A stretch of DNA of 64,000 bases from a virus. The notes beneath the pieces were generated by a model, which did not search any database, was not told the DNA's origin, and worked only from the letters and a program-made list of their open reading frames with translations. A program made the translations under genes and the position numbers. How positions within the stretch are numbered: position 1 is the first letter of the stretch; every line of letters starts with the position of its first letter. Positions 1-64,000 of this stretch are shown piece after piece. The stretch is taken from IMG/VR virus record IMGVR_UViG_3300045988_176431, positions 64,001 to 128,000 of that record. One strand, 5' to 3'.

Positions 1-34
1 TTTCTAAGAGAACTGAATTTATTCCATTAGTCAT
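1..34 (-). CDS. hypothetical protein, 5' end only (gene continues leftward out of window)
   Basis: ATG at 34-32 on the minus strand, preceded by AAGAAAGGCGGTG (SD-like). Only about 11 codons are visible. Confidence 0.3.
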   Translation of the reverse strand, partial: MTNGINSVLLE

Positions 35-99
35 TTGATATTCACCGCCTTTCTTAAATAATCATATACTAATAACTTATAAGAATGTTTTTTCTTAGT

Positions 100-483
100 T
101 TATTCATCTTCAGTTTCAGATACTTCTTCCTCTTCTGAATTCGCTTTCCTAAATGATTCTAAAAGCATATAAAGACCAGCATATGATTTGATTGTCTCAT
201 TTTCAATTTCTTGTTCTGAAAGATTTATCATTTTTTGATAAATTGGTAAGTAAGTATTAAGAATTGCAATATTTGAAATAACTTTTTCCACGTTTTTTAC
301 ATCTGCATTAAATTCTTTGGTTAATTCTAAGAAGATATCAATCAAGACTTTCTCAAATGTATGTTGATTAACGTTTTTCAAAATTTCTTCTTGTAATTCT
401 TTGATTCCTTCATCATTAATGATGAATTCTCCATTTTCCTTTAACTCAATATTACTTGGTTTATAAGCAATTTTTTCTTCCAT
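100..483 (-). CDS. hypothetical acidic protein (127 aa)
   Basis: Track ORF with an SD-like AAAGGAACG upstream of the ATG on the minus strand and an acidic C-terminus. No family recognised. Confidence 0.55.
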   Translation of the reverse strand: MEEKIAYKPSNIELKENGEFIINDEGIKELQEEILKNVNQHTFEKVLIDIFLELTKEFNADVKNVEKVISNIAILNTYLPIYQKMINLSEQEIENETIKSYAGLYMLLESFRKANSEEEEVSETEDE

Positions 484-615
484 TTTTCTACGTTCCTTTC
501 TTTATAAGATTATATTTTTTGTTGCACAGACATTAAAATCTCAAAAATATCTTTAACTTATATATCATTATAGTGATATAAGTTTATAATAAACAAGAAA
601 GGTAGGTATAAAGAT

Positions 616-858
616 ATGAAAGTAAGTAAAAAATTACTTAACTTTATTGCAGATTCTTTAGAGAGTTACATTGATGTGAGGGAAGAATTATTAATTTCTG
701 AAATCAGTCCTGAAGAATTGGAAAAGCAATTAAAGAAAGGAAGAAAACTTGTTAAAAAAATAAGGAAAGGAGATATGAGTGTTTTCAACGAAGAAGTTCT
801 GGAAGATGAATTACCTGCTCTAGAAGATCTGATGCGGAGAAATCAAAACTCATTATAA
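616..858 (+). CDS. hypothetical protein (80 aa)
   Basis: ATG preceded by AAGAAAGGTAGGT, an RBS block that recurs before several genes here. Confidence 0.55.
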   Translation: MKVSKKLLNFIADSLESYIDVREELLISEISPEELEKQLKKGRKLVKKIRKGDMSVFNEEVLEDELPALEDLMRRNQNSL

Positions 859-869
859 GAATTATATGT

Positions 870-1340
870 ATGAAAAAGAATAAGAGAAAAGTTTATGCCT
901 ATTATCTAAAAAGTGATTCTTCTTTATATGCATATACAGAATTCAAAGCATTAGCAGATGAATTTGAATTAGAACGTGATATGCGAATATATAAAAAGAA
1001 AATATTTAAAATGAATGAACCAGAATATCAAGTCTTTAATTATAAACATAATTCAGAGATGTTGTTTTCAAATGTTTTAAATGATAGTAAGAAAGATTTC
1101 TCATTTGCAACAACTTATTTTGAAAATGAGAAATTAGATAATCTTTCCTACCAGATGGATAATAAGATAAACGAATTATATGAGAAAGTGAGAAAATTTC
1201 CATTAAAGAAAGAATATGAAGATTTATTTACAGACATTTTTAGTATTTATGGGGATGGTGTAAATACACCAATCTTAAATTTTAATACATTTAAGATTTT
1301 TATGGAACTATTTCGAAATACTATCTTTTCAGAAGATTGA
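870..1340 (+). CDS. hypothetical protein (156 aa)
   Basis: Long ORF 11 nt after the previous stop. RBS is weak, so translational coupling is plausible. Confidence 0.5.
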   Translation: MKKNKRKVYAYYLKSDSSLYAYTEFKALADEFELERDMRIYKKKIFKMNEPEYQVFNYKHNSEMLFSNVLNDSKKDFSFATTYFENEKLDNLSYQMDNKINELYEKVRKFPLKKEYEDLFTDIFSIYGDGVNTPILNFNTFKIFMELFRNTIFSED

Positions 1341-1404
1341 AGATAGATATTTAAAGTCAAGGTAACTATTAACTAATTTATTATGATTAAAGGAGGACTC
1401 AGTA

Positions 1405-2304
1405 ATGGGTAAGAAAAAGAACAAAAAAAAGAATGCATACAAAAGTTTTGTCGAGATGTTAAAAGACAAACAGAAAAAGATTTTTATTATGAAAGATGAG
1501 AAGAAAATCTCACTTTCTGATGTAGTTGATGAAACGATTAGTGAGATTACGTCCGTTCCACAGGATAGTATGATTGCAATTACATCAGAAGATGCTGCGA
1601 AAAAACGTGATGCTGGAAGTGCTGTATTTGAAACAAGATATGCAAAAGCACCATTTAGTATCTATGAATATGCAATGAAGTATCCAAAAAGAACACAGAC
1701 TCTTGTTCTTACATTAACACCTGCTGAGGTAGAAGATATTTTTGAGTACAACTCAAATGAAAATATTTCAGTTTTAATGGAAAGAACAAACATTGGTTTG
1801 ATTCTTAAGAAAATGGATAAAGCAAAGAACCGTTTAAAGAAATGGTTATCTACAGAAGCAACTGAAGAGATGGAAACTTTCGTTCTGAATATTCCGAACA
1901 TTGTGTTGTTTACTGATACACTTAAGAAAGATGAAGTTTCCAAGTCAGTTTTGTTTAATATTACGATTCAGGTAATTAAAACAAAACCAAGTATTAAAAA
2001 GATGAAGAAAAAATCATCTGAAAAATACAATGAAATCATTGGCAAAGTGATTGATACTACATTGAAAACTGCTGTTTCTTTGGGAGATGCAAATATTCAT
2101 ATTCCAGTGGAAGGTTCTTTTATTGATGATTTAAAAGATTATGCTTCCAAATGGACAGATGCTGTATATGATACAGACAATGAGAAGCTTTTGAATAATA
2201 TCGTATTCTCAGCTGATCATAGTTTAAGTTTTACTGAATTAGCAAATTCATTTATAGATTGTGTATTAAGTAAAGCAGAAACTACAAAGAAACGTGCAAA
2301 ATAA
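1405..2304 (+). CDS. hypothetical protein (299 aa)
   Basis: AAAGGAGG 8 nt before the ATG. No motif recognised. Confidence 0.6.
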   Translation: MGKKKNKKKNAYKSFVEMLKDKQKKIFIMKDEKKISLSDVVDETISEITSVPQDSMIAITSEDAAKKRDAGSAVFETRYAKAPFSIYEYAMKYPKRTQTLVLTLTPAEVEDIFEYNSNENISVLMERTNIGLILKKMDKAKNRLKKWLSTEATEEMETFVLNIPNIVLFTDTLKKDEVSKSVLFNITIQVIKTKPSIKKMKKKSSEKYNEIIGKVIDTTLKTAVSLGDANIHIPVEGSFIDDLKDYASKWTDAVYDTDNEKLLNNIVFSADHSLSFTELANSFIDCVLSKAETTKKRAK

Positions 2305-2320
2305 AAAATAACGATTAGAT

Positions 2321-2344
2321 GGGGTTGGACTTTCGTTCAATCCC
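2321..2344 (+). terminator. weak hairpin after CDS 1405-2304
   Basis: GGGGTTGGA-cttcg-TTCAATCCC stem with G-U pairs and a poor T tract. Confidence 0.3.
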
Positions 2345-2375
2345 AATTTCTAATTAAGAGAGGATGGTAATGTGA

Positions 2376-5300
2376 ATGGAAAAAAAGAGTAAAGAGTTTA
2401 ATATACTCATCTCAGTTCCAGAGATTACTAATAAAAAAGATATGAAGAAGTTTTTAAAACCGATTTATATCATAGAAGATTATCTGTTAGATGAATCTCG
2501 TTATGGAGATTTAGAACAGACTATCAGAAATCTTCTTCGTGGATGTTTTCATATTAAAGAATGTAGAGAATATCCAATTGAGTTTAAGTTTTATCGAAAA
2601 GATAAAGAAACACATAAGTTGCAGATTCGAAGATTTTTATATAATCTTTATATTTGGAAACCATTTTGCATGTTAAATGAATTTCATATTCTGGATGAAA
2701 ATTATATTCTTTCAGAAGAAGAAATTCCAAATGTAACAGAGTTTTTGAACGAAAAAATACTTACCACTCTTCAGGATTATAACATTGAACAGATTTTGAT
2801 TAACGAATCAATCTCTAATGTATTATATAGTCTCCGTTCAATTTCATTAGATTTTAGTGATATTATGAATCTTACTTTTAGTGATCATGATTTCATTGAG
2901 ATGTTAAATGATCCAGAATATCGAGAGATTATGGAATTAAAGATTCCTGAAGATATGCAACCAATTGAAGTAGAAAAACTACTTTCTCAGTATCAACAAA
3001 GGTTGGTGAGAAAGTTAAAACAAGATAAAAATAATCCAGTAGGAATCATGCTTAGGGCTGGAACTGGTGTAAAAGAAAAACAGTTAGCAGAGTATATGAT
3101 TGCTATGGGATTGAAGCCAACATTAACTGGTGAAGTTATGCCTATACCAATTGAAACATCATCTCTATTAGGAGGTTTAAATAGACCATCGTATCAGTAC
3201 ATTGATGCGATAGCAGCCCGTAAACCGTAAACATAATCTGCGGTTTTAAAACCTATCTAATTGCGGGGAACTGTCTATAATGATTATTTACTAACTTATG
3301 ATGGTGACATACATAAGGGCAAGGGGTAACTCCTAAGGTATAGTAAAAAGAATAATCATTGACACAATCGACGCAGCGAAGTATCTTATTTATTTCATAA
3401 TAAATCATTATAAAGGAGATGATTTAATATGAAAGAAACATGGAAAAAATTTATTTATAATGATATCGAAACAAAATATAGCGTTTCTAATTTAGGAAGA
3501 GTTAGAAATGATAATACTAATTATATATTAAAACCACATGTTCATAAAAAGACAAAATATCACATGATCCCACTTACAATAAATGGAAAAACTAAATTGT
3601 TTAGCTTATCTAGAATGGTGGCAACATTATTTATACCAAATCCAAATAATTATGAAGAAGTAGATCATGTTACTTGTGATAGATATAGAAATGAAGCTCA
3701 TAATCTTGAATGGGTTACTCATGAAGAAAACATGAGAAGAGCGTTAGTAAACGGACTCGTTTACAAAAACGATGGAAGTATGAGATATGTATTTCATAAT
3801 GAAAATGATATTAGAAAATTATGTGAATTATTATCAAATACATGTATCCCTGTTGATGAGTTGTCTAAAATAACGAACATTAGTCAAAATACTATAAATA
3901 AAATACGACTAGGTAAAAGATGGAGAAATATATCAAAGGATTATGATTTTTCTGAATATAATAAATTTATACAAAAAAATTATATTATATCTCATTCTGG
4001 AGAAAATAATTCACAATCAAAGTATCCAGATACATTGGTACATTCTATATGTCATGAACTAGAATTAAACAGAAAAACAATAAGTGAAATTGCAAAAATG
4101 TTTAATGTTCAGAAGAATTACGTATATGAATTAAGAATAGGAAAAGTTAGAACCTTGATTAGTTCTCAATATGATGTAAGCAATCATGATTTAACCGAGT
4201 TTGGATATCATCAAAAAGATTTAAACAAAATAAATGTTTTATTGAAAAAGGGCTATACTGTCCGTGAAATTATAAATAAATTAAATCTTCCAGATAACAA
4301 GAAAACTATAGCAATGATATATGGAAGAAAAAGAAATATGAAATAAATAAGATATGAGTTCAACGACTATCGAAAGTATAGTTATAAGAGAAATCTTATA
4401 ATGAATAAACGAGTAGAGTAGACCAGAATATCTGGGTGCACGAAATTGGTGCTTTGCGAAACGGTAGGTATTATAAATATGGTAATAGTATTTATAATAA
4501 AGATATAGTCTATACATTATGGTGACATAATGAATTATTAGTGATTATGAATAAGAAATCAATGGGAAATGCAGGCTACTTCGGGAAGAAAGTATCTGAA
4601 TTATGTAGGACTGTATCTCTTTCTAATAAGGTTTTAAATTGTAAAACAAAGCATTTGATTAAATATGAGATTAAAAATAAGAAATATCTTATGAAATTAA
4701 ATGGTAAGTTTTATAAGATGAATCCTGATGATGAAGATTATAAGGTACTACATTATAAAGATTACGATTTGGTTGGTAAAACTATTTATGCAAGAGGGGC
4801 ACAAACATGTGCTTGTGGACAGAATCTTATTTGTCCGACATGTCTTGGAAAAATTGCGGATTTGAACTGGGATTTGAAAGATGGTATTGGTGTATTTGAG
4901 TCTCAGGAATTATCAAAAGATATTGAACAGAAGATTCTTTCTGGTAAACATCTGTTAACAACAAAGTCAGAGAAGATTGAATTTAGCGATGAATTCTATC
5001 AGTATTTTTCAATTGCTGTTGGAGAGATTTCTCCTATCTTTGATAATATTGATAATATCAATGATTTGGCAATTTACGTTGTACCAGAAGAGATTGAGAA
5101 AGTAGAAGAATATGATGCAGATTCTACTTATAATACTTATATTTCATCTGGAAGATTCTTTGTAAGAAATCTTAAAACAAAGAAAGATATTGAAGTTAAG
5201 ATTTTGAAAAAGAAAGAATTGTATATTACAAGCAATGTCATTAAATCAATTCGTAATAATAATGGTGTAATTAAGTTTAAGGATTTGGAAGAAGATGCTC

Positions 5301-5791
5301 CAATCTTTGAAGTTATCATCTTGAATAATGAGTTAACAAAGCCACTATACGAGTTAATCTCTTTATTGGATTCTGAGAAAAAAGAAACAATTGAAGACAG
5401 TACAATTGATACGTTCTCACAAAGATTTTTGGATATTATCATTGAATCTGGAATTGGAGCGTCAATGGTTGCTGCTGAAATTGTAATGAATCGTCTAATA
5501 CGAGAAAGTGATAATGTGATGGATCGTCCAGATTTCTCACAAGAGAAAATGCCAGATTATAATATTTATACGATTCGAAAGATACTTAGAAACAATGAGA
5601 GTATTACAATTGGTTTGGGATTTGAAAACTTAAAAGCTCAGTTATTAAATCCAAATGTTTCTCAGAGAACAGCACCATCTTATATGGATGCTTATTTCAA
5701 AGAAGAACTTCCTACAGAAATTTTAAAGAAGTTTGAACAAGAGGAACCAAAGAAAAAGCAGATGGATTATTATCTAAATGCTTCACACTAG
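2376..5791 (+). CDS. multisubunit RNA polymerase beta'-like subunit, C-terminal half (exons 2376-3228 and 4542-5791)
   Basis: Exon 1 ends ...LRAGTGVKEKQLAEYMIAMGLKPTLTGEVMPIPIETSSLLGGLNRPSYQYIDAIAARKP. Exon 2 continues (L)IMNKKSMGNAGYFGKKV. The join is colinear with bacterial beta' SGARG..Q..QL.GMRGLMA.P.G.II..PI...F.EGL...EY.IS.[24 protein letters not shown]. Interrupted by intron 1. Confidence 0.8.
3229..4541 (+). mobile_element. group I intron 1 (1313 nt, carries an HNH endonuclease ORF)
   Basis: P1 is exon AAACCGT paired with IGS GCGGTTT, with a terminal U-G. Core elements AATTGCGGGG (P), CGACGCAGCG (Q), GAGTTCAACGACTATCG (R) and AAGATATAGTCTA (S) are present. The 3' splice site after G4541 is the only in-frame, stop-free solution for a phase-1 exon. 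Confidence 0.85.
3429..4346 (+). CDS. intron-encoded HNH homing endonuclease, I-HmuI-like (NUMOD4 + HNH + HTH repeats)
   Basis: YSVSNLGRVRN (NUMOD4-like), EVDHVTCDRYRNEAHNLEWVTHEENMRRA (HNH_3-like) and C-terminal repeats ..ISQNTINKIRLGKRW... AAAGGAG RBS. The ORF sits in the P6 loop of intron 1. Confidence 0.8.
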   Translation: MKETWKKFIYNDIETKYSVSNLGRVRNDNTNYILKPHVHKKTKYHMIPLTINGKTKLFSLSRMVATLFIPNPNNYEEVDHVTCDRYRNEAHNLEWVTHEENMRRALVNGLVYKNDGSMRYVFHNENDIRKLCELLSNTCIPVDELSKITNISQNTINKIRLGKRWRNISKDYDFSEYNKFIQKNYIISHSGENNSQSKYPDTLVHSICHELELNRKTISEIAKMFNVQKNYVYELRIGKVRTLISSQYDVSNHDLTEFGYHQKDLNKINVLLKKGYTVREIINKLNLPDNKKTIAMIYGRKRNMK

Positions 5792-5798
5792 AAAAGTT

Positions 5799-5838
5799 AA
5801 GATGAGATTATCATAATCGATAATCTCATCTTATTTTT
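5799..5838 (+). terminator. rho-independent terminator
   Basis: AAGATGAGATTATC / GATAATCTCATCTT stem followed by ATTTTT. Confidence 0.65.
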
Positions 5839-5875
5839 AATATTTTAAAAAAACAAAGAAAGGTAGGTAATAATT

Positions 5876-6424
5876 ATGATGAAAATGAATGAATTACCAC
5901 AAAATGTAACAAAAGAAACAAAGATTAAGCTAGTAACAAATCCAGAGAAAATTAATTCTGGTGATCCTGAAGAATTAGAAACTTTGGATGTTAAAGTACA
6001 TTATTCTGATTTAAATGATACTCTTTATATTATACCAGATAAAACAGAAAGTACAACATATGACAGTTTAGTAGCAGCGATGTACATGATCTGTTCTATG
6101 GTAGAAGACGAGTATCAAACATTAACAGAAACTGATAAAGAAGAAATACGTGAAGAGGAAGAGAAACATCAAAAAGAACAGGAGGAAAAACGACAAAAAG
6201 AGTTAAATGAAACTATTGAGAAATATTGTGAGGAAAGTCAAATTGAAATGATTGAAAAGATTCGATTCGTTAAAGTAAAAGATGGTGTGAATATAAAATT
6301 GAATCTTCTGAATATTATTACTGAAATCTCTGAATTGGAGAAAGATGATGATGGAAAATACATCGTTCCTGATAACTGTATTTATATTGAGCAGAGGGGA
6401 ACCAGAAACAGCTGGTACTTATAA
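5876..6424 (+). CDS. hypothetical acidic protein (182 aa)
   Basis: AAGAAAGGTAGGT RBS block, and a glutamate-rich central region. Confidence 0.55.
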   Translation: MMKMNELPQNVTKETKIKLVTNPEKINSGDPEELETLDVKVHYSDLNDTLYIIPDKTESTTYDSLVAAMYMICSMVEDEYQTLTETDKEEIREEEEKHQKEQEEKRQKELNETIEKYCEESQIEMIEKIRFVKVKDGVNIKLNLLNIITEISELEKDDDGKYIVPDNCIYIEQRGTRNSWYL

Positions 6425-6905
6425 TTATATCGTAGTCGATTCAGAACAGGTTCTTTGTAATAGTGAATATGATCTTGAATCTGCTAAAAGAATGGCTGAT
6501 AAGATTGGTGGTGCTGTTGTTCATACTGGAAAATATGCATACAATTCAGAAGATAATAATGTGACAACAGCTGAAAAAAAAACGACTTTCATTATGGATA
6601 AATTTGAAGATTATTTGGAATCAGAGGATATTACAATTCCTTGTAATTTTAAAGATGAAGAGGAAGAAAGAAGTAATTATGCAAATTCAGCTAGACTTTT
6701 TGGTACTTGCTATCTCCATCTAGAGGATAGAGTCAAAATTGTTGTTATGACAACGGGCAGAGATAATTTTGGATCTCGTGAGATTGCTGCAGATCGAATT
6801 GTTAAAGTATTTGCACATTTCATGGATGAAAAAAATATTATAATTCCAGATGAAGATATGTTTAAACGGTTAAAAAATGAAATTAGAGATGTATTCATTA
6901 AATAA
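6345..6905 (+). CDS. hypothetical protein (start uncertain; overlaps the previous CDS by 80 nt)
   Basis: Triple ATG at 6345-6353 preceded by TGGAGAAAG. The next in-frame ATG (6492) has no RBS. Confidence 0.45.
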   Translation: MMMENTSFLITVFILSRGEPETAGTYNYIVVDSEQVLCNSEYDLESAKRMADKIGGAVVHTGKYAYNSEDNNVTTAEKKTTFIMDKFEDYLESEDITIPCNFKDEEEERSNYANSARLFGTCYLHLEDRVKIVVMTTGRDNFGSREIAADRIVKVFAHFMDEKNIIIPDEDMFKRLKNEIRDVFIK

Positions 6906-6921
6906 AAGAAAGGATGATAAC

Positions 6922-7626
6922 ATGAAATATTTTATTGGCTTATTATCAACAAAAAATAGTAAGAAACGCATGGAAAGTAAATCAGAGTTTTTAGCACTCT
7001 TTAAATTGGATTATGAGGATGAAGGAAGAATTGCTTTAGAACATGTAAGAAAGAAACTTCCTGTAATTTCTCCAGAAAATTACAGTATTGAGAAAATGTT
7101 TGATTTATCAGATTCAGAAGATTTCCTGAACTGTATTAATCAATACATCAATCATACAATCAATGTAAAAATCAAGAAAACAAAATTAAATACTTATTAC
7201 ATTGATACTTCGGTCAAGATTAATGTGTTTGATTTACGTTTTCATGATTTACCAGTTTCATTTGTTCATGTCATTTCTAGACCAAAAATTATTGGAGATC
7301 CGGATATAAAGAAATGGCTTTCAGATGTAAATGAAGAAATCGATGACATCGTCTGTATTAATGAAAGTAATTATGCTACTCTTGAGACAAGTATGATTCA
7401 ACGTTCTGGTGAGATTCATGAGCAGTATTGGAGATGCTTGTTGATGAAAACAGATGTAGGTGTCATCTTCCATGATGTGCATTTAAATATGATTATGGAA
7501 ATTGCATCTGATTTGTATCAGTTAGCAGAACAGTATCAGAGATGGTTATACTTCTTCTTTGTTGATAATAACCATCAACTGTATAAAGTTACCGTTGATG
7601 ATAAGTTAACAGTAGAACGTTGCTAA
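6922..7626 (+). CDS. hypothetical protein (234 aa)
   Basis: ATG 6922 follows AAAGAAAGGATG. The track start 6877 overlaps the previous gene and has no RBS. Confidence 0.55.
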   Translation: MKYFIGLLSTKNSKKRMESKSEFLALFKLDYEDEGRIALEHVRKKLPVISPENYSIEKMFDLSDSEDFLNCINQYINHTINVKIKKTKLNTYYIDTSVKINVFDLRFHDLPVSFVHVISRPKIIGDPDIKKWLSDVNEEIDDIVCINESNYATLETSMIQRSGEIHEQYWRCLLMKTDVGVIFHDVHLNMIMEIASDLYQLAEQYQRWLYFFFVDNNHQLYKVTVDDKLTVERC

Positions 7627-7650
7627 AGTTTTATAATGTATATAAATAAT

Positions 7651-7660
7651 TATATATTAT
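7651..7660 (+). promoter_or_regulatory. TATATATTAT motif (candidate phage promoter), copy a
   Basis: Exact 10-mer, intergenic, followed by a T run. One of nine exact copies. Confidence 0.35.
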
Positions 7661-7939
7661 TTTCATGTAAATACTAATTAGTGTTACAGAAACCCAAAGA
7701 GATTGATACCTGTCTGTCGGGATAGATCATCAGGAAGTTTAAATACACCGAGTGTCAAAAGGGGTTTCCATTTATATCTTATTCGGCATTTCCGGTAAGA
7801 TGTTAAATGTTATTGATGGCAGAGGAGGGTAATATATGGCAGAACTTAAAGATCAATAAATATCTTTAAGGATTAGGTACCCTTCTCAATATAAGCAAAA
7901 AGAAGTCTGATAAATAAAATTATCAGACTTCTTTTTTTA
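7661..7939 (+). ncRNA. candidate structured leader or small RNA between a promoter motif and a terminator
   Basis: A 380-nt gap with no long ORF and locally higher GC. Helices: GAAACCC/GGGTTTC, ATCTTAT/GTAAGAT, GAGGGTA/TACCCTT and CTTAAAGAT/ATCTTTAAG. Contains a 7-codon mini-ORF (ATG 7836, MAELKDQ) behind GGAGG. Ends in a strong terminator. Confidence 0.3.
7897..7939 (+). terminator. rho-independent terminator
   Basis: AAAAAGAAGTCTGATA / TATCAGACTTCTTTTT stem followed by a T7 tract. Confidence 0.7.
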
Positions 7940-8022
7940 TTGATTATAGATAAAATCAATATCTTATATTCTATTTTTTTTATTACTTTTTTTTAATATT
8001 TTAAGAAATGAGGTATTTTTAT

Positions 8023-9261
8023 ATGTCATACAAAAACTTATTAATTGAAGAATTAAGAAATGACGAAGACAAAAAAGAAGATTTATTTAGTATCAATGCA
8101 GAGACAGATACTTATAAAACTGGTATTGCACCACTTGATTATGCTCTTGGTTATGTGGTACGTGTATATAATGATGATAATACCGTTAATGAAGAATATA
8201 AAGCACTCGGTATTAGTGGTGGTTGTAATGTAATGACGATTGGAAAATCATCAACAGCAAAGACATCCACTATGCTTTATATTGCCGCTAATATTGTAAG
8301 AAAATATGAAAGCGGATCAGTAATTCATTTTGACCTTGAACAGGCTATGAACTTATCAAGAGCAAGAACTATGACGAAATTTTCAATTGATGAAATTAAA
8401 GGTGGTAAATATATTTTAAGACAGTCTGATACATCCGTTGAAAAGATTAAACGTAGTATTATTAAATTATACAAAAAGAAAAAAGATAATCCAGAAACGT
8501 TTAAATATAACGCTGGAAAGAAAAATGAATTAGGGGAAGATATTGTTGTATATGAACCAACAGTAGTTCTTATTGATTCAATCCCTTCTATGACAGTAGA
8601 GATGAATGAAAATGATAAAAAAGATTTGAAGAAAATTGAAGAGATCTCATCTCAGACAGATCGAATGAGATTAACTGGTGAGATTGGAAGATTTTATACA
8701 GATCTTTTGCAATATATTAAATCAGTAAATATCATGACTATGTCAATCAACCATATTAAAGTGAATCCAAATATGGGAATTGTTAAGAGCCCTGCTGAAT
8801 TGTTATACTTGAAGCAAGATGAGGCACTTCCAGGCGGTAAAGCTCCAGTATATTTAGCACATATTCTTTTAAAATCCGTTGCGATTGGTAGTGCTAAATT
8901 TAATTTGGAAGATGATGGATTTGATGGTTTCGGCATTGCCTTACAGATTATTAAATCCAGATCAAATCAAGCAGGTCAAACAGTAAATCTTATTTATGAT
9001 AAGGTACGTGGTATTGATCCACTTAGAACATGTCTTTTGTATGCAAAAGAACAGGGATTATTAAGTGGTAATAAGAATGCTACATATTTTACAGATGATA
9101 AAGAGCATAAATTCCCTATGAGAACCGTAAATGAATATTTTAGGGAACACAGAGAAATGTACAAGATTATGTATGACCACATTATTCCGTTACTTGATAA
9201 AAGACTTTCTTCTGTAGCAGAAGAGGAATTAGAAGTTGTTGATGAGTTAATGGATTACTAA
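8023..9261 (+). CDS. RecA/UvsX-like recombinase
   Basis: Walker A-like TIGKSSTAKTST and Walker B-like TVVLIDSIPSM. The size and layout are RecA-like. ATG 8023 lies 8 nt after GAGGT; track start 8008 overlaps the RBS. Confidence 0.65.
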   Translation: MSYKNLLIEELRNDEDKKEDLFSINAETDTYKTGIAPLDYALGYVVRVYNDDNTVNEEYKALGISGGCNVMTIGKSSTAKTSTMLYIAANIVRKYESGSVIHFDLEQAMNLSRARTMTKFSIDEIKGGKYILRQSDTSVEKIKRSIIKLYKKKKDNPETFKYNAGKKNELGEDIVVYEPTVVLIDSIPSMTVEMNENDKKDLKKIEEISSQTDRMRLTGEIGRFYTDLLQYIKSVNIMTMSINHIKVNPNMGIVKSPAELLYLKQDEALPGGKAPVYLAHILLKSVAIGSAKFNLEDDGFDGFGIALQIIKSRSNQAGQTVNLIYDKVRGIDPLRTCLLYAKEQGLLSGNKNATYFTDDKEHKFPMRTVNEYFREHREMYKIMYDHIIPLLDKRLSSVAEEELEVVDELMDY

Positions 9262-9264
9262 ATT

Positions 9265-9274
9265 TATATATTAT
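9265..9274 (+). promoter_or_regulatory. TATATATTAT motif, copy b
   Basis: Exact 10-mer 4 nt after the stop at 9261, followed by a T run and the hairpin 9287-9325. Confidence 0.3.
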
Positions 9275-9353
9275 TTTTTTGGTAAAGAAGATGAGTAAAG
9301 TTTAAATAAAAACTTTACTCATCTTTAAAAAATATAAGGAAAGGTAGGTGATA

Positions 9354-10103
9354 ATGAATATGAGTGTTTCTTATGTTAATATGATTCTGCAAGGAGGGAT
9401 TTATTACTTTGAATTAAATGAAGAAACAAAAAACAGACCGTTTTTGGTAATTTCAAAAGACAATGGATATGGAAAAGATGTTTTAGCATTTGTGATTACG
9501 GAACGATTTACTAGTACAGATGTATCACTTCCGATTGTACTAAATAATTATGTTTCTTTTATTCGTGTATCAGGCTCAAAAGAAGTTCCAAAATCAAAAA
9601 TTATAAATTCATCGTTTAATGGTGTTTTAATTCCAGATGTGTTTAATATAGCAATCCGAATGTATATGAGACGATTTGCTATCGTTAATGAAAAAGAATT
9701 GGAAAAAGATTTGAATGATTATTTGGATAAAATTGAGAAAGAGGGTCATTATTATTATCTAGACCGAAAGAAACGGTTTAGAAAAAAAGAATACCTGAGA
9801 AATCAATTATTTTTGGAAGATAGTAAGGCAAAAATTGTATTTCCTGAAAAAGAAGAGAACAATGTGAATATTTCAAAATCAAACACAATTAATGGACCTT
9901 TAGATGATGAGGTTATGAAAGATTTTACTTTAAAGCAATTATTTACAATAAAGAGAATGATACATGAGCAATCAAAGAAAGACATTCAAAAAAAGTATCT
10001 ATTGGATAATTGGAAGTGTGATTATATTTGTACCAATATCGAACGATTAATCACAAGGAAAAAACGTGGGGAAAATATGTATAAAAAGAAAAGAAAAAAA
10101 TGA
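9354..10103 (+). CDS. protein with an N-terminal PemK/MazF-like domain and a basic C-terminal extension
   Basis: GGIYYFELNEETKNRPFLVISKDNGYGKDVLAFVITERF resembles the PemK/MazF pattern GdIy.vdl......RP.lViS......v.v.piT. ATG 9354 follows AAGGAAAGGTAGG. Confidence 0.4.
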   Translation: MNMSVSYVNMILQGGIYYFELNEETKNRPFLVISKDNGYGKDVLAFVITERFTSTDVSLPIVLNNYVSFIRVSGSKEVPKSKIINSSFNGVLIPDVFNIAIRMYMRRFAIVNEKELEKDLNDYLDKIEKEGHYYYLDRKKRFRKKEYLRNQLFLEDSKAKIVFPEKEENNVNISKSNTINGPLDDEVMKDFTLKQLFTIKRMIHEQSKKDIQKKYLLDNWKCDYICTNIERLITRKKRGENMYKKKRKK

Positions 10104-10118
10104 TTGGAGGATATAGTT

Positions 10119-12771
10119 TTGCCAGAAATACAAAAATATAACTTAAAAGATGAGTTAAAGGCTGCTGATGAGGAATATAAAAATTCAACAGCCCTTGTTG
10201 GTATGTCGGCATTAACTGAACCAAGATATACAAACTCAACAAGAACTCAAATGTTTACAAGTCATTTGAAACAGTTTTTGAATCTCATTCAACCGGAATT
10301 TCCAAGGGTGTTTACAAATGCAGAAAACGTAGTAGGAAAACATTCTTCTGCATATTACAAAACTAAAAATGACTTAGAAATTATTGAAAAGATTGAAAAG
10401 TATGGAGACATCTTAGAAGTGCCTTACATATATCATTTATTTGTATTTGACAAAAAGAAAAAACGTTATCGTGTTATTACACGAAAAGAAGTAGAAGAAA
10501 ATCTGACAGAGGATTTTGGTTATCATATGAATAATGAAGAGATTGACAGTTTTAAAGAAGGAGATATCATCCCAAAAGGAGATATTCTTTATAAGTCGAA
10601 TTCATATGATGAATCTATGAATTATCGTTATGGAGTAAATGCAACAGTACAGTATGTATTAAATCCATATACATCAGAAGATGCTGCTGATGTATCAGAA
10701 TCTTTTGCAAAGAAAATGACAACTTTGAAAGTGAAGAAAATTCCTTGGGGATTAAATAACAATGATATTCCTCTTAATTTATTTGGAGATGATGATGAAT
10801 ATAAGCCATATCCAGATATTGGAGAACCAGCATGTGGAATCTTTGGATGTTCAAGACCTCAATATAATGATCAGTTGTTGTTTGATTTTAAAGATTCAAA
10901 TTTAAGAACGATTAAAGATTCAGACCGTCCAGTATCATATCCAGGAAAAGGATTTATTGTCGATTATGAGATTTATTGTAATAATCCAGACATTGAAGAG
11001 AATTCTTTTAATAGTCAGATTATGACGTATTTAAAATCTCAGACAAAATACTGGAAAAAGATTTATAAAACAACAAAGAAGATTATTAATTCTGGTTATG
11101 ATTATGACAGAGAAATTGATTATCTTTATAAACGTGCAGATGAGTTTTTAGATGAAGATAAAAAATGGAAAGACGATTCTGTATTTGGTAACTTAAAAAT
11201 TGTAGCAACGATTGCAGAATATATTCCATTAAGGAAGGGGCATAAATTTACTGGTTAACATAACAGCCAGTCATATTAGGCGACTAATATGTTACAAACT
11301 CCATGAATTGCGGGGAACTCTCGTTAGGTTCTAGTTACTAAACTAAGATAGTGATATACTTAGTGGCAAAGGGTAACTCCTAAGGTATAGTAAAAAGACT
11401 AGAAATAGAGACAATCGACGCAGGGAAGTATCTTAATAATATAAGATATGACTTCAACGACTATCGAAAGTATAGGTTAAGAGAAATACTTAACTGAATA
11501 AACGAGTAGAGTAGACCAGAAGTCTGGGTGCACGAAATTGGTGCTTTACGAAGTGTGGAGCTCTTTATATTTGGTGACAGAATATAAAGATGAAGATATA
11601 GTCTAATCTATACTGAGAAGTATAGCTGTATAAAAACAGATATAAGTGTAACGAACTTATATGAATAATCATGCGTTATGGAAACAAATCTGTTGTTTCA
11701 CGAGTATTACCCGATAAAGATATGCCTCATACAAAAGATGGAAAAACTGTTGACGTTCGATTAAACTTATTAGCCATTATCAACCGTACAACAGGGTTTG
11801 TTCCTCATGAGTTATTTATTAACTTCATTTGTGATAGAGCAAGGGAGCAAATGAAAAAAGCAACTACGTTGAAAGAAAAAGAAAATATACTCTTTTCAAT
11901 CATTAAAGATTTGAATGAAAAACAGTATAAAAGTATGTATGCTTATTATAAAGATTTGAAAGATACAAAATTGAAAAAAGAATACATTGATGATTGTATT
12001 TATGAAGGTATCTTTATTCATCAGAATCCTGTTTCTGAAGATGAACCAATTCTTTATAAATTACAAAAGATGACAAAGAAATATAATTGGTTGGAACCTT
12101 ATCAGTTATATGTAACAATCGATGGTCACGAGATTCCTCAGATGATAAAAACTTACATGGGTGAGATGTACATGATTCGATTGAAACAAACTGACCAAAA
12201 GAATTTCTCGGTACGAAATACAGGAGCAATTAATACAAAAGAATTACCAGAACGAAGCTATAAGAATCGAAATCATCAGGATTTATATTCAGATAAAGCA
12301 ATTCGTTTTGGTGAGTATGAAACTCTTGCTATTATGACAGGTCTTTCAGAAGAAGAACTTGCTCTTTTCCATGCCTATTATCGTACTTCTATTAAAGGTA
12401 GAAAAGATGTGATTTCTCATATCTTTGAACCAGAAAAGAAATTAAGTGAAATTGATTCTTCACTTACAAATCGAACAGCAGAACTTTTTAATGTTATCTT
12501 TAAAGCATTATCAAATGAAATTGAATTTATTGATAGTGATAATATCGTAAAATCAATGGATAATATTCATGTTCAAGAATACACATATCATGGACAAACA
12601 TATTTCATGACAGAATATGAATTTTATCTATTTAAATTAGAAGATGAATTAAAAGAGAAGATTCTGTTAGAAACTCCTGGTTTAACAGATGAAGAATTAG
12701 ATGAGAGATTACATGAAGAATTAAAAGCATCTAAGAGAATTATGGGTGAACCTGTAAAAGATATGAAATAA
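10119..12771 (+). CDS. multisubunit RNA polymerase beta-like subunit, C-terminal half (exons 10119-11255 and 11674-12771)
   Basis: The splice joins ...RKGHKFTG|RYGNKSVVSRVLPDKDMPHTKDGKTVDVRLNLLAIINR. This equals bacterial beta K.aGRHGNKGVvS...MP...dG...D..LNPLGVPSRMN. TTG 10119 lies 8 nt after GGAGG. Confidence 0.85.
11256..11673 (+). mobile_element. group I intron 2 (418 nt, ORF-less, extended P1-P2 variant)
   Basis: P1 is exon ACTGGT paired with IGS GCCAGT, with a terminal U-G. The same P/Q/R/S core is present. The 3' splice site after G11673 gives an exact G|RYGNK junction. Confidence 0.85.
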
Positions 12772-12780
12772 AAAAAGATA

Positions 12781-12819
12781 AAAGAAGAAGAGATATTTTG
12801 TATCTCTTCTTCTTTTTTT
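12781..12819. terminator. bidirectional terminator between convergent genes
   Basis: AAAGAAGAAGAGATA / TATCTCTTCTTCTTT stem flanked by A and T runs. Confidence 0.65.
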
Positions 12820-13231
12820 ATCCTGCACGTTTTTTCTTATCATACATTTCTTTATATTTATTTGGTTTTCTTTCTTCTAGTTTTTCATAACGACCTGGTT
12901 GCTGTTTTGCAACTTTTTGACCTTTACGTTTTTTAAGATTCTGTCTGATAGAATCTTTTGGATACTTAGATGCTTCTTTTCCAACAGAAACAGTATCTCT
13001 TTTTTTATATTTGTCCACTTTATCATAATCAGTAAATACTTTATCTACATTATTCCATTGCTCTTTGTTATATTCATTACCAAGTAAATTACTTATTTTT
13101 TTATTCTTTACTTTTTTCATGTCATGATTGAATTCATTTACTGATTTTTCATATTTTTTATGATTTTCTTTGGCGAAACGAGTTGCTTCATATAAAAAAC
13201 AAAAGATTTCATCTCTTTGTTCACGTAACAT
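12818..13231 (-). CDS. hypothetical basic (Lys-rich) protein (137 aa)
   Basis: Track ORF on the minus strand with GTGAGGTAG SD-like upstream of the ATG. The + strand ORF 12899-13087 inside it is judged spurious. Confidence 0.5.
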   Translation of the reverse strand: MLREQRDEIFCFLYEATRFAKENHKKYEKSVNEFNHDMKKVKNKKISNLLGNEYNKEQWNNVDKVFTDYDKVDKYKKRDTVSVGKEASKYPKDSIRQNLKKRKGQKVAKQQPGRYEKLEERKPNKYKEMYDKKKRAG

Positions 13232-13335
13232 AATTTCTACCTCACTTTCATAAGTTTTTTAAGATTATACTTATAATTATGTATATATTTAGTAAAAAAA
13301 CAAAGTTATAATCAAAAATAGAAAGATGGTGAATT

Positions 13336-14571
13336 ATGATGGAACAAAGACCACATGAAGTAAAATATGTTACTATGATGGGAAGTGCGGCTCATACTTA
13401 TGGGAATGCACTTGCAACAGTACAAAATTGGGTAATGAATTTATTCCCAGAAAAAACATTTAAAACAATTCATGTTAATTCACGTATTACACATAGACAG
13501 ATGCTTAGTACACCTCATGAGTTTTTGAAGAAATCAAAACCTATGATTATTTTTCGTCCTAGAATTAGTTATGATGAAGACAGGTTTTTAAATCATACAT
13601 TATTAACTGAACGACAAGGTGATATTTATAACGCAGGTGCTTATACCGATTTACAGCCATTCTTTCAAGATAATCAAAGTAAGATTGCTTGTAAATATAC
13701 ATTAAATCGATATGTGATGTATGTGGATGTTGTAATGATATTTAACACATTAATTCAACAAATTAACTATATTCATTTTTTGAAGAATGCAACAAGAATT
13801 GGTATTCCATTTGATATTGAAACTTTTTTAGAGAGTTACATTTCAACTGATATGATGAAAATGATTTCTAAACTTTCAGGTATACCGATTGTATCAGAGG
13901 ATGGTAATACGAAAGACTTTTTGGATTATATGAATACAAATTCTGAATATCCAGTTACTTATAAATTACAAGGAAGTTCTGGTACCGATGAGTATTATCG
14001 ATATTATCCTGCTAAGATTCTTACTACAATTTCAGATATCTCAGCAGATGATGGAGAACGAGTTGGACAAATTACAAATGCTTATCAATGTTCTTTTACA
14101 ATGAAATTAGAATTCTTTGGTACAGGATTTTATTATTTATTCTCAGATAAAATTCATGATTTACCAAAATTTAAAATACCAGATGATTCTACTTTGATTC
14201 CAATCTTTACAGATGTTCTTTTGGAAGAAGATTTATGTCTAGCACCAGGATGGAAAGTATACAATCATTTTTCTTGTCAATTAGATAAAGAATATGATAA
14301 TGTTGATTTTGAAGGAACTTTAAATACTTCTATAAGAGAAGCTGTTCAGTTTCATTTAAAAACAGGAAGACCATTAGTTGATTTAATTGACATAAAGGTT
14401 AGACGTCAAGGTAATTTATTACAGAATATGAAAGATTATACGATTGATTGGGAACATTTTAAAATCAATTTCAATAATAAAAGCTATGGATTCTTTACTT
14501 ACAAAGTAATTGTGTCAATTAATGTATTATACATTAATGAATTAATTAAAGAAATCTATAAGTTAAAATAA
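13336..14571 (+). CDS. hypothetical protein (411 aa)
   Basis: Long ORF with GAAAGATGGTG upstream. No motif recognised. Confidence 0.55.
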   Translation: MMEQRPHEVKYVTMMGSAAHTYGNALATVQNWVMNLFPEKTFKTIHVNSRITHRQMLSTPHEFLKKSKPMIIFRPRISYDEDRFLNHTLLTERQGDIYNAGAYTDLQPFFQDNQSKIACKYTLNRYVMYVDVVMIFNTLIQQINYIHFLKNATRIGIPFDIETFLESYISTDMMKMISKLSGIPIVSEDGNTKDFLDYMNTNSEYPVTYKLQGSSGTDEYYRYYPAKILTTISDISADDGERVGQITNAYQCSFTMKLEFFGTGFYYLFSDKIHDLPKFKIPDDSTLIPIFTDVLLEEDLCLAPGWKVYNHFSCQLDKEYDNVDFEGTLNTSIREAVQFHLKTGRPLVDLIDIKVRRQGNLLQNMKDYTIDWEHFKINFNNKSYGFFTYKVIVSINVLYINELIKEIYKLK

Positions 14572-14577
14572 AAAAAT

Positions 14578-14613
14578 AAGGTAGTATGGTTTTTCCATAC
14601 TACCTTATTTTTA
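14578..14613 (+). terminator. rho-independent terminator
   Basis: AAGGTAGTATGG / CCATACTACCTT stem followed by ATTTTT. Confidence 0.65.
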
Positions 14614-14621
14614 TGACGGAT

Positions 14622-14660
14622 AAAGAACCACAAGGAGGGACAAGTTCCTTGTGGTTCTTT
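14622..14660 (+). other. second strong hairpin (15-bp stem) directly after the terminator
   Basis: AAAGAACCACAAGGA-gggacaagt-TCCTTGTGGTTCTTT, with no T tract. Confidence 0.4.
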
Positions 14661-14937
14661 CTCGAATATATAGTCAACATGTAATCATGATGTATACAAT
14701 TTACAGTGTGTCTGTCGTCGTAATCGATAAAATTTGCAAAGTTTTAAAAACATAATCAACAAAAAAGAGGAGTTTATCATTATCAGTCAAAAAAAACATC
14801 AGCATTTGAAAACCAAGCTTCTGTATACATATGATTTACATGAGTTTAGCCATTCATAAATCAAATTTTAAATTAATGTTAAAAAAAATAAAAGTAAAAA
14901 CTAAAATATAATTTATAAAGAAAGGATAAATAGTTTT

Positions 14938-17511
14938 ATGTGGATAAAGTATATTTGTCTTGAAAATTTTAAGAATATTAAAACAGGCTTAAAAGCCAAT
15001 CGATTAGAAATTGATTTTTCAAAAAGAGAAAATGTGATTTGTTTATTAACAGGTCCAAATGGAATGGGAAAAACATCACTTCTTAGTTGTTTAACTCCAT
15101 TTGCAACATTAGGAAATTTAGATATTAGAGATGGAAATCAATTAATTATAGAGAAAAAACCTGGATATAAAAGAATTATTATTATGAATGGTCCAGATGA
15201 AATTGATATTGAACATTTCTATTCTGTAAATAAAGAAACCCATTCAGTGAAATCTTATATAAAATTAAATGGAAAAGAATTAAATCCAAATGGTAATGTG
15301 ACATCATTTAAGAACGTTGTGTATGAATTGTTACATATTGATTTAGATTATGTGCGATTAATTCGTTTAGGGGATAATGTAAGCAATTTAATTCAATTAA
15401 AAACAAGTGAACGTAAAAAGTTTATGTCAAAGATGTTACCAAGTGTAGATAATTACTTAAAGTTATACACAAAGCTTTCAGCAGATGTTCGTGATTTAAA
15501 AGTAGTAATGTCACATATTACGGATAATATAAATAAATTAAATATCAAAGATGAAGAAGAATATCAGAAAAAAATGAATGAAATTGATGATGCAATTTCT
15601 TATTATGAAAAGAATATTAATGAAGTAACAGAAGAAATTTATAAATTAACTTATGATATTGAGTCTTTATCTTTAGATTTAGAATATCGAGATGAATTGA
15701 GAAAGTTAAGAAAAAAAGAATCAAGATATCGTTTACTTTTAGAAGATAAAGATTCGTTAAAAGATATTGATACTTTGAAAAAAGAAATTGAGTCTTTATC
15801 TCAGATGATTTTAAAACTTAAATCAGAGATTGAATTCTCAGATCGAGAATATGATATGAAGCTAAATCAATTGGATGATAATAAGAAAGAAATTTCTGAA
15901 TTATCTTATCAGATTGATATAGAGGTACAAAATAGTAATCTCTTATCTTTGAGAGATTACTTAAAAGAACTATTAGAAAAAGAACAAAAAACAAAAGCTG
16001 TTACTCTTCCTTTTGAAATAAATTTTACAAAAGAAGAGTTAGATGATTTTGTTGTTGACTTGAAAAATATTCAGAGAGATTTAAATATTACTTATGAATT
16101 TGGTAAAGGACCAATCACTGAAGTAATTGACTTAATGGAAAAAGATGTTAATATAAGTGATTTTGTTACTGCTAATTTACTTGCTTTAGAAAATAAAAGA
16201 GAGAAAAGTAACAGAACTTATCTTGATTCACTCATTACAAAATATGAAAAAAAGAAAATACCAGATTGTAAAGAATCTTGTATTTTTAGAGATTTATATA
16301 TGGACGTAATGAGAGTAAAAGAAATTAAGTCAGTAGAAACTTCAAATAAATCACCGGAGTATTATCAAATCGTAAAGGTAGTACATGAAAATCTACTTAG
16401 TATTATTGAAAGACTTTCTGAGTTATCTGGGTTTATTAAAAAACTCCCAGCAGAATATCAGAGTATGTTTATAAAAAAGAAAGTCTTTAAATCAATTAAG
16501 AAATGTGAAATGATTTACAAAGATGAAAAGATTAATGAATTGATGAGTATTGTAGCAGAATATTCATATTATATTAAACTGAATCAGGAGATTGAAACAA
16601 CTCAGAAAAACATTGAATCTGAAGAACAAAAATCAAACTTACCATTTTTGGTAAAACAAAAAGAAAAATTAGAAGATAAGAATCAAACATTGATAGATGA
16701 AATTGAAGCATTAAAAGAAAAGATGAATTCTTTATCAAAAGAATTAAAAGAAAAAGAAGAAGAGTTAGAACTCTCAAAAGATAGTATTGGTGCAATTGAA
16801 AACTATACAACAATCAAAGATGATATGATTGAATTAGAAGAAAAGGCTATGAAATATGAGGAATGGTCTAAAGAAAGATTAGAAAAAGAAAAAAAGAAAA
16901 ATGTATTAACTCATGAAAAAACTTTTATGATTAATAACAAAAATCAATATGATATGAATTTCCAAGAGTTTAAGAAACTAACAAAGGAACTTAGAAAATG
17001 TAGAGAGATGTATGATGATTATTTACTCATTCGTTCTGCAACTTCTACAAAAGAAGGAATTCCTTTATTACATATTCAGATGTATTTAAAAGATACAAAA
17101 GAATTGGTAAATGAACTTCTTGACATTGTATATGACGGAAAAATATATATTGATGATTTTTCGATTACAGGAGATGAATTTAAGATTCCATTTATTAAAG
17201 AAGGAACAGAAATACCAGATATATCATTTGCATCTCAAGGTGAAAAAAGTTTCTTAAATATGGCAATTAGTTTTGCCTTATCCATTCAGAATTTAACGGA
17301 ATATAATATTCCGTTATTAGATGAAGTAGATGCAACTTTTGACCAAGAGAATCGAGAAAAAGCAATTGCTATTATTGAACGACAAAATGAAATCATTCAA
17401 TCTGAACAGACATTCATTATTAGTCACAATAATATGTATAATCAGTATCCTGTTGATGTAATTGACTTTTCCGATTTAAAATCTAGTAAGTTTGATATTA
17501 AATTAAATTAA
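14938..17511 (+). CDS. Rad50/SbcC-like SMC-family ATPase
   Basis: N-terminal Walker A LLTGPNGMGKTSLL, a long Lys/Glu coiled-coil middle, the signature SQGEKSFLNMAISFAL, and Walker B/D-loop PLLDEVDATFD. Confidence 0.75.
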   Translation: MWIKYICLENFKNIKTGLKANRLEIDFSKRENVICLLTGPNGMGKTSLLSCLTPFATLGNLDIRDGNQLIIEKKPGYKRIIIMNGPDEIDIEHFYSVNKETHSVKSYIKLNGKELNPNGNVTSFKNVVYELLHIDLDYVRLIRLGDNVSNLIQLKTSERKKFMSKMLPSVDNYLKLYTKLSADVRDLKVVMSHITDNINKLNIKDEEEYQKKMNEIDDAISYYEKNINEVTEEIYKLTYDIESLSLDLEYRDELRKLRKKESRYRLLLEDKDSLKDIDTLKKEIESLSQMILKLKSEIEFSDREYDMKLNQLDDNKKEISELSYQIDIEVQNSNLLSLRDYLKELLEKEQKTKAVTLPFEINFTKEELDDFVVDLKNIQRDLNITYEFGKGPITEVIDLMEKDVNISDFVTANLLALENKREKSNRTYLDSLITKYEKKKIPDCKESCIFRDLYMDVMRVKEIKSVETSNKSPEYYQIVKVVHENLLSIIERLSELSGFIKKLPAEYQSMFIKKKVFKSIKKCEMIYKDEKINELMSIVAEYSYYIKLNQEIETTQKNIESEEQKSNLPFLVKQKEKLEDKNQTLIDEIEALKEKMNSLSKELKEKEEELELSKDSIGAIENYTTIKDDMIELEEKAMKYEEWSKERLEKEKKKNVLTHEKTFMINNKNQYDMNFQEFKKLTKELRKCREMYDDYLLIRSATSTKEGIPLLHIQMYLKDTKELVNELLDIVYDGKIYIDDFSITGDEFKIPFIKEGTEIPDISFASQGEKSFLNMAISFALSIQNLTEYNIPLLDEVDATFDQENREKAIAIIERQNEIIQSEQTFIISHNNMYNQYPVDVIDFSDLKSSKFDIKLN

Positions 17512-17516
17512 TAAAA

Positions 17517-17552
17517 AAAGAAGAGTATTATTAAAACTTAACTCTTCTTTTT
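17517..17552. terminator. terminator between convergent genes
   Basis: AAAGAAGAGT / ACTCTTCTTT stem followed by TT. Confidence 0.5.
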
Positions 17553-17573
17553 GTGTAGAGAGTGAAGATGATG

Positions 17574-17804
17574 TTACTCATCTTCACTCTCTACTTCTTC
17601 TTCCCGAATTATTTCATCTGGAATTTCTGGTTCGTCATCATCAATTATTTCATCTGGGATATTAATTTTTTCATTAATATCAGAATCAATTTCTTTTTCC
17701 TTTTCCATCTTTTCAACACTCTTCTGAGCATTTACTCCAATGATAATACCAGCAATTCCTGAAATAATACCTGAGATAATAGCAGCTTTATTTGTGTCTT
17801 TCAT
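17574..17804 (-). CDS. small membrane protein with an acidic tail (76 aa)
   Basis: One hydrophobic segment, AAIISGIISGIAGIIIGV, then a Glu/Asp/Ile-rich tail. AGAAAGGTGG RBS on the minus strand. The opposite-strand ORF 17562-17762 is low-complexity and judged spurious. Confidence 0.5.
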   Translation of the reverse strand: MKDTNKAAIISGIISGIAGIIIGVNAQKSVEKMEKEKEIDSDINEKINIPDEIIDDDEPEIPDEIIREEEVESEDE

Positions 17805-17923
17805 AATAGACCACCTTTCTGGTTTTATAAGAGTTTACCATCTCTATTATTTATTAGATTCACAAATATAGTATATAAATGATATATACAAAAATACTGA
17901 TTTTTTACACATAATATTTTATT

Positions 17924-17933
17924 TATATATTAT
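17924..17933 (+). promoter_or_regulatory. TATATATTAT motif, copy c
   Basis: Exact 10-mer in the divergent intergenic region, followed by T7 and the hairpin TTAATGGTA/TACCATTAA. Confidence 0.35.
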
Positions 17934-18020
17934 TTTTTTAGTCTAGTTAATGGTATAAAAAATAATACCATTAATGACAACATAATAACATAAAATTTTT
18001 TCAGAAAGTGAGGATGAAAT

Positions 18021-18740
18021 ATGTCAAAGGAAAAGAATCTGTTAATTCAGAAATGGGCAGAAGAAAATTTGAGGGACGATATTGAAGATAATAATACCGT
18101 CGCAGGAATTGCCATTCGAGAAATTAGTAATAAATTTCGTATGGTGTTTGGCTCAGAGAATACAGTATTAGCATTTTATGCGACTGTATATAATTCGATT
18201 ATGGAGGTATTACTTAGTAAGAGAGAGAAGAAAAGTGAATATGACATTAACATTGCTGATCGGTTTGTAATCGGTTATAGTGATGCAGAGGAAAACGATG
18301 ACGCTGAAAAAATGGGCTCATTTGTACCACATATCTTTGATTTAAATAGTGGTAAAAAGAGTTATGATAATGCTGAATCAAAAACAACATTAGAAGCATG
18401 TGTTGAATGGTCTAGTAAAAATATCAATGAATGTAGGGATATTATCAGTAAAATTTCATCAGTTGCTCTTAAGAACTTAAAAGATGAAATTGGTTTGAAT
18501 TTCGGACATGATGAAATTCCAATTCCACTCTTTGTTACGATTCATGAATGTCTGGTTGCTTATATGAAACTGAAACAGAAAGATTCTGGTGAATATGAGG
18601 AGTTCATCAATTTTGCTTCTTGTTTTGACATTTATTGTCGTATGAATGAAGAAAAAGAGCAGATGATCGAGTATAGTCCTACAGTTACGATGAAACTTAT
18701 GACAAAATCAGATTCCATCGCAACTTCAAAACATGAATAA
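18021..18740 (+). CDS. hypothetical protein (239 aa)
   Basis: AGTGAGGATG RBS. No motif recognised. Confidence 0.55.
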   Translation: MSKEKNLLIQKWAEENLRDDIEDNNTVAGIAIREISNKFRMVFGSENTVLAFYATVYNSIMEVLLSKREKKSEYDINIADRFVIGYSDAEENDDAEKMGSFVPHIFDLNSGKKSYDNAESKTTLEACVEWSSKNINECRDIISKISSVALKNLKDEIGLNFGHDEIPIPLFVTIHECLVAYMKLKQKDSGEYEEFINFASCFDIYCRMNEEKEQMIEYSPTVTMKLMTKSDSIATSKHE

Positions 18741-18749
18741 GAATAAGAT

Positions 18750-18786
18750 AGAAAGGTGTTATAATAAAATAGCACCTTTCTTTTTT
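18750..18786 (+). terminator. rho-independent terminator
   Basis: AGAAAGGTG / CACCTTTCT stem followed by T6. Confidence 0.65.
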
Positions 18787-18818
18787 ACTATAATATCATT
18801 AAAAGGGGGCTTTTAACT

Positions 18819-21800
18819 TTGATTAAATATCTTAAAAATTATGCTTCTGAATTTGAAAGAGATTTAAATATTCCTCTTATGAACAAAGAAGCAGATAGAC
18901 CATTAGTTGAATATGTAATTGATTCATGGAAATCATTACAGATTCTTGATGGTATCGAATTTCTTGATTATGAGTATACAGAAAAAGAATCTGATATTGA
19001 GATTAATAAGTATATTTATAAACGTGAGAAAGGAAAACGCAAAAACGAGAAATTTGATTACAAATTTGTGGATGATAGTAGATGTGGACTTCTTACTGTC
19101 CGTATGAAATTATCTGCAATTGAAAAAGATTTCAAAACAGGTGATACGTATTTAAAAGAAAAAATTATTAAAAAGAGTATGTTGATTCCTTTACAGGATG
19201 ACAAAGGACTATTCTGTATCAAAGGAAAAAATTACTATTTGATTTAGTTTGATAGATCAAACAAAACTCTTCTAATTGCGGGGAACTCTCGTTAGGTCTT
19301 AACTACTAAACTAAGATGGTGACATACTTAGTGACAAGGGGTAACTCCTAAGGTATAGTAAAAAGGTTAAGAATAGAGACAATCGACGCAGCGAAGTATC
19401 TTATAAATAATAAGGTATAAGATATGAGTTCAACGACTATCGAAAGGATAGCATAAGAGAAATACTTATGTGAATAACTGAGTAGAGTAGACTAGTATAT
19501 ATTATACTAGGTGTACGAAATTGGTACTTTACGAAATGGAGAGCATATTATATTTGGTAATAGAATATAATGTGAAGATATAGTCTAATCCTCATGGATA
19601 ACATGATGGTGTAAATGTATCAGATGGTAGAAAAATCTACCTATACGTCAAATAATTCTGTTATTTTGAAATCTTTAATGCCTTTTATGATAAAAAGACA
19701 AATAACAAAACAGGAAGATATTCATGAAAATGAATATCAGATTCCTTATTATACCATTGATTTGTTTCGAAAAGATATTCCGATTATGCTTCTTTATGCA
19801 TCCAAAGGAATGAATCGTGCGTTACAATATGCTATTCAATCCTATCCTTATGTAGCAATTAACTTTGTTACAAAACCAAAAGAAACGGACAAAAAGCATA
19901 TTTATTTCCAGATATCTTCTAAGTTGTACTTAAAAGTACATAAGAAGTTATTTGAAAAGTTTCCATATATCCAATCCGTAGTTGGTGGTATTTTACATAT
20001 CTCAACGAATCGATTGACATTGGATAAATTGGATAATACAGATATCTGGATTAAGAAATTAAGTAATAATAACATTGAAAAAGGAAAGAATCTTTTAGAT
20101 TCTTTAAAACGTCTTTTAGATGTAACTACAAAGAAAATATTAAAAACAGATATATCAAACAAATTAGATGTACTTGCTGTTATTCGTTGGATGAGTCAAG
20201 ATTTCAATGAATTACGAATGAAAGATAATATGAATATTGAAAATAAGCGATTACGATGTAATGAATACATTGCATCTTTACTGACACAAGAATTTAGTAA
20301 GAAACTTAATCGTATTATGTCTCTAGGTGGAAAAGCAACCATTGATAATCTTAGAGAAATTTTCAAATTTCCAGGCGATAGAATTAGAGTGTCGCCGTTA
20401 AACCTATCTAATTGCGGGAAACTCTCGTTATGTTCTAGTTACTAAACTAAGATGGTGACATACTTAGTGGCAAAGGGTAACTCCTAAGGTATAGTAAAAA
20501 GACTAGAAATAGAGACAATCGACGCAGCGAAGTATCTTATAAGTATAAGATATGAGTTCAACGACTATCGAAAGGATAGCATAAGAGAAATACTTATGTG
20601 AATAACTGAGTAGAGTAGACTAGTATATATAAATACTAGGTGTACGAAATTTGTACTTTACGAAACGGTAGGCTCTTTATATTTGGTAATAGAATATAAA
20701 GATGAAGATATAGTCTAAACTTTATGGATAACATAGAGAATGATTCTAATTCAGAAGATGCATAGTAGTGGTGTATTCCGATTTGATGATAACATCAACG
20801 ATATGGATTTCTTTTCAAGGTTCAAATTCACGAATAAAGGACCTCACTCTGCAGGACAAAAGAATGGAAATAGTGTTGGTGTTAAGTACAGGGGTATGGT
20901 TGAATGCTCCTGTAAAACTCTTCTAATTGCGGGGAACTCTCGTTAAGTCTTAACTACTAACTTATGATAGTAATATACATAAGGGCAAGGGGTAACTCCT
21001 AAGGTATAGTAAAAAGGTTAAGAATAGAGACAATCGACGCAGCGAAGTATCTTCTATATATAAAATGGAAAGGAGGCAAAATCAAATGAAAAAAGTAATT
21101 GATTGTAAAAGAGTGATGCATGATAATATAAAATTAAATTATTTTATATTTACTGATGGAAGTATATTTAATGCTACAACTAATCATGAATTAAAACAAT
21201 ATAAAGATAAAGATGGATATCCTACAGTTTGTTTATCCAATAAAGGAAAACATTGGACAATTCATGTTCATCGATTAGTTGCGTTAACATTTATTCCAAA
21301 TCCATTAAATAAACCAGAAGTTAATCATATAGATGGTAATAAATCAAATAATGATATTAGTAATTTAGAATGGGTTACTGGAAGTGAAAATGTAAGACAC
21401 GCCTATCTCAATGGTTTACATGATAATGTAGCGATTGGTGAGAAACATGGTATGAATAAATATACTGAAAAACAAATTAAACATGTTTGTCAATTATTAG
21501 AAGAAAATTCTAATACACTCAATGAAATTGCTGAACTAACAAATGTTCCAAAATCAACAATTCATGATATTATATCAGAAAAATACTGGACTCATATTTC
21601 TAAAAAATATAAAATATCAAATTTTGATAAAAAATCTATTAGACGGTTAGATTCTCAAATGAAAAATGAAATGAGATATCTAATAAGAAAAGGATATCGT
21701 CAATGTGATATTTTAAGACATTTTAATTTAGAGACTAGTAAAAAGAATTATGGAATGATTAAAAGATATTATTATAAAATAAAAGAAGATACAAGTTCAT

Positions 21801-22381
21801 CGACTATCGAAAGTATAGGTTAAGAGAAATACTTAACTGAATAAACGAGTAGAGTAGACTGATCAATCAGGTGCACGAAATTGGTGCTTTGCGAAACGGA
21901 GAGCATATTATATTTGGTAATAGAATATAATATGAAGATATAGTCAGGTTATACAGTGATGTGTAAGTTTTAGATTCACCCATCAATGATTGGATATATT
22001 GATATGACTGTTTGCGGTAATTCTGACCCAGGCACATCGGGGCTTCTCTCGCCCTTTAGTAAGTTAAAAGGATTATCTTTTAATGATGATATGGAGCCAG
22101 ATAATTTTAAGTTTGAGTTCATAAAAGAGGTTAAGAAGATTATGGATGAAGAAGGAATTGATTATATTGATCTTGACTTTGAGAAGAAAGAAGATTACTA
22201 TTCCTTTGTCAATACTCTTCATGACTTTAATGTGGATAACATTCATGTCAATTATATTGAACGAGAAAAGGAATATGATAAAGTTATTCAAGAAGAGGAA
22301 GAAGATTTAGAAGAAACTTTATCATTCCAAAATAATAAACCAAAGAAGGATGATAAGAAAAAAGAAGCAAAGAAGAAATAA
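18819..22381 (+). CDS. multisubunit RNA polymerase beta-like subunit, N-terminal half (exons 18819-19244, 19618-20379, 20743-20895 and 21974-22381)
   Basis: Spliced junctions are ..FCIKGKNYYLI|YQMVEKS.., ..FKFPGD|ILIQKMHSSGVFRFDDNINDMDFFSRFKFTNKGPHSAGQKNGNSVGVKYRG and |IHPSMIGYIDMTVCGNSDPGTSGLL. These align with beta [63 protein letters not shown]. TTG start after AAAGGGGG. Confidence 0.8.
19245..19617 (+). mobile_element. group I intron 3 (373 nt, ORF-less)
   Basis: P1 is TTTGATT paired with GATCAAA, with a terminal U-G. The 3' splice site after G19617 is forced, because an in-frame TAA lies immediately upstream. Confidence 0.85.
20380..20742 (+). mobile_element. group I intron 4 (363 nt, ORF-less)
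   Basis: P1 is GGCGAT paired with GTCGCC. The 3' splice site after G20742 follows the P9 hairpin CTTTATG-gataa-CATAGAG. The alternative at 20736 is less likely. Confidence 0.8.
20896..21973 (+). mobile_element. group I intron 5 (1078 nt, carries an HNH endonuclease ORF)
   Basis: P1 is AGGGGT paired with GCTCCT. The 3' splice site after TAG (G21973) is forced by an in-frame stop. The junction KYRG|IHPS equals VRDVHPS. Confidence 0.85.
21086..21823 (+). CDS. intron-encoded HNH homing endonuclease, I-HmuI-like
   Basis: HRLVALTFIPNPLNKPEVNHIDGNKSNNDISNLEWVTGSENVRHA (HNH_3-like) plus an HTH, IAELTNVPKSTIHDIISEKYW. ATG 21086 follows GGAAAGGAGG. The last codons (..SSSTIESIG) run into the intron R element. 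Confidence 0.8.
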   Translation: MKKVIDCKRVMHDNIKLNYFIFTDGSIFNATTNHELKQYKDKDGYPTVCLSNKGKHWTIHVHRLVALTFIPNPLNKPEVNHIDGNKSNNDISNLEWVTGSENVRHAYLNGLHDNVAIGEKHGMNKYTEKQIKHVCQLLEENSNTLNEIAELTNVPKSTIHDIISEKYWTHISKKYKISNFDKKSIRRLDSQMKNEMRYLIRKGYRQCDILRHFNLETSKKNYGMIKRYYYKIKEDTSSSTIESIG

Positions 22382-22389
22382 ATATATTG

Positions 22390-22426
22390 GTGTAGCGGAA
22401 GTTTTGAATTCCGCTACACTTTTTTA
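22390..22426 (+). terminator. rho-independent terminator
   Basis: GTGTAGCGGAA / TTCCGCTACAC stem followed by T6. Confidence 0.7.
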
Positions 22427-22501
22427 TTCAAAAGATACCTATGATTATATAATATATTCATGAATCTATTAGGAAACTTTGAATAAGAAAGGATGATAAA
22501 T

Positions 22502-23401
22502 ATGAAAAAGAATGTAAAAATTAAAGTAACAATTGGAACAAATCTTCCAGTTATTAATGATGGATTATATTGGCAACTTACAGAAGAAGAAAGAAAAAAC
22601 TCAGGAAGAAAAAGTTCTTCTTATTGTATTTTAGTAGAATCAACAGAAGATGAATTATTCGAAGGATACTTAATGGAATATGTATTAGGATTTATTGAGA
22701 GATACTCATTCATTTTTGATTTTCGTGTTACAGACATTCAGTGTGATGATATTAACACTTCTCTTGCTTATACAGCTTTGAAGAAAGCAAAGAAATCAAT
22801 TATGATTGGATTATTTCCGGGAACAAACTGCTTGCTTGCCGATAAAAATTTGTGTGATTGCGGAAGTGTTCATGAAGAAACAAAAACATTCAAAGAAGAT
22901 ACTTTGACGATTCCTGAATTTTGTGATTTTGTTTTATCGGTATGGAGAGCAACCTATGTAGCAATTTCAAAAAAAGAATATAAGGGAATCTCTTATAAGA
23001 CCATTAATGATTTTATGACAAAGAAAGTGGAAATTTTTGGTAAGAAAGGATATGTTATTGAAAATATCGTTCATACACAGAGAGGGCTTGTATTAGCAGG
23101 AATGTATGATTTAAAAGCTTACGGAAGAGACAATTTCCATATCTATCCTCTTGTTTATAATAAGGACGATTTGAATAAACCTTATAAGATATTACAGGAG
23201 GGAGAAATTAGCGGAAAACTTTACGGATGGTTTATTTCTGAAACGAGTCCGGATGAGATTTTCAAAGGTTCTAAAAAGGAGAAAAGATTAACTAAGAAAA
23301 CCTATGTTGTATTAGATAATCTGATAGCATTTGGTCTTGTTTATACTATGTTCCGTAGCACTTTACCAAAAAAATATGAGGCGGATGAAGTGAATGTATA
23401 A
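22502..23401 (+). CDS. hypothetical protein (about 299 aa)
   Basis: ATG 22502 lies 8 nt after AAGAAAGGATG. Confidence 0.55.
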   Translation: MKKNVKIKVTIGTNLPVINDGLYWQLTEEERKNSGRKSSSYCILVESTEDELFEGYLMEYVLGFIERYSFIFDFRVTDIQCDDINTSLAYTALKKAKKSIMIGLFPGTNCLLADKNLCDCGSVHEETKTFKEDTLTIPEFCDFVLSVWRATYVAISKKEYKGISYKTINDFMTKKVEIFGKKGYVIENIVHTQRGLVLAGMYDLKAYGRDNFHIYPLVYNKDDLNKPYKILQEGEISGKLYGWFISETSPDEIFKGSKKEKRLTKKTYVVLDNLIAFGLVYTMFRSTLPKKYEADEVNV

Positions 23402-24086
23402 AGCATCTATTGACTTAGGAAGAATTAATAAGTATCTTAAGATGAAATTTAGTATTGTAATAAAATCTGATAATTTCATGCCCCTCATTAGTAAGTTTAA
23501 TATTTCAGGAAATGATTATTTAAAGATTTCACCAATTCCAATTATTACATTAGAAATTAAATCTAATGTCGATAAACATGAAGAATGGAATCCAAATAAA
23601 TCAATTTCATTATCTCGAATTACAAAGTTTATCTTTTGCAAGAGACTATCTGAAATTATTGAATCTTTTAAGAAAGAAAAAGATTTGTTTTACTATGAGG
23701 GGGATACTTTAAAGGTTAATAAAGATTTAGCAACACAAATAAAAGAAATGGTAAAAGTTGGAACTAAAATCTGTGCCTTTCAACCAATTGTTGTAGAGGA
23801 TGAGGAAAGTGGTGATTTATATGAAGGTGTAGTTCTCATGATTAACTCAGCAGATAATTATTGTTATTTAACATTTGAAGAGATGGAATATTTAGTAAAC
23901 TATATCAATACAATTGATTTAGATAACTTATCTTTGCAAATGATAAATACAGTTACCATTTGCAATAAGATGAAAACAGAACACCTTCAGAAACCAAGAA
24001 AGATTGAACATGAAGTAATTCAAGATAGTCAACAGGAAGTATCAAGATTACCGATTCAATCAAAATCAACAATTCCAGAAATATGA
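23394..24086 (+). CDS. hypothetical protein (230 aa)
   Basis: An 8-nt overlap with the upstream stop suggests coupling. Confidence 0.5.
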   Translation: MYKASIDLGRINKYLKMKFSIVIKSDNFMPLISKFNISGNDYLKISPIPIITLEIKSNVDKHEEWNPNKSISLSRITKFIFCKRLSEIIESFKKEKDLFYYEGDTLKVNKDLATQIKEMVKVGTKICAFQPIVVEDEESGDLYEGVVLMINSADNYCYLTFEEMEYLVNYINTIDLDNLSLQMINTVTICNKMKTEHLQKPRKIEHEVIQDSQQEVSRLPIQSKSTIPEI

Positions 24087-24102
24087 AAGGAAGTAAAAGT
24101 GA

Positions 24103-24852
24103 ATGAAAAAAATAACAATTGATAAGGATTCTATTGGAATCACGTATAAGATGTCTACTTTTATCGTAGATGGTTATATTGAAGATTATTCTTTGAATGC
24201 AAAAGAGGAAAAAAGTTATTTGGATATGATTGATAACAAAGGATATGTTGATGAAAATGGATTAATCTGGATTTATAAAAAAGAGGAACCAGAAAGAAAA
24301 TCTGTTTTTGGATATATTCCATGGTTTACTGTAAAAGAAGAAGATGGAAACAATGTCTATCAGTTTAGTAAACGAAACTTAAAAGATGTGGATGAAAGAT
24401 TTAGAATTGAAAACATTGGTGATTTTAGTTTTAAAAAGATTGCCAGTACAATTAAGGAGGATGAGAAACTTTATAATGAAAAGATTCTCAATGATATCAA
24501 TTCATCAACAAGTGTCTTTCATCCAGAAATTAAAGAAGAAGATGATTTCTTAAAGAAGTTACTAAAGACAATCATCTTATCAAAAGATGTAAATATTGCT
24601 AAGTATGTATCAAAAGTTCCAGAAAAGTATATTCTTAGCAATATGAAACAGGGTCTTGTTAACAAGTCAAAAACATCAGCAATCAATTTCTTAAATTGGA
24701 ACGAATTACTCGGAATTAAATTTCATGTAATTATTGAAGATGATGGAACTGATACAGACCCATTAAAAGAAGTTCTTCATTATGATAATAAGACAGATAC
24801 AATTAAGTCTTATAAATCAATGGAAGACCTTTTAAAAGACATGAAAAAATAA
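24103..24852 (+). CDS. hypothetical protein (249 aa)
   Basis: GAAAGGAAG RBS. Confidence 0.55.
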   Translation: MKKITIDKDSIGITYKMSTFIVDGYIEDYSLNAKEEKSYLDMIDNKGYVDENGLIWIYKKEEPERKSVFGYIPWFTVKEEDGNNVYQFSKRNLKDVDERFRIENIGDFSFKKIASTIKEDEKLYNEKILNDINSSTSVFHPEIKEEDDFLKKLLKTIILSKDVNIAKYVSKVPEKYILSNMKQGLVNKSKTSAINFLNWNELLGIKFHVIIEDDGTDTDPLKEVLHYDNKTDTIKSYKSMEDLLKDMKK

Positions 24853-24902
24853 AATAGAAATTTGATAGATAAATTTCTAATAAAACCAAGGGGGAATTAT
24901 AA

Positions 24903-25490
24903 ATGAAAAAACTCCTAAAGACTAACATGGTTTATGTGGATACTTTAAGTGATATCTTTTTAGACATGAAAGAATCAGGAATTGCAATTGATTCGAATTT
25001 TCTTCAAATTCCGAAATTTGAAATTAAGAAAATTGCTCATGTTAAGAAACCAACATTTAAAGTAAATTTTTACTGTAAAAGAATGATAACTTCTTTGATG
25101 GTTACTTGTCGTGTGAAGTGTAAATTCTTAGGAAAATTAGGAATTAGTTATATAGTAAAAGCAGAATGTACATTTTCTGCGGATTCAACGAAAGAAAGAG
25201 AATTGAAAACTTATACATACGCTTACATTAAGCGTATGCTGGAAAATGATGAGACCATCTTATCAATTCGACCAGATGATTTGGTCTTTCCAGCAACGTC
25301 CCTCATTAGTGGAAAGAAACTATTTACGAAAGAAATGAGGGATGATTCGTTCTTAACTTCTCAAATGTTCAAGTCACACGATATGACTTTGTTTGTACAT
25401 CAGGAGAAAATATTTGAGAAGAATAAGACGTTTACTGATGAAGAAATAAGAAAGTACAACGAGATAATTAATTCATCTTCATATCGTTAA
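24903..25490 (+). CDS. hypothetical protein (195 aa)
   Basis: AAGGGGG RBS. Confidence 0.55.
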   Translation: MKKLLKTNMVYVDTLSDIFLDMKESGIAIDSNFLQIPKFEIKKIAHVKKPTFKVNFYCKRMITSLMVTCRVKCKFLGKLGISYIVKAECTFSADSTKERELKTYTYAYIKRMLENDETILSIRPDDLVFPATSLISGKKLFTKEMRDDSFLTSQMFKSHDMTLFVHQEKIFEKNKTFTDEEIRKYNEIINSSSYR

Positions 25491-25509
25491 TCTTTTATTT
25501 CTTTATCAA

Positions 25510-25567
25510 ATGAATGGTGTGAATTTGGGCGATGAGCCTTTCATCACACCATTCATATCTTTTTTTA
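25510..25567 (+). terminator. rho-independent terminator
   Basis: ATGAATGGTGTGA / TCACACCATTCAT stem followed by ATCTTTTTTT. Confidence 0.65.
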
Positions 25568-25589
25568 TGAATGAGAGTTATCTATTATT

Positions 25590-25599
25590 TATATATTAT
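25590..25599 (+). promoter_or_regulatory. TATATATTAT motif, copy d
   Basis: Exact 10-mer between the terminator and the ppk RBS, about 40 nt upstream of the start. Confidence 0.4.
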
Positions 25600-25640
25600 T
25601 TATAAGAATACTTATGTAAAAAAGAAAGGATGTGAAAACT

Positions 25641-27632
25641 TTGAAACTGAATTTAGATGATTATACAATGGAACATAAGAAGAAAATAAAAACAAATGGT
25701 CCGTTTATCAATCGAGAGTTGAGTTGGGTTGATTTTAACGAAAGAGTTTTATATTATTCCAGAGATAAATCTGTTCCGTTAAATGAGCGATTAAAGTTTT
25801 TGGCAATTACAGATAGTAATTTGAATGAGTTTATTTCGGTTCGATTCTCTTATGCAAAGAAAAATAAGGATATTGAACCTTATAAAGAGTTATTAGGAAA
25901 GATTAAGAACTTTATTGAATTACAGGGGGTATCTTATGATTTATTAAAGTATGATATGAAGAAGAAAGGATATGAAATCACAAAGATGTCAAAACTTGAT
26001 AAGAAAGAAATTCGTAAACTCGAGAAAGTTTTTACAAATGAAATCTTTCCTATCTTAACACCAATCTCAATGGGTACAACAAACAATGGAATTCGTGTTG
26101 AAAATGGACAACTTTGTATTGCTTGTTTACTAGAAGAGGGAAGTCGTACAGTTTTGAATATTATCCCAATTTCTAGTAAGTTAGACCAGTTTATTGTGAT
26201 TGATAATAAAAAGATTATCTTGATTGAAGATTTGATTGAATACTTCATTTCATCTATCTTCATTAATAAAAAGATTATTTCAAAAACCAGTTTCAAGATT
26301 ATCAAAGACCAAGATGTAGAATTAAGTCATGATACATCTAGGTTTATTCTTGACCGAATGATGCAGACTTTGACAAATCGTTCTTTATCAAAACCAATCT
26401 TTATGACGATTGATAAAAAAGCGAATGCATCATTAAAAGATTTAATTGTGAACACGTTACAAATTCCAAAGAATTGTGTAATGGAATCCAAAGTAGTGGA
26501 TTATACAAGATTTATGAGTAGTATTTTACCTGCTCTTCATAGTTATCGTCCATTCCAAGCAAATGGATTACAGGATGGAAATGAAATTCATTATTCAATC
26601 TTTAATATGTTAAAGAGTGAAGATATTTTATTACATCACCCATATGATGACTACAATACTGTGGTTAAGTTCATTGAACATGCTGCTTATGACCCAGATG
26701 TTTTAGCAATCAAACAAACTCTTTATAGAGTTTCTTCTTATGATAGCCCAATCATTAATGCTCTTTGTAATGCTGCAAAAAATGGAAAACATGTAGCTGT
26801 ATTAATTGAGATTAAAGCAAGATTTGATGAGTTGAATAATATCAAACTTATCTCGAAGTTAAAAGAAGCAGGCGTGATTGTTATTCTTGGTCTTGAGCAT
26901 TTGAAAACTCATTGTAAGATGTGTTTGGTAATCCGAGATGAAGAGGGTAAGAAAAAGATTTATTCTCATATTGGAACTGGAAACTATAACGAAAAGACAT
27001 CCAAAATTTATACTGATTTATCTTACTTTACAAGTAAACAAAAAATTGGTATGGATTTATTGAATGTCTTTAATATCATATCTGGTAATTCTGCTCCAGA
27101 TGAAAAATTACAAAAGATTGCATATTCGCCGGTTACATTAAGAAAGACATTGATTAAATGTATCAATCGAGAAATCGAACATGCAAAGAAGAAAAAGAAA
27201 GCAGAAATCTTTATCAAGGTAAATTCACTATCTGATCCAATCATGGTAAATAAACTATATGAAGCAGCTGATGCAGGTGTTGAAGTTTATATCATTTGTC
27301 GTGGTGTATGCTCTATTGTACCAAGAGATAATCTCTATGTAAAGAGTATCGTTGGACGTTTTTTAGAGCATTCAAGAATTTATTATTTTAAGAATAATAA
27401 ATCTTCAGAGTATTTTATTAGTTCTGCAGATTTACTTACACGAAATCTTGATAAACGTGTAGAAACTTTAGTATCTGTAAAAGATAGTAATGTGACTAAG
27501 AAACTGGATTGGATTATCAAAGTGATGAAAAAGGATGAGAGAAATTCATTTGTTATGAGAAAGAATGGAACTTTTTCAAAAGAGAAAGGAACATTTGATT
27601 CTCATGAATATATGATAAAGAATAAAGCATAA
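25641..27632 (+). CDS. ppk: polyphosphate kinase 1 (PPK1)
   Basis: FINRELSWVDFNERVL (PPK1 N-terminal motif). HLKTHCKMCLVIRDEEGKKKIYSHIGTGNYNEKTSKIYTDLSYFT aligns with GLKVHAKl.Li.R.E......Y.HiGTGNfNEKTArlYTDyslLT. GRFLEHSRIYYF is also present. TTG 25641 lies 9 nt after AAAGGA; GTG 25632 abuts the RBS. Confidence 0.85.
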   Translation: MKLNLDDYTMEHKKKIKTNGPFINRELSWVDFNERVLYYSRDKSVPLNERLKFLAITDSNLNEFISVRFSYAKKNKDIEPYKELLGKIKNFIELQGVSYDLLKYDMKKKGYEITKMSKLDKKEIRKLEKVFTNEIFPILTPISMGTTNNGIRVENGQLCIACLLEEGSRTVLNIIPISSKLDQFIVIDNKKIILIEDLIEYFISSIFINKKIISKTSFKIIKDQDVELSHDTSRFILDRMMQTLTNRSLSKPIFMTIDKKANASLKDLIVNTLQIPKNCVMESKVVDYTRFMSSILPALHSYRPFQANGLQDGNEIHYSIFNMLKSEDILLHHPYDDYNTVVKFIEHAAYDPDVLAIKQTLYRVSSYDSPIINALCNAAKNGKHVAVLIEIKARFDELNNIKLISKLKEAGVIVILGLEHLKTHCKMCLVIRDEEGKKKIYSHIGTGNYNEKTSKIYTDLSYFTSKQKIGMDLLNVFNIISGNSAPDEKLQKIAYSPVTLRKTLIKCINREIEHAKKKKKAEIFIKVNSLSDPIMVNKLYEAADAGVEVYIICRGVCSIVPRDNLYVKSIVGRFLEHSRIYYFKNNKSSEYFISSADLLTRNLDKRVETLVSVKDSNVTKKLDWIIKVMKKDERNSFVMRKNGTFSKEKGTFDSHEYMIKNKA

Positions 27633-27695
27633 GTATTAATAGGGTGGAATAATATTAAAAAAACAAATCGTCAAAATTACAAGGAGGACAAAAGT

Positions 27696-29414
27696 ATGAT
27701 AGCAAAGTTTAAAGCAACAATGTCTGGTTATGTAGTAATTAGTCATGAAGGTCTTGGGTTTGAGATAGAAGAGGGTTCTGAATATGAAGTTAGATTCAAT
27801 GGTCCAGTTATGCTTATTAATGGGTATGAATACGGAATAGATTTTTCTAATACATTCTTCATGTTCCATCAATTTGGTTACTTTGAAGGATTATATGTCT
27901 ATTATGTTGAATCTGATGCATCACCAGAAGATAATCTTTATATCGTAAAGAATGAAAATCCATATCATCGATTTATTTCTTTAGATAAAGTTTTTGCACC
28001 TTATGGTGTTTTTACATCTTGTATAAGTTCAAAAGATATTAATGAGAATGGACGGCTAAATTACAATGCAACGGCTATTTCATTCATATCTAAGACAAAC
28101 TTTACGATTGATGACTATCAGGTTATTCATAGTCAACCAAGTATATTAAATACCAGATTTAATTGTAATTATCATTATAATACAAGAGGTATTTATCATT
28201 TAAAAGAAGATGTTATTGTTACAACAGACGTTTTACGACAAAGAGGTTATATCAATAAATTTATGCCGAAAGGAAGTAAATATCATGTAGAACTTGAAAG
28301 TCTAAACCATGATTGTTGTAAATTATATATTGGAAATGGTTATGAATCTTATATTTTTAACATCCATGAACTTTTGGAATTTGGATATATTGATATTTTG
28401 GAAAGTTTCTATTATCCATGCAAAGAAACAGATTTATTGGAAAATTTGGATTCTTTGTTTTATAGAAAATATGGGGAGATTACGTTATATAAGAAAGCAG
28501 ATAACTTTAAATTACGTGAATGTAATTTCTCTAAGTTTGCAAATAAAACAGATTTAGAAACTATTAAACCATTAAAAGATTTATTGAGAGAGAATTATGT
28601 TTTGAATACAGATGATGAGTTTAATGAGGTTCAATTGTTGTTCTTATATTTATATTATGACAATAAATCTTACTGGCGTTCTTTATTTGAAACAAATGAT
28701 GAGTATAATCTTTTTAAGATTGGATTTAAACATTTTGCTCGTTTGACTGGTTCTATTAAAGAAACAGACGAAGCAATGGAACAAATTCTTCATTTGTACT
28801 TTATCTTGTTGAAGATAGTTCATGAAAAAGATTCAGTTAATATTACCATACGTGAAATTAGGAATGGTATATTTAACCATAAGATGACTCTTAATAATGG
28901 AACTATTGAGTTATCATTTCTTATTCCAAAACACACATTAGATTTTTCATATAAAGGAAAAGTTTATATGCAATTATCCATTGACCAAATTGAGAAACAA
29001 GAACATATCAAATGGATTGAACGTATTAAGAGTGCAAATACAGATTCCTTTATAAGAACTAGAGTCTATCAAAATGGTACATTCTTAAAGGAGTTAAGAG
29101 ATAATACTAGTAAAGTTAGAATCACGTATGATAGTAAAAACGAAGAATCAAATATTTTTGCTGGTGATAAACTTTATGCTAGTAGAAATAAGAATCATGA
29201 TACATTGATTCATTTCTATCGAGATATTCATGAAGGGATTGAAGAAAAAATCTACAATTCTCTTATGGAATTATTGTTTATAAGAGAACATGATTGTTCA
29301 GGAAGATCCGTTTATACAAAAAGCATTTTAACAGGTAAGGAACATTTTATGATTATTGATGAATCTGATATCGAAAAAGAAATGGAATCATATCAGAATT
29401 CATTAAGAGACTGA
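27696..29414 (+). CDS. hypothetical protein (572 aa)
   Basis: CAAGGAGG RBS. No motif recognised. Confidence 0.55.
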   Translation: MIAKFKATMSGYVVISHEGLGFEIEEGSEYEVRFNGPVMLINGYEYGIDFSNTFFMFHQFGYFEGLYVYYVESDASPEDNLYIVKNENPYHRFISLDKVFAPYGVFTSCISSKDINENGRLNYNATAISFISKTNFTIDDYQVIHSQPSILNTRFNCNYHYNTRGIYHLKEDVIVTTDVLRQRGYINKFMPKGSKYHVELESLNHDCCKLYIGNGYESYIFNIHELLEFGYIDILESFYYPCKETDLLENLDSLFYRKYGEITLYKKADNFKLRECNFSKFANKTDLETIKPLKDLLRENYVLNTDDEFNEVQLLFLYLYYDNKSYWRSLFETNDEYNLFKIGFKHFARLTGSIKETDEAMEQILHLYFILLKIVHEKDSVNITIREIRNGIFNHKMTLNNGTIELSFLIPKHTLDFSYKGKVYMQLSIDQIEKQEHIKWIERIKSANTDSFIRTRVYQNGTFLKELRDNTSKVRITYDSKNEESNIFAGDKLYASRNKNHDTLIHFYRDIHEGIEEKIYNSLMELLFIREHDCSGRSVYTKSILTGKEHFMIIDESDIEKEMESYQNSLRD

Positions 29415-29449
29415 CAAATAATTAAATTCAAAAAAGGAGGACATAAATT

Positions 29450-29689
29450 ATGTCAAATAAATTTTTAGCAGCAAGAAGTAACATTGAAGACCTTTTAGAG
29501 CAGAAGAAAGAAATTATTCGAAAGTCTGCTGATTTAGTAGCAGCGGTTATGATTGAAGAAAATAATAAAGGAGAAACTAATATTAATGGTATTAAGACAG
29601 ATGTCCAGAAACTTTTAAAAGGTTTTTCCGAAGAAGAAAAAGTACAAATTTTAGAGATTGCTATGGCAAAATTAGTAGCCAATCTCTAA
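29450..29689 (+). CDS. hypothetical protein (79 aa)
   Basis: AAAGGAGG 8 nt upstream. Preferred over the overlapping minus-strand ORF 29428-29682, which has no RBS. Confidence 0.5.
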   Translation: MSNKFLAARSNIEDLLEQKKEIIRKSADLVAAVMIEENNKGETNINGIKTDVQKLLKGFSEEEKVQILEIAMAKLVANL

Positions 29690-29700
29690 AATTAAGAATT

Positions 29701-29740
29701 AAAGAGGTCAAACACTTTTGTTGGACCTCTTTAATTTTTT
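29701..29740 (+). terminator. rho-independent terminator
   Basis: AAAGAGGTCAA / TTGGACCTCTTT stem with one bulge, followed by AATTTTTT. Confidence 0.6.
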
Positions 29741-29764
29741 ATCATAATAGAAAGGAATTTAAAA

Positions 29765-31207
29765 ATGAAAAAGAATTTCTTTGTATATTCAACGAAGATT
29801 GAAGTTGTTCCTTATGATGAAGGAGATATTGAGGAATTAGAAAGAATGTGTTCTTACTATGATCCTCAGTTACATGCACGAATACCTGCTGGGTATTGCT
29901 TAACAGATAATAAAATAATTGTTCCAAGGGGATTAAACCTTGTGACTTTACAACGTTTAACAGGAAATATTCCTACACTTTGTCCAAATAATCATAAAGT
30001 GGCTCATATGAAATATCAGTATGAGATGAAAAAAACGCCAAGAGATATTTACCAAGAAAAAGCAATTCGATTTCTTTTAAGTGAAGGAGAATTTTCAAAA
30101 TATAAAAAATATAGCCAGTTTGGTTTGAACTTGGAGACTGGTTATGGAAAAACCTTTTGTATGATTTATTCTTTATTAAAGATGAATCAACGAGCCATTA
30201 TTATTCTTCATCAAGAGACGATTAAGAAACAATGGCTTGAAGCATTTGAAAATGATACAGATGTAGATATGGATAGAGTTTGTAATATCACAGGGTCTAA
30301 AGTAATAAAAGAAATTATGAATGGTGATAATGATTATGATATTTATCTTACTAACCATTCTAGTATTACATCATTTGCTTCAAAAGAAGGATGGGATGAA
30401 GTAACAAAATTATTTGAAATGATGGATGTTTCGGTGAAAGTATATGATGAAGCACATTTGTGTTTTAAAAATATTTTATATATTGACTTTTTTACAAATG
30501 TGGAAAGAAATTATTATTTAACAGCAACTTTTGAACGTTCTGACCCAAAAGAGATTGCATTATTCAAAAGAGTATTTGCTAATACAGTAAGATTTGGTGA
30601 AGAAATTCATAAAAGAAAGCATGTTATTTATAACTTCTTATTTTATAATTCAAATCCATCAGGAAAAGATCAATATTCTATTAAAACACCTAGAGGTGTT
30701 TCTTCTTATAAATTTGCTGATTATGCATTCAAAAGAGATCCTTATCATAGTTTAGAAGGAGCCATTTATAAAACATTAAATGAATGCATTAAAATAGAAG
30801 GAAAAACCGGAATTGTTGTTCCTAAGATTGAAAATGTAATATTTTTGGAAGAAGAGATTCAGAAGAGATATCCGAAGTTTAAAGTAGGAAGTATCTTTTC
30901 TAAGAATTCAAAAGAAGAAAATGAGATTGTAAAAAAAGATTGTGATATCATTATAAGTACGATTAAAAGTTTTGGAACAGGTAGTGATATTAAAGGACTT
31001 AGAAATCTGATTATTGCAGAACCTCATTCTTCACGTACAATTAGTAATCAGTTAATTGGACGTTTACGAGAATATTCACCAACAGATGACACTTATGTTT
31101 ACGAATTAGTTGATAGTGGACTTCGTTTGTTACAAGGAATGATAACAAGAAGATATCCTACTATTAAGAATAAATGTAAAGAAATTCATCAATCTGTTAT
31201 AAAATAA
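29765..31207 (+). CDS. superfamily 2 DEAD/DEAH-box helicase
   Basis: Motif I LETGYGKTF, motif II VYDEAHL, motif III LTATFERS and motif VI NQLIGRLRE. Confidence 0.7.
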   Translation: MKKNFFVYSTKIEVVPYDEGDIEELERMCSYYDPQLHARIPAGYCLTDNKIIVPRGLNLVTLQRLTGNIPTLCPNNHKVAHMKYQYEMKKTPRDIYQEKAIRFLLSEGEFSKYKKYSQFGLNLETGYGKTFCMIYSLLKMNQRAIIILHQETIKKQWLEAFENDTDVDMDRVCNITGSKVIKEIMNGDNDYDIYLTNHSSITSFASKEGWDEVTKLFEMMDVSVKVYDEAHLCFKNILYIDFFTNVERNYYLTATFERSDPKEIALFKRVFANTVRFGEEIHKRKHVIYNFLFYNSNPSGKDQYSIKTPRGVSSYKFADYAFKRDPYHSLEGAIYKTLNECIKIEGKTGIVVPKIENVIFLEEEIQKRYPKFKVGSIFSKNSKEENEIVKKDCDIIISTIKSFGTGSDIKGLRNLIIAEPHSSRTISNQLIGRLREYSPTDDTYVYELVDSGLRLLQGMITRRYPTIKNKCKEIHQSVIK

Positions 31208-31220
31208 AGGAGGCTTAAAT

Positions 31221-32078
31221 ATGAGAATGATAGAAAAACTAGATTATTATCATTATAAATCGATACTACACTTGAATTTTACTCAATGTCTTGGAATATT
31301 ATTATATATAAATGATGTTATATTAGATATTATAGCAGAAAAAATTACTTCTGTATACCTAAAAAAAGATGAATGTTATGAGTTTTATCATGATAAAGAA
31401 TTGATGGGAAAAATAAATGATAGATTATCTGAAATTTCATCTCTTTATCCTGGTTTAAAAATAGCATTATCCGAATATGATATAACTCACGGTATTAATG
31501 ATACCATAAACATTGAAAAAAGTTGGTATGGGATGTTAAAAACATGTTCATTAACACTAAATATTCAAGTAGGTAACTATATTATGACTACATGTTTTAC
31601 TTATTCTAATAATGGTATTTTCCCAGATGATAATTTTTATAAAGTTCCAGTTTTAGTAACAAGTGAATTTAACTATGAAGATATTGATTATGTGAGCATT
31701 TTTAAATTTCAATACAAATTAGATACCATAATCGGTATCAATAAGTATATTCAAGATAATCAGAGTCAAGAAATTTCATATGATAAAATTTCTGAGGAGA
31801 TTAAAGAATATTATGGTAATATAAAAGAACAAAATAAATTATTTAATAAAATTGCGTCATTTATTTCTAATACAAAATCATATACTTTAGATTCTTATAA
31901 TAAAGGAATTATGATTTTTAAAATATATGAATCTCCTGCTGAATATCAGAACTATTTTCGAGAAGCAGATTATATTAGTGATTGTAAAACTTTCACAGAA
32001 AAGTTTTCAACAAGAAAAATGTTTCAATCAGATGTAAAAAGATTAGAGAAAGATATAAACCGTAGTTTTTTAATTTAA
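31221..32078 (+). CDS. hypothetical protein (285 aa)
   Basis: AAAGGAGG RBS. Confidence 0.55.
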   Translation: MRMIEKLDYYHYKSILHLNFTQCLGILLYINDVILDIIAEKITSVYLKKDECYEFYHDKELMGKINDRLSEISSLYPGLKIALSEYDITHGINDTINIEKSWYGMLKTCSLTLNIQVGNYIMTTCFTYSNNGIFPDDNFYKVPVLVTSEFNYEDIDYVSIFKFQYKLDTIIGINKYIQDNQSQEISYDKISEEIKEYYGNIKEQNKLFNKIASFISNTKSYTLDSYNKGIMIFKIYESPAEYQNYFREADYISDCKTFTEKFSTRKMFQSDVKRLEKDINRSFLI

Positions 32079-32091
32079 GGAGGTAATAATT

Positions 32092-32964
32092 ATGAAATTA
32101 TTTAATAAAAAAGAAACAGAAATGTTAGAACCAATGTTGGTAAATTATGTAAAAGATGAAATATTTAATAAAAAAATTAAGGCATTTGAAGAATTGTGTC
32201 CAAATAATATTATTAAAATAGAAGAGATTATCATTTTTGATATTATTTCATCTTTATTTACAACTGCTAAAAAAGAAGAACCCCATATTCAAGAACTTAA
32301 AGAAAAAATTAAAATAGACATAAATAGTATCTATGAAGATAAAGGTAAAAAAATTAATCATTTAAATATTGAATGTAAAACATTCAATACACATTATAAT
32401 GGTAAAGAATATAAAAAAATTGGCGACGTTAATATTCAATTTGAAGTAGAAGAAGAGAATTCTATTGAAATATATATATCATCATATTCAATAGCTGGTC
32501 AAGATAATGATGCTGTATATTATATCACACCGTTTGATGTAGTTACAAAAATGAATACAAAAAATGATAAGACTTCATTTTTCTATTCATTAGAGCATAT
32601 TCTTCCAAGAACAGATCATGCTTCAGATATGAAAACATTAGCTTATGTTGATCCAAAATATCAATATTTAACAGTAGAAGACATTAATAAAATTTTGGGA
32701 TACTCATATAAAACAAGAAAATCTGATTCTGAGTTATATCCTATCTTTGATATTTTGTTCTATTATATGGTAAAACATCAAAGAAATAAAACAAATACCT
32801 ATCCAGCACATGAATTTTTGGTTTATAATCCTGATATTGAAATTGGTGGAATTCGTGTTCCATCATATATTGATATGAGGGAGATTTTTTCTGGTGGATT
32901 TGTCAATGCTTATTTTGGAGATTCTATTTGTCATAATGTATTTAACTTTATTCGTCAAGTATAA
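32092..32964 (+). CDS. hypothetical protein (290 aa)
   Basis: AAGGAGG RBS. Confidence 0.55.
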   Translation: MKLFNKKETEMLEPMLVNYVKDEIFNKKIKAFEELCPNNIIKIEEIIIFDIISSLFTTAKKEEPHIQELKEKIKIDINSIYEDKGKKINHLNIECKTFNTHYNGKEYKKIGDVNIQFEVEEENSIEIYISSYSIAGQDNDAVYYITPFDVVTKMNTKNDKTSFFYSLEHILPRTDHASDMKTLAYVDPKYQYLTVEDINKILGYSYKTRKSDSELYPIFDILFYYMVKHQRNKTNTYPAHEFLVYNPDIEIGGIRVPSYIDMREIFSGGFVNAYFGDSICHNVFNFIRQV

Positions 32965-32972
32965 AAAAATAA

Positions 32973-33009
32973 AAAAAGAATACTGGAAATTAATCCAGTA
33001 TTCTTTTTT
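32973..33009. terminator. bidirectional terminator between convergent genes
   Basis: AAGAATACTGGA / TCCAGTATTCTT stem flanked by an A run and a T run. Confidence 0.65.
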
Positions 33010-33013
33010 CTCA

Positions 33014-33616
33014 TTACAAAGTATCAATGCAGACAGTACCATGACCATCAACAGATACTTTGTATTTGTTCTCTGGCAGGTATAAAATGAACGTAAGTTC
33101 ATTACTACCAACAATCTTGTCGTTTTCAAGATGACAAGGTTCACAATGTGTGAACGTAGCATTCGTACCAGGGAAACAATAGTCGACAATACCTTTCAAG
33201 GTATCGACATTAATAGATACTTTTTCATCAAATTTAATTGGTGATAAAGTATCTGTGAACAGTTTCATCTCAGCATCCAACTTGCTGAGATTTGATTTAG
33301 CCCCTGAATTTTTTTCATTATTCAGGGGCTCAGAATTTGATTCAGAATCATCCTCTTCTACTGATTCTGTTTCATCGTCTGAAGCATCTACTACTGAATT
33401 ACAGTTACAAGGAATTGTTGTTGCTAAATAATCCGCAACCACATCAATTGATTTAGAATTTTTGTGGTTCCAAATCATGTTGGCAATTCCAGTAACAAGA
33501 CCAACTGCTGCACTTGCACCAGTAGTAATTATTGCAACTTTTCCAACCTGTTCAAGTCCTTCAACTTTACCCTCTAAGTTACTAATTCTTGCATTCAGTT
33601 TTTTCTTTGTCATCAT
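33014..33616 (-). CDS. membrane-anchored hypothetical protein (200 aa)
   Basis: N-terminal coiled segment, a TM-like VAIITTGASAAVGLVTGIANMIW, and an acidic linker. AAAGGAGG RBS on the minus strand. Confidence 0.55.
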   Translation of the reverse strand: MMTKKKLNARISNLEGKVEGLEQVGKVAIITTGASAAVGLVTGIANMIWNHKNSKSIDVVADYLATTIPCNCNSVVDASDDETESVEEDDSESNSEPLNNEKNSGAKSNLSKLDAEMKLFTDTLSPIKFDEKVSINVDTLKGIVDYCFPGTNATFTHCEPCHLENDKIVGSNELTFILYLPENKYKVSVDGHGTVCIDTL

Positions 33617-33640
33617 AATAATGACCTCCTTTCGTTTTCT

Positions 33641-33668
33641 TTAAAACTTTTTTGCAAAAAAGTTTTAA
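33641..33668. repeat. perfect 28-nt palindrome in the divergent intergenic region
   Basis: TTAAAACTTTTTTG|CAAAAAAGTTTTAA, between minus-strand gene start 33616 and plus-strand gene start 33804. Confidence 0.6.
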
Positions 33669-33803
33669 GTAAGTTTACTTTACTTACTTAACACAAATAT
33701 ATTATATAAATATGATATTTAATTATACACATAGTTTTCTCTTATCTATCTTTTTATGTTAGATTTGACAAGTTTTTAAGTAAATTTGAAAGGGGAATTG
33801 ATA

Positions 33804-36800
33804 ATGAGTCAAGAGAATTTATATTTAGAAGAATATACAAAAGAAATGACTGACTTTTTAAAGAAATCAAATCCTAATATTGATAAAAAGGAAATAAAGA
33901 AAATCGTAAAGAAAACGATAAAAGAAAGATTACAAGACCCAGAGGTTATTCTGGATAATAACTATACACACGAAACAAGAAAAACTCATTTAACATCAGT
34001 TCTTCATTGGGCTATGTTAAAGAATCCTATTATTGCAGGAAATGGTACATTTTATAAACAACATAATGTAGCCAGAAATCCAAATTCAGAAATGGTAGAT
34101 GACTTCTTGGATGATAGAAAGAAATTAAAAAAAGCAATGTTTGCAGTTGATGATGAAGCAAGTCATGCTTATAAAGATTTAGACTTAAAGCAAGGAAATA
34201 AAAAACGATTAGCAAATTCTTATTATGGTGGGTCAGGAGCAAAAACTTCAGCATTCTATTCAAAATGGAGTGGACCTGCTACAACAAAAAGTGCTCAATC
34301 AGTTATCTCAACAACAGAAACAGTATTTGAAGCATTTCTTGTGGATAATTTTATTTTTATTGATTTTAATGAATGTGTCACATGGATTGATACTGTACTT
34401 TCTGAAGATTATGAATTAGATGATTGGGTAGAAAGAATCAGTTTGGAAGATTGTCATAAACGACTTTCTAATAAGATTCTTGGTGTTACAGATGATATGA
34501 GTGAACTTCTCATGAAATATCTTTCATCTTTAACCGAAGAGGATTGGACACATCTTTATTATAAAAATAATTTAATAGAATTTACAAGAAGACATGAGAA
34601 AGTAAGAAAACTTCATGATTCTATCTTTAGTTCGATTCGTAATGATTATTATGAATTTTCAGTAAATAAAGATGGTGGATTTGAAAATGAATCCGATATT
34701 GCAAAAATCCCAACAGAAATGAGGGATGATATTTTAGGTGATAAAAAACCGGGAAAAGCATGGAATAAATTTGTATCTGTGCAAAAATTCTATGATCCAA
34801 ACAACGTTCCAGACACTATTAAAGAATACTTAGAAGAACTTTCAAATATTTATATGAAATATATATACGTGAGATTTCTTCATTTAGATAAAATCTATCG
34901 ATTAAAGAATTTTAATCGTGACGTTGTTACAGTTATTGATACAGATTCAAACATCTTATCATTAGATACATGGATGAAATTCTGTCAGACAGAATTAATG
35001 ACAAGTGATTATGGAAGAGAATATTTTGACAATGTATATATTGCAATTAATTCTATTACATACATCATTACATCAGTCGTTACTGATATTCTTTTATATT
35101 ATGGAGAATGCTCGAATGTAGAAGAAAGTCATCGACCAAGATATAATATGAAGAATGAATTCTTCTTTAGTAAATTAATTATTGCAAAAACAAAGAAACG
35201 ATATTTATCTCAGATATTACTTCGAGAAGGAAATCGACTTAAAAAACCGAAAACAGATGTTAAGGGTTTAACGTGTAAATTGTCAACGTTACATACAAGA
35301 CCCAATACTAAGCGATTAGTATTTAAAAACAAGGTGAATTGCGGGGAACTCTCGTTATGTTCTAACTACTAAACTAAGATGGTAACATACTTAGTGGCAA
35401 TGGGTAACTCCTAAGGTATAGTAAAAAGGTTAGAAATAGAGACAATTCGCAACCAAGTTATTTATTAAAAAGATATATTTATATATTATACTTCTAAAGG
35501 AAGGTGATTATAATGAATAATAACGAAAAAATAAATCAAAAAGATATGAAGGAAATAATTAAGAAGATAAATTCTTCTATATGTTTTATTGATGAAAAAT
35601 TTAAGCAATTATATATTGATGAAGAATATATACCATATATAATTTCATCAACTGGTAGAATATTTAGTATTAATTATATGCATCAAAAAGGAAATGTACA
35701 TGAATTAAAAAGTAGAACAGATAAAGATGGATATAAATTAATATTAATACATTATAATCATAAAAATTATGGTTATCATATACACCGTTTAGTTGCTTTA
35801 ACATTTATCCCTATTCCTATTAAATATAGAAAGCAAGGATATAGTAGTAATGATTTACAAGTGAATCATAAAGATGGAAATAAATCTATAAATTGTGATT
35901 GGAATTTAGAATGGTTGACTTGTAAAGAAAATATTCATCATGCTTGGAAAAACAATTTAGCACATTCTATTGGTATATATAATGGAAATAGTGTATACTC
36001 TAATGAAGATATAGAAACAGTTTGTAAATTATTAGAATCAGACTATTCTATTAAACAAATTAGCAAAAAAATAAATGTTCCATATTACATAATATCTTTA
36101 GTATTAAATAAGAAAAATTGGCTACATATAAGTAATAATTATGACTTTAGTAATTATTCATATGGAAAGAAAAAAAGAAAAGATGTTATAAATGTGTGTA
36201 AACTGTTAGAGAAAGGTGAATATAGTATAAAAGAAATAAGTAAAATTTGCAATGTAAAAACTTCATTTGTAAGTGATATTTCATCTGGAAAAACATTTAA
36301 ATCAATATCTAAAGATTTTAATATAAATATATCTTGTAATAAATAAAAGGTTCAACGACTATCGAAAGGATAGCATAAGAGAAATACTTATGTGAATAAC
36401 CGAGTAGAGTAGACCAGAAGTCTGGGTGCACGAAATTTGTGCTTTACAAAGTGCCTTGCATCTTCTATTTGGTAACAGAATATGAAGATGATGATATAGT
36501 CTATTCTCAATTGTAAAATTGAGGAGTTATTTATAACTCAGTATAACTTAACGAATTATACTAAATAAAAAGTTGACTTTAAGAAATCAGTTACATCAGA
36601 AACAGCATCGAAGTATTATATGAATATTATTAAAGAATATCTTCTTGAACCGGAAACTCCGTTATTAAAAGAAATGATTAATGAACTGCATGAATTTAAA
36701 AAACGTATCAAGAAATCTATTGAAGATGGCGAACGGATTTATTTACCAAATGCAAATGCAAAAGAACTTGGTGCTTATAAAGACCCAAGTACATCACAAG

Positions 36801-37231
36801 GTGTTCGTGGTGTATTAACATGGAATATGTGTGAGCCGGATAAAATGATTGAATTTCCTGCTAAAGTAAGTTTATTAAAAATGAACTTAGAAAATGAGGA
36901 ATCAATAGAAGATATGAAAGATAAATTCCCAAATCAATACAATGCAATTAAAGAGGGAATTTTTAATGATAAAACAGGTATTTTTATTAAAGAAAAGAAA
37001 GATAAAAAAACAGGTAAAAAAGAATTAAAGAAAACTGGTATGAAAGTGTTAGCAATCCCATCAAGTGAAACAATACCTGATTGGGCATTACCATATATCG
37101 ATTATAATACTATGGTAAATAATATATTAGCACCGTTTAAATCTGTTTTGGAAATCTTTAATCTTCCAGGAGTAGAAGAAGGAAAGACTGGAAGAAAATC
37201 AACAGGACTAAGTAATATTATAAAATTATAA
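33804..37231 (+). CDS. family B DNA polymerase, polymerase-domain part (exons 33804-35268 and 36573-37231)
   Basis: KKRLANSYYGGSG (motif B, Kx3NSxYG), VTVIDTDSN (motif C, DTDS) and KTKKRYLS (KKRY). The junction is ..KPKTDVKG-F-DFKKSVTSE. ATG 33804 lies 8 nt after GAAAGGGG. No exonuclease motifs or motif A lie upstream. Confidence 0.8.
35480..35489 (+). promoter_or_regulatory. TATATATTAT motif, copy e (inside intron 6, upstream of its endonuclease ORF)
   Basis: Exact 10-mer 24 nt upstream of ATG 35513. Confidence 0.3.
35513..36346 (+). CDS. intron-encoded HNH homing endonuclease, I-HmuI-like
   Basis: YIISSTGRIFS (NUMOD4-like), HRLVALTFIPIP...QVNHKDGNKSINCDWNLEWLTCKENIHHA, and two HTH repeats (ISKKINVPYYIISLVLNKKNW and ISKICNVKTSFVSDISSGKTF). 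AAAGGAAGGTG RBS. Confidence 0.8.
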   Translation: MNNNEKINQKDMKEIIKKINSSICFIDEKFKQLYIDEEYIPYIISSTGRIFSINYMHQKGNVHELKSRTDKDGYKLILIHYNHKNYGYHIHRLVALTFIPIPIKYRKQGYSSNDLQVNHKDGNKSINCDWNLEWLTCKENIHHAWKNNLAHSIGIYNGNSVYSNEDIETVCKLLESDYSIKQISKKINVPYYIISLVLNKKNWLHISNNYDFSNYSYGKKKRKDVINVCKLLEKGEYSIKEISKICNVKTSFVSDISSGKTFKSISKDFNINISCNK

Positions 37232-37233
37232 GA

Positions 37234-37277
37234 ATAAGACGTGAATACTGATTAAAGTATTCACGTCTTATTTGTTT
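37234..37277 (+). terminator. rho-independent terminator
   Basis: ATAAGACGTGAATACT / AGTATTCACGTCTTAT stem followed by TTGTTT. Confidence 0.6.
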
Positions 37278-37335
37278 ATATAACATATTTGTAGTTACAT
37301 AAAGATATATTAAAAAACAAAAGGAGTTGATTATT

Positions 37336-37875
37336 ATGTATAACACAATATTTGATATGGGGTGGAGTTTAGAAAAAACAGTTGAGGAGTTCTTTATTCT
37401 TAGTATATTTAATAAAGAATCATTCGACATGAGTGTCGATATTAAACTGTTTTACCCAATGATTCTTGTAGATAAAAAAGAGATGAGTGATAATGATAAG
37501 AACTACTATATCATTCAACTCATGCAAGAGAAATTGAAAAATCTGATTGGTATGAAAAGACATGGAATCATATCAATTACAGATGGATCCGACGTATTAG
37601 GAAAATTTGATGTTGATTCTTCTGATTTCGTAATCTCATCAATGGGTAAACATCATGATATGAATATTTTGTATAATGATGTAAAAATATCATCTTATAG
37701 TTTGGAAACTAACTGTGAGATGATTGATAAGCTCATGGATATGATATCAATCTATGGCTATTCAGCCATAGAAATCTCTGATAATGGCTTCGAAAAAGAA
37801 GCATTAAAAAGAGTTTATAATGATGCCATTCATATGAAATGGTATTCATTGTTGATTAAAAGAGAACCTTATTAA
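37336..37875 (+). CDS. hypothetical protein (about 179 aa)
   Basis: ATG 37336 lies 9 nt after AAAGGAG. Confidence 0.5.
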   Translation: MYNTIFDMGWSLEKTVEEFFILSIFNKESFDMSVDIKLFYPMILVDKKEMSDNDKNYYIIQLMQEKLKNLIGMKRHGIISITDGSDVLGKFDVDSSDFVISSMGKHHDMNILYNDVKISSYSLETNCEMIDKLMDMISIYGYSAIEISDNGFEKEALKRVYNDAIHMKWYSLLIKREPY

Positions 37876-37952
37876 AGGTTCTCTTTTTTTATTTTTTTAT
37901 CCTTTCTTTTACATATGAATAAGTAAATATGAAAGAAAGGATGATTTCAATT

Positions 37953-38381
37953 ATGATGCCTTTAAATAGATTTAGGGTAACTAAATTAAAATGTTTATCT
38001 TGTGGATGTAGAGATAAACGAGTAGCAATCCTTAATTCGAAAATAACACAAAAACGAATTGGGTTTGCTACCATTTGTTGTAATTGTGGACATATTAAAC
38101 GTTACAATTTTAGAAGGAAAAAAGGATGGAGAGGAAAATTACTAAATAACAATGAAATTGTTGAAATGTTAGAAAATCGTATTTATGTATCTGAGATTTT
38201 TTGTGCAATCCCAGATCCTTTTTGTCCGAATTATGAGTGTGACTTAAAGAAATCATGTCCATGTAAAGAAGATTTAACTTATGAAGATTTGTTAAAAGGA
38301 AAGTATCCTGGTGAAGTCGTAAGACAACCAGAAGAAATAGATTTAAAAAGACAAGAAAAATCCGAAGGAAAATTTATTTAG
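37953..38381 (+). CDS. Cys-rich zinc-ribbon-like protein
   Basis: The pairs CLSCGC...CCNCGH suggest a 4-Cys zinc ribbon. ATG 37953 follows AAAGAAAGGATG. Confidence 0.45.
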   Translation: MMPLNRFRVTKLKCLSCGCRDKRVAILNSKITQKRIGFATICCNCGHIKRYNFRRKKGWRGKLLNNNEIVEMLENRIYVSEIFCAIPDPFCPNYECDLKKSCPCKEDLTYEDLLKGKYPGEVVRQPEEIDLKRQEKSEGKFI

Positions 38382-38397
38382 AAAGGAAAATAAGAAA

Positions 38398-39147
38398 TTG
38401 AGTAACTTAAACGAATTTAATGATTATGGGTATAACCCAAATGAAGTGGATAGTGAAATTTTTTTATCTGATATTCCACTTTCTTTAATGAAAGAAACAA
38501 TTCGAAATCAATTTGAAGAACCCCTCGAATATCAAAAGAATGATTATTTACAGACATTCTTTAATAAGTATGAATTCACAAAAGAGAATATGACAGAAGA
38601 TGATGAAGAAGAAGTTGAAGAATTATATTCAGGATTCATCTCTTTTATGGAAGAAATATTCAAAGAGTTCTTAGGTATCGGAATTCCGAATTTAGATGAT
38701 ATGGGTGAAGAAGAACAAGAAGAAATCATCCGATTTATTTATCGTTACTTTATTATTGATATTCGAAAGAATTTCGTAAATGTAATTTATAACTATATCA
38801 AAGAACGAAAAGAAAAAATTGCAGAGAGAATGGATAAGAAAAAAGATGTTACTTATCTATCTCTAAAAAAATATGTAGATGATGAAGATGAGATTGTTAT
38901 ATTATCCAATTTAGGAGAAGTAATCAATGATATCTTATCAGAAGAATTTACGATTGATGAGTTCTTTAAATATTCAAGAACTGACAAAAACGAATTAGAA
39001 ATTGATTTTGTATCAGATCGTTATGATACTTGTGATATTACAGGTAATTTTGTTTCTCACTATATCAATATGGTAGATGAGGAATTGAAGATGGAAATCG
39101 AATGTAAAGTTCGAAATAAAATTCTCAAAAAATATAAGAAAAAGTAA
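38398..39147 (+). CDS. hypothetical acidic protein (249 aa)
   Basis: TTG start after GAAAGGAAA. Contains Glu/Asp-rich segments. Confidence 0.5.
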   Translation: MSNLNEFNDYGYNPNEVDSEIFLSDIPLSLMKETIRNQFEEPLEYQKNDYLQTFFNKYEFTKENMTEDDEEEVEELYSGFISFMEEIFKEFLGIGIPNLDDMGEEEQEEIIRFIYRYFIIDIRKNFVNVIYNYIKERKEKIAERMDKKKDVTYLSLKKYVDDEDEIVILSNLGEVINDILSEEFTIDEFFKYSRTDKNELEIDFVSDRYDTCDITGNFVSHYINMVDEELKMEIECKVRNKILKKYKKK

Positions 39148-39216
39148 ATAAAAGTATTATTTATACATCATTTTATTGATATAAAAAATACATAAAAATA
39201 AAAGGAGGAAAATATT

Positions 39217-39939
39217 ATGTTTTTTGGATCAAACACAAATAATTCAGATGTTGTAAGTACAAATACAACAATTATGGTACTTTATTCTGATTTATCATCA
39301 CTTACGATTGGGGCTTGGAATGATAAAATTAATCTTAAGTTCTCCCCAAGTATTGGAAAGGATGGAAACGGATTAAATCAGTATGATAGAGAAAGGAGAG
39401 CAAATACTGCACTTTCTCAACAGAACGCTTGTACATTGTATGAGATGATTCGAAAGGAGATTCTCCCAAAACTTGAAAATAAAGAAGATATTGGTACAGG
39501 AATTAATGTAGCAGTATCGATGGGACGACCAGAAGCAAAGAATCTTTTGATTGTAGAGTATAAACCAGATGAAAATAAACAGAATCGTTTTTATCTGACC
39601 CTTGCTCAGAATGTTTCAGATACTGGTGTTGTGACAGATGAGAATAAAATTAGTTACAAATTCAATCAGACTGAGATTATGACAAATTATGACTCTGCAA
39701 CTGGTTCCGGTACAATGGAAACTATTGAATCTGAATTCTTGAACTTTGTAGAAGTTCTTAGACGTCGCATTGACATTGAGCCAATGATTGCTCATTCAAT
39801 TCGTCATTCAAATTCAATTGGTAAAAAATATGCAAATGGTTCTTCAAATTATTCAAATCAGAATAACAACCAGAACTTTGGTTCATTTAGTAATGGATTC
39901 ACAAGTGAAGATGTTCCGGATGAATTACCATTTAACTAA
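39217..39939 (+). CDS. possible single-stranded DNA-binding protein
   Basis: The C-terminus has an Asn/Gln/Ser-rich linker and an acidic tail, ...SEDVPDELPFN, like the SSB tip D-D-D-I/L-P-F. AAAGGAGG RBS. The OB fold is not verifiable by eye. Confidence 0.4.
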   Translation: MFFGSNTNNSDVVSTNTTIMVLYSDLSSLTIGAWNDKINLKFSPSIGKDGNGLNQYDRERRANTALSQQNACTLYEMIRKEILPKLENKEDIGTGINVAVSMGRPEAKNLLIVEYKPDENKQNRFYLTLAQNVSDTGVVTDENKISYKFNQTEIMTNYDSATGSGTMETIESEFLNFVEVLRRRIDIEPMIAHSIRHSNSIGKKYANGSSNYSNQNNNQNFGSFSNGFTSEDVPDELPFN

Positions 39940-40004
39940 GCAATAGAAAAAAGAGGAAATAATTAAATTTAATTATTTCCTCTTTTCTTTTTTCATGAAA
40001 GGAT

Positions 40005-40757
40005 GTGAATGTTTTGGATTTAGATAAAGAAGATATCTTTTCTGGTGAAACTAAACCAGTTATATTAACTCAAGATTCTATGTTCATGAATGCCAATACA
40101 TTATTCATTGAATATATTGATATTATACGTCCAATTGGATTTTTGGTCAGTATTTTTTTGAATCGGATTAAAGAAGATTACAATGGTTTATTTGATTTAT
40201 CACCAATTGACGGATTAGAATATGATGGAATCTGGGAATGGTATATCAATCGAAAGAATCAAAATGTTGTTTATGAACTTCTTAGTAAAGAAAATAAAAA
40301 TGCCATTCCATTTCACAAATTAGATGAAATTGAATCAACGGTAATTGATTCAATTGAACATGAATTTTTTCATATTGTACCAGAACTTGCTTTTTGTCAG
40401 ACATTGAGTAATTTGATTAAAGTAGCAGATGAAAACTTAATTAAACATATTATTATTTGGTATCCAATAAAGAATGAGAAAGTAGAAGAAGATGTTAAGG
40501 AATTATTTGGTGAGAAAGTACAAATTAAATTTGGACCAATTGATGAGGTTTTAAGAAAAGTACCAGAAGATTCAACCTATGTGTTCTCAGACATCACTAA
40601 TATCATACTATTAGAAGATTTAGGTAAGTTAAAATATTCTTCTGTTGTTGTACCGTATAATATTTCTTATAATATGATTGGTGACAAGTTAAAAATTAAT
40701 ATTGAAGAATATGAAAAATATAATCTTTTTAAATTCACCTTTTTCAATAACTTGTAA
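40005..40757 (+). CDS. hypothetical protein (about 250 aa)
   Basis: GAAAGGATGTGAA...TTTG context identical to the ppk start region. The true start may be TTG 40014. Confidence 0.5.
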   Translation: MNVLDLDKEDIFSGETKPVILTQDSMFMNANTLFIEYIDIIRPIGFLVSIFLNRIKEDYNGLFDLSPIDGLEYDGIWEWYINRKNQNVVYELLSKENKNAIPFHKLDEIESTVIDSIEHEFFHIVPELAFCQTLSNLIKVADENLIKHIIIWYPIKNEKVEEDVKELFGEKVQIKFGPIDEVLRKVPEDSTYVFSDITNIILLEDLGKLKYSSVVVPYNISYNMIGDKLKINIEEYEKYNLFKFTFFNNL

Positions 40758-40823
40758 CAGATAGAATCAAAAAATACAAAAAACAGAAAATTAATATATT
40801 TGTAGAAAGGAAGGATAACTTAT

Positions 40824-42932
40824 ATGCCAACAAAAATGGAACCTGTTGTAAAAACAGAAGAATTAGTTCAGAAAAGTGAACGACAATTAGAATTAGAAGA
40901 AAGAAGAAAATTCTTTCATGGAGAACCGCTTTTGAATGTGGTAAAAAAAGATGAATTTCAAAAGAGAGTTGCTAAAGTATTTAAAGAAATTTCAGATGTT
41001 TTAGCATGTTCTTTTGGTGCATCCGGAGCACCAACAATTATTTCAAAATATCCATATTCTCATGTAACAAAAGATGGATTTACAATCTTTAAAAATATTA
41101 CATGTGATATTGAATGTGGTAGTATTATCGATTCTGTCATCGCTAATTTGATTGGAGATATTTGTGGAAGACTCAATTATAAAGTTGGTGATGGTACAAC
41201 AACAGCTATTGTTGCTACGAATGCAATTTATGAAGCTTATTATGAAAATAAAGAGTTCTTTGAACGTAATAATATTCTTCCACGTGATATTGTGAAAGAA
41301 TTTGCGAAACTTAAAGATCATATTGTAGAACAGATTAAGAAAGAAGCTGTTCATTTTACAGATGACAAAGAAGAGATGTTAGATACAATTGAAAAGATTG
41401 TACGAATCTCTAGTAATGGAGATGAAGAACTTACAAGAATGATTCGTGAGATTTATGATAAAATCGGATACCCATCAATTACAGCAGAACTTTCAAAAGA
41501 TGCTGTCACTAGATATCAAATTATTGATGGTTTCCGTACTGGTGTTATGCTTACAGATAAGATTTATGAGAATACAGATGATGGGTTCTTTGATTCGAAT
41601 AATCTTGATGTAATCATCTTTGATCATCGTGTAGATACAAAGGCTTATGAAAAAATTATTAAGCCTCTTAATATTGTCTGCAAAGCACAGGGAAGAGAAC
41701 TTATGGTAATCGCACCTACTTATTCAGATAATACAATTCAGAATGAAATCCGAAAAGACATTTTATCAGAGTATAAAGAAACAAGAAAGTCAAGTTTGAT
41801 TCTTTGTGTTTGTAAAGCACAGACTGCTAATGCAAAACGTTCTTTAGCAGATTTGGCGATGCTTTTAAATACAACGATTATTGATAGAAACTTTGCACAG
41901 GATATTATTGGAGATTGTATTAATAATTCAGCAAATCCATTTTATGCTTGTACTTATTTCAATTTCAATCGAGGAATTGAAAATCTTGCTTATATTAAAC
42001 AGAGTAAAGAGGGAGTAATTCAGGCAGTATTTGATGATTCCAATTCGGAATTGGAAGAATATCCAATGAATGAAAAATGCATCGATGTAGGTTTTACCGG
42101 AAAGGTTTCAGCAGGAGAGAATTATTCCATCTTCTCAGATTTCCATTATAATGAAGCCCTTTATAACAAGTTCTTAGATGATGCAAAAACAACAATGGAT
42201 GATTTAGTTGAAAAGTATGCAAAACTCGGAACTTTCAATTATGAAGTAACAGAAGCAATGAAGCGTTATAGTTCATTACAGTTGATGACTGCTGTAATTG
42301 AAGTAGGTGGTGATTCAGAACTTTCACAGGCAATGTTGAAAGATTCTGTTGAGGATGCAATTCGTGCGGCTGAATCTGCTTATAATAATGGATATATTCT
42401 TGGTTGCAATGTAACAACAATGAAAATTATTGAGGATATTGTTCATAATGAAATTCAATCAGAAATATCAAGTAGATTATATCGTATACTTTATAGTGGA
42501 TTATCTAAAGTATATGATACAGTTCTTTCAAATGCTTTTGGTAAACCAACGTTCAGATACAATGTAGATGAAAATACAAAGGAAGATTTCTTATCTTATG
42601 TAGAAAAAACGCTTGGAATCAAATCAGATATATTCAATATGGAAACATTGGATGAAACATTTGATATTTTGAATAAAGATATGAATGATTATTTTGATGC
42701 TCACCCAAATGCAGAACGTAGTACTGAATATTGGGATATTGATATAATCGGTGTTCTTAATAATCAAAGTGTTAAAAACTCAGTCGTATTTGATTTGAGC
42801 ACAAAAGAATTTAACAAGGATGTTATTAACAGTGCGGCAACTGATATTGAGGTATTAACTGCTGTTGTTGACCTTATGAGTATTCTGATTACAGGAAATC
42901 AGTTGATTGTTACCGGTAAACATAATTTCTAG
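40824..42932 (+). CDS. GroEL-like (group I) chaperonin, enlarged (702 aa)
   Basis: VGDGTTTAIVATNAIYEAY equals GroEL AGDGTTTATVLAQAI. TAVIEVGGDSELSQAMLKDSVEDAIRAAESAYNNGYILGCNV equals [42 protein letters not shown]. Confidence 0.8.
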   Translation: MPTKMEPVVKTEELVQKSERQLELEERRKFFHGEPLLNVVKKDEFQKRVAKVFKEISDVLACSFGASGAPTIISKYPYSHVTKDGFTIFKNITCDIECGSIIDSVIANLIGDICGRLNYKVGDGTTTAIVATNAIYEAYYENKEFFERNNILPRDIVKEFAKLKDHIVEQIKKEAVHFTDDKEEMLDTIEKIVRISSNGDEELTRMIREIYDKIGYPSITAELSKDAVTRYQIIDGFRTGVMLTDKIYENTDDGFFDSNNLDVIIFDHRVDTKAYEKIIKPLNIVCKAQGRELMVIAPTYSDNTIQNEIRKDILSEYKETRKSSLILCVCKAQTANAKRSLADLAMLLNTTIIDRNFAQDIIGDCINNSANPFYACTYFNFNRGIENLAYIKQSKEGVIQAVFDDSNSELEEYPMNEKCIDVGFTGKVSAGENYSIFSDFHYNEALYNKFLDDAKTTMDDLVEKYAKLGTFNYEVTEAMKRYSSLQLMTAVIEVGGDSELSQAMLKDSVEDAIRAAESAYNNGYILGCNVTTMKIIEDIVHNEIQSEISSRLYRILYSGLSKVYDTVLSNAFGKPTFRYNVDENTKEDFLSYVEKTLGIKSDIFNMETLDETFDILNKDMNDYFDAHPNAERSTEYWDIDIIGVLNNQSVKNSVVFDLSTKEFNKDVINSAATDIEVLTAVVDLMSILITGNQLIVTGKHNF

Positions 42933-42948
42933 ATTGAGGTGAAATTCT

Positions 42949-43725
42949 ATGGTCCCATTTCAAACATTAAGTGAATTCGTTGAAAATCCTTTTGGTATTT
43001 CTGATACTAAAAAACGAAATACACTAGAAGAAAAGTATGTAAAAATGAAATCAAATTCAAAATTCAAAGTAGAAGGATTTACTACGATTGATGATGATTA
43101 TTTGATTCATGTAATGGTTCCATCCGATTCGAATTCAAATCAATCTTATGATGTCGTTGTTCTTTTCTTTACTGATGATACTGTCGTAAAGAAAAGAACA
43201 ACCTTTTCAAATTATTATGTGAAGTTCTTTTCGAATTCACCTAGCTTTATTTATCAATATGCTTATCTTTATCGAGAAAATGGTTTCTTAATTGATTTTC
43301 TTTATGATAAGTTAGATGATAATTTTAGTTCTCAGGCACCAACAAAGTCAAATAAGAATATGGATTTATTTTATGATAAATCCATATATTGTGCTTCTCG
43401 TTTGATTCTTGATAATGGTGGTATTCTTTTAAGCAAACTTGGTATTATTACAAAGCATAAAAAGAATAAAGATAAATTCTTTCGAGATATTAAATCTTTT
43501 GAGAATATTAAAATGACATCGGAATTAAAATCTGTTGATAAAAAGATTAATAAAGAATTGGAAGAGAATAAAAAAATAAAGAGAAAAGAAAAGTCAAAAC
43601 AAAAGGCTCGTTCATCCAATAAGATTATGGCAAAGTCAAATACCTTGTCAAAGAATTCGAAACCAGGAATCACAAAAGTAAAAAAGAAAACAGGCAACAA
43701 AAAAGTAGTTTCTCGAAGAAAATAA
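42949..43725 (+). CDS. hypothetical protein with a Lys-rich C-terminus (258 aa)
   Basis: TTGAGGTG RBS. Confidence 0.5.
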   Translation: MVPFQTLSEFVENPFGISDTKKRNTLEEKYVKMKSNSKFKVEGFTTIDDDYLIHVMVPSDSNSNQSYDVVVLFFTDDTVVKKRTTFSNYYVKFFSNSPSFIYQYAYLYRENGFLIDFLYDKLDDNFSSQAPTKSNKNMDLFYDKSIYCASRLILDNGGILLSKLGIITKHKKNKDKFFRDIKSFENIKMTSELKSVDKKINKELEENKKIKRKEKSKQKARSSNKIMAKSNTLSKNSKPGITKVKKKTGNKKVVSRRK

Positions 43726-43740
43726 ATTTTATATAAAATT

Positions 43741-43750
43741 TATATATTAT
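43741..43750 (+). promoter_or_regulatory. TATATATTAT motif, copy f
   Basis: Exact 10-mer about 35 nt upstream of the RBS of the four-intron gene. Confidence 0.4.
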
Positions 43751-43782
43751 TTATTTGGAATAAAAAATATAAGAAAAAGGGG

Positions 43783-46700
43783 ATGAAATATTTGCCAGTT
43801 AAAAAATCTAATCCAGTAGAGGAAATTGATCGCTCAAAATTAAAGAGCAAAATCAATATCTGGAAACCAAAGAAATCTGAGATTATAGTGGAACAAGATG
43901 GAAATATTTTTGTCTGTCATTTTGACAAGATTTTCAATCAACCAAATCTCAAACCCTTAACTAAATTTATTATTAAAAAATCTAGTTATATCAACCAATT
44001 ACCAGTCATTACAAGGTATACAAACTTTTTCATGAATTGTTATGATACAGAGAATGACTTAGCAATGGCTTATTTGAAGATTAAGTATGCTCTTGATAAA
44101 GAGAGAGTATTTAATGAAACAAATACTTCTGCATTAATTGATATGATATATGAGATTCTTTTTACACCAAGGCTTTGTGAAAAGATTACTCGTATGGTAG
44201 AAGAAAATTACTTAGATGATATCGAAAAAGGGGATGGAAAGAAATATAAAAAGAATAAAGACTACTTAGAAAGTCTTGAATTCACCAATGAACATATTAA
44301 GATTCTTCTTAGAATCTCATTTGGTATTAAAATCATGTCACCGATTCTTTTTCATTATCTTACGATTAATAATATGAATAAGTTGGATAAAGACAGTGAT
44401 TTGATTTACAAGTTCTATGAAAGACTGTTTCCTTTGTTCTCCGGAAACGTCAATATGTTTAATAAGCTCTTTGTTTATTGTAAAACAAAAGTACTGGATG
44501 CATCTGCACATAACAGTACAATCTTTGAACAAAGAGAAATTTTTGGTGTAGATAAGTATTCAGTTATTGATAAATTTGTGAGAAAAGTAATTATCTCAGA
44601 AAACATGGTTAAAGTATTTGATCATGTAAAACCTCTCTAATTGCGGGGAACTCTCGTTAGGTCTTAACTACTAAACTAAGATAGTGATATACTTAGTGGC
44701 AAGGGGTAACTCCTAAGGTATAGTAAAAAGGTTAAGAATAGAGACAATCGACGCAGGGAAGTATCTCTTATGAGATATGGCTTCATCGACTAGGGAAAGA
44801 CTAATTTATATTAATTAGAATCGAGTAGGTCCAATTATAGGACGAAATGTAGGTGAGTATATATAATATATACAAAAATCCGAAACGGGAGGCATTGATA
44901 TATTTAGTAATAGAATATATTAATGAAGATATAGTCAGTGTAATATAAAAACATGAAATACTTGTTCAATGAACACTGGGATAGACGTTTCATGTTCCAG
45001 TATAAAAACCTCTCTAATTGCGGGGAACTGTCTATAATGATTATTTACTAAACTAAGATGGTGACATACTTAGTGGCAAGGGGTAACTCCTAAGGTATAG
45101 TAAAAAGAATAATCATTGACACAATCGACGCAGCGAAGTATCTTATATGAGATATGAGTTCAACGACTATCGAAAGTATAATTATAAGAGAAATCTTATA
45201 ATGAATAAACGAGTAGAGTAGACTGATTTAATCAGGTGCATGAAATTGATGCTTTACGAAACGGGAGGTATTGATATATTTGGTAATAGAATATATCAAT
45301 AAAGATATAGTCTAATTAAAATAGGTGAAACAGAAAAAATACAAGGAGAACATTGTTGGATCAATATTAGGTTCAACCAAAACCTCTCTAATTGCGGGGA
45401 ACTATCTATAATTAATAACTACTAAACTAAGATAGTGATATACTTAGTGGCAAAGGGTAACTCCTAAGGTATAGTAAAAAGGTTATTAATTGATACAATC
45501 GACGCAGCGAAGTATCTCTTATGAGATATGAGTTCAACGACTAGGGAAAGCTAGACAACCATATTGATAGAAATATCTAAAAGAATATAATATTCTGATG
45601 GTTTGATGTGAGTAGGTCCAATGATAGGACGAAATGTAGGTGAGTATATATAATATATACAAAAATCCAAAACGGGAGGTATTGATATATTTGGTAATAG
45701 AATATATCAATAAAGATATAGTCTACATTGAAAAATGTGTTAATAAAACGATTAATTTAATAGTCGCAATGATATAAAGAAATTTATATCTGGACAAACC
45801 ATCCTAATTGCGGGGAACTCTCGTTAGGTCTTAACTACTAAACTAAGATAGTGATATACTTAGTGGCAAGGGGTAACTCCTAAGGTATAGTAAAAAGGTT
45901 AAGAATAGAGACAATCGACGCAGCGAATATGCTTTGAAATAAATAATAACATGTAAAGAAATAGGAGATAGATTAGGAATGACAAGAAATGCTGTTTGGA
46001 ATATTAAACAAAAAATAAATTAAACAAAATCAAAGCATAATGTTCAACGACTATCGAAAGTATAGGTTAAGAGAAATACTTAACTGAATAAACGAGTAGA
46101 GTAGACTGATTTAATCAGGTGCACGAAATTGGTGCTTTACGAAACGGATGGCGTATTATATTTGGTAACAGAATATAATACGAAGATATAGTCTAACCTA
46201 TGTAGTGATATATGGTATAAGTGTATTAAATTTCAGATGAATTATTTTCTTAAGGAGCAGTATGAGAAAACAATGACCGAGATTTCTAACACAAAAAATA
46301 GTGATGGATTATCCGGTCAAGATAAAATGGAAATGAATTTGACTAAGATTGATGAAGGTATCACAACTCTTAGTGAGTTCAATATTAAGAATTGTATTGA
46401 ACGTATTCAAAGAGAGATTGATATTCCAATCTCAGATGAAGAAATTCAATATTATAGGGACCATCATATTCCTAGCCCTATTCAGATTCAATTGGTATAT
46501 TCGTACTTTGCAGAATATTTTACGGATTATCGTGATTTGAACCTTTTAACAAGAAGAGATTATCTTCATTTATTACTTTTATTAAAGAAGAAACTCTTAA
46601 TTGAGGCTGGATATGATGAGAAAGAAAATGAATTTACAGATGCGATTCTTCCATATATTCTAACAGGAAATTTGGAAGAAAAAGTTTCTACTCGAATGAT

Positions 46701-46941
46701 TCGAAACAACAAGTTTATTTCAAAGATTGAAACGAATTATATGTATCAACAGTTAGTAGAAAAGAAGTATAAGCATCTGCAAGAATTAAAGAAAGACTAC
46801 ATATTACAAGTATTATCTTCGATTATCAATACGAATTTTACTTATGTAGTTTATGAGGAACCTGAAATGTTAGGAAAACCAATTGTTTATAATGAAGATA
46901 AAATCTCGGATGAACTCTTGTTTTTCTTAAAATGTATTTAA
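43783..46941 (+). CDS. hypothetical protein interrupted by four tandem group I introns (exons 43783-44610, 44956-44982, about 45325-45361, about 45738-45752, and about 46224/46237-46941)
   Basis: The ORF 43783-44640 runs into the intron P element, and the ORF ending at 46941 resumes after intron 10. The first three 5' splice sites are well supported. The last two micro-exon boundaries and their reading phase could not be resolved by hand. The start may be TTG 43792. Confidence 0.5.
44611..44955 (+). mobile_element. group I intron 7 (345 nt, ORF-less, type-B 3' half)
   Basis: P1 is CATGGTT paired with GATCATG. The 3' splice site after ..AACATG gives the in-frame 27-nt exon KYLFNEHWD. Confidence 0.75.
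44983..45324 (+). mobile_element. group I intron 8 (about 342 nt, ORF-less, type-A 3' half)
   Basis: P1 is CTGGGAT paired with GTTCCAG (7 bp, terminal U-G). The 3' end is provisional. Confidence 0.7.
45362..45737 (+). mobile_element. group I intron 9 (about 376 nt, ORF-less, type-B 3' half with an extra insertion)
   Basis: P1 is GTTGGAT paired with GTTCAAC (7 bp, terminal U-G). The 3' end is provisional. Confidence 0.7.
45753..46236 (+). mobile_element. group I intron 10 (about 484 nt, extended P1-P2 variant, degenerate ORF remnant in P6)
   Basis: The core P/Q/R/S elements are intact. P1 is only CGAT paired with GTCG, placed by analogy with introns 2 and 6. Both ends are provisional. A mini-ORF lies at 45979-46023. 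Confidence 0.6.
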
Positions 46942-46950
46942 TGTAAAGAA

Positions 46951-46995
46951 GAATTATGATAGAAAGTTTTTACTTCTATCATAATTCTTTATTTT
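46951..46995 (+). terminator. rho-independent terminator
   Basis: GAATTATGATAGAAAGT / ACTTCTATCATAATTC stem followed by TTTATTTT. Confidence 0.6.
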
Positions 46996-47019
46996 ATGGA
47001 GGAAAGGAATGAATGAAAT

Positions 47020-47742
47020 ATGTTATACTATGTAGACACAGAATTTACAAATTTAGGAAAAGATGCAGAACTTATTAGTATTGGAGTGATTAGTGAAAAA
47101 GGAGATTCCTTTTATGCAATTTTAAGTGATTATAATAAGGAAAAATGCTCTGACTTTGTAAAAGAGAATATTCTTCCAAAATTAGGAAAACCAGGAATTA
47201 GTGAAAGAATTGTAAGTAGTAAAAAATTTATACTTAAAAGTTACAATACTGTGGATAGTACTAAGAAAAATGTAAGAGAAAGATTACTTAAGTTTTTAAG
47301 TAGAATAAGTGATTATACCACTTTTGTTTCAGATGTTTGTCATTATGATGGTGTATTAATATTTGACTTACTGATGGATGAAAGAACAAAAGAATTACCA
47401 AAAAATATCAATCCGATGGTAATTGATATATCAACGGTTCTTTTCTATCAGAGATTTAGAGTAGAAAAAGAATTGGAGAAAAATGGTGTAAAAGAAAAAT
47501 CGACTGATACAAGTGAAATTGAAAAATATGCTTTTGATAAGACAAGAGAAGACCTTGTGGAAAATCTGGAAATATTTGGTACAAAAACTGAAAATAACGA
47601 AGATTACAAACATAATGCATTGTGGGATGCTTTTGTGATTTCATCAATTTCTAAAAAGTTCATATCAAATACAGTAAATCTTGCATTTGAGTCAGTATTG
47701 TATGGTGATATTATGGAATTAATCAAAGAAAGGATGAATTAA
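47020..47742 (+). CDS. DEDDh (DnaQ/RNase T-like) 3'-5' exonuclease
   Basis: N-terminal YYVDTEFT (Exo I, D-x-E) and C-terminal HNALWDAF (H-x4-D, Exo III). Confidence 0.6.
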   Translation: MLYYVDTEFTNLGKDAELISIGVISEKGDSFYAILSDYNKEKCSDFVKENILPKLGKPGISERIVSSKKFILKSYNTVDSTKKNVRERLLKFLSRISDYTTFVSDVCHYDGVLIFDLLMDERTKELPKNINPMVIDISTVLFYQRFRVEKELEKNGVKEKSTDTSEIEKYAFDKTREDLVENLEIFGTKTENNEDYKHNALWDAFVISSISKKFISNTVNLAFESVLYGDIMELIKERMN

Positions 47743-47743
47743 T

Positions 47744-48157
47744 ATGTCAGATCAATTGAAAAATTTAAAACCAATTACTGCTATGGAGGTTTCAGATAAA
47801 TTTAATATTATGATAAATAAACGATTGGAAGCATGTGGATGTGATTATGAATCTTTAATACGAATAGCAGCAACTATTATTGAAATAATATTCTTTGAAG
47901 AAGGAATATATAAAACGGTTGAAAAGATTCAATATCGAGATGGAATTTCAAAATATTTTGTAGTAATAAAAAAGTATAATAGCATGGGTTTTTCAAATAA
48001 TGATATCAAGATTTTAGAATTGATTGATGATTTATTAGGAGCAGATATTACTATAAATAAATTTAGATTTATTGGTGAAATCATTACTTTATTGAGAGGT
48101 GATGGATATACATCATATATCAAAGAAGATACTTTATATATTAAATTTAAACAATAA
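47744..48157 (+). CDS. hypothetical protein (137 aa)
   Basis: The ATG is 1 nt after the upstream stop, with AAAGAAAGGATG inside the upstream gene end. Confidence 0.5.
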   Translation: MSDQLKNLKPITAMEVSDKFNIMINKRLEACGCDYESLIRIAATIIEIIFFEEGIYKTVEKIQYRDGISKYFVVIKKYNSMGFSNNDIKILELIDDLLGADITINKFRFIGEIITLLRGDGYTSYIKEDTLYIKFKQ

Positions 48158-48180
48158 TCAAATTTAGGAGGTATAATAAA

Positions 48181-49377
48181 ATGGATGTAAAAAATTTTGA
48201 AAGACTCCGATATACAAATAATTTTTATAAGAGAATCATTGATCAGATGAGTGTTCAAATTATTGGTGCTGAAGAAACAGATAAAGAATTGATGGATTAC
48301 TTGTGTGAATCCATCAATAAGTTTGGATTCAAAACACTTATAGGAAATCTTGACCCGGATATAAAAAATACATATAGGGAGTCAAGTATTATAGGTTACA
48401 GCTTTTCTCAATTGTATAATGAAAGTTCTCTCACAGGTAATATCACAATGAATCTACTTACTATATTCATTTTAAATGATAAGACTCGTTGTGTGTATGA
48501 TAAAACAAAAAAAGCGGATGAACTTATTGTGCTTAATTCAAAAGACTATGAGAATGGTTTCCCTTCAAGTGAAGATATATATAATATTTTGAATAATGAA
48601 ATATTTTCTAAAGTAAATATTATTATACCTTGGAGTGGTGGCTGGGATTCTACTCTAGTATACTTAAAAGTATTAGGTACTAAATTATTTAAAAGAATTT
48701 CAGTACCGTTTTGTAGTTCAGAAAACTTACAAACACAAAAACAAAGAGAAGCACGTGATATGATATCAGAAGAATTAAAGAAGCTTATTGATTCTTTATA
48801 TAGTGAAGAACTTGAAAAAATCGATGATGTAGGTGATTGTGATATATGTGAAATTTTAGATAATGAAATAAATATCAATATTCCAGATGCAAGTCATATG
48901 CCTTCCATGCCTACAAGAAATCAACTACCAATGATATTTACTACTATGATGTATTCTTGTTCTTGTAGTAAAAATATAGTATTATACCCGATTATAAAAC
49001 AAGACAATTGGAGTAAAGATGATATTACTTCTTTTAAAGAGGGTTTCATTAATTTTTGTTCAGCGTATTCAGGAAATAATATTGCTGCTATAGTTGATTT
49101 TCCTCTTATTGAGTATGATAAAGTTGATGTTATTGAAGAAATATTTAAATTCGAAAAAGATTATGACATTTCTATTCATGACAAGATTTATACTTGTGAA
49201 TGTGGATATAATATTTGTAGTTATGATCCGTGTAAATCATGTAAAGTTGAACGTGAAGCTTTAGAATCTAGTAAAAATCCTGATGTTCATGAATATTTTC
49301 TTGAGAAGTATGAAAAAGAAGGACTTACGAAAAAAGAAGAATATTTTGAAAAATTACAAGAAGGGTTAAAAAAGTGA
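48181..49377 (+). CDS. PP-loop ATP pyrophosphatase family protein, QueC-like C-terminal Cys cluster
   Basis: IIIPWSGGWDSTLVYL is the SGGxDS PP-loop. The C-terminal TCECGYNICSYDPCKSCKVEREAL resembles the Zn-binding C..C..C..C tail of QueC. About 140 aa of unknown N-terminal extension. Confidence 0.5.
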   Translation: MDVKNFERLRYTNNFYKRIIDQMSVQIIGAEETDKELMDYLCESINKFGFKTLIGNLDPDIKNTYRESSIIGYSFSQLYNESSLTGNITMNLLTIFILNDKTRCVYDKTKKADELIVLNSKDYENGFPSSEDIYNILNNEIFSKVNIIIPWSGGWDSTLVYLKVLGTKLFKRISVPFCSSENLQTQKQREARDMISEELKKLIDSLYSEELEKIDDVGDCDICEILDNEININIPDASHMPSMPTRNQLPMIFTTMMYSCSCSKNIVLYPIIKQDNWSKDDITSFKEGFINFCSAYSGNNIAAIVDFPLIEYDKVDVIEEIFKFEKDYDISIHDKIYTCECGYNICSYDPCKSCKVEREALESSKNPDVHEYFLEKYEKEGLTKKEEYFEKLQEGLKK

Positions 49378-49409
49378 ATGAAATATTGATTCATATTGAT
49401 TCATAAAGT

Positions 49410-49419
49410 TATATATTAT
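49410..49419 (+). promoter_or_regulatory. TATATATTAT motif, copy g
   Basis: Exact 10-mer followed by the hairpin 49433-49467 (AAAATGAGTAGAAAT/ATTTCTACTCATTTT), then the RBS of 49501. Confidence 0.35.
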
Positions 49420-49500
49420 TTATATGAGTGATAAAATGAGTAGAAATTTAATATTTCTACTCATTTTCATATGAATAAAGAAAGGATGATGTAAAAATTT

Positions 49501-50208
49501 ATGAAAAAGACTTTAGTAAAAGTAACTGATTATCTCAATCATTTAAAGAAAGGAGAAATACTAGATAGTGTTCCGAAAATGATTTATGGTCAATTTAAAG
49601 ACTATGACCATGATGCAGATATAGCATTAATAAATGCAAGAGAGTATTACATACATCACTATGGTTTTTCTTTAATCACTAATTCATGGATAGAGCCATT
49701 GGCAAAATTTATTGGTGATGCTAGATGTCTTGAAATTATGGGAGGAACCGGATTTCTTAGTTATGTATTGAGTAAGAAAGGAGTAAATGTTATATGTACT
49801 GATGATTATTCATGGGAAGAATTACCAGATTCAAACGTTGATGGTTGGGTAGGTAATCATTTTTGTGATATAGAAAGGTTAGACGCAGTAAAAGCTGTAG
49901 AAAAATATGGAAAGGAAATTAAGTACTTAATTGTATCATGGGCATATATGGATGATACATTAGTTAGAGTATATAGAAAACTAAAGGAAATAAATCCAGA
50001 ATGCTTAATCATTTACATTGGAGAAAGACAAGGGGGTTGCTGCTCTTGTGATGAATTCTTTGATATTTCTAAGAATTCAATGGATGATATGTATAATTAT
50101 TATGATGATAAAGTATTCAGTAATGAAATTATTGAAATGACAAAAAAGTTAAATGATGGATTTACATCATGGATGTTAGTTGAAGATGTGATATTTTTTG
50201 TAAAGTAA
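49501..50208 (+). CDS. class I SAM-dependent methyltransferase-like protein
   Basis: CLEIMGGTGFLSYVL (motif I, E/DxGxGxG), then VNVICTDD with an acidic end of beta-2. Confidence 0.5.
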   Translation: MKKTLVKVTDYLNHLKKGEILDSVPKMIYGQFKDYDHDADIALINAREYYIHHYGFSLITNSWIEPLAKFIGDARCLEIMGGTGFLSYVLSKKGVNVICTDDYSWEELPDSNVDGWVGNHFCDIERLDAVKAVEKYGKEIKYLIVSWAYMDDTLVRVYRKLKEINPECLIIYIGERQGGCCSCDEFFDISKNSMDDMYNYYDDKVFSNEIIEMTKKLNDGFTSWMLVEDVIFFVK

Positions 50209-50225
50209 AGAAAGGAGATTATATT

Positions 50226-51335
50226 ATGAATCTTAACACAAATCCTGAAAATGCTACTTCTAGTATTAGTGACAATAAACTTCTTAAAGAGCATATTGAT
50301 TCTTTAAAGAAAACTATTGATGATTTGAATTTAAAAATAACATATCCTTTTGAATTCCAAGAATCAATTCGAAAATTCAATGCTGGTGAATCCCGTAAAA
50401 TATTTTCAAAGAATAATTCATCGATGCTGATTGAATCAAATAATTGTCGTGTTGTTTTTCATCTCTATGATGAGAATGTTGGAGTTATTTTGAGATCTGA
50501 TTTATGCTTATACATAAGGATCAATAATGACGATAGTAATGCTAGTGCTTATGAAAAATATATAACAGAAGCTTTTTATGTTTTTAAATCAAGTACGTTG
50601 TGTAATGCAGAATCATTTGTAATGAAAGTAGATAATACTCCATATGAGGAGTATAAAATTATTGGATTTTCATTTTGTGAAAATATATATTATTTAGATA
50701 AAAAACTTTTTTATGAGTTTTTAACATTTGAAAAATCATTATTTGATTTTCCTTATGTATTAAGTGATATTATCGAGCAGGTAGATATATTCGAAAGATT
50801 TGTCAGATCTATTTCTTATGAAAAAAGTCCTGACTATTTACAAAAGATAGGAAAAATACTAAATGTACCATGTGTTAAGTTTGTGAATGATCTTAGAACT
50901 ACTGAAACTATTAAAAAATTACACAAACGTTTTGGATGTATGGTTGATGAATATCTTCCACATTTCAACTCAGAAATTATTAAGAAACCATCAATTATTA
51001 CTGATTCTTCGAATGTAAAAAAATATATTGATGATGTATATTCTGTGATTCATTCAATAGGATATACTGCTGTTGAACTTAAAATTCCGTGTTTAATTTT
51101 TAAACATATTACCAAAGAAATGATTGATCAAATTTACCAGTGTGTTGACGAAGATGCTTCATTAACATATCATACTACTACTCATAAAGGCGAGTTATTT
51201 ATTACTTATGAAAGAATATATCATTCTAAATCTTTAGATAAAGTATGTGCTAGCATTGAAACTGACTTTATAAGAACTGTGAGAGTTTTTCTTGAAAGCC
51301 TGTTATGCACTTTAATAAATAAGGAGGAAGAGTAA
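50226..51335 (+). CDS. hypothetical protein (369 aa)
   Basis: AAAGGAG RBS. Confidence 0.55.
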   Translation: MNLNTNPENATSSISDNKLLKEHIDSLKKTIDDLNLKITYPFEFQESIRKFNAGESRKIFSKNNSSMLIESNNCRVVFHLYDENVGVILRSDLCLYIRINNDDSNASAYEKYITEAFYVFKSSTLCNAESFVMKVDNTPYEEYKIIGFSFCENIYYLDKKLFYEFLTFEKSLFDFPYVLSDIIEQVDIFERFVRSISYEKSPDYLQKIGKILNVPCVKFVNDLRTTETIKKLHKRFGCMVDEYLPHFNSEIIKKPSIITDSSNVKKYIDDVYSVIHSIGYTAVELKIPCLIFKHITKEMIDQIYQCVDEDASLTYHTTTHKGELFITYERIYHSKSLDKVCASIETDFIRTVRVFLESLLCTLINKEEE

Positions 51336-52750
51336 TGAGTAAAGAATTAAAAAATAATATTGAAGAAAGAATCCAACGTAAAATTAGTAGACTTATAGAC
51401 TTACATCATGCGTCACCTGAAATTGCAGTTTATCCTGCAAAAAGTGAATTTCCATATATTGATGGACTTAAAATATCTAAAATTCACTTTAATAAACCAA
51501 AAAAACAAGATTTTATTACAGATGAATCCAATTATTCTATAGAATATTATTATGATGGAGTAACTGGTTCTCTTTCTAACATTAAGATTGGATGTGATGG
51601 ATATTTAGTATTTGATGATATTAAGTTATCAATAATATCATCAGAGTTAATTATAAAGTCATTGATTGATACAAATGAAATTTATAAAGATACTCTTACT
51701 ATGGTATGTGAAGATGGATACACATATATAACACCAAAAAATATTACTGTTGATACTAGTATGTATTATCGTTTTATACATGAAGCAGATGATGAAATTA
51801 TTTGTTCTTTAGATGGAATATTACTCAAACATCTGCAGGCAATGGATGCGTTCTTACATACTTACATTAAGTTAGTCAAAGAAAAACGACGAGAAATTGA
51901 TGAAAACTCTGAATTTAATATCGCGAAACAAATGAGAGAGATGTTTTCAGAATATATTAATATACAGAATATTGATATGAAAACCAGTTTATCAAATGTG
52001 AAAGAGCAATTAAGAAAATCATTATTAGATAAAACTTTACCATCCATAGATGGTAAACCAATCATTATGAGTACGGATGAAGTGACACATGTTTCTCCAT
52101 TATTTATTGAGAGATGGAATGATTTATCAAATAAAGAAGAAACAAAAAATAAGGAGGAAAAGAAAATGATAGTAAATAAAATGTATTACGATGCAATAGC
52201 TGATGATGAAAAACGAATTGAAAAGATTGAAAAAGAGATTGAAACCAATTTAGAAAAATTAAAGGAACTTGGTTTTGCAGAAAAGGTCATTTACTCAAAT
52301 GTAGCACTTCAGGAACCTCTTCATGAAGTTTTGAAATTACAAGAAAAACCAAATAGTGAAGAGAATAAATTTGTGAGTTTTATTCCAAATAGTAATGAAT
52401 ATGAATTATATATACTAGAAGATGGTAATTATACGCTTAATGTAAAACCAAAAGGGTCAATTACTTTTATTGGAATTGACTTAAATAAATTGGAAAAAAT
52501 CTTAACGATTGTAAAAAGAATTAATGATCCTTCTCCAAATATGCGATTGACTGTAGATTATACAAGTTTTACTTGTTCTATTATGCCAGCTCCATATGGT
52601 AAGAAATTAACAGAAAAAGAAACTCTTGATATTTTATTTGGAAGAGCCAAGAAAATCAATCGTGAGATTCAGACTGCAATCTTTGATGTCAACGATCTTC
52701 TCTTAGTTACTAAAAGATTATTAGAGGCAGTGACATCAGAAGAAGAGTAA
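51335..52750 (+). CDS. hypothetical protein (471 aa)
   Basis: ATG overlaps the upstream stop (TAATG). AAGGAGG RBS. Confidence 0.55.
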   Translation: MSKELKNNIEERIQRKISRLIDLHHASPEIAVYPAKSEFPYIDGLKISKIHFNKPKKQDFITDESNYSIEYYYDGVTGSLSNIKIGCDGYLVFDDIKLSIISSELIIKSLIDTNEIYKDTLTMVCEDGYTYITPKNITVDTSMYYRFIHEADDEIICSLDGILLKHLQAMDAFLHTYIKLVKEKRREIDENSEFNIAKQMREMFSEYINIQNIDMKTSLSNVKEQLRKSLLDKTLPSIDGKPIIMSTDEVTHVSPLFIERWNDLSNKEETKNKEEKKMIVNKMYYDAIADDEKRIEKIEKEIETNLEKLKELGFAEKVIYSNVALQEPLHEVLKLQEKPNSEENKFVSFIPNSNEYELYILEDGNYTLNVKPKGSITFIGIDLNKLEKILTIVKRINDPSPNMRLTVDYTSFTCSIMPAPYGKKLTEKETLDILFGRAKKINREIQTAIFDVNDLLLVTKRLLEAVTSEEE

Positions 52751-52853
52751 TTTAAAGTTAATTAAAATGAGATGATTATCATACGTCTTGTGAAGAATAC
52801 TTCAGAATTAAACAGTAAGTTTTCTTTATGTAATATTATTATGAGACTGAAAT

Positions 52854-52902
52854 ATGTGAAGTCAAATATCTATAATTGGATATTTGACTTCACATTATTT
52901 TA
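52854..52902 (+). terminator. hairpin or terminator upstream of the beta'-N gene
   Basis: 17-bp stem ATGTGAAGTCAAATATC / GATATTTGACTTCACAT followed by TATTTT. Confidence 0.55.
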
Positions 52903-52925
52903 AAATTTTATTTAATAAAAGGAGT

Positions 52926-55900
52926 GTGATTTTTGTTTTGGGTAAACAAATTGTAAGAATCAATCGACTCAGTTGGGATATTTTATTTTATGATGATATG
53001 ATAAATGGTGATGGTTTTATCATATCAGAACCTGCTGAAGTAAAAATCGATCGAGAAAGAAAAAAGTCTCTTTATGGTCCACAATCTCCACTCTATGGTA
53101 CAACGTATTCAGATGAGCAGGCATTTATTGAACGTTATCGTTGTGAGTGTGGAAATTTTAAAGGAAGACAATTTGCAGGGGAAGTATGCCCCATTTGTAA
53201 AACAAAAATTGAAAGTAAAGGAAGTAATGTAAAAACAACAGGATGGATTTGTACCGGAAATGCAAGATTTATTAATCCATTCTTTTATCAGCTTCTTGTA
53301 AAAGCGATTGGAAAGAAAATCTTTCCAGATATTATTGATTGTAAACAACGTGTCGATACAGATGGACACCGAAGTCAATATGTACCAGAAGATACAGAAC
53401 CACTTTCTCCTTATTCTGGATTTGGTATTGAAGAATTCATGAACCAATATGAAAATATTCTTACTTATTTTCAGACAGTAAGAAAACAAAAATACGATGA
53501 TCTTCAATATCTAAAAGAGAACAAATCTAAAGTATTTGCTTCTCATATTCCGATTTATACGACAATGTTACGTCCGCAAAGTGTCACAAGTGATACTTTT
53601 TATTTTAATGGTATTGATCGAGAAATCAATCCTCTCTTTAATCTTTCAGAAAGTATTAAAGATTGTAATCCAATTGAGCGTCCATTTATCTTACAAAGAA
53701 TACAAGAGCGTGTAAACAACATCTTTGAATTTAACTTTGATATGATTAATGGTAAAGAAGGATGGATTCGAGGAAAACTATTAGGTGGCTCGTTAGTGCG
53801 TTATAATTTGACGAGCTTTATAAACTCATCTAATTGCGGGGAACTCTCGTTAAGTCTTAACTACTAAACTAAGATGGTAACATACTTAGTGGCAAGGGGT
53901 AACTCCTAAGGTATAGTAAAAAGGTTAAGAATAGAGACAATCGACGCATCGAAGTATCTTAATATTATTATATATTTATAAGAAAGGTGGTGAGATAATG
54001 ACGTCACATATTATAAAATTTAACAACATGGACAGTGATTATGTCATTTATGAAGATTGCACAATTATTAATATAAAAACTAATCATATTATGAAACATC
54101 GAATAAGTAAAAGTACAGGACGAGTGTATGTTCGTTTAACTAATAATAAAAAAAGAAAAGAATATAGATTATCAAGATTAATGGCTACATATTTTGTAGA
54201 AAATCCTGATCCAAAAAATAAAGTTGATGTTCATCATAAAGATAAAAATGTATTAAATAATGTACCAAGTAATTTGCAATGGGTTACAAAAGAAGAACAT
54301 TATTTGATACATAAAGGTGATAAAAATCATCCATTTTCTAGTGGTGAAAATCATAGTGGTGCTATATTAACTAATGATCAAGTACATGAAATATGTAAAT
54401 TGATTCAAGATAACATTATGTCTCAAAATGATATTGCGAGAAAATATAAAGTAATGCCACATGTTATTCATGAGATTCGTTTAAAACATAATTGGAATGA
54501 AATAACAAAATATTACGATTTTTCAAAATATTCGTATGGGAATAATTTTCTAAAAGATGATAAAGTAAAAGAAATTTGTTATCTGATTGAATCAAATAAG
54601 TATACATTGATGGAAATATCAAAAAAATCAAAAGTTACTTATTCTACAATTCTTGATATTTATCATAAAAAACGATATAAAAGACTAAGTGATAATTATG
54701 ATTTTGATAGATTCAATAAGTTAACAAGATATAGCAAAGGACTTAAGAAAAAAATAAATTTTTTAATTAATGAAGGAAAATCAAATAATGAAATTAAAAA
54801 TATATTAAAATTAGATAATTGTGCAAAAACGAATACTCTATTGTGTAGAGAAAGAAAGAAATCAAATCAATAAAAAAATAATATTAAGATATGAGTTCAA
54901 CGACTATCGAAAGTATAGCATAAGAGAAATACTTATGTGAATAAACGAGTAGAGTAGACTAGTATATATTATACTAGGTGCATGAAAATTGATGCTTTAC
55001 GAAACGGTGAGTGTATTATATTTGGTAACAGAATATAATATAATGATATAGTCTAAACTTCTATGGATAACATAGAGAATATTTGAAATTATACGGCTCG
55101 TAACGTAATTATTCCAGATCCATCTTTACATGATGGGGAAATTGATGTATCTTATCATACATTTAGAATCTTATTTAAATATAAGATTATTTATTATATG
55201 ATGAAGATTAACGACATACAGTTATCAAAAGCATATCATAAATGGAAGAATAGTTATAAGTTTAATCAACACATTTATGAAATTATGTTGTACATCTTAA
55301 AGAAAGAAAAACCAAGAATATTAATCAATCGAAATCCGACACTAATAGAAGTTTGGTGTCATTAAACTCTTCTAATTGCGGGGAACTCTCGTTAAGTCTT
55401 AACTACTAAACTAAGATGGTAACATACTTAGTGGCAAAGGGTAACTCCTAAGGTATAGTAAAAATGTTAAGAATAGAGACAATCGACGCAGCGAAGTATC
55501 TTCAATATATAAAAATACTATAGTAATTGAGAGGTGATAAATATTGCCAAAGAAAAGAAAGAAATTAAGTGAATTTCTTTTATCATATTATAAATTAATA
55601 GAAGAAAGTGATGAAAAAGAATTATGGAAAGATATTAATTTAGGAGACTTCCCAATATACCAAATAAGTAATCATGGTAGAGTTCGAAGGAAAGATAGTA
55701 AATTCATAATTAATCCTTTTCATTCTTATCGAAAAGATAATAATGGTAACTTTAGATATGATAGACCAACTTATCTCAGAGTTCAATTATATTATTACAC
55801 TAATGGGGTAAGAATGAAAAAACATATGGAAATAAGTAGGCTTGTTGCAATAAATTTTATACCTATACCAAAAATATATACTGATAAGGGATTAGATGAG

Positions 55901-56762
55901 AATTCTTTAGAAGTAAATCATATAAAAGGTGGTTATGAAATTTACAATAATTTTGTATCAAATTTAGAATTGTGTACAACAAAAGAAAATGTAAAAAAAT
56001 CAATTGAAACAGGTTTGAGACATTCACCGTATGGAGAGAATCATCATAATACATTTTTTACAGAATATGATGTGATGCAAATATGTGAATGTATTGAAAA
56101 AGGTTTTAATGCAAAGTATACTTATTATAATATTGATTTATCTGATAAATCAATAACATATGATCATTTTAAACAAAATTTTTATAGTATAAAATATAAG
56201 AAATCTTGGAAATTTATAAGTCAAAATTATAATTTTTAATTTATTGAAGATATGAGTTCATCGACTAGGGAAAGCTAGACAACCATATTGATAGAAATAT
56301 CTAAAAGGACTCCACATCCTGATGGTTTGATAAGCGAGTAGGTCCAATCATAGGACGAAATGTAGGTGAGTATATATAATATATACAAAAATCCGAAATG
56401 GAGAGCAATGATATATTTGGTAACAGAATATATTAATGAAGATATAGTCAAACTGTATAGAGATATACTAGATTTATTGGAATTTCTATTCATTACTTTT
56501 AATGAAAATAAGAAATGTAAAAAAGGATGATACAGATTTTACATTATCGGTTCCACTTGCGATTTTACCGGGATTAAATGCCGATTTCGATGGAGATGTT
56601 CTTAATATGCTTGGTATGATGAATGAAGAATTCGTGAGAATGTTCAGAAAGTTTGACCCAATTAAGCGAATGATTATTTCAAGAGATACCGGACTTATCA
56701 ATAATTATTTTACAATTGAAAAGTCACAATTGATTGATTTATATCATTTTGCTACAGTATAG
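52926..56762 (+). CDS. multisubunit RNA polymerase beta'-like subunit, N-terminal half with the catalytic NADFDGD loop (exons about 52926-53794, 55086-55343 and 56480-56762)
   Basis: Zn finger RCECGNFKGRQFAGEVCPICKTKIE. Junction GKLLGGS-L-NYTARNVIIPDPSLHDGE equals LLGKRVDYSGRSVIvvGP.L. Junction LINRNPT-L-NFYSLLL...LSVPLAILPGLNADFDGDVLNM equals LLNRAPTLHR...NADFDGDQM. The track start TTG 52884 lies inside the hairpin; GTG 52926 or TTG 52938 follow AAAAGGAG. Confidence 0.8.
53795..55085 (+). mobile_element. group I intron 11 (1291 nt, carries an HNH endonuclease ORF)
   Basis: P1 is GCTCGTT paired with GACGAGC (7 bp, terminal U-G), giving phase 2. The only compatible 3' splice site is after G55085, because TGA lies in frame just upstream. 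Confidence 0.85.
53998..54873 (+). CDS. intron-encoded HNH homing endonuclease, I-HmuI-like
   Basis: SRLMATYFVENPDPKNKVDVHHKDKNVLNNVPSNLQWVTKEEH, plus HTH repeats (IARKYKVMPHVIHEIRLKHNW and ISKKSKVTYSTILDIYHKKRY). AAAGGTGGTG RBS. Confidence 0.75.
   Translation: MTSHIIKFNNMDSDYVIYEDCTIINIKTNHIMKHRISKSTGRVYVRLTNNKKRKEYRLSRLMATYFVENPDPKNKVDVHHKDKNVLNNVPSNLQWVTKEEHYLIHKGDKNHPFSSGENHSGAILTNDQVHEICKLIQDNIMSQNDIARKYKVMPHVIHEIRLKHNWNEITKYYDFSKYSYGNNFLKDDKVKEICYLIESNKYTLMEISKKSKVTYSTILDIYHKKRYKRLSDNYDFDRFNKLTRYSKGLKKKINFLINEGKSNNEIKNILKLDNCAKTNTLLCRERKKSNQ
55344..56479 (+). mobile_element. group I intron 12 (1136 nt, carries an HNH endonuclease ORF, type-B 3' half)
   Basis: P1 is GACACT paired with GGTGTC, giving phase 2. 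The 3' splice site after G56479 is the best stop-free solution. The alternative after G56512 would delete 11 aa. Confidence 0.75.
55544..56239 (+). CDS. intron-encoded HNH homing endonuclease, I-HmuI-like (shorter)
   Basis: YQISNHGRVRR (NUMOD4-like) and SRLVAINFIPIP...EVNHIKGGYEIYNNFVSNLELCTTKENV. TTG start 7 nt after GAGAGGTG. Confidence 0.7.
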   Translation: MPKKRKKLSEFLLSYYKLIEESDEKELWKDINLGDFPIYQISNHGRVRRKDSKFIINPFHSYRKDNNGNFRYDRPTYLRVQLYYYTNGVRMKKHMEISRLVAINFIPIPKIYTDKGLDENSLEVNHIKGGYEIYNNFVSNLELCTTKENVKKSIETGLRHSPYGENHHNTFFTEYDVMQICECIEKGFNAKYTYYNIDLSDKSITYDHFKQNFYSIKYKKSWKFISQNYNF

Positions 56763-56784
56763 AAACTATATCAGTAATTTCCTT

Positions 56785-56794
56785 TATATATTAT
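56785..56794 (+). promoter_or_regulatory. TATATATTAT motif, copy h
   Basis: Exact 10-mer lying in the loop of a long hairpin (ATATCAGTAATTTCC ... GGAGGTTACTGATAT). Confidence 0.3.
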
Positions 56795-56869
56795 CTTTTA
56801 GAATAATTATATGAAAGGAGGTTACTGATATATTCATTACATAAAGATTCACATAGCATTTAGTAATGT

Positions 56870-56925
56870 ATAATAATGAAGAAGAAAGGATGAATTAATA
56901 TGAGTAAGAAATATGAATTGACAGA
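56870..56925 (+). repeat. 56-nt exact direct repeat, copy 1 (RBS plus the first codons of the beta-helix paralog)
   Basis: ATAATAATGAAGAAGAAAGGATGAATTAATATGAGTAAGAAATATGAATTGACAGA is identical at 57891-57946. Confidence 0.8.
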
Positions 56926-57637
56926 TGAAACTATGGAATTTGATGGTCACACTCTACATAGAATTAGAGCGTTGAAGAGTTTTTCTGATGTAATGAAAGG
57001 TGATCTTGGAGGATGGGTAGAATCTGAAGAAAACCTGTGGCAATCAGAGAATTGTTGGGTTTATGATAACGCAAAAGTATATGATGAGGCAAACGTGGAA
57101 ATAGATGCTGTTGTACGAAATGAAGCATGTGTTTGTAATAAGGCAAGAGTTACAGATTCAAAGGTTATGGATAAAGCATTTGTTTCAGGTCTTCTCGATG
57201 TTGACCGTAATGCAATTATTAAAGGTTCAGCAAAAGTTACTGGTGTTGGACCAATTCACAAAGCCGTTATTAAAGATAACGCAGTTATCAGAGGATCCAT
57301 ATTCATCGATGGACAAATTACAATTGGAGATAATGCGATAATTGATTCATCAAAGATAGTATATTTAGAGCATTATTATGAAATTGGAAAAGATGCTTAC
57401 ATCCAAGATAATTCTGATATAATCGAAATATCAATGATGGATGATCATCAAGATTTTTATACATTTTATCGTACAAAAAATAAAGAAACAGTTAATGTGA
57501 TATCTAACGTTTATTCTGGTTCATTATCTGATTTTGAAAACAAAATGAAATTGGAAGATAAAAAGATACCAGATAAAGTAAAATCAATGTTAGATATGGT
57601 AAAAGGATATTTTGAATTACACAAATTATCTGATTAA
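56900..57637 (+). CDS. beta-helix-type repeat protein, paralog 1
   Basis: The N-terminus MSKKYELTDETMEFDGHTLHRIRALK..GDLGGWVESEENL is shared with 57921 and 59226. It is followed by short repeats of the type DNAKVYDEANV. Confidence 0.55.
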   Translation: MSKKYELTDETMEFDGHTLHRIRALKSFSDVMKGDLGGWVESEENLWQSENCWVYDNAKVYDEANVEIDAVVRNEACVCNKARVTDSKVMDKAFVSGLLDVDRNAIIKGSAKVTGVGPIHKAVIKDNAVIRGSIFIDGQITIGDNAIIDSSKIVYLEHYYEIGKDAYIQDNSDIIEISMMDDHQDFYTFYRTKNKETVNVISNVYSGSLSDFENKMKLEDKKIPDKVKSMLDMVKGYFELHKLSD

Positions 57638-57651
57638 AATATAGGTTTATT

Positions 57652-57684
57652 AGGGGTATTATTATAATACCCCTTTATTTTTTA
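57652..57684 (+). terminator. rho-independent terminator
   Basis: AGGGGTATT / AATACCCCT stem followed by TTATTTTTT. Confidence 0.65.
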
Positions 57685-57890
57685 TAAGGAGTTGATATTT
57701 CATGTTAATTAAAAAGATAACATTACGACTTTTTCATCCTCATAAACCAAAAAGAAATCTAACGAACCTGAACTAATTGATATTACTTTTAAAGCAAAAC
57801 CATTCTATTCAAAAGATCTTGAGGAAAAAGCAGATATTTTAGATAAAAGATTTAATGGTTTTATGGATTATTCATCATCTTTAAAGAAAA

Positions 57891-57946
57891 ATAATAATGA
57901 AGAAGAAAGGATGAATTAATATGAGTAAGAAATATGAATTGACAGA
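57891..57946 (+). repeat. 56-nt exact direct repeat, copy 2
   Basis: Identical to 56870-56925. Confidence 0.8.
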
Positions 57947-58689
57947 AGAAACAATTGAAACAGATGATGGTATTACTTTATATCAAATCAAAGCATTAAA
58001 AGACTTTAATTATGTATATAAAGGGTGACCTTGGAGGTTATGTTGAAAGTGAAGATAATCTTTCCCAGATGGGTGATTGTTGGATTTATGATAATTCAAA
58101 AGTATTTGGTAGAGCATGTGTATATGAAAATGCAAAAGTATCTGGAAGTTCTATTATAAATGATCAAGCACATATAGAAGGGAATGCTCAGGTAATGGAA
58201 TCATCTAAAATCAGAGGTTTCTGTTCAGTAATAAAGGATAATGCTATTATTCGAGACAAATCAATTATTGATAATTCATGTATAGGAGATAATGCCGTTA
58301 TAAAAAAATCTAAATTAGAATGGTCATCTGTTTATTATGATTCTGTAATTAAAGATGTTGCGTTATTATTTAATGCTAATATAAAATGGGATGGATATAT
58401 TACAAAAGATGAGGATTGTGTTACAATTTCTGGTCTTAGAGTTCCTAATTACAATGATTCATCACTTAGACATCCACATTACACTGATGATATTACTTTT
58501 TATAGAAAAAAGTATAATCAAGTTGGTGTAGTTATTCATCATGGAACTTGTTATAATACTTTGAAAGAATTTGATAAAGTGATTAAAGAGAATCATGAAA
58601 AAGGAAACTACACTTATGATCAGGCATTTCCTTTTATTATAGAAGCAATGAAACGACATTTTTATCCTTATAATTATTGCAGAAAGTGA
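57921..58689 (+). pseudogene. beta-helix-type repeat protein, paralog 2, frame broken at 58023-58028 (pseudogene or +1 recoding)
   Basis: Frame A, MSKKYELTEETIETDDGITLYQIKALKDFNYVYKG, stops at TGA 58026. Frame +1 continues DLGGYVESEDNLSQ. Skipping T58026 restores the family consensus KGDLGG. Confidence 0.5.
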
Positions 58690-58699
58690 GGTTGAAAAT

Positions 58700-58942
58700 A
58701 TGACTGTAAAAGCATGTGTATTTATCATAATATTTTTCTTGATTTTATTAGGTATTACTCTTTTATGGGTATTTAATATAGCATTTAAAATGATTCGTGA
58801 TTCTTATAAAGAATCAAAAGAATTAGAAAAAATGAGTTTAGAAGAGTATGCTAAACGAAGATCAGAAAGAACTAGTAAAGTAAGTGATTTAAATGAATGT
58901 GTTAAGCAAGCAGTAAAAAAAAGTAAGGGAGGGGTTAAATGA
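58700..58942 (+). CDS. small single-pass membrane protein (80 aa)
   Basis: TM-like CVFIIIFFLILLGITLLWVFNIAF. AGTGAGG RBS. Confidence 0.5.
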   Translation: MTVKACVFIIIFFLILLGITLLWVFNIAFKMIRDSYKESKELEKMSLEEYAKRRSERTSKVSDLNECVKQAVKKSKGGVK

Positions 58943-59220
58943 ATTTGGATTTATTATTGATTATTATAATGATATTGGATGTCATTATAATAGTGGGATT
59001 ATATGTGGCATTATATGTAGTTTATGTAATATTAGGTTTGAAACACGATAATTCGATTAATAAAAATCGTAAAATAGAGTCTTTAGAAGAAGAAATATTA
59101 AAAAATACTGAAAAATATAATATTGGAAAAGTGCGTTATATTATAACAGAACCTAATGGTGATGTGATAGAAACAGTTGAGATACCAAAAGAATCGAACA
59201 ATGACAAAAAAAGGAAATAA
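58939..59220 (+). CDS. small membrane protein (93 aa)
   Basis: Hydrophobic N-terminus LLLIIIMILDVIIIVGLYVALYVVYVILGL. A 4-nt overlap with the upstream gene, and a GGGAGGGG RBS. Confidence 0.5.
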   Translation: MNLDLLLIIIMILDVIIIVGLYVALYVVYVILGLKHDNSINKNRKIESLEEEILKNTEKYNIGKVRYIITEPNGDVIETVEIPKESNNDKKRK

Positions 59221-59225
59221 CCAAT

Positions 59226-59864
59226 ATGAACAAAAAATATGAATTGACAGATGAAACTTTGGAATATGAGGGTCATATTATACTACATAGAATCCGGGCA
59301 TTGAAAAATGTAAATGATTCTGTGAAGGAAGGTGATCTTGGAGGATATGTAGAATCTGAAAGAAATCTTTCACAATATAATGAATGCTGGATTTATGATA
59401 ATGCAAAAGTTTTCGGAAATGGTAAGGTTTTTGATAAAGCTACAATACATAATGCGGCTATTGTAAAAGATGATGTTATCATATATAATAAAGCAAGTAT
59501 AAATGACTATGTAATGGTATATGATAATGCCAGAATTCATGGATTTGCTAAAATTTATGATGATGCTCAAATATATGGTAACGCTAATATCTTCGATCAT
59601 TCTAGAATATATAATAATAGTAAAATATCTGGTAACGCTATCGTACATGAATATGCCAGTATTCAAGATAATTCCATTGTCAGTGGACATGCTGATATAT
59701 TTGGACATGCTAAAATACAGGATAATTCTTCAATATTAGGTAATACTATTGTTTGTGGTGAAAATGTATTAAGATTTAATACTGAACTAACTGGTAATTC
59801 ATATATTAGTTCATCATTTAAAGAATTGGGAATTGATCCTTCTCAATATAATTTTAAAGAATGA
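59226..59864 (+). CDS. beta-helix-type repeat protein, paralog 3
   Basis: MNKKYELTDETLEYEGHIILHRIRALK..GDLGGYVESERNL, then about 15 tandem short repeats (YDNAKVFGNGKVFDKATIHNAAIV...). Confidence 0.55.
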   Translation: MNKKYELTDETLEYEGHIILHRIRALKNVNDSVKEGDLGGYVESERNLSQYNECWIYDNAKVFGNGKVFDKATIHNAAIVKDDVIIYNKASINDYVMVYDNARIHGFAKIYDDAQIYGNANIFDHSRIYNNSKISGNAIVHEYASIQDNSIVSGHADIFGHAKIQDNSSILGNTIVCGENVLRFNTELTGNSYISSSFKELGIDPSQYNFKE

Positions 59865-59900
59865 TCTTAATGTCTTTTAAAAAGACATATTTGTAATTAA

Positions 59901-59944
59901 AAATAAGAATGTAATACAATTATTATTACATTCTTATTTTTTTG
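59901..59944 (+). terminator. rho-independent terminator
   Basis: AAATAAGAATGTAATA / TATTACATTCTTATTT stem followed by T run. Confidence 0.65.
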
Positions 59945-59990
59945 ATATTTAAATGAAAATTGTAAATTTAGTATGTTCCTCTACTGTATT

Positions 59991-60000
59991 TATATATTAT
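59991..60000 (+). promoter_or_regulatory. TATATATTAT motif, copy i
   Basis: Exact 10-mer between a terminator and the RBS of the small ORF at 60048. Confidence 0.4.
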
Positions 60001-60047
60001 TTTCATAGAATCGATGATTAATAAAAAATAATATAGGAGGTGAAAAA

Positions 60048-60185
60048 ATGAGGTATTTAGTTTATTCTGATGAAGATGGTGAAACAAATATATTAGAAAT
60101 AGACCATTGTGATGAGAATGAAAGAGTATGTGAATTAAAAAATCAAGGAATCGATGATTATGATATTATCGATATTCCGTTTTAA
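60048..60185 (+). CDS. small acidic protein (45 aa; below the ORF-track cutoff)
   Basis: ATG 60048 lies 8 nt after TAGGAGGTG. It reads MRYLVYSDEDGETNILEIDHCDENERVCELKNQGIDDYDIIDIPF. Confidence 0.4.
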   Translation: MRYLVYSDEDGETNILEIDHCDENERVCELKNQGIDDYDIIDIPF

Positions 60186-60201
60186 GAAAGAAGGTTATAT
60201 T

Positions 60202-60825
60202 ATGTGTGATACATTTATGTTTAAAACTAATGAAAATATAAAGAAGGGGATAAAGATTATGAAATCTTATATCGATCAAATCGAAAAAGAATCTCAAAAT
60301 AAGTATACTTTTTGTATTAACTTGGGATTTACTGCATTTGATGGTAATAAAGATTTCCATGTAACACCAGTTGAAAATGATGATATAATTAGAATATCAT
60401 CATCATATAGTGATATGACATTAGAATGTTGGTTTTTACATTCTACAAAAATGTCATTTAATGCTAAAAATATTATCAGTATTAAAGCTATTGTGAAGAA
60501 AGGAAGTGATGAAGAGAGAAAACTAAAAGAAGTTTTCAATATATACAGCTCGGCATCTGTGCTATTCAATAATTTATTTATTTATGAAAATGATGAAGCA
60601 GGTCATCGTTATAAAGAAATTAAATTTGGATTCAATGCGTCAGGTGCATTATTTTCAGAAAGTGATTTTTACCGTTTTTTAGCATTAAGAAAATCATGGT
60701 CAGACATTCCAATGTTAACTCAGACTATAATGATTAATATTGCTATTTTAAATGGTTTTTTGGCATCATTACTTGATTCCTTAGAATCTACTGTGATAAT
60801 ACCAATAGATTCATCATTTGAATAG
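60202..60825 (+). CDS. hypothetical protein, tandem paralog A
   Basis: ATG 60202 follows AAGAAGG. It shares YSDM.L.C.F, KLKEVF and DFY.FL.LRK.W.DIPM....I....ILNGFL..LL with 60894-61862. Confidence 0.5.
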   Translation: MCDTFMFKTNENIKKGIKIMKSYIDQIEKESQNKYTFCINLGFTAFDGNKDFHVTPVENDDIIRISSSYSDMTLECWFLHSTKMSFNAKNIISIKAIVKKGSDEERKLKEVFNIYSSASVLFNNLFIYENDEAGHRYKEIKFGFNASGALFSESDFYRFLALRKSWSDIPMLTQTIMINIAILNGFLASLLDSLESTVIIPIDSSFE

Positions 60826-60893
60826 CAGGGTTGCTCTTTTATGGGTTATTTGATACAAGATTTAAAATGGATAATAAAAGAAAGGTGATAATT

Positions 60894-61862
60894 ATGAGTG
60901 AAAAAATAATTGAAATAATGGAATATGTTAAAGAAATTGAGGATAAAATTAATCTTATTCAAAAAGAATCTAAATATATACTTATATTTAGATATTCATT
61001 CTCATCTTTTAACAATTCTAAAGATTATCGTGTGTCTTCTAAAGATAAGAATAATAATATTTTTACAATTGATGCACAATATAGTGATATGAAACTACAA
61101 TGTTGTTTTGATGCTGATGAATCTGAAAAAGGGAACTTTGATGAATTATTGGTAAGCGTTGAGAATAACTTTATTCTTGATATTATTGTAAAGGATGGAA
61201 GTGAAGAAGATCAAAAACTAAAAGAAGTTTTTGATCGATTTCTATCAAAAATAATATCAAAAATACCAAGTTATTATAACAGATTAGTTTGGCATAAAAA
61301 CAATACATTCGTACCAATAGAGCCTGAAGACAAGGAAATCCGTTTTTCTCTTAAACCGATGTTTGATTCAATTTCAAAAGATGATTTCTATCAGTTTTTG
61401 ACATTAAGAAAAGATTGGTTAGATATCCCGATGGCACAGAGGGAAATAACAACAGATCTTTATATTTTAAATGGATTTCTGACATATTTACTTCATTTTC
61501 TGATGATGAATGTTGTAAGCAATATGTCAATTTTAAAAATAAAAAAAGAAATCAAAAACTGTAGCAGAATTATATTTGAGACTGCTACAGGTTGTGAAGA
61601 AAGGTTGGTAAATTATGATGGATATTTTAGAGTAGAGCATTATAATCCATCCGCATTGTCATATTGTCCAGTGTGTGGTGAATTTGAGGACCATTGGTTT
61701 TATGATAAAGAATCAAATACTGAAAAGTATTCATGTGGAGATTTTAGAAAGATCTCCTTGATTAGGGCAGCGTACATGATCAGAAGGTACAAAAAACATG
61801 GATACACTAGTTACCATATTCTAGATAAGGAGGAAGAAAGTTATGCCTCCACATCCAAATGA
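60894..61862 (+). CDS. hypothetical protein, tandem paralog B with a C-terminal Cys-rich extension
   Basis: ATG 60894 follows AAAGAAAGGTG. Paralogous to 60202-60825, with an extra CPVCGEF...YSCGDF segment. Confidence 0.5.
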   Translation: MSEKIIEIMEYVKEIEDKINLIQKESKYILIFRYSFSSFNNSKDYRVSSKDKNNNIFTIDAQYSDMKLQCCFDADESEKGNFDELLVSVENNFILDIIVKDGSEEDQKLKEVFDRFLSKIISKIPSYYNRLVWHKNNTFVPIEPEDKEIRFSLKPMFDSISKDDFYQFLTLRKDWLDIPMAQREITTDLYILNGFLTYLLHFLMMNVVSNMSILKIKKEIKNCSRIIFETATGCEERLVNYDGYFRVEHYNPSALSYCPVCGEFEDHWFYDKESNTEKYSCGDFRKISLIRAAYMIRRYKKHGYTSYHILDKEEESYASTSK

Positions 61863-61908
61863 TATAGATGTTATTATTGAATAAAAACAAGAAAGGTAGG
61901 TAACAATT

Positions 61909-62586
61909 ATGAAGTATTATGATGCAGAAGAATTTAGAGGGAAATTATTATCCCAAGTATCAGCAAATGATATTAAGGAGGTCAAAGATGTCTTTTCAAA
62001 TCGGAAATCAGGACAAACTACTGAGATTGATAAGATAATCATAGAATTCATGGAGATGATGATCCGTGAAAAAGAAAAGATAGTACGTGGATATTCAACG
62101 GGTATCTTTACTAATGAGTATCTTTTGGACATTGCAACAAAAGATACTTGTCCATTAATCATTAATGAGTTCATTACAAGTATCTTTGCAGGTGGACTTG
62201 AAATTGATGATTTTTCTGAAATCCGTAAAGGAAAATATGGTTATACTTTTAAAACATATAACGAGAACGGTTCAGAAGTAATAAGTCCTGAATACACAAA
62301 AGAAATGCTACTTGATGCTTTAAGAGGGAAAAGTATTAAATTCTCAGTTGAAGTAGCTGAGAAAGAAACAGAAAATAAGGAGGAAAAGAAAATGAAGATG
62401 AAGGTGAAAGAAGAACGAAGAATTTCTTCTTCAGTAACTTTAAATAAAGGAGAAGTTATCGAGTTGATACCTATGAAAAGTATAAATGGTGTAACGGTCG
62501 GATATGAATTTCTCCATAAAGGTGGAGACTTTGTAATTGTGCCAGGAGAATTATATGAGATATTTGAAGATTTAGAATCAGCATAA
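61909..62586 (+). CDS. hypothetical protein (225 aa)
   Basis: AAGAAAGGTAGGT RBS block. Confidence 0.55.
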   Translation: MKYYDAEEFRGKLLSQVSANDIKEVKDVFSNRKSGQTTEIDKIIIEFMEMMIREKEKIVRGYSTGIFTNEYLLDIATKDTCPLIINEFITSIFAGGLEIDDFSEIRKGKYGYTFKTYNENGSEVISPEYTKEMLLDALRGKSIKFSVEVAEKETENKEEKKMKMKVKEERRISSSVTLNKGEVIELIPMKSINGVTVGYEFLHKGGDFVIVPGELYEIFEDLESA

Positions 62587-62624
62587 CTATCTCATAAAAA
62601 CAAAAAAAAGGAGGATATTAAATT

Positions 62625-63266
62625 ATGGCTAAATTTTTGAAACAGGGGTATGAAATTATTGATAATTTGTGCCCTGCTCATATTATGAGAAAAATTGAAA
62701 GGATTGGTCGAGTCTGTTATAAGAGTGAGGATAAGATTACAGATGACTCGGCTGAGAGATTTGTAAAAATGATTATCAAAAGGGGACATGAATCAGTTCT
62801 TGAGCATGTCTCATTTTCTGTCCGTTTTACAACAGACAGAGGTGTGTCTCATGAGATTGTAAGACATCGTATTGCCTCGTTTAGTCAGGAGAGTACTAGA
62901 TACTGTAATTACTCTTCTGATAAATTCGGTGGTGATGTGAGTTTTATCATCCCGACATTCTTCGAAGAATCACATCTAAAAGATGATGATAAGAAGTATG
63001 AAAAATGGGTCGAAGAAATGATGAATATTGAAAGGACCTATTTGAATCTTCTCGAAGATGGTGCTAGTCCTCAGGAAGCACGTACAGTACTTCCAAACTC
63101 TTTGAAAACAGAAATCGTAGTTACGATGAATTTAAGAGAATGGAGACATTTCTTTAAATTGAGAACTGCACCAGCAGCTCATCCTCAGATGAGGGAGTTA
63201 GTTTGTCCGTTACTTAGTGAAATGAAAGAAATTCTTCCTGCTGTATTTGAGGATATTGAGGAGTGA
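62625..63266 (+). CDS. thyX: flavin-dependent thymidylate synthase ThyX
   Basis: The ThyX signature RHRIASFSQESTRY (RHRxxSxxxxSxRY), together with the size and the HESVLEHVSFSVRF N-terminal block. Confidence 0.85.
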   Translation: MAKFLKQGYEIIDNLCPAHIMRKIERIGRVCYKSEDKITDDSAERFVKMIIKRGHESVLEHVSFSVRFTTDRGVSHEIVRHRIASFSQESTRYCNYSSDKFGGDVSFIIPTFFEESHLKDDDKKYEKWVEEMMNIERTYLNLLEDGASPQEARTVLPNSLKTEIVVTMNLREWRHFFKLRTAPAAHPQMRELVCPLLSEMKEILPAVFEDIEE

Positions 63267-63270
63267 TGAT

Positions 63271-63912
63271 ATGAAACAAAAACAAATTAGATTAGTGGTC
63301 CTTGCCGGAATGTCAGGTTCTGGCAAGGATACTATAAAGAATCTCTTGGTTAATGATGGATATAAAGAACTTGAAATATTCACAACAAGACCAAAAAGAT
63401 CTGATGATGAATCAGGATATGATTTCATTTCATATGAAGAGTATACTGAAAAGTTAGCAGATGGTGTTGTTCTTGAATCACGTGAATATCACATTGCGAC
63501 AAGTGGTGAAACGTGGTATTATGGAACATATATACCTGATATGAGTCAAGTTAATGATGGTGATAACTATGTGGTTATTGGAACAATTGATAACTTCAAA
63601 ACCATTAAAGGAATGCTCAATCTAAAGGCACTCGAAAATGACATCATAATCAGATTTATTCCGATTTTTCTCAATGTTCATTATTATGAAAGATTAAAAC
63701 GAATTTTAAATCGTTCAGATAAATCGGATTATACAAAAGAAGAGATATCTGAAGTGCTTGAAAGAGAGCATAAAGATAATTTGTTGTGTGACATTTATTC
63801 ATATGGATGTTATACTCGGATTGACATCGATGATGAACAGACTATGAATCAAGTGTATGAAAATGTAAAATATACTATTGATTATATCGTCTTTCAGTCT
63901 CTTTGTGACTAG
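63271..63912 (+). CDS. guanylate-kinase-like P-loop nucleotide (dNMP) kinase
   Basis: P-loop LAGMSGSGKDT, and FTTRPKRSDDESGYDFISYEEY, which resembles the Gmk pattern TTR.PR.GE..G.dY.F. ATG 63271 follows GAGGAG. Confidence 0.6.
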   Translation: MKQKQIRLVVLAGMSGSGKDTIKNLLVNDGYKELEIFTTRPKRSDDESGYDFISYEEYTEKLADGVVLESREYHIATSGETWYYGTYIPDMSQVNDGDNYVVIGTIDNFKTIKGMLNLKALENDIIIRFIPIFLNVHYYERLKRILNRSDKSDYTKEEISEVLEREHKDNLLCDIYSYGCYTRIDIDDEQTMNQVYENVKYTIDYIVFQSLCD

Positions 63913-63968
63913 CTGCTTTTCTAGTTTCGCAGTACAATTAGATAAAGAAACTAGAAAGGGTGAATGAC

Positions 63969-64000
63969 ATGAATCAATGCAATAAACTAGTATTGATGAT
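63969..64000 (+). CDS. hypothetical protein, 5' end only (continues out of window)
   Basis: ATG 63969 follows AGAAAGGGTG. Only about 10 codons are visible. Confidence 0.3.
   Translation, partial: MNQCNKLVLM

Follow-up and report, generated by a model that had tools for sequence, protein, structure and literature searches.

The window analysed here, a 64,000-nt stretch of DNA from a phage genome, raises the question of what a block of about 130 nt, repeated 12 times on one strand, represents within polymerase genes, and whether those genes can still give rise to intact messages. Its source is a human-gut jumbo phage of ~250 kb that is a distant relative of Bacillus phage AR9, to whose proteins the window proteins are 25–30% identical. 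With a probability of about 90%, the window holds 12 group I introns of a single family, all on the + strand, which interrupt six polymerase genes and are predicted to be removed by splicing. The comparison genome, referred to below as the relative, is an IMG/VR contig (3300045988_176405; 249 kb) that is 96–99% identical to the window and carries at least 24 copies of the family.

The intron family and its host genes

Three sequence blocks define the family. The P block AATTGCGGGGAACTC has 12 + strand matches against 0.43 expected and the R block GAGTTCAACGACTATCGAAAG has 11 against 0 expected, both scored at three or fewer mismatches; the R block of the twelfth copy, intron 7, reads GGCTTCATCGACTAGGGAAAG, and one S block, GAAGATATAGTC, lies downstream of each P block. 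These counts agree with the earlier note, which had described 12 recurrent + strand blocks followed by downstream elements, and its span of 3229–56479 runs exactly from the first base of intron 1 to the last base of intron 12. Its estimate of about 8.8 kb of intron sequence, or about 14% of the window, becomes 8,812 nt (13.8%), and its six interrupted genes were counted again here. Its description of the copies as near-identical was too strong, because whole cores are only 67–91% identical to each other (median 79%), with 74–98% identity (median 88%) in the 5' block of ~130 nt. Introns without an open reading frame (ORF) have a full size of 342–471 nt and those with one measure 1.1–1.3 kb, at a density of one intron per 5.3 kb. 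The interrupted genes encode the five AR9-type non-virion RNA polymerase (RNAP) subunits together with a family B DNA polymerase; the introns spare all remaining genes in the 64 kb.

2376..5791, + strand: g1, non-virion RNAP beta' C-terminal subunit, 2 exons, 700 aa when spliced
10104..12771, + strand: g2, non-virion RNAP beta C-terminal subunit, 2 exons, start codon provisional
18819..22381, + strand: g3, non-virion RNAP beta N-terminal subunit, 4 exons
33786..37231, + strand: g4, family B DNA polymerase, 2 exons
43783..46941, + strand: g5, homologue of the fifth (gp226-type) non-virion RNAP subunit of AR9, 540 aa when spliced
52884..56762, + strand: g6, non-virion RNAP beta' N-terminal subunit with the NADFDGD motif, 3 exons

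The gene assignments rest on matches of the products to phrog_3015 (1.3e-54) and 7S00_D (3.9e-46) for g1, Pfam Rpb2_6 and 7S00_C (5.2e-90) for g2, 7S00_c (4.8e-52, in a single stretch over residues 66–485) for g3, 7S01_A (3.3e-13) and phrog_25005 for g5, and phrog_2987 (3.2e-56) and 7S01_d (2.9e-39) for g6. Each spliced RNAP product forms one continuous alignment with its AR9 subunit, with the junctions shown free of gaps; the exception is g5, whose AR9 match is weak (53 bits) and gapped near the junctions. Both halves of g4 match Pfam divDNApol, and the gene gives a single continuous alignment of ~706 columns with AR9 gp152.

Predicted ribozyme fold and splice sites

Each intron RNA would adopt a standard ribozyme core of helices P3 to P9, with peripheral hairpins between P7 and the 3' strand of P3. 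Within its first 15–30 nt, a stretch antisense to the intron's own insertion site would pair in two parts: one with the last 4–9 nt of the upstream exon (P1), ending in a U·G pair at the cleavage site, and the adjoining one with the first 3–11 nt of the downstream exon (P10). P7 would bind a free guanosine, which would attack after the P1 U; the exon end released in this way would in turn attack after the terminal G of the intron, joining the exons into intact messages for the five non-virion RNAP subunits and the DNA polymerase. It is from such features that we infer self-splicing of the introns. The introns outside g5 are as follows, with a slash marking the splice junction.

3229..4541, + strand: intron 1, 1313 nt, in g1, with an HNH gene; junction AARKP-L-IMNKK; P1 of 7 bp with U·G, P10 of 7 bp, terminal G
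11256..11673, + strand: intron 2, 418 nt, in g2, no ORF, P2 hairpin; junction KFTG/RYGNK; P1 6 bp, P10 6 bp
19245..19617, + strand: intron 3, 373 nt, in g3; junction NYYLI/YQMVE; P1 7 bp, P10 8 bp
20380..20742, + strand: intron 4, 363 nt, in g3; junction FPGD/ILIQK; P1 6 bp, P10 10 bp; site common to the window and the relative
20896..21973, + strand: intron 5, 1078 nt, in g3, with an HNH gene; junction KYRG/IHPSM; P1 9 bp, P10 5 bp
35269..36572, + strand: intron 6, 1304 nt, in g4, with an HNH gene, extended P1, P2; junction DVKG-F-DFKKS; P1 of 5 bp with U·G, P10 3 bp
53795..55085, + strand: intron 11, 1291 nt, in g6, with an HNH gene; junction LLGGS-L-NYTARNVI; P1 8 bp, P10 8 bp
55344..56479, + strand: intron 12, 1136 nt, in g6, with an endonuclease-like gene; junction NRNPT-L-NFYSL, on the upstream side of NADFDGD; P1 6 bp, P10 11 bp

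In all 12 copies, P1 places a U(-1)·G pair at the 5' splice site, the last intron base is a terminal G, and a P10 of 3–11 bp pairs with the 3' exon. A predictor using P1 and P10 only, and blind to reading frame, put the sites that restore the frame at the top of its ranking in 10 of 12 cases. Removal of the introns leaves one continuous ORF in each of the six genes; without splicing, an in-frame stop occurs no more than 101 nt past each 5' splice site. The four rejoined motifs proposed earlier (KFTG/RYGNK, LLGGS-L-NYTARNVI, AARKP-L and KYRG/IHPSM) were all reproduced, and splice sites have now been fixed for introns 3, 4, 6, 7–10 and 12, which had been left unplaced. Junctions are ungapped relative to AR9 chain 7S00_D for intron 1, 7S00_C for intron 2, 7S00_c for intron 3 and 7S01_d for introns 11 and 12, as is the intron 6 junction in the best alignment with AR9 gp152.

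The fold was evaluated across 25 copies. From P3 to P8, including the P3/P7 pseudoknot, 96.5% of cells are paired, as opposed to 36–45% in slid controls; 41 pairs have changed on both sides, and the covariation score is 0.392, compared with 0.074 or less in slid controls. None of 500 shuffles matched the observed values. Every core helix stays paired throughout, the catalytic helices P4 and P7 being invariant in all 25 copies and compensatory changes being abundant in P3, P5a, P5b, P6a and P8. The peripheral hairpins between P7 and P3' are arranged as in subgroup IA, and the family is similar to the introns of subgroup IA2 found in the Staphylococcus phages Twort and K. The Rfam search proposed in the earlier note (RF00028) succeeded in part: full-length matches (model positions 1–253) were obtained at six copies, all without an ORF, of which introns 2 (65.6 bits), 3 (59.9) and 4 (57.1) scored above the curated threshold and introns 8 (43.6), 10 (37.3) and 9 (34.4) below it, while intron 7 and the five ORF-containing introns were not detected in the window. 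The group I interpretation itself is supported by the fold, the splice signals, Rfam, colinearity with homologues and the empty and occupied alleles described below.

The weaker of these signals bear on an alternative that we consider unlikely, namely that some copies, with introns 6 and 10 and members of the tandem array in g5 the likeliest, have decayed and no longer self-splice, so that the gene is broken in this metagenomic genome or splicing needs a protein cofactor or neighbouring introns. The shortest exon pairings belong to intron 6 (P10 of only 3 bp, weaker than in any other copy) and intron 10 (P1 of only 4 bp), introns 8–10 fall below the Rfam threshold at 34–44 bits and intron 7 is missed; moreover, decay does occur in the family, because one intron-borne HNH gene of the relative is split between two frames. 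However, the invariance of P4 and P7 and the pairing of all helices noted above extend to the suspect copies, the U·G pair, terminal G and reading frame are kept in 12 of 12, and the relative is occupied at the same four g5 sites. The hosts are the phage's own RNA and DNA polymerase genes, and their exons are 95–98% conserved between strains, which argues for selection on the spliced product.

The tandem array in g5 and the close relative

Four consecutive introns interrupt g5, whose five exons measure 828, 27, 37, 13 and 718 nt.

44611..44955, + strand: intron 7, 345 nt, first of the four, with a variant P7.1/7.2 module; junction ISENMV/KYLFN; P1 8 bp, P10 8 bp
44956..44982, + strand: micro-exon 2, 27 nt, KYLFNEHWD
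44983..45324, + strand: intron 8, 342 nt; RF00028 E 2.4e-09; P1 8 bp, P10 7 bp
45325..45361, + strand: micro-exon 3, 37 nt, VKQKKYKENIVG plus 1 nt, placed by homologues, pairing and the relative
45362..45739, + strand: intron 9, 378 nt; RF00028 E 1.3e-06; P1 7 bp, P10 6 bp
45740..45752, + strand: micro-exon 4, 13 nt, TTAATAAAACGAT, the same in the relative
45753..46223, + strand: intron 10, 471 nt, P2 hairpin present, P6 enlarged by ~90 nt of non-coding insert; P1 of 4 bp with U·G, P10 9 bp

Homologues of g5 without interruption exist (at most 78% identity) and read ...ENI(I/V)GFNKTIIK(F/Y)Q.... The intron 7 junction is colinear with them, as is micro-exon 2 (P0001 being among the homologues compared), and the exon structure around the latter is identical in the relative. 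The bounds of micro-exon 4 are set by the homologues reading GFNKTIIKFQ; the start of intron 10 at 45753 leaves the 13-nt exon, of which 6 nt lie in P10 of intron 9 and 4 nt in P1 of intron 10. The tandem introns 7–9 have P3 sequences in common. Hybrid folding and the skipping of exons, as reported for Twort, could reduce the spliced yield of g5, and loss of the 37-nt or 13-nt exon by skipping would shift its reading frame.

Repeats of this kind invite the suspicion that an assembler inserted, duplicated or collapsed copies, making their number or order unreal. The whole array is present in only one assembly of the window strain, the window having the same sequence as one MEGAHIT contig obtained from a human gut sample; the others break at the intron repeat, three shorter ones at 44665, inside the conserved block, and a fourth at 44755, and the repeats reach 98% identity over ~130 nt. 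Nevertheless, the guide of each copy matches its own flanking exons, which a misjoin would not produce, and the exons between the tandem introns are correctly ordered and colinear with intron-free homologues. The relative, an independent IMG/VR assembly, is occupied at all 12 window sites, and exon sequence is kept where the two genomes differ, the opposite of collapse. An assembly artefact appears very improbable.

Seven additional introns of the relative correspond to exact empty sites in the window. Intron numbers in the window and the relative are 1 vs 2 in g1, 2 vs 5 in g3 and 4 vs 6 in g5, where all four window sites are occupied in the relative and one exon is 10 nt long, and the spliced coding sequences of these three genes align between the genomes with zero gaps. 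Judged from these sequences, intron gain and loss is recent, as at least eight sites distinguish genomes that are 96–99% identical. Close to several of the empty sites (within 25 nt), divergence rises to 10–16%, against a background of 1.7–2.2% in g3 and g5 and 4.8% in g1.

Endonuclease genes and comparison with other phages

HNH-type endonuclease genes occupy the P6a loop of introns 1, 5, 6, 11 and 12. All five ORFs are mutually homologous; three pass the Pfam curated cut-off for HNH_3 or NUMOD4, and one more matches HNH_3 weakly.

3429..4346, + strand: HNH homing-endonuclease gene in intron 1, 305 aa; NUMOD4 2.2e-08, with HNH_3 and HTH matches under the curated cut-offs; AAAGGAG upstream of the ATG
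21065..21823, + strand: HNH gene in intron 5, 252 aa; HNH_3 7.5e-11; the true start is likely the ATG at 21086
35504..36346, + strand: HNH/HTH gene in intron 6, 280 aa; HTH_7 4.9e-06, HNH_3 weak; 36% identical to the intron 5 ORF
53998..54873, + strand: HNH gene in intron 11, 291 aa; HNH_3 1.6e-07
55544..56239, + strand: NUMOD4/HNH-like gene in intron 12, 231 aa, TTG start; NUMOD4 1.7e-05; 26–32% identical to the other intron ORFs

The 3' end of the intron 5 gene overlaps the 3' strand of P6a, the R element (at 21793) and P7. The counterparts of all five introns in the relative are without an endonuclease gene: the intron 6 ORF is missing, and the versions of introns 5, 11 and 12 measure 358, 373 and 362 nt and contain no ORF. 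Based on domain content and this polymorphism, we infer endonuclease activity and homing, in which the enzymes would nick or cut alleles lacking the intron in co-infecting relatives, with repair then installing a copy of it. Recombination among copies swaps modules between introns.

In addition to being mobile, the introns may be more than passengers, with the endonucleases acting as weapons that cut the intron-less polymerase genes of co-infecting relatives, with splicing gating production of the late (non-virion) RNAP, or both. This extension of the intron reading, which would not replace it, is offered tentatively and we think the odds are against it. It would fit the confinement of the introns to the five RNAP subunit genes and the DNA polymerase gene, the differences in intron and endonuclease content between two co-circulating strains at many sites, and the raised divergence beside empty sites. 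A precedent is PhiPA3, in which a group I intron with the endonuclease gp210 in an RNAP gene of a jumbo phage mediates interference competition (PMC11620839). The arrangement is similar in the window, with group I introns and homing endonuclease genes inside RNAP subunit genes of a jumbo phage, but PhiPA3 has a single intron, for which interference competition is demonstrated. Furthermore, selfish homing elements prefer conserved polymerase motifs anyway, and the relative's lack of endonuclease genes in the five counterpart introns speaks against such roles.

The family as such is a known kind of element. The Twort gene ORF142 harbours three introns of group I (subgroup IA2) with a 23-nt internal exon and exhibits exon skipping (PMC10136302), and g5 likewise combines several closely related introns in one phage gene with very short intervening exons; the window core matches Twort-like and K-like staphylococcal phages at 73–82% identity. 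Unlike Twort, the window has four introns in one gene (six in the relative), separated by exons of 27, 37 and 13 nt (10 nt in the relative), and a single family present 12 times in 64 kb of a jumbo phage, in RNAP subunit genes. The K-like polA intron, which encodes the HNH endonuclease I-KsaIII, is among the best annotated DNA matches listed (73% identity over nt 19–195 of intron 3); it shares with intron 6 a seat in a DNA polymerase gene and an HNH-type endonuclease, but differs in insertion site and polymerase family, and K-like phages have few introns per genome rather than a swarm. In AR9 and MarsHill-type jumbo phages, RNAP genes are disrupted by introns whose number and position vary between relatives (10.1101/2020.12.14.422802). 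The interrupted gene set, non-virion RNAP subunits and DNA polymerase, is the same, yet the AR9 DNA polymerase is uninterrupted, unlike g4, and all five non-virion subunits are interrupted here by one intron family. In a blastn search with a window intron, the 40 of 219 matches listed were to herelleviruses and a Vibrio phage, with no AR9-group jumbo-phage record among them.

The earlier note had called the intron density exceptional. Locally it is unusually high, at the upper extreme, although earlier publications describe dense introns in the jumbo phages AR9, MarsHill and the Jug phages, with Twort ORF142 also cited, and such density is less unheard-of than the note believed. In Jug phages, a genome of 360–402 kb has on average 18.5 predicted group I introns, about half of those tested being confirmed by metatranscriptome reads (PMC12880540). 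They, too, are jumbo phages of the human gut whose essential genes house numerous group I introns and HNH genes, but their introns are short (~206 nt) and number approximately one per 20 kb, and the window phage belongs to a different lineage.

Copy number, fold, and putative subgroup of the intron core

The twelve plus-strand introns of the window, numbered here in window order, share one set of conserved core blocks. The P block, AATTGCGGGGAACTC, has 12 plus-strand matches at three or fewer mismatches, versus 0.43 expected by chance, and the R block has 11 at the same tolerance, versus 0 expected, with intron 7 carrying a variant as the twelfth copy; the S block, GAAGATATAGTC, lies downstream of each P block. 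The twelve copies claimed in the earlier note were thereby recovered, and its reading of the blocks as the classical P, Q, R, and S elements was upheld by alignment to the Rfam group I model, which puts AAUUGCGGG, CGCAGC, GUUCAACGACUA, and AAGAUAUAGUC at exactly the P, Q, R, and S consensus positions. Its description of the copies as near-identical was too strong, as the 5' block is 74–98% identical between pairs (median 88%) and whole cores are 67–91% identical (median 79%).

Membership in the Rfam family RF00028 is set by a curated score of 50 bits, and the search that the earlier note had proposed placed introns 2 (65.6 bits), 3 (59.9 bits), and 4 (57.1 bits) above it, but not the other nine of the twelve. 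Introns 8 (43.6 bits), 10 (37.3 bits), and 9 (34.4 bits) were reported below the threshold (E-values of 2e-09 to 1e-06), and all six reported introns are ORF-less, full-length matches. This search gave no report for intron 7 or for the five ORF-bearing introns, misses that are plausibly explained by P6 inserts of 0.8–1 kb and a variant P7.1/7.2 module; the variant module is also found in intron 9, which Rfam did detect. The G+C content of ORF-less introns (31–34%) is slightly higher than that of the window (28%).

The fold was assessed in 25 distinct cores (the 12 of the window plus 13 of related contigs), aligned with ORF and loop inserts taken out, using a structure drawn by hand that contains P3, P4, P5, P5a-c, P6a, P7 (pseudoknot), three hairpins between P7 and P3', and P8. 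Its 78 pairs in 14 helices are standard pairs in 96.5% of cells, versus 36–45% when partners are slid by 1–3 columns, and its covariation score is 0.392, whereas the slid versions do not exceed 0.074; the observed values were not reached in any of 500 shuffles. Compensatory change is extensive, with 41 pairs varying on both sides among the 25 copies. The catalytic helices P4 and P7 are invariant, and compensatory changes are abundant in P3, P5a, P5b, P6a, and P8. A placement of P5 one column off left 46% of that helix paired and was replaced by a corrected register, in which pairing is 100%. The family has the conserved core expected of a group I intron: helices P3–P8, a pseudoknot of P3 with P7, and pairing of P with Q and of R with S.

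Introns of subgroup IA2, the type found in T4 td and in Twort, have two extra helices, P7.1 and P7.2, inserted between P7 and P3', and any ORF lies in a peripheral loop. The present family has three covarying hairpins (helices 10–13) between P7 and P3', and ORFs of 231–305 aa occupy the P6a loop of introns 1, 5, 6, 11, and 12. Introns of Twort-like and K-like staphylococcal phages, among them a polA intron annotated with I-KsaIII, share 73–82% identity with its core, and a putative assignment of the family to subgroup IA2 rests on this similarity together with the architecture. Each peripheral module occurs in 3–11 variants that are combined differently between introns, which points to recombination between intron copies.

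SPO1-like Bacillus phages and a small number of other phages gave weaker core matches. In exact searches, a 21-mer of the family was recovered from 23 metagenome stretches and 7 viral contigs, mostly as one copy per stretch, and was absent from the representative genomes of bacteria and archaea that were scanned. A 20-mer of the P5c-P5a region was found only in a close relative of the window, a 249-kb IMG/VR contig. The mostly single copies elsewhere and the confinement of this 20-mer make the intron swarm a feature of this lineage.

Predicted splice sites and the interrupted genes

Each intron was located by three signs: a U, the last base of the upstream exon, paired with a G in the guide sequence (P1), a terminal G of the intron, and P10, in which the start of the downstream exon pairs with nucleotides just 5' of the P1 strand. 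All three are present in each of the 12 copies, with a P1 of 4–9 bp that includes the U·G pair and a P10 of 3–11 bp. The weakest P10 of the set is that of intron 6, and exon pairing is weakest in introns 6 and 10. The boundaries are as follows.

Introns of the window (coordinates, strand, feature)
3229-4541, +, intron 1, in g1
11256-11673, +, intron 2, in g2
19245-19617, +, intron 3, in g3
20380-20742, +, intron 4, in g3
20896-21973, +, intron 5, in g3
35269-36572, +, intron 6, in g4
44611-44955, +, intron 7, in g5
44983-45324, +, intron 8, in g5
45362-45739, +, intron 9, in g5
45753-46223, +, intron 10, in g5
53795-55085, +, intron 11, in g6
55344-56479, +, intron 12, in g6

These boundaries sum to 8,812 nt, or 13.8% of the window, in agreement with the earlier estimate of about 8.8 kb and 14%. 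In a blind control, in which P1 and P10 pairing alone was scored without reading-frame information, the frame-restoring site pair ranked first in 10 of the 12 introns, second for intron 9, and outside the top three for intron 6, the intron with a weak P10.

Two boundaries were chosen among candidates. For intron 10, a 5' splice site after ...GCAATGAT, leaving an exon 4 of 34 nt, kept the frame, yet it lacked the U·G pair and added seven residues (INLIVAM) that are absent from every homologue when the uninterrupted homologues are aligned. The site after AAAACGAT, which gives a 13-nt exon, a U·G pair, and a P10 of 9 bp, was adopted because the uninterrupted homologues read GFNKTIIKFQ. For intron 6, four junction combinations were compared with the AR9 DNA polymerase, and GGGTT/.../TTGAC gave the sole ungapped alignment and the best score, with the U·G pair present; at a rejected site after TTAACGT, that U would face an A. 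The resulting exons of 27, 37, and 13 nt place introns 7–10 of g5 within 77 nt of coding sequence. An in-frame stop lies within 101 nt of the start of every intron, so that unspliced RNA would yield truncated proteins.

Removal of the introns leaves a single open frame in each of six genes, as the earlier note had proposed, and the predicted spliced products of g1, g2, g3, g5, and g6 align in one stretch each with the solved chains of the non-virion RNA polymerase of Bacillus phage AR9.

Interrupted genes and their AR9 counterparts
g1, beta' C-terminal subunit: AR9 7S00_D, E = 3.9e-46
g2, beta C-terminal subunit: AR9 7S00_C, E = 5.2e-90
g3, beta N-terminal subunit: AR9 7S00_c, E = 4.8e-52
g4, family B DNA polymerase: colinear with AR9 gp152, itself uninterrupted
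g5, fifth subunit: AR9 7S01_A, E = 3.3e-13
g6, beta' N-terminal subunit: AR9 7S01_d, E = 2.9e-39

The matches of g1, g2, g3, and g6 are strong and are gap-free at the junctions visible in the printed alignments, whereas that of g5 is far weaker (53 bits) and gapped beside its junction cluster. The insertion sites fall in the most conserved motifs, GRYGNK, RG(I/L)HPS, ARNVI, NRNPTL, and ARK, and every rejoined motif listed in the earlier note was reproduced after intron removal. At the level of sequence, both the observation made in that note and its interpretation as group I introns hold; splicing, endonuclease activity, and homing are inferred.

A tblastn search with the unspliced exons of g5 found no match among 50,697 phage records. 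Despite this empty result, profile and PDB searches linked g5 to the fifth AR9 RNA polymerase subunit, and, in contrast to it, homologues with 45–55% identity are present in the protein database on contigs of about 250–290 kb, some of them from NCBI.

Endonuclease genes and intron turnover between strains

Among the intron ORFs, HNH_3 domains score above the curated cut-off in introns 5 and 11, as do NUMOD4 domains in introns 1 and 12; HNH_3 is weak in the ORFs of introns 1 and 6, and helix-turn-helix modules are also present. This domain content is that of the HNH homing endonucleases of phage introns (I-HmuI, I-TwoI, and I-KsaIII type). The five ORFs are mutually homologous at 26–36% identity and have diverged far more than the ribozymes that carry them. 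The HNH proteins would be predicted to nick or cleave the intron-less allele and to mediate homing. In intron 5, the 3' end of the endonuclease ORF (window 21793-21823) extends into the 3' strand of P6a, the R element, and P7, where ribozyme folding and translation of the ORF would be in competition.

Over 6,858 nt, the window matches a 138-kb human gut metagenome contig at 100% identity, and its proteins are 25–30% identical to those of AR9, PBS1, and staphylococcal jumbo phages. Megablast of the window against known phages matched only the intron core, which indicates that no close sequenced phage is present in the collection searched. The 249-kb relative, which is 96–99% identical to the window, carries at least 24 copies of the intron family in a complement that differs from that of the window, with six introns in g5, six in g3, three in g6, and two in g1. 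Within the stretch of g3 compared, the relative has five introns, one of which flanks a 10-nt exon (CCAGGCACAT), in addition to the shared intron 3. Its counterparts of the five ORF-bearing introns of the window are all ORF-less and 358–514 nt long.

A genome-wide alignment of the window and the relative was unusable in intron-rich stretches because introns aligned to one another, and it was replaced by splice-site prediction for each intron and alignment of spliced coding sequences. For g1, g3, and g5, the alignment of the predicted spliced coding sequences is free of gaps, and the window has exact empty sites at seven of the intron sites of the relative; together these constitute the strongest non-RNA evidence obtained here, both for the placement of the splice sites and for gain or loss in the recent past. 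Cleavage and homing receive indirect support from these occupied and empty alleles, which differ between 96–99% identical genomes, and from raised divergence beside the empty sites: several show 10–16% divergence within 25 nt, versus a background of 1.7–2.2% in g3 and g5 and 4.8% in g1. Either co-conversion tracts or selection against cleavage would produce this pattern.

Clusters of mostly synonymous differences at window 22029-22052, 4559-4582, and 46300-46330 flank intron sites occupied only in the relative, and position -1, where U is needed, is G or C in the window at three empty sites. The relative has an extra intron (L009 3550-4753, 1,204 nt) at window 8828, within a gene (window 8008-9261) of which the window carries an intact copy. 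This intron has a variant P element, TTAACTGCGGGAACATC, and no G at the alignment-implied position of its 3' splice site, and it is probably decaying, since its HNH gene is split between two frames. A 3.1-kb stretch of the window (48171-51312) that is missing from the relative contains three ORFs (398, 235, and 369 aa) with no Pfam matches.

The tandem array of introns 7–10 is represented by one assembly of the strain of the window and, independently, by the assembly of the relative. Four other independent assemblies of the window strain end at window 44665/44755, within or just past the conserved 5' block of intron 7. The intron repeats break short-read metagenome assemblies, and similar swarms elsewhere may be hidden in this way.

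Intron density and other features of the window

The kind of element described here is already known. Jumbo phages of the AR9 and MarsHill types have several group I introns in RNA and DNA polymerase genes, the number varying among relatives (10.1101/2020.12.14.422802), and in the Jug gut phages, whose genomes are about 380 kb, predicted group I introns number 18.5 on average, with about half of those tested confirmed by RNA reads (PMC12880540). Twort ORF142 is interrupted three times; two of its introns resemble each other and belong to subgroup IA2, a 23-nt exon lies between introns, and exon skipping has been reported (PMC10136302). The exceptional density claimed in the earlier note stands in degree, and the sense that it is unprecedented is tempered by the AR9, MarsHill, Twort, and Jug precedents; what stands out is one family at 12 copies in 64 kb. 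All five subunits of the non-virion RNA polymerase are interrupted in the window, and the introns found in tandem within one gene number four in the window (shortest exon 13 nt) and six in the relative (shortest exon 10 nt). Twort ORF142 is less extreme than these arrays, with their exons of 10–37 nt.

In this lineage, six introns fall within about 180 nt of coding sequence of one gene, and in exons as short as 10–13 nt almost every base is committed to P10 of the preceding intron or to P1 of the following one. It is possible, though at a probability of only about 0.3, that the lineage contains the most intron-dense phage genome region described, in which one ribozyme family at 24 or more copies per genome lands preferentially beside existing copies. 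If so, tandem ribozymes that are partly interchangeable would have to splice in order, or cooperatively, for the late RNA polymerase to be expressed correctly, and the strain differences would record an ongoing intron burst, by way of homing, trans mobilization of ORF-less copies, or reverse splicing. Introns 7–9 have P3 sequences in common (alignment rows W7-W9), and mis-splicing among them is therefore a real possibility. The tandem arrays provide a natural test of how similar neighboring group I ribozymes pick their splice sites and avoid exon skipping.

With at least eight intron sites and all five endonuclease genes differing between two strains that are 96–99% identical, the pair offers a direct view of intron gain, intron loss, and endonuclease turnover in nature. 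In the PhiPA3 RNA polymerase gene, an intron endonuclease mediates competition between co-infecting phages (PMC11620839), and the strain differences seen here possibly also reflect such endonuclease-based competition. Annotation pipelines would split the six essential genes into about 20 fragments. Correct splicing models are needed for gut jumbo-phage genomes, and metagenome assemblies are also fragmented by the intron repeats.

Several other features of the window were recorded. A full-length PPK1 polyphosphate kinase gene (25632-27632, plus strand), an unusual auxiliary gene for a phage, matches four PP_kinase domains (E-values of 1e-19 to 9e-68). A gene for a Cpn60/GroEL-type chaperonin of 702 aa (40824-42932, plus strand) is located two genes upstream of g5; its Pfam Cpn60_TCP1 label is a precomputed annotation of an identical ENA contig. 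An 857-aa protein (14938-17511, plus strand) has a sub-threshold SMC_N (RecF/RecN/SMC) match across its two ends and is possibly an SMC-like ATPase. No tRNA genes were found in the whole window, nearly all of its long ORFs are on the plus strand, and cumulative GC skew climbs steadily throughout.

Follow-up and report, generated by a model that had tools for sequence, protein, structure and literature searches.

Why do 12 introns within one stretch of phage DNA look so alike when each is fitted to its own exon? The stretch analysed here (the window) comprises 64,000 nucleotides of an uncultured AR9/PBS1-like jumbo phage with 28% GC. A preliminary description had proposed that one intron recently multiplied by reverse splicing, with only the internal guide sequence (IGS) changing. 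Our results point elsewhere: the copies are probably alike through continuing recombination, not through recent reverse-splicing spread. The overall explanation that we favor, with reasonable confidence, combines site-bound guides, concerted evolution of the intron bodies, and spread by DNA-level homing or recombination.

The introns interrupt six genes (Table 1), five encoding subunits of a multisubunit RNA polymerase (RNAP) and one encoding a family B DNA polymerase. The RNAP subunits are 27-36% identical at the amino acid level to those of the AR9/PBS1/MarsHill-like jumbo phage lineage, and subunit gene E matches phrog_25005. Judged from sequence, all 12 are genuine group I introns of the Twort/K/SPO1-type phage family, predicted to self-splice. 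Five copies match Rfam RF00028 (intron 3 with 59.9 bits, intron 4 with 57.1 bits), two of them above the gathering score. Hairpins, in two alternative P7.1/7.2 versions, separate the 5′ strand of P7 from P3′; extra hairpins in this place are a mark of subgroup IA2, to which the introns may belong. Such extra hairpins between P7 and P3′ also characterize the introns of Staphylococcus phage Twort orf142, phage K, and SPO1 (IA2; HNH nickases I-TwoI, I-HmuI, I-KsaIII), and the window 5′ halves share 72-82% nucleotide identity with introns of K/Twort-like Staphylococcus and SPO1-like Bacillus phages.

Table 1. Introns with their guides, encoded ORFs, micro-exons, and empty insertion sites in the window (slashes within peptides mark exon junctions)
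Feature	Position	Strand	Last exon base	Guide	Remarks
Intron 1	3229..4541	+	3228	3229-3246	RNAP beta' C-part gene (2376..5791); P10 guide AAACATAATCT + IGS GCGGTTT; junction ARKP/LIMN gap-free vs phiR1-37 g102
Intron 1 HNH ORF	3429-4346	+			In P6 loop
Intron 2	11256..11673	+	11255	11256-11271	No ORF; RNAP beta C-part gene (10104..12771), at GRYGNK motif; P2 hairpin after guide; junction FTG/RYGNK gap-free vs AR9 g089
Intron 3	19245..19617	+	19244	19245-19261	No ORF; RNAP beta N-part gene (18819..22381); junction YYLI/YQMV gap-free vs L012
Intron 4	20380..20742	+	20379	20380-20396	No ORF; RNAP beta N-part gene; guide near-perfect complement of junction over 17 nt
Intron 5	20896..21973	+	20895	20896-20911	RNAP beta N-part gene, at R/IHPS
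Intron 5 HNH ORF	21065-21823	+			I-HmuI-like
Intron 6	35269..36572	+	35268	IGS 35299-35303	Gene for divergent family B DNA polymerase (33786..37231); P1 extended, with internal hairpin, P2 after IGS; junction DVKG/FDFKK gap-free vs PALS_2
Intron 6 HNH ORF	35504-36346	+			
Intron 7	44611..44955	+	44610	44611-44626	No ORF; RNAP subunit gene E (43783..46941); P7.1/7.2 domain of type B
27-nt exon	44956-44982	+			Directly before intron 8
Intron 8	44983..45324	+	44982	44983-45000	No ORF; gene E
37-nt exon	45325-45361	+			Directly before intron 9
Intron 9	45362..45739	+	45361	45362-45377	No ORF; gene E; type-B domain
13-nt exon	45740-45752	+			Directly before intron 10
Intron 10	45753..46223	+	45752		Gene E; 4-bp P1 (CGAT/GTCG), 9-bp P10, P2 hairpin
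Intron 10 short ORF	45979-46023	+			In P6 loop; resembles decayed endonuclease HTH
Intron 11	53795..55085	+	53794	53795-53816	RNAP beta' N-part gene (52884..56762); junction GGS/LNYTARN gap-free vs BpSp
Intron 11 HNH ORF	53998-54873	+			
Intron 12	55344..56479	+	55343	55344-55360	RNAP beta' N-part gene, at NRNPT/L upstream of NADFDGD; 11-bp P10; type-B domain
Intron 12 HNH/NUMOD4 ORF	55544-56239	+			
Empty site xA2	4576..4577	+			Intron xA2 in relative
Empty site xG	8828..8829	+			ORF 8008..9261; relative's intron xG has frame-broken HNH ORF
Empty site xC1	20832..20833	+			-1 base G in window, T in intron-bearing allele
Empty sites xC2 and xC3	22027/22028 and 22037/22038	+			10-nt exon between them in relative
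Empty site xE1	46242..46243	+			Flanks same as intron-bearing allele
Empty site xE2	46323..46324	+			Occupied in relative
Empty site xF3	56551..56552	+			Best target of xF3 guide among 11,199 windows of 20 nt

The claim that all copies are splicing-competent is well supported in silico. Removing the introns yields six uninterrupted ORFs, and all 12 junctions are gap-free and codon-exact against intron-less homologues. Every intron ends in a terminal omega-G, and every site has T at -1 (U) opposite a G, within a P1 of 4-9 bp. All 12 exon/IGS pairs listed earlier are present where described, each string occurring once there, and each P1 hairpin is both the minimum free energy and the centroid fold of its local segment (z-scores -1.5 to -4.4). 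In the cores, 36 of 76 consensus pairs show compensatory changes, five of them in P3, and non-canonical cells amount to 1.8%; the RNAalifold consensus did not itself contain P7 (GACTAT/ATAGTC), which was identified by eye. These features, with a matching P10, would make all 12 copies capable of splicing.

Any working group I intron must have a guide matched to its own exon. The reported complementarity between exon and IGS holds for all 12 copies, with introns 5, 7, 8, and 9 needing one extra G·U wobble. The IGS generally lies just upstream of the conserved core, as described, except in introns 2, 6, and 10, where a P2 hairpin of 20-26 nt intervenes. Pairing extends further in 11 of the 12 copies, whose P1 loop binds the first 3′-exon bases over 5-11 bp to form a P10 that mostly adjoins P1. 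P10 is weakest in intron 6. P1 and P10 pairing together make each guide a reverse complement, 13-18 nt long, of the spliced junction. Intron 10, singled out as the only weak copy, does have a short P1, but its P10 had been overlooked and the intron is well guided.

The guides are also specific. Among the 3,561 sites ending in T within these six genes, 0.03-1.5% reach a P1 as long as the intron's own; for intron 10, the exception, the figure is 5.8%. With P10 included, each of 22 guides (12 from the window and 10 from a close relative) binds its own spliced junction best among the 22, with a mean ΔG of -16.1 kcal/mol versus -4.75 ± 2.3 kcal/mol off the diagonal. When 11,199 windows of 20 nt are ranked, eight of the 12 window guides (1, 2, 3, 4, 5, 7, 10, and 12) have their own junction as best target, and for guide 11 it is a near tie (-22.5 versus -22.6 kcal/mol). 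The IGS and the P1 loop that guides P10, with a P2 hairpin in some copies, would form a site-bound 5′ module that sets both splice sites in silico. Long, distinct P1/P10 guides probably also keep near-identical neighboring introns from skipping the micro-exons of 13-37 nt; in similar tandem introns, distinct P1/P10 elements suppress exon skipping (PMC10136302). Two further readings are effectively refuted: that the pairings arise by chance in AT-rich DNA, and that the elements are decayed relics that no longer splice. Only two of the 12 copies reach the Rfam gathering score, and P1 of intron 10 has 4 bp, but the IGS-to-core distance is fixed, eight guides rank their own junction first among 11,199 windows, all 12 junctions agree with homologues to the exact codon, the interrupted genes are essential, and compensatory covariation in the cores is extensive.

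Five of the introns encode five HNH enzymes, whose pairwise identity is 26-36%; seven lack an endonuclease ORF. All five ORFs lie in the P6 loop; the domains found are PF13392, PF07463, and HTH, with matches to phrog_59 and PDB 1u3e. As in Twort/SPO1-type introns, an HNH ORF resembles I-HmuI (PDB 1u3e, E = 9e-12), and the five are predicted homing endonucleases of the I-HmuI/I-TwoI type. The earlier argument against homing assumed one endonuclease specificity, a false premise given five diverged enzymes.

The cores had been called nearly identical, with only the IGS changed. Neither statement survives: identity averages 87% (74-97%) in 5′ halves and 75% (56-94%) in 3′ halves, and the copies also differ in the P10 guide, presence of P2, P3, P5a, P5b, P7.1/7.2, P9, and ORFs. 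Both strands of P3 covary among copies. As proposed, the site-specific part of each intron is limited to its 5′ guide.

The 12 window copies are mosaics. We compared them with those of IMGVR_UViG_3300045988_176405, a relative 97.6% identical in exons (W, window introns; R, relative introns). All 12 introns have orthologues there, with identical guides and different bodies. In its 3′ half, R12 shares 59.5% identity with W12 but 88-92% with W1, R1, and R4, and intron 12 has a type-A body in the relative and a type-B body in the window. Similarly, R4 matches R1 at 100% identity over the 3′ half versus 83% for W4, while the tail of R10 from P9 to omega-G resembles window intron 3, unlike its own orthologue. 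Among 5′ halves, R1 is 99.2% identical to W8, R11 and R12 are 98% identical to W5, and R7 is 100% identical to xE1, an extra intron of the relative. At the sequence level, this comparison of orthologues with paralogues shows body exchange between paralogues behind fixed guides. Because orthologues with identical guides carry paralogue-swapped bodies, body similarity gives no date for the spread.

The second module would be a ribozyme body of ~320 nt, with or without an I-HmuI-like HNH gene in its P6 loop. Frequent recombination between paralogues within one genome (gene conversion, concerted evolution) would keep the bodies alike while the guides stay tied to their sites. Recombination of this kind, joining the conserved cores of separate introns within a single phage genome, resembles the domain shuffling of the T4 td, nrdB, and sunY introns, in which Bryk and Belfort reportedly observed in 1990, in the laboratory and with these three introns, that core recombination gives chimeric introns. 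Unlike that case, the window family shows an apparently pervasive natural process involving 12-22 copies. Concerted evolution accounts for the likeness of the bodies, not for the origin of 22 different guides of 13-18 nt.

Intron content also varies between the two genomes. The relative has at least eight extra introns at sites empty in the window (at least 22 family copies in all), and it lacks all five window endonuclease ORFs and the P6-loop insert of intron 10. Polymorphic introns are flanked by an excess of synonymous exon differences: within 12 nt of their sites, 10.9% of exon positions mismatch, compared with 2.1% around sites occupied in both genomes and an overall 2.4% (binomial p = 1e-8). 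By inspection, the flank differences are spaced at third-codon intervals, and pairing with the guide is better in the allele that bears the intron. We read this divergence as the signature of DNA-level co-conversion; it suggests that introns and ORFs come to vary between near-identical genomes through homing or homologous recombination at the DNA level, with exon flanks co-converted. At xE1, which is the best target of its guide among 11,199 windows, the flanks are identical to those of the empty allele, and a recent in-situ gain or a precise loss may have occurred. As two close genomes were compared, gains and losses are not polarizable.

Intron-site associations are old. L013, a distant relative at 55% amino acid identity, carries a single member of the family, located exactly at site 4, with an IGS/exon pair of GTCCCC/GGGGAT versus GTCGCC/GGCGAT in the window and a P10 guide re-matched to its own 3′ exon. 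Guide and synonymous exon sites co-evolve at a fixed site, as site 4 shows in L013. Gene E homologues at 52% amino acid identity have no introns at all, and 8 of 20 sites are polymorphic between near-identical genomes; the introns of gene E therefore cannot be ancient in all lineages.

Several features have precedents. Twort, too, has several similar introns in one gene with a very short exon between (23 nt; PMC10136302). Unlike the three introns of Twort orf142, however, the present family has 12 copies in 64 kb and at least 22 in the relative, with micro-exons as short as 13 nt (10 nt in the relative); its carrier is an AR9-like jumbo phage, and orthologue comparison documents the paralogue exchange. 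AR9, PBS1, and MarsHill-like jumbo phages, with intron-split RNAP, DNA polymerase, and gyrase genes, belong to the same lineage and have the same gene classes interrupted; RNAP genes of AR9-like phages are intron-rich, and close relatives differ in intron content (bioRxiv 10.1101/2020.12.14.422802). In contrast to the window, the AR9 and BpSp homologues that we compared carry no interruption at these sites. We found no description of guide-by-guide P1/P10 anatomy and paralogue exchange in the accessible AR9/PBS1/MarsHill-like intron literature. Jug (jumbo gut) phages average 18.5 group I introns per genome, of ~206 nt mean length, with splicing supported by metatranscriptomes (PMC12880540). 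They likewise are huge phages whose essential genes are rich in introns, and they have many HNH endonucleases, but they represent another clade and host, and no claim was made of one recombining family with site-bound guides.

How did the family reach so many sites? One alternative to homing and homologous recombination is ectopic transposition at the DNA level, in which HNH nickases, intron-encoded or free-standing and of relaxed or evolving specificity, would cut new sites, illegitimate or microhomology-mediated repair would copy the intron, and guide and synonymous exon sites would then adapt under strong selection in essential genes. Five diverged HNH genes in one family, sites within highly conserved catalytic motifs typical of homing-endonuclease targets, and synonymous differences between occupied and empty exons that go toward better pairing all fit, and trans-homing of defunct introns has precedent (PMC2790892). 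However, a new copy in an essential gene would be unable to splice with its foreign guide, which makes the intermediate hard to imagine. Neither target duplications nor additional exon fragments were seen, except perhaps for one extra codon at xG. We consider this route unlikely.

Reverse splicing into new mRNA sites, with only the IGS changing, earns somewhat less credence. The restriction of the site-specific part to the 5′ guide, the 74-97% identity of 5′ halves, the seven copies without ORFs, and the unchanged xE1 flanks all speak for it; a guide complementary to the spliced junction over a long unbroken stretch would suit target recognition at the RNA level, and the sites favor G/C at -4 and -3, as a P1-limited process might. 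Yet reverse splicing finds 4-6 complementary nucleotides with the existing IGS (PMC3984707, PMC1299323). As that IGS must pair with the target, the process predicts conserved 5′-exon bases across sites, not new IGSs, and the original inference runs backwards. Among the 22 sites, no such motif was found: the last five exon bases are common to no site pair (2.0 expected), the last four to 10 pairs (6.5 expected, P = 0.15), and the junctions are no more alike than random T sites. In this the family differs from rDNA group I introns, which likewise include related introns at different sites of the same gene(s), some without ORFs; there, spread to heterologous sites is attributed to reverse splicing, and a shared 4-8 nt of 5′ exon is diagnostic (PMC1299323). 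Reverse splicing would further require simultaneous change of 13-18 nt, many other helices differ too, and body likeness is accounted for by the demonstrated paralogue exchange. The diverged exon flanks at polymorphic introns also argue against it, and a scan of the 10 largest unannotated ORFs turned up no reverse transcriptase; about three quarters of the genome lies outside the window.

A still more speculative idea, which we regard as improbable, is a plug-and-play family in which a freely recombining universal body joins a guide cassette made for each new site by a templated process. The guide comes close to being the target junction inverted. Break repair could therefore produce it by copying the opposite strand of the target; alternatively, it could result from integration at the RNA level, with P1 and P10 jointly guiding the process. 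If true, templating would offer group I introns a route to arbitrary sites without a common target motif. The otherwise different guides of xA2, xE1, and xF3 share the start TRACTKAAA; this start and the unchanged xE1 flanks are the only hints of a templated guide origin.

The window has a GC content of 28%, reads as a single phage genome, and carries nearly all of its long ORFs on the + strand. The core motif AATTGCGGGG occurs, on this strand only, in 11 exact copies and one copy with a single mismatch; the Rfam group I intron model matched five of the 12, two of them above the gathering score. We set the 3′ ends by two criteria, an in-frame join and a G after which the exon bases can pair with the P1 loop (P10), which gave the same G at every 3′ splice site. 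In silico excision of the 12 introns yielded six uninterrupted ORFs, and all 12 junctions were gap-free in alignments to intron-less homologues (IMG/VR relatives for the RNAP beta N-part and phrog_25005 genes; phiR1-37, AR9, and BpSp for the beta′ C-part, beta C-part, and beta′ N-part genes; PALS_2 for the DNA polymerase gene). In the phrog_25005 gene, where micro-exons at 44956-44982, 45325-45361, and 45740-45752 separate four near-identical introns, the spliced peptide was also gap-free relative to uninterrupted homologues.

Group I introns of the window (each preceded by T and ending in G) and host genes whose ORFs are restored by excision
Feature	Position	Strand	Remarks
Intron 1	3229-4541	+	HNH ORF
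Intron 2	11256-11673	+	
Intron 3	19245-19617	+	
Intron 4	20380-20742	+	
Intron 5	20896-21973	+	HNH ORF
Intron 6	35269-36572	+	HNH ORF
Intron 7	44611-44955	+	type B domain
Intron 8	44983-45324	+	
Intron 9	45362-45739	+	type B domain
Intron 10	45753-46223	+	HTH-like remnant
Intron 11	53795-55085	+	HNH ORF
Intron 12	55344-56479	+	type B domain; HNH ORF
RNAP beta′ C-part			
RNAP beta C-part			GRYGNK motif
RNAP beta N-part			three introns
Divergent family B DNA polymerase (PF20286)			
Further RNAP subunit, phrog_25005			four introns; internal exons of 27, 37, and 13 nt
RNAP beta′ N-part			NRNPTL and NADFDGD motifs

Using a 25-nt core pattern, we retrieved a close relative of 249 kb (IMGVR_UViG_3300045988_176405). 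In collections searched without the window's own genome, exact matches to the pattern came from one IMG/VR genome and one 1.4-kb metagenome contig, and from no GTDB genome; a protein-based search for further relatives of the beta′ N-part gene returned the close relative alone. Exons of the two genomes are 97.6% identical, and all 12 introns are present in the relative at the same sites with identical guides, the 5′ segments that comprise the P1 loop and the internal guide sequence (IGS). The preliminary description had proposed a search of related phages for empty sites; at least eight introns of the relative occupy positions at which the window carries none, and at least two more family members (xL6 and xL8) lie outside its window-equivalent parts. 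An additional intron, in its stretch L001, had no convincing P1 and was excluded from the statistics. Two of the extra introns, xC2 and xC3, are separated by an exon of 10 nt.

We determined how specifically each guide recognizes its own site. The exon and IGS strings that had been paired by eye for all copies each occur once, at the place described, and each P1 hairpin was both the minimum free energy and the centroid structure of its own local segment. The IGS match exceeds chance: a P1 of each copy's own length was found at 0.03-1.5% of 3,561 T-ending sites in the six genes, with 5.8% for intron 10. The IGS had been placed just upstream of the core, which holds for most copies but not for introns 2, 6, and 10, where a P2 hairpin intervenes; in an unbiased hairpin search of the related genome, the IGS ended 10-14 nt from the core in copies lacking P2. 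Overlooked in the preliminary description was P10, a helix that joins the P1 loop to the opening 5-11 bases of the 3′ exon in 11 of the 12 copies. As P10 usually directly adjoins P1, the spliced junction is matched almost perfectly, in reverse complement, by the first 14-22 nt of each such intron. With P1 and P10 counted, all 22 guides preferred their own junction (mean ΔG −16.1 versus −4.75 ± 2.3 kcal/mol). Among 11,199 windows across the six genes, eight of the 12 guides scored best on their own junction, with a near tie for guide 11. An unconstrained duplex scan was rejected as a uniform statistic, since guides 6, 8, and 9 scored better elsewhere through bulged pairings. Three otherwise different guides of the relative's extra introns (xA2, from L008 11941; xE1, from L007 8391; xF3, from L002 4103) all start with TRACTKAAA, a part of the xF3 guide that is dispensable for P10; this common start may be a trace of the guides' common descent.

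While guides are identical between orthologues, the ribozyme bodies behind them vary. The cores had been called nearly identical, yet identity among copies averages 87% (74-97%) in the 5′ half and 75% (56-94%) in the 3′ half. Two alternative P7.1/P7.2 domains occur, the second of which, type B, is unrelated to the first and is found in introns 7, 9, and 12 (44783-44928, 45534-45715, and 56258-56441). Compensatory differences between copies were present in P3, P5a, P5b, P6, P7.1, P7.2, and P8, with double changes at 36 of 76 consensus pairs and 1.8% non-canonical cells; RNAalifold did not recover P7 itself. These changes contradict the claim that only the IGS was altered as the family spread, and they support, in silico, the claim that the copies are splicing-competent.

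Comparison of orthologues (W1-W12 in the window, R1-R12 in the relative) revealed mosaic bodies. At site 12, the relative carries a type A domain instead of the window's type B, and the R12 3′ half is 59.5% identical to that of W12 versus 88-92% to those of W1, R1, and R4. The R4 3′ half is 100% identical to that of R1 and 83% to that of W4; the R1 5′ half is 99.2% identical to that of W8; R11 and R12 both share 98% identity with W5 in the 5′ half; the R7 5′ half equals that of the extra intron xE1; and the R10 3′ tail resembles that of W3 rather than that of its own orthologue. Bodies of orthologous introns have demonstrably been exchanged with paralogues. Since the guides are identical, bodies recombine behind fixed guides within the time of 2.4% host-gene divergence, and body similarity is uninformative on when a site was colonized.

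The endonuclease ORFs are also variable. Introns 1, 5, 6, 11, and 12 contain HNH/NUMOD4/HTH ORFs within the P6 loop, all of which match phrog_59 and resemble I-HmuI (PDB 1u3e). As the five proteins share only 26-36% pairwise identity, they probably represent five specificities and not the single one against which the preliminary description had argued. All five ORFs are missing from the relative (stretches L008, L003, L004, and L002), where the orthologous introns measure 358-486 nt and introns are nevertheless more numerous. In the P6 loop of intron 10, a ~90-nt insert that is missing from the relative's orthologue contains a short ORF (45979-46023; MTRNAVWNIKQKIN) that has the look of a degenerate HNH endonuclease gene reduced to its HTH tail. 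One extra intron of the relative, xG (L005 3550-4750; window site 8828/8829), has a frame-broken HNH ORF and a variant P4 (AACTGCGGG), and, unless we misplaced its 3′ splice site, appears to insert an additional codon (TAC) into its host gene. On a small metagenome contig, L010 (Ga0326514_10299199; 189-963 and 1030-1330), an HNH ORF precedes the ribozyme core instead of occupying the P6 loop.

Spread by reverse splicing had been put forward in the preliminary description. In that process, target recognition depends on 4-6 bases complementary to the IGS that the intron already has, and heterologous sites are thus expected to have 5′-exon bases in common (PMC3984707; PMC1299323). Among the 22 sites, no pair shared the last five exon nucleotides (2.0 expected), and the last four were shared by 10 pairs where 6.5 were expected (P = 0.15), a value below that of a composition-matched null. 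Junction identity was 6.26/20 compared to 6.61 for random T sites, and there was no reverse transcriptase among ten large ORFs of the window. Because the expected sharing is absent, reverse splicing is not supported as the route of spread. The regularities of the 22 sites were U at −1, G or C at −4 in 18 (background 30%), and G at −3 in 13 with T in none, with no common motif otherwise. These regularities plausibly reflect a requirement for stable P1 in AT-rich DNA. With the −4/−3 preference for G or C taken into account, the sites were at chance level in junction identity, in sharing of the last 4-5 nt, and in P1 cross-compatibility, and we rejected a common target motif or families of sites.

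Within 12 nt of the eight polymorphic sites, 10.9% of exon positions differed between the genomes; the figure was 2.1% near shared sites and 2.4% for the exons as a whole (p = 1e-8). By inspection, these differences recur at third-codon spacing and give the intron-bearing allele either its −1 U or better P1/P10 pairing. Such a pattern would be expected of co-conversion from a diverged donor; co-adaptation between guide and exon would fit as well, as would an empty allele that has escaped an endonuclease. Simple insertion into resident sequence would not give such differences. An exception is xE1, whose flanks are unchanged.

In the account that best accommodates these data, guides stay bound to their sites, bodies recombine in concerted evolution, and introns and ORFs would be gained and lost at the DNA level through homing or homologous recombination between co-infecting relatives. 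Exon skipping between tandem introns, and its suppression by distinct P1/P10 elements, have been documented (PMC10136302); here, long, distinct P1/P10 guides plausibly keep near-identical neighbors from skipping the micro-exons.

More distant relatives revealed how guides change at a fixed site. In contig L013 (IMGVR_UViG_3300037249_001000), whose beta N-part gene has 55% amino-acid identity to that of the window, the single family member (5258-5658) lies exactly at site 4, with IGS GTCCCC and exon GGGGAT versus GTCGCC and GGCGAT in the window, and its P10 guide is likewise re-matched to its own 3′ exon. Thus, guide and exon co-evolve. There were no introns in the beta N-part genes of L011 and L012 (45% identity) or the phrog_25005 genes of L016 and L017 (52% identity). 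The window introns belong to a widespread phage family: K/Twort-like and SPO1-like phage introns are 72-82% identical to their 5′ halves, and more than 118 IMG/VR stretches contain the J6/7-P7 motif. In megablast, similarity to GenBank phages spans only ~125 nt of intron. Judging from this motif, multi-copy clusters of the same family exist in other viral contigs. In two IMG/VR contigs, L079 and L065, 3-4 motif copies lie within a few kb.

Since a matched IGS defines a working group I intron, the matches themselves are no surprise if the elements are taken to be introns. Intron-rich RNAP genes were previously described in AR9-like phages (bioRxiv 10.1101/2020.12.14.422802), as were ~18 introns per genome in other huge phages (PMC12880540). 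Distinctive here is the unusually clear record of paralogue exchange. What makes the system valuable is the combination: in essential polymerase genes, a single intron family has 12 copies in one genome and at least 22 in its near-identical counterpart, with site-fixed guides, swapped bodies, ORFs in one genome only, eight polymorphic sites, and micro-exons as short as 10-13 nt. It warns that ribozyme-core similarity is no basis for inferring recent transposition, and it provides natural material for asking by what route group I introns come to occupy new sites, how exon skipping is avoided among near-identical introns in tandem, and whether ORF-less introns shield polymerase genes from endonucleases of competing phages (compare PhiPA3; PMC11620839).

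There are no tRNA genes within the 64 kb. Other genes encode a polyphosphate kinase (PPK1; 25632-27632) whose four Pfam domains all matched with strong E-values, a protein that is Cpn60/TCP-1-like in its N-terminal part (40824-42932), a weakly SMC_N-like protein of 857 aa (14938-17511), and a DEAD/ResIII helicase (29765-31207). A 3.1-kb segment (48192-51334) with three ORFs that lack Pfam matches is missing from the relative, and the alignment blocks overlap by ~13 nt at the joint.

Follow-up and report, generated by a model that had tools for sequence, protein, structure and literature searches.

What are the twelve repeats in this phage locus, and why do the two arms of their hairpins change together from copy to copy? 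We analysed a window of 64,000 nt of viral DNA (IMGVR_UViG_3300045988_176431:64001-128000, one strand), in which motif searches and our own P4-P6 model detected 12 copies, each of them on the + strand. Their host, an uncultured giant phage, is a distant relative of Bacillus phage AR9, with a DNA polymerase ~30% identical to that of AR9. Five genes for multisubunit RNA polymerase contain 11 of the copies, and a DNA polymerase gene contains the remaining one. Judging from their sequences, the repeats most probably form one family of self-splicing group I introns with 12 members, all predicted to splice.

The core elements P, Q, R and S (AATTGCGGG, ACAATCGACGCA, GTTCAACGACTA and AAGATATAGTC) were found in canonical order on the + strand in all 12 copies, the Q element of intron 6 being a variant of ACAATCGACGCA with a 2-nt deletion, and a motif search of the - strand of the window found no P/Q/R/S core sets. 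The Rfam model RF00028 matched five of the 12 introns, two of which reached the gathering threshold of 50 bits (intron 3 with 59.9 bits and intron 4 with 57.1 bits), with introns 8, 9 and 10 scoring 34-44 bits. Among the seven introns that this search of the window did not report, five carry ORF insertions. Our own P4-P6 model, which was built from these same copies, gave scores of 135-150 bits for all 12. Nine copies were aligned over the whole core, and 36 of the 90 predicted pairs were changed on both sides; four of these pairs are in P3, and P6, P8 and the predicted hairpins from P7 to P3′ (provisionally P7.1/P7.2) covary as well. P7 itself was read by eye only, as it is a pseudoknot and hence missing from the nested fold. 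The insertion between P7 and P3′ is 100-140 nt long, contains two or three covarying hairpins and occupies the P7.1/P7.2 position of subgroup IA, to which most phage group I introns belong. Phage IA2 is itself heterogeneous according to a NAR 2025 survey (PMC11878797).

Removal of the predicted introns restored one long ORF of 483-749 aa in each of the six genes, giving five RNA polymerase subunits and one DNA polymerase. For four of the spliced proteins, the match to a phage RNA polymerase PHROG profile extends nearly from end to end, and the exon ORFs beside two further introns match Rpb2 domain 6 (Rpb2_6) and a divergent B-family DNA polymerase (divDNApol). Intron 1 (3229..4541, 1313 nt) interrupts an RNA polymerase subunit gene (phrog_3015); its P1 U-G pair and its P10 could be read off the sequence. 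Intron 2 (11256..11673, 418 nt, without ORF) splits the RNA polymerase beta gene between KFTG and RYGNK. Three introns share the phrog_2943 gene, annotated as a polymerase: introns 3 (19245..19617, 373 nt) and 4 (20380..20742, 363 nt), both without ORF, and intron 5 (20896..21973, 1078 nt). Intron 6 (35269..36572, 1304 nt) lies in the divergent B-family DNA polymerase gene. The RNA polymerase gene phrog_25005 contains four introns, namely intron 7 (44611..44955, 345 nt), which has an alternative module between P7 and P3′ (provisionally P7.1/P7.2), intron 8 (44983..45324, 342 nt), preceded by a 27-nt exon, intron 9 (45362..45737, 376 nt), preceded by a 37-nt exon, and intron 10 (45745..46223, 479 nt), preceded by a 7-nt microexon (TGTTAAT, 45738-45744). 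The beta′ gene harbours intron 11 (53795..55085, 1291 nt), between LLGGSL and NYTARN, and intron 12 (55344..56479, 1136 nt), between NRNPTL and NFYS and upstream of NADFDGD.

At all 12 predicted junctions the 5′ exon ends in T (U in the RNA) and the intron in G, and a P1 pairing with a terminal U-G at the splice sites could be read from the sequence. Intron-less sister-contig alleles (see below) bore out this rule for three additional introns, the fourth being ambiguous. The sequence-only reading had described the copies as functional and not as decaying repeats. Indirectly, the retained core elements, the covariation of P3, P6 and P8, the restored ORFs and the junction rule support this description, and we infer that all 12 introns splice.

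Five of the 12 introns contain HNH_3 or NUMOD4 ORFs, all on the + strand. Homing endonucleases are encoded in introns 1 (3429..4346, 305 aa; NUMOD4, HNH_3 and HTH domains; inside the P6 loop), 5 (21065..21823, 252 aa; HNH_3, E 7.5e-11) and 11 (53998..54873, 291 aa; HNH_3), and further ORFs are present in introns 6 (35504..36346, 280 aa; HTH domains and a weak HNH_3 match) and 12 (55544..56239, 231 aa; NUMOD4). The remaining seven have no intact ORF, one of them, intron 10, keeping a ~100 nt remnant of a decayed endonuclease gene in its P6 loop. A sister phage contig, 93-99% identical to the source in shared (mostly exon) sequence, has at least 23 introns of this kind, with six in the counterpart of the four-intron gene; extra introns occur at four or more sites, and the endonuclease genes are absent. 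Intron-encoded endonucleases and presence/absence polymorphism at precise sites, the two marks of mobile introns, were both found. Almost all sites of the family are in RNA polymerase genes.

Between the P and Q elements, a motif search of the 12 introns found all seven arm-pair motifs at a fixed offset from the P element (AATTGCGGG), each in exactly the introns to which the sequence-only reading had assigned it. TCTTAAC/GTTAAGA occurs in introns 3 (19297-19303/19366-19372), 5 (20948-20954/21017-21023), 7 (44662-44668/44731-44737), 10 (45829-45835/45898-45904), 11 (53855-53861/53924-53930) and 12 (55397-55403/55466-55472), TTCTAGT/ACTAGAA in introns 2 (11329-11335/11398-11404) and 4 (20433-20439/20502-20508), and TTCTAAC/GTTAGAA in intron 6 (35360-35366/35429-35435). 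Introns 1 (3279-3288/3351-3360) and 8 (45036-45045/45108-45117) have AATGATTATT/AATAATCATT, and intron 9 (45410-45419/45482-45491) has AATTAATAAC/GTTATTAATT. The inner hairpin is CTTATG/CATAAG in introns 1 (from 3295 and 3312) and 5 (from 20961 and 20978) and CTAAG/CTTAG in the remaining ten. Structurally, the arms that covary correspond to P5, P5a and P5b in a P5abc-like extension: consensus and single-sequence folds both gave P5, a long P5a with an A-rich bulge, a three-way junction, P5b and a short P5c, and L5b is a GNRA tetraloop in all 12 copies. Beyond what had been noticed earlier, P5 also covaries (TCTC/GAGA, TGTC/GACA and TATC/GATA), as does the P5b tip (ATG/CAT versus ATA/TAT), and P5a gains a covarying 3-bp extension in introns 1, 8 and 9.

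Apart from the 2-nt deletion in intron 6, the P-to-Q segments of the 12 copies align without gaps, and in this alignment the paired substitutions are positionally complementary. RNAalifold predicted 37 pairs in the segment (P4, P5 and P5a-c), 10 of which were changed on both sides; the sole non-pair in P5a of this consensus is a closing U-U in intron 12. Paired cells amounted to 99.1%, compared with 90.9 ± 0.8 in shuffled alignments, and 34 cells were changed on both sides, compared with 8.2 ± 2.5; none of 500 shuffles, which ignore relatedness, was as high in either measure. The covariation also held in 30 distinct copies from the window and the sister contig. Could the paired differences merely mark sub-lineages of recent duplicates or decaying relics, as a by-product of copying without any RNA constraint? 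The distinct alleles are few, same-allele copies may share ancestry, relatedness is not preserved by the shuffle control, and one intron has the decayed endonuclease remnant. Independent compensatory events in the lineage are likewise few (~10 pair changes in P5a). Such a by-product is nevertheless highly improbable, given that these ~10 P5a pair positions and more in P5, P5b, P3, P6 and P8 were changed on both sides and that half-changed states are nearly absent from the 12 introns of the window. Where only one side has changed in the sister contig, which is rare, the result is a G-U intermediate. When the 3′ partner was shifted by 1-3 columns, only 34-41% of cells were paired and 0-3 were changed on both sides. 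Moreover, the host genes are essential, their frames are restored by precise removal only, and the helices persist among the 75 distinct P5a arms sampled from other phages.

The arms also form perfect inverted repeats in the DNA, and the cores have recombined frequently, as might be expected if the repeats were endonuclease sites, recombination hotspots or cruciforms acting at the DNA level rather than RNA helices. We consider this very unlikely as well. On the opposite strand, conserved G-U pairs such as those of columns 31/92, and 66/76 in A3, would turn into A-C mismatches; it is therefore the + strand RNA that is under constraint. Each allele folded alone into the same architecture on the + strand (-24 to -30 kcal/mol, z-scores -1.8 to -4.0), better than the - strand by 6-9 kcal/mol. 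The helices are flanked by P4 and P4′, where P5 canonically lies in a group I core, and are capped by GNRA loops; homing sites normally lie in exons rather than in the intron core.

The same helices were sought in 114 distinct sequences of this intron class from other viral contigs. As these were gathered with a pattern fixing GGTATAGTAAAAA and parts of P and Q, the conservation of GGTATAGTAAAAA and of the fixed P and Q parts is partly by construction. After the outside sequences had been fitted to the structure by a covariance model, 34 of 37 pairs covaried, including all eight pairs of P5a (95.6% paired), and L5b was a GNRA tetraloop in 99 of the 114. An anchor-based, alignment-free comparison of 75 distinct P5a arms gave 6.48 of 7 complementary positions, versus 3.52 ± 0.11 for arms re-paired between sequences. 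Together with the complementary substitutions and the + strand G-U pairs, this covariation supports selection on RNA structure.

The earlier proposal of functional ribozymes diversifying inside one genome is only partly supported: selection on structure is borne out, and the pattern does not amount to evidence of stepwise diversification in this single genome. The variation consists of two to five discrete alleles per helix, all common to the sister contig, and all four gametes are present both for P5a and P5b and for P5b and its tip. Few, discrete, shared and reassorted alleles mean that much of the signal reflects a small number of old compensatory events that would have been spread by recombination or independent acquisition. 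Some diversification within the lineage is possible, four of the five P5a alleles having been found in this lineage only. In orthologous introns, the site-specific ends are kept and whole core modules differ: the ends are 93-100% identical, apart from two lower downstream flanks (78% and 88%), and identity within the cores drops to 90-93% over P..Q in six pairs and, in one pair, to 60% over R..S. The source genome and the sister contig are both metagenome assemblies of DNA rich in repeats; the P5a-P5b-P5a′ unit is ~80 nt long, a span that short reads should cover. The pattern agrees with copies having traded whole helices while under selection to splice. The mosaicism suggests that they did so by recombination, and independent acquisition of introns that already differed would look similar.

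Already diverged introns might indeed have arrived from other phages at different times, so that the covariation would have been inherited from their donors and not have originated in this genome. Introns of this class occur widely (over 119 stretches in IMG/VR; 203 phage records), and TCTTAAC/GTTAAGA is present in unrelated phage contigs and, identically, in a Staphylococcus phage DNA polymerase intron. In unrelated IMG/VR contigs we also found the AACTAAG/CTTAGTG P5b stem; the other stem, ACTTATG/CATAAGG, was not found in unrelated phage contigs, where a variant differing by one base pair is present. In addition, five introns carry homing endonucleases, and two near-identical strains differ in intron content. 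We nonetheless regard independent invasions as unlikely. The 12 cores are 85-97% identical in P..Q, and same-class introns clustered in other contigs are far less alike; among the unrelated phage contigs searched, four of the five P5a alleles were not found outside this lineage; and invasions alone do not yield alleles reassorted in all combinations, among copies and among orthologous sites.

In the explanation that we favour, the P5abc-like domain, by analogy with other group I introns, would have the tertiary role of buttressing the P4-P6 half of the ribozyme. The introns sit in essential genes, and a copy unable to fold or splice would be lethal to the phage; therefore only variants in which both helix arms match would survive. 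Helix alleles may pass from copy to copy as intact units, through recombination (gene conversion) within these very similar cores; the site-specific ends would stay in place, namely the P9 tail and P1/P2, the latter being required to pair with the local exon. The homing endonucleases of five introns and co-infecting related phages probably provide the breaks and the donor copies. For this whole explanation, comprising the group I family, the P5abc-like helices, the selection for splicing and the exchange of alleles, we estimate a probability of roughly 0.8. A more specific version is tentative, though quite possible: one intron lineage may have expanded to at least 12 sites here and at least 23 in the sister contig, evolving in concert by gene conversion of helices, with exon-pairing ends fixed and selection for splicing passing only matched arms. 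In that case the locus would be unusually dense in introns for a phage, one gene having four to six of them and a 7-nt microexon, and would amount to a natural experiment in modular ribozyme evolution. It would also bear on the proposed part of intron mobility in producing the split RNA polymerase genes of giant phages (PMC7598289).

The covariation finding is sound but ordinary. The same helices occur in more than 100 related phage introns. Covariation of this region is the classical route by which group I structures were established. More notable is the setting, with a dozen near-identical ribozymes in the transcription and replication genes of an AR9-like giant phage, a gene split by four introns, with an exon of 7 nt, and a sister strain with a different intron set and swapped cores. 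This setting provides a natural panel of helix variants and one natural P5b/P5c deletion, usable to test the role of the P5 extension in folding, and a tractable case in which to measure gene conversion among intron copies. For annotation, gene callers will break up these polymerase genes, and the Rfam gathering threshold finds just two of the 12 introns.

Similar arrangements are known from other systems. In PhiPA3, an HNH-encoding group I intron occupies a conserved site in an RNA polymerase gene, and its endonuclease contributes to the competition of co-infecting phages (Birkholz et al. 2024, PMC11620839). Both there and here, an HNH-bearing group I intron interrupts an RNA polymerase gene of a giant phage, although PhiPA3 belongs to another phage lineage and has one intron, and a role in competition was seen there, the present comparison being one of sequences. 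The AR9-like giant phages AR9, MarsHill, Madawaska and Machias, a related group, have introns in RNA and DNA polymerase and other genes, and their introns were absent among the best blastn matches to the window introns. Several group I introns within one phage gene, separated by short exons, are also found in orf142 of Staphylococcus phage Twort, in which Landthaler and Shub reportedly described three self-splicing introns in 1999. Here, by comparison, four introns share one gene (six in the sister contig), with exons down to 7 nt, and the orf142 introns are not known to carry this P5abc-like extension. The Tetrahymena IC1 P5abc follows the same logic, with an A-rich bulge in P5a, a three-way junction and a GNRA-capped P5b. 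Its sequence is unrelated, the likeness being one of secondary structure, and the cores described here differ by their large insert between P7 and P3′, which is predicted to form hairpins (provisionally P7.1/P7.2, in the style of subgroup IA). The DNA polymerase (polA) intron of Staphylococcus phage K and other Twortvirinae, with its HNH endonuclease I-KsaIII (also in phage Golestan101), belongs to the same intron class. It is 73% identical to intron 3 over ~177 nt (P3 to P6) and 82% identical to intron 5 over the P..Q region, shares the P5abc-like layout and an identical TCTTAAC/GTTAAGA P5a, and, as here, carries its HNH endonuclease gene downstream of P..Q. Its P5, P5b and P5c sequences differ from those of the window copies, and its host gene is a family A polymerase of a ~140-kb Herelleviridae phage, in contrast to the giant-phage RNA polymerase genes. 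Finally, the phage K-type intron is present as a single copy per genome in 203 of 203 matching phage records, compared with 12 copies within the 64-kb window.

A repeat search of the window found a single family with exactly 12 direct copies, starting at 3259, 11306, 19274, 20410, 20925, 35337, 44639, 45016, 45390, 45806, 53832 and 55374 (introns 1 to 12, numbered by position). The group I core elements P (AATTGCGGG), Q (ACAATCGACGCA), R (GTTCAACGACTA) and S (AAGATATAGTC) were found on the + strand in all 12 copies, and the same motif search found none of them on the − strand of the window. With the Rfam group I model, two of the 12 introns were recovered at the gathering threshold and three more below it (five at E<=1). 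The seven that were missed, five of which harbour ORFs inserted in the P6 loop, were located via the repeats and the core motifs. Rfam matches to miRNA, Plastid-psbM and DapZ scored far under their respective thresholds and were discarded.

The sequence-only reading had proposed that between P and Q the two arms of a long hairpin, and those of an inner hairpin, change together from copy to copy. Indeed, each listed arm pair was found by motif search in exactly the named introns, at a constant offset from P. The P-to-Q segments of the 12 copies align without gaps except for a 2-nt deletion in intron 6, and RNAalifold predicted the helices P4, P5, P5a, P5b and P5c in this segment. P5a, the former 'long hairpin', has eight pairs and four more past a five-A bulge; P5b, the 'inner hairpin', is capped by GUGA or GUAA, and P5c is short. 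The arms are positionally complementary in the structure alignment: 99.1% of the cells are paired, 34 cells are changed on both sides, such changes occur in 10 of the 37 predicted pairs, and only the closing U-U of intron 12 is unpaired in P5a. In shuffles, 8.2 +/- 2.5 cells were changed on both sides, and none of 500 shuffles reached 34. When the 3′ partner was slid by one to three columns as a control, 34-41% of the cells were paired and zero to three were changed on both sides. The covariation observation is confirmed and statistically sound, and the covarying arms belong to a known kind of ribozyme, in which they form P5, P5a and P5b. Three features had been overlooked: P5 also covaries (TCTC/GAGA, TGTC/GACA and TATC/GATA), as does the tip of P5b (ATG/CAT versus ATA/TAT), and introns 1, 8 and 9 have a P5a extended by 3 bp.

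When folded alone, every allele adopted the same + strand architecture, with energies of −24 to −30 kcal/mol and z-scores of −1.8 to −4.0, and this fold was 6-9 kcal/mol better than that of the reverse strand. Since each conserved G-U pair would turn into an A-C mismatch on the opposite strand, the constraint acts on the + strand RNA, which bears out the proposed selection on RNA structure. Covariation is not special to P5. In a whole-core alignment of nine copies with trimmed P6 loops, 36 of 90 predicted pairs covary, including pairs of P3, P6 and P8 and of the hairpins that lie between P7 and P3′. For P3, the nine aligned copies contain six variants; the remaining three copies were read by eye.

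Splice sites were set by P1 pairing (exon U opposite the guide G), P10 and the reading frame. The predicted 5′ exons end in T and the introns in G in all 12 cases, and removal of the predicted introns results in one continuous ORF of 483-749 aa in each of six genes. These are an RNA polymerase subunit gene (2376-5791, intron 1; phrog_3015, profile positions 27-650 of 653), an RNA polymerase beta gene (10104-12771, intron 2; Rpb2 domain 6), an annotated polymerase gene (exons at ~18.8-22.5 kb, introns 3, 4 and 5; phrog_2943), a divergent B-family DNA polymerase gene (33786-37231, intron 6), an RNA polymerase gene (43783-46941, introns 7, 8, 9 and 10; phrog_25005, positions 16-463 of 464) and an RNA polymerase beta′ gene (from 52884 to past intron 12, introns 11 and 12; phrog_2987, positions 47-467 of 478). 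By comparison with E. coli, introns 2, 11 and 12 interrupt highly conserved polymerase motifs, namely GRHGNKG-like, LLGKRVDYSGR-like and NRAPTLHR-like sequences, respectively, the last just upstream of NADFDGD. The reading frame, together with LLGGSL|NYTARN of beta′, excludes a 5′ splice site of intron 11 one base earlier. These data strongly imply that the introns are functional, as the sequence-only reading had claimed.

In the gene at 43783-46941, the exons between introns 7 to 10 are 27, 37 and 7 nt long, and the 7-nt exon (TGTTAAT, 45738-45744) fits the reading frame. As a candidate, a 12-nt exon TCGCAATGATAT at the boundary of introns 9 and 10, with GATAT/ATATC as P1, was rejected: it breaks the frame, and GATATAAAGAAATTTATATC is better read as P2. 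The 3′ splice site of intron 10 was confirmed by a related phage contig (the sister contig), in which the exon has the same start and a further intron follows downstream; a candidate P10 of this intron, placed on the atypical side of the guide sequence, was given no weight. The ORFs of five introns gave HNH_3, NUMOD4 or HTH matches, which are typical of homing endonucleases. In the P6 loop of intron 10 (45930-46040), ~100 nt can still be translated into a homing endonuclease C-terminus (..RLGMTRNAVWNIKQKIN*), apparently what is left of a decayed endonuclease gene; the intron is otherwise intact.

Furthermore, we searched other genomes for the domain with the pattern TGCGGGRA ... GGTATAGTAAAAA ... 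AATC. In IMG/VR this pattern matched more than 119 stretches, whereas in a set of 185,579 bacterial species genomes only 11 bacterial or MAG contigs contained it; the intron class is therefore mainly viral. An exact scan with an intron 26-mer gave one 1.4-kb metagenome contig and no match in bacterial genomes. A covariance model of the domain gave 131 matches in 100 of the pattern-found IMG/VR loci. Across 114 distinct outside sequences, 34 of 37 pairs are changed on both sides with 93% of cells paired; P5a covaries in eight of eight pairs (95.6% paired), P5b in nine of nine, and L5b is a GNRA tetraloop in 99 of the 114. Because this alignment is fitted to the covariance model, we added an alignment-free test of P5a, in which the 7 nt before the TACTA anchor were compared with the 7 nt after GGTATAGTAAAAAN. 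All seven positions were complementary in 86 of 103 outside sequences (75 distinct arms), and mean complementarity was 6.48 of 7, compared to 3.52 +/- 0.11 for arms re-paired between sequences. As a caveat, part of the conservation in single-stranded stretches was set by the search pattern. By these pairing tests the P5-region helices are real, and they are a regular part of the group I introns in this large and mainly viral class. On one viral contig (IMGVR_UViG_3300045971_000676, L067), seven introns of this class lie within 6.5 kb (4086-10616), and these copies are mutually far more divergent. Three to four such introns each were also seen on contigs L100, L018, L085, L090, L037 and L038.

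The window is AT-rich (~28% G+C), with nearly all long ORFs on the + strand; the sole minus-strand ORF of at least 150 aa (33014-33616) lies just upstream of the DNA polymerase gene. This DNA polymerase shares ~30% identity with its counterparts in Bacillus phage AR9, PBS1 and Staphylococcus giant phages. Megablast of the intron-bearing regions found no close relatives at the DNA level among sequenced phages, returning 125-nt intron matches in Staphylococcus phages only, or nothing. The source of the window is therefore an uncultured giant phage and a distant relative of AR9. No tRNAs were found in the window. An AT-rich motif, TTTATATATTATTT, is repeated at 9256, 17915, 43732, 49401 and 59982, each time upstream of genes, and resembles TATATTAT, the early-promoter consensus reported for AR9 and MarsHill. 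Three tandem paralogous ORFs at 56870-59864 (56900-57637, 58012-58689 and 59226-59864) have near-identical starts (MSKKYELTDET..).

When searching IMG/VR with an exact domain 26-mer, only the sister contig was found (IMGVR_UViG_3300045988_176405, 249 kb, 16 matches). Shared stretches, mostly exon, are 93-99% identical to the window, and the fetched loci harbour 23 introns of the same family, only one with an endonuclease-sized insert. Extra introns in the sister contig lie at window 8828/8830, at 20831/20832, near 22023-22038 (two, flanking a 10-nt exon) and in the counterpart of the gene at 43783-46941 (two, giving six introns versus four). Three of these cases are precise insertions directly 3′ of an exon U, and the inserted introns end in G. 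For two of the three, the splice-site U is replaced in the intron-less window allele by a synonymous G or C (compared with sister locus L003, ACG for ACT at 20829-20831 and GAC for GAT at 22021-22023). The extra intron at 8828/8830 (L005:3549-4755) is endonuclease-bearing and has an ambiguous 3′ junction, either protein-conserving after A, or after the nearest G (CAG|) with one additional Tyr codon. The counterpart of intron 2 (L005:7232-7316) has the TCTTAAC allele versus TTCTAGT in the window (11256-11673) and has lost P5b and P5c, with TATTAAAAAT in their place. Most of the P5 extension is thus naturally deleted here, in an intron of an essential gene. The sister contig is otherwise collinear and lacks window 48170-51313 (~3.1 kb), its locus L002 joining 48170 to 51313.

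The variants fall into few discrete alleles per helix: five for P5a, three for P5, and two each for the P5b stem and tip. Every helix allele is common to the window and the sister contig, all allele combinations occur, and within the window alone all four gametes are found for P5a x P5b and for P5b x tip. Between the orthologous introns of the two strains, the site-specific ends (P1/P2 and P9, each with its exon) are 93-100% identical; the downstream flanks of introns 10 and 12 are less alike (78% and 88%). Identity from P to Q is only 90-93% in six of the 12 orthologous pairs, and one pair has a different P7-P3′ module (60% identity from R to S). Intron 4 has TTCTAGT in the window and TCTTAAC in the sister contig, and intron 10 the reverse. 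None of 35 copies combines arms from different alleles, and in the few cases where the sister contig has changed on one side only, the result is a G-U intermediate. Mosaics of P5a and P5b could in principle be produced by assembly error, but this is unlikely because their variable sites are only ~7 identical bases apart in a unit of ~80 nt. The allele pattern is consistent with an exchange of whole helices between copies, which might proceed by gene conversion within the almost identical cores, or by replacement of cores upon co-infection; mismatched arms would subsequently be purged by selection.

Some alleles are also found elsewhere. TCTTAAC/GTTAAGA occurs in three outside sequences, among them the polA intron of Staphylococcus phages, and the P5b stem AACTAAG/CTTAGTG in four. 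The P5b stem ACTTATG/CATAAGG is absent from the outside sequences, five of which have a stem differing by one base pair. The remaining four P5a alleles were found in this lineage only. The proposed diversification of the ribozymes inside one genome therefore holds only in part. Some of the variation predates the genome, some may be of in-lineage origin, as the four lineage-only alleles would suggest, and most of what can be seen is reassortment. We infer a modular, concerted evolution of many intron copies in polymerase genes, which we consider the most interesting aspect of this system.

The nearest characterised relative is the polA intron of K-type phages, which encodes I-KsaIII (73% identity over ~177 nt). 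The 203 phage records that match the intron have essentially one copy each. In AR9-like giant phages, RNA and DNA polymerase genes are disrupted by introns, with boundaries differing among close relatives (bioRxiv 10.1101/2020.12.14.422802), and the split RNA polymerase genes of giant phages have been proposed to originate from intron mobility (PMC7598289). According to a survey from 2025, slightly more than 100 phage introns are known, and 45 were counted across 37 species of Bastillevirinae (PMC11878797); by that measure, 12 introns in 64 kb are dense.

What the first reader, a model, noticed from the sequence alone, without database searches (positions are those of the whole stretch)
2376..56762. 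A complete set of split beta/beta' genes of a phage multisubunit RNA polymerase, dispersed, and every one interrupted
Four genes together cover a bacterial-type catalytic core:
- beta N-half (18819-22381)
- beta C-half (10119-12771, with the GRHGNKG-type motif)
- beta' N-half (about 52926-56762, with the Zn finger and NADFDGD)
- beta' C-half (2376-5791, with the SGARG..GLMA..ARKG..GY region)

Splitting beta and beta' into N and C halves encoded by separate, scattered genes is the hallmark of phiKZ-like and AR9/PBS1-like jumbo phages. This is established knowledge as I recall it. I also recall that AR9 RNA polymerase genes contain self-splicing introns.

No alpha, omega or sigma homologue is visible. 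All four genes carry at least one intron (1, 1, 3 and 2), so polymerase assembly depends on seven splicing events. Whether this set is the virion or the non-virion enzyme cannot be told from the sequence.
Basis: partly seen in the sequence, partly recalled or inferred. Interest (0 to 1): 0.65.

Follow-up and report, generated by a model that had tools for sequence, protein, structure and literature searches.

The report
Intron-riddled non-virion RNA polymerase genes
An uncultivated AR9/PBS1-like giant phage encodes all five subunits of its second (non-virion) RNA polymerase in this window, and every gene is broken by self-splicing introns of one family (11 in all), which is an extreme example of a known phenomenon rather than a new kind of system.

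Summary
The four genes at the stated coordinates are the split beta/beta' halves of a jumbo-phage multisubunit RNA polymerase. They carry 7 group I introns: 1, 1, 3 and 2 in genome order (b'C, bC, bN, b'N).

Three corrections:
1. The set can be assigned. All four are orthologues of the AR9 non-virion RNAP subunits gp154, gp089, gp105 and gp270 (E 4e-46 to 5e-90). AR9's virion paralogues score E>0.05.
2. Gene 43783-46941 is the homologue of AR9 gp226, the sigma-like specificity subunit. It is cut by four more introns, leaving micro-exons of 27, 37 and 13 nt. The holoenzyme therefore needs 11 splicing events.
3. All 11 introns, plus one in the DNA polymerase gene, belong to one family (5' cores 71-97% identical). 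Each has its own guide sequence. Five of the 12 carry HNH homing-endonuclease ORFs.

A 93-99% identical IMG/VR contig has 18 introns in the same five genes. Exons show pN/pS 0.03. Uninterrupted homologues align gap-free across the three bN junctions.

Introns in these genes are already known in AR9 and Staphylococcus jumbo phages, so this is a new, extreme member of a known kind. A side lead is that the window encodes ThyX and its gp226 homologue lacks the uracil-pocket signature.

The parts
2376..5791 (+). nvRNAP beta' C-half gene (AR9 gp154 orthologue). Exons 2376-3228 and 4542-5791, 700 aa.
   Evidence: phmmer vs PDB 7s00_D 3.9e-46. tblastn vs AR9 g154 2e-46, with virion paralogue g264 at E=0.69. 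PHROG 3015 1e-54.
3229..4541 (+). Group I intron in b'C, inserted in the AARKP|LIMN..NAGY (bridge-helix) coding region. Carries HNH/NUMOD4 endonuclease ORF 3429-4346.
   Evidence: nhmmer core hits 6e-50 and 8e-48. P1 AAACCGT/GCGGTTT with U.G, terminal G. Pfam NUMOD4 2e-8 and HNH_3. The junction coincides with a break in the relative contig.
10119..12771 (+). nvRNAP beta C-half gene (AR9 gp089 orthologue). Exons 10119-11255 and 11674-12771, 744 aa.
   Evidence: PDB 7s00_C 5.2e-90, phiKZ gp71 7e-18. Pfam RNA_pol_Rpb2_6 3.5e-11. PHROG 3295 8.5e-88.
11256..11673 (+). ORF-less group I intron in bC, splitting the GR(H/Y)GNK motif.
   Evidence: nhmmer 2e-51 and 3e-52. P1 ACTGGT/GCCAGT. Break at the same nucleotide in the relative.
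18819..22381 (+). nvRNAP beta N-half gene (AR9 gp105 orthologue). Four exons, 582 aa.
   Evidence: PDB 7s00_c 4.8e-52, with the alignment continuous over all three junctions. Uninterrupted metagenomic homologues are gap-free at all three junctions.
19245..19617 (+). Group I intron bN-1 (ORF-less).
   Evidence: Rfam RF00028 59.9 bits, above the gathering score of 50. P1 7 bp and P10 8 bp.
20380..20742 (+). Group I intron bN-2 (ORF-less).
   Evidence: Rfam RF00028 57.1 bits. P1 6 bp and P10 10 bp.
20896..21973 (+). Group I intron bN-3, with HNH endonuclease ORF 21065-21823.
   Evidence: nhmmer 3e-55 and 2e-52. Pfam HNH_3 7.5e-11. P1 9 bp and P10 5 bp.
43783..46941 (+). Fifth nvRNAP subunit gene (homologue of AR9 gp226, the sigma-like promoter-specificity subunit). 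Exons 43783-44610, 44956-44982, 45325-45361, 45740-45752 and 46224-46941, 540 aa.
   Evidence: PDB 7s01_A (gp226) 3.3e-13 over residues 45-539 vs 19-463. PHROG 25005 2e-18 over profile positions 16-463 of 464. Synteny GroEL-g227-g226 as in AR9. Family motif restored across exons 3/4/5.
44611..46223 (+). Four ORF-less group I introns (44611-44955, 44983-45324, 45362-45739, 45753-46223), separated by micro-exons of 27, 37 and 13 nt.
   Evidence: nhmmer core pairs. Rfam sub-threshold hits of 43.6, 34.4 and 37.3 bits for three of them. P1 4-8 bp and P10 6-9 bp for each. Breaks at the same nucleotides in the relative.
52938..56762 (+). nvRNAP beta' N-half gene (AR9 gp270 / phiKZ gp55 orthologue). 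Three exons, about 465 aa, with Zn finger and NADFDGD.
   Evidence: PDB 7s00_d 3e-39 and 7ogp_A 2e-21, with the alignment continuous across both junctions. PHROG 2987 3e-56.
53795..55085 (+). Group I intron b'N-1 (GGS|LNYTARNV), with HNH endonuclease ORF 53998-54873.
   Evidence: nhmmer 2e-55 and 6e-55. Pfam HNH_3 1.6e-7. P1 8 bp and P10 8 bp. 79% match to a Twortvirinae DNA pol I intron.
55344..56479 (+). Group I intron b'N-2 (NRNPT|L), with NUMOD4/HNH-like ORF 55544-56239.
   Evidence: nhmmer 7e-56 and 3e-34. Pfam NUMOD4 1.7e-5. P1 6 bp and P10 10 bp.

Best explanation
The window comes from an uncultivated jumbo phage of about 250 kb and 28% G+C, a distant relative of AR9/PBS1 (25-37% amino-acid identity).

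What it encodes. On one strand, within 55 kb, it encodes the complete five-subunit non-virion RNA polymerase of that phage group: b'C, bC, bN, a gp226-like sigma-equivalent, and b'N. In AR9 this enzyme needs no alpha, omega or sigma, and its holoenzyme recognises late phage promoters.

How the genes are interrupted. All five genes are interrupted by 11 group I introns of a single family. These make up 45% of the gene loci. Most of the sites that can be mapped sit in highly conserved motifs: the bridge helix, GRHGNKG, the RxDYSGRS region, NRxPT, and the beta VHPxxxGR region.

How the ORFs are restored. Each intron copy carries its own internal guide sequence, complementary to its flanking exons (P1 and P10). 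Self-splicing of the primary transcripts is therefore predicted to restore each open reading frame exactly.

What the introns are. They are mobile selfish elements. Four of the 11 carry I-HmuI-like HNH homing endonucleases in the P6 loop. These can drive homing into intron-less alleles of co-infecting relatives.

Shown versus inferred. Shown: gene identity, orthology, intron family, exact junctions, purifying selection. Inferred: splicing in vivo, late-gene function, endonuclease activity.
For: Orthology:
- Every RNAP piece hits only AR9 nvRNAP genes. Spliced products: g154 2e-46, g089 9e-89, g105 1e-51, g270 3e-30; virion paralogues score E>0.05.
- PDB best hits are the five chains of the AR9 nvRNAP holoenzyme.
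- PHROG RNAP families match at near full length.
- GenBank annotations of the best tblastn hits read 'non-viral RNA polymerase'.

Introns:
- Rfam RF00028 is above the gathering score for two introns and sub-threshold for three.
- All 12 copies are linked by nhmmer at E values down to 1e-57, weakest 4e-21.
- The 5' cores are 71-97% identical.

Junctions:
- Every 5' exon ends in U paired to a G. Every intron ends in G. P1 is 4-9 bp. An adjacent P10 of 5-10 bp is found for 9 introns; for the other 2 it is offset by 1 nt.
- The spliced ORFs have no internal stops.
- Alignments to AR9 run unbroken through the junctions.
- All 11 junctions coincide with breaks in a 93-99% identical contig, which also has 7 extra introns.
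- Removing two of those extra introns by the same rule recreates the window sequence exactly.
- Three uninterrupted homologues at 45-52% identity are gap-free at the three bN junctions.

Function:
- 169 synonymous versus 23 nonsynonymous differences, pN/pS 0.032.

Literature:
- nvRNAP is 4 split subunits plus gp226/gp68 (PMC7598289).
Against: - No RNA data. Splicing is predicted, not observed.
- Intron g226-D has only a 4-bp P1, compensated by a 9-bp P10.
- The intron copies are repeats (up to 97% identical) in metagenome-derived sequence. Some differences in intron number between the window and the relative could be assembly effects.
- The window's gp226 homologue lacks the helix 2.1bis signature that is conserved in all six characterised family members. 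Its promoter specificity may therefore differ from AR9's.
- A strict AR9 early-promoter matrix is not enriched in the window: 1 hit versus 0.75 expected.
- Only about 64 kb of about 250 kb was seen, so absence of alpha, omega and sigma is shown only for the window.
Confidence: 0.9

Rival explanations
1. The four (five) genes encode the virion-packaged RNA polymerase that is injected and transcribes early genes.
For: In AR9 it is mostly the virion RNAP genes that carry introns: g078, g145 and g189 are joined from 3, 3 and 6 pieces.
Against: - tblastn of the spliced products against AR9 gives 3e-30 to 9e-89 for nvRNAP genes and E>0.05 for virion genes.
- A gp226 homologue, the fifth nvRNAP holoenzyme subunit, is present in conserved synteny.
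- Separate virion-type genes (hits to AR9 g189 at 2e-47 and g078 at 5.5e-28) lie outside the window in the close relative.
Confidence: 0.02
2. The pieces are decaying fragments of cellular rpoB/rpoC, or phage pseudogenes, not a working enzyme.
For: Most exon pieces hit no Pfam RNAP domain. The genes are heavily interrupted, with 45% of each locus intron on average.
Against: - For bC and b'N, cellular, archaeal or eukaryotic RNAP subunits score only E=5.5e-9 or weaker, against 3e-39 to 5e-90 for AR9.
- The spliced ORFs are full length with intact catalytic motifs.
- pN/pS is 0.03 between two genomes.
- Guide sequences are matched to every junction.
Confidence: 0.01
3. The interruptions are not removed at the RNA level. 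The exons would be translated as even more finely split subunits, or the inserts would be inteins or dead relics.
For: Jumbo-phage RNAPs tolerate splitting of beta and beta' into separate polypeptides (PMC7598289). Seven of the 11 introns were not found by Rfam.
Against: - Six of the 11 junctions fall inside codons, at phases 1 or 2.
- Micro-exons of 13-37 nt cannot be genes.
- The inserts contain stops in the exon frame.
- Two introns pass Rfam's gathering score, and all the others are homologous to them.
- P1/P10 and the terminal G are present at each junction.
- Uninterrupted homologues are collinear across the junctions.
Confidence: 0.04
4. The introns are not merely tolerated parasites. 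Either their endonucleases serve as weapons against co-infecting relatives, or the 11 obligatory splicing steps time the onset of late transcription.
For: - A PhiPA3 intron-encoded HNH endonuclease in an RNAP gene gives a competitive advantage over PhiKZ (PMC11620839).
- Occupancy differs between the window and its relative at 7 RNAP sites plus UvsX, so intron-less targets exist in nature.
- HEG-plus introns in the window (b'C, b'N-1, DNA pol) face HEG-less introns at the same sites in the relative, so those sites are occupied there.
Against: - No experimental data for this phage.
- Most copies are ORF-less.
- The pattern equally fits the standard invasion/decay cycle of selfish homing elements.
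- No evidence for regulated splicing.
Confidence: 0.25

Closest known systems
Bacillus phage AR9/PBS1 non-virion RNA polymerase (gp270, gp154, gp105, gp089 + gp226; PDB 7S00/7S01)
   Same: - The same five subunits, the same split points of beta and beta', and full-length collinear alignments.
- Conserved GroEL-g227-g226 synteny.
- No alpha, omega or sigma in the window.
   Different: - Only 25-37% identity.
- AR9 has one intron in these five genes (in g270, inside the DYDGD motif); the window has 11, at other sites.
- The uracil-pocket signature of gp226 helix 2.1bis is not conserved: V206->T, W208->F, Y210->Q.
- The window encodes ThyX, which AR9 lacks.
phiKZ non-virion RNA polymerase (gp55, gp71-73, gp74, gp123, gp68; PDB 7OGP)
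   Same: Homologous b'N (2e-21) and bC (7e-18). A five-subunit enzyme with an unrelated-looking fifth subunit (PMC7598289).
   Different: Much more distant than AR9. No significant hit of the window's fifth subunit to phiKZ gp68 in the PDB search.
Intron-disrupted RNAP genes of Staphylococcus jumbo phages MarsHill/Madawaska/Machias, and of AR9
   Same: Group I introns interrupt virion and non-virion RNAP subunit, DNA polymerase and terminase genes. Intron number and position vary between close relatives.
   Different: - Here every one of the five nvRNAP genes is hit.
- All introns are one family.
- The specificity subunit alone carries 4 introns (6 in the relative), with micro-exons down to 13 nt.
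- I did not see the per-gene table of that paper, so the comparison of counts rests on the text only.
Group I introns with HNH (I-HmuI-type) nicking endonucleases in SPO1/SP82 and Twort-like phage DNA polymerase genes; PhiPA3 gp210 intron
   Same: - ORF in a peripheral loop of a group I intron.
- HNH_3/NUMOD4 domains.
- Insertion in conserved motifs of polymerase genes.
- 79% nucleotide match of the core to a Twortvirinae DNA pol I intron.
- Concept of homing and interference competition.
   Different: - Twelve copies in 64 kb, with site-specific guide sequences.
- The endonuclease ORFs are only 26-36% identical to each other, while the ribozyme cores are 71-97% identical.
- Activity untested.

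Membership tests
AR9/phiKZ-type non-virion multisubunit RNAP | beta' and beta each encoded as separate N- and C-terminal genes that together cover the catalytic core (Zn finger, NADFDGD, bridge helix, GRHGNKG-type motif) | tested here: met
   Spliced products of 465-744 aa align end to end with AR9 gp270, gp154, gp105 and gp089.
AR9/phiKZ-type non-virion multisubunit RNAP | Closer to non-virion than to virion paralogues | tested here: met
   AR9 nv genes score 3e-30 to 9e-89; virion genes score E>0.05. Single best places on nv genes in 27 and 47 phage records.
AR9/phiKZ-type non-virion multisubunit RNAP | Fifth subunit homologous to AR9 gp226 / phiKZ gp68 | tested here: met
   Gene 43783-46941: PDB 7s01_A 3.3e-13, PHROG 25005 2e-18, synteny. 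Homology to phiKZ gp68 itself was not detected.
AR9/phiKZ-type non-virion multisubunit RNAP | No alpha, omega or sigma-70 family subunits | tested here: met
   Pfam scan of the 48 other window ORFs found 18 families, none of them sigma, alpha or omega. This covers only the 64-kb window.
AR9/phiKZ-type non-virion multisubunit RNAP | Absent from virions; transcribes late genes | not testable with these tools
   Needs proteomics and transcriptomics.
Uracil-dependent (AR9-like) promoter recognition | gp226 helix 2.1bis signature Y-x-D-x-V-[IM]-W-x-[YF]-[LI], with the invariant valine (V206) that excludes thymine | tested here: not met
   MAFFT of seven family members: all six characterised phages keep the signature, while the window has AHNSTIFEQR. 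gp105 R363 is conserved, K375->N. Alignment at about 25% identity, so confidence is moderate.
Group I self-splicing intron (Rfam RF00028) | Match to the covariance model at the curated threshold | tested here: met
   59.9 and 57.1 bits against a gathering score of 50 for bN-1 and bN-2. 43.6, 37.3 and 34.4 bits for three gp226-gene introns. The remaining copies are joined by nhmmer at 1e-17 or better.
Group I self-splicing intron (Rfam RF00028) | P1 with U.G at the 5' splice site, terminal G, P10 with the 3' exon, exact restoration of the reading frame | tested here: met
   All 11 introns. Frames are open. Natural intron-less alleles equal the predicted ligated exons at two sites.
Group I self-splicing intron (Rfam RF00028) | Guanosine-dependent self-splicing | not testable with these tools
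   Requires in vitro transcription and splicing, or RNA-seq.
HNH homing endonuclease (I-HmuI-like) | HNH_3 catalytic motif plus NUMOD/HTH DNA-binding modules, encoded inside the intron | tested here: met
   ORFs 3429-4346, 21065-21823 and 53998-54873 hit HNH_3 and/or NUMOD4. ORF 55544-56239 hits NUMOD4 only. All hit AR9 g271. Nicking activity was not tested.

The most novel reading that the evidence does not exclude
This lineage may be the first AR9-type phage with thymine rather than uracil DNA, so its five-subunit non-virion polymerase would read template-strand promoters with a re-shaped base pocket.

Evidence pointing that way:
- The window encodes a ThyX thymidylate synthase.
- It lacks the dTMP-phosphatase homologue next to the DNA polymerase gene, where AR9 has one.
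- Its gp226 homologue has lost the otherwise invariant D-x-V-I-W-x-Y uracil-pocket signature.

In addition, the single-family burst of 11 to 18 introns, with 13-nt micro-exons clustered just upstream of, and overlapping, a conserved gp226-family motif that includes AR9's promoter-contact residue Y263, could make holoenzyme production depend on ordered splicing.
Probability: 0.3. Interest if true: 0.65.

Novelty: new member of a known kind. Interest (0 to 1): 0.45.

Why it matters
It extends the AR9/PBS1-type two-polymerase strategy to a deep-branching, uncultivated clade.

It gives the heaviest intron load I could document for one enzyme complex in this phage group: 11 introns in the five subunit genes here and 18 in a sister genome, against 1 in AR9.

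The pair of near-identical genomes with different intron and endonuclease occupancy is a natural experiment on intron gain, endonuclease loss and exchange between copies.

The diverged promoter-recognition helix together with ThyX offers a natural variant for testing how uracil-specific promoter reading evolved.

Tried and rejected
- Megablast of the RNAP regions against GenBank phages found no relative, only a 124-nt intron match.
- Pfam on single exons failed for all pieces except one bC piece.
- I first took the micro-exon 'KYLFNEHWD' as matching AR9 'KYLFTFKYP'. The family alignment shows that match is coincidental, and that the conserved motif is the one rebuilt from exons 3/4/5.
- A strict AR9 early-promoter matrix gives 1 hit versus 0.75 expected. 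The shorter core TATATTAT is enriched (35 versus 20.6 +/- 4.6), but I did not establish it as a promoter.
- The sigma-70-type promoter scan is not enriched (125 versus 134).
- The intron in locus L014 of the relative is in an NrdD-like gene, not an RNAP gene.
- tblastn with the N-terminal half of the fifth subunit alone found only a weak BpSp hit.
- My first chaining of mRNA-to-contig hits was faulty and was redone.
- The AR9 genome paper (PMC13189113) is not held.
- The intron 25-mer is absent from 185,579 bacterial and archaeal genomes, so there is no host clue.
- The regex for 5' anchors failed and was replaced by 25-mer anchors.

Full report
**Setting.** The window is 28% G+C, and almost all its genes are on the + strand. 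It has no near-identical GenBank phage.

**Comparison with AR9.** I ran tblastn of every stop-to-stop frame against the AR9 genome, fetched in five pieces with its annotation. The result shows an AR9-like replication and transcription module: UvsX, SbcC, helicase, split family B DNA polymerase, GroEL, g227 and a DnaQ exonuclease. Every RNAP piece hits only AR9's non-virion RNAP genes, namely g154, g089, g105 and g270.

**Exon-intron structure.** All the gaps between RNAP ORFs contain one recurring sequence. Rfam places two copies above the group I intron gathering score (59.9 and 57.1 bits) and three more below it. Profile HMMs built from the 5' and 3' cores find 12 copies in the window:
- 7 in the four beta/beta' genes,
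- 4 in gene 43783-46941,
- 1 in the DNA polymerase gene.

The 5' cores are 71-97% identical, with a mean of 87%.

For each intron the following hold:
- The upstream exon ends in U, paired to a G of an internal guide sequence.
- P1 is 4-9 bp.
- The intron ends in G.
- The segment just 5' of the guide pairs with the first bases of the downstream exon. This P10 is 5-10 bp and adjacent to P1 in nine introns. In b'C and bC it is 7 and 6 bp, offset by one base, as judged by eye.

Splicing at these nucleotides gives open frames of 700 aa (b'C), 744 aa (bC), 582 aa (bN) and about 465 aa (b'N).

**Identity of the enzyme.** The spliced products match the chains of the solved AR9 non-virion RNAP:

| Product | AR9 chain | E-value |
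|---|---|---|
| bC | gp089 | 5.2e-90 |
| bN | gp105 | 4.8e-52 |
| b'C | gp154 | 3.9e-46 |
| b'N | gp270 | 3e-39 |

The alignments run unbroken through the junctions. The phiKZ non-virion subunits gp55 and gp71 follow at 2e-21 and 7e-18. For bC and b'N, cellular, archaeal or eukaryotic RNAP subunits score E=5.5e-9 or weaker. The searches with bN, b'C and the fifth subunit returned no other RNAP chain within the thresholds used.

Against the AR9 genome the virion paralogues score E>0.05.

A 93-99% identical IMG/VR contig carries virion-type genes just left of the window. They hit AR9 g189 at 2e-47 and g078 at 5.5e-28. The lineage therefore has both enzymes.

**The fifth subunit.** Gene 43783-46941 follows the GroEL and g227 homologues, exactly as g226 does in AR9.
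- Its large exons align collinearly with gp226.
- The spliced 540-aa product hits gp226 in the PDB at 3.3e-13, over residues 45-539 versus 19-463.
- It hits PHROG 25005 'RNA polymerase' at 2e-18, over profile positions 16-463 of 464.

The gene contains four introns and micro-exons of 27, 37 and 13 nt. Skipping the 13-nt exon breaks the frame. With it, the family motif S[YF]xxxV[IL]K..Y.F...Y is rebuilt across exons 3, 4 and 5. The holoenzyme therefore depends on 11 splicing events.

**Independent checks of the junctions.**
1. The window's spliced mRNAs align to the relative's genomic DNA in blocks. The block ends coincide, within 2 nt, with all 11 junctions. The relative has 7 further introns inside exons that are continuous in the window, giving 18 in the five genes.
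2. Removing two of those extra introns by the same U|...G| rule recreates the window sequence exactly.
3. Three metagenomic homologues of bN at 45-52% identity are single uninterrupted ORFs. They are gap-free at all three bN junctions.
4. Between the window and the relative, the spliced frames show 169 synonymous and 23 nonsynonymous differences, pN/pS 0.032. These are working genes.

**The mobile elements.** Five of the 12 introns carry HNH/NUMOD4 ORFs related to AR9's intron endonuclease g271. The ORFs are inserted in what Rfam aligns as the P6 terminal loop. They are only 26-36% identical to one another. In the relative, the b'C, b'N-1 and DNA polymerase introns lack their ORFs. The relative has an intron in UvsX where the window has none. 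The nearest intron copies are often in different genes. An exact 25-mer of the core occurs in IMG/VR only in that one contig, and in no sequenced bacterial genome.

**Comparison with what is known.**
- The review of jumbo-phage RNAPs describes the four split subunits plus gp226/gp68 and the lack of alpha, omega and sigma.
- The Staphylococcus jumbo-phage study states that these RNAP genes are frequently intron-disrupted and that intron content varies between close relatives.
- AR9's annotation shows 9 introns in its virion RNAP genes and 1 in its non-virion genes.
- An intron-encoded HNH endonuclease in a PhiPA3 RNAP gene mediates interference competition.

The kind is therefore known. What is new is a deep-branching member in which all five non-virion genes are hit by one intron family.

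**A side lead on mechanism.** AR9's holoenzyme requires uracils at positions -11 and -10 of the template strand. The -10 pocket is built by gp226 V206/I207 and gp105 R363/K375. V206 is invariant in uracil-DNA phages, and a V206G change lets the pocket accept thymine.

In a seven-member alignment, all six characterised phages keep Y-x-D-x-V-[IM]-W-x-[YF]-[LI], but the window has AHNSTIFEQR. The window also encodes ThyX. Uracil-DNA phages instead encode enzymes that remove dT nucleotides. This suggests, but does not show, a thymine-DNA lineage with altered promoter reading.

**Caveats.**
- No RNA or protein data.
- The sequence is metagenome-derived and contains repeated introns.
- Only a quarter of the genome was seen.
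- Alignments of the fifth subunit are at about 25% identity.

Noticed in passing
window 33786-37231: [quoted passage not shown] The relative contig has the intron without the ORF.
   Followed up: partly
window 62625-63266: ThyX flavin-dependent thymidylate synthase (Pfam Thy1 1e-54, RHRIASFSQESTRY), next to a guanylate kinase. This is unexpected for an AR9-like phage, because the characterised members have uracil DNA and AR9 has no homologue.
   Followed up: partly
window 48170-51313: Three ORFs, including a QueC-like protein (PHROG 1550, 5e-8), are absent from the 93-99% identical IMG/VR contig. This is an indel between sister genomes, and possibly relates to 7-deazaguanine.
   Followed up: no
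window 25632-27632 (assignment presumed from size): A full-length polyphosphate kinase (Pfam PP_kinase N, middle, C1 and C2 domains, up to 9e-68) is encoded among the window ORFs. This is an unusual auxiliary gene for a phage.
   Followed up: no
relative contig IMGVR_UViG_3300045988_176405, 56993-62242 (loci L009/L016): Virion-type RNAP genes (hits to AR9 g189 and g078), with one intron of the same family at 60961-61290, lie about 1-6 kb left of the window's first base.
   Followed up: partly
relative contig 71335-72541 versus window 8828/8830: The relative has a 1.2-kb intron (with an ORF-sized insert) in the UvsX-like recombinase gene. The window allele is intron-less.
   Followed up: partly
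L014 (relative contig 196673-202842) and L009 (40543-54778): Further introns of the family lie in an anaerobic ribonucleotide reductase (NrdD-like) gene, which also seems to hold an intein (C...HNC), and in the large terminase gene.
   Followed up: partly
window 45934-46040 (inside intron g226-D): An insert of about 100 nt with a 14-codon ORF (MTRNAVWNIKQKIN) is absent from the other ORF-less copies. It may be the remnant of a lost endonuclease gene.
   Followed up: no
relative contig 109369-109401 versus window 19585-19617: The 3' tail of the relative's fourth gp226-gene intron reads the same as the tail of the window's bN-1 intron (CTAATCCTCATGGATAACATGATGGTGTAAATG), while the window's own copy at that site differs. 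This suggests exchange between intron copies at different loci.
   Followed up: no
window, e.g. 7653, 9267, 17926, 25592, 33698, 43743, 49412, 56787: TATATTAT, the core of the AR9 early promoter AAATATATATTAT, occurs 35 times against 20.6 +/- 4.6 expected. 25 of the 35 are on the + strand. Several lie just upstream of genes, including 33 nt before the gp226-like start.
   Followed up: partly
window 1-20000: Terminator-like hairpins are enriched (16 versus 4.0 +/- 1.8). Several sit between genes, e.g. 2320-2345 before b'C, 12780-12816 after bC, and 18750-18781 before bN.
   Followed up: no
window 9348-10103: The ORF ending immediately before the bC start has a weak PemK/MazF-like toxin hit (E 0.006, below the Pfam cut-off).
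   Followed up: no
L025 (Listeria phage LPJP1, MZ422438.1 216277-218118): The gp226 homologue of LPJP1 is annotated as two adjacent CDSs, suggesting an unannotated interruption or frameshift there too.
   Followed up: no
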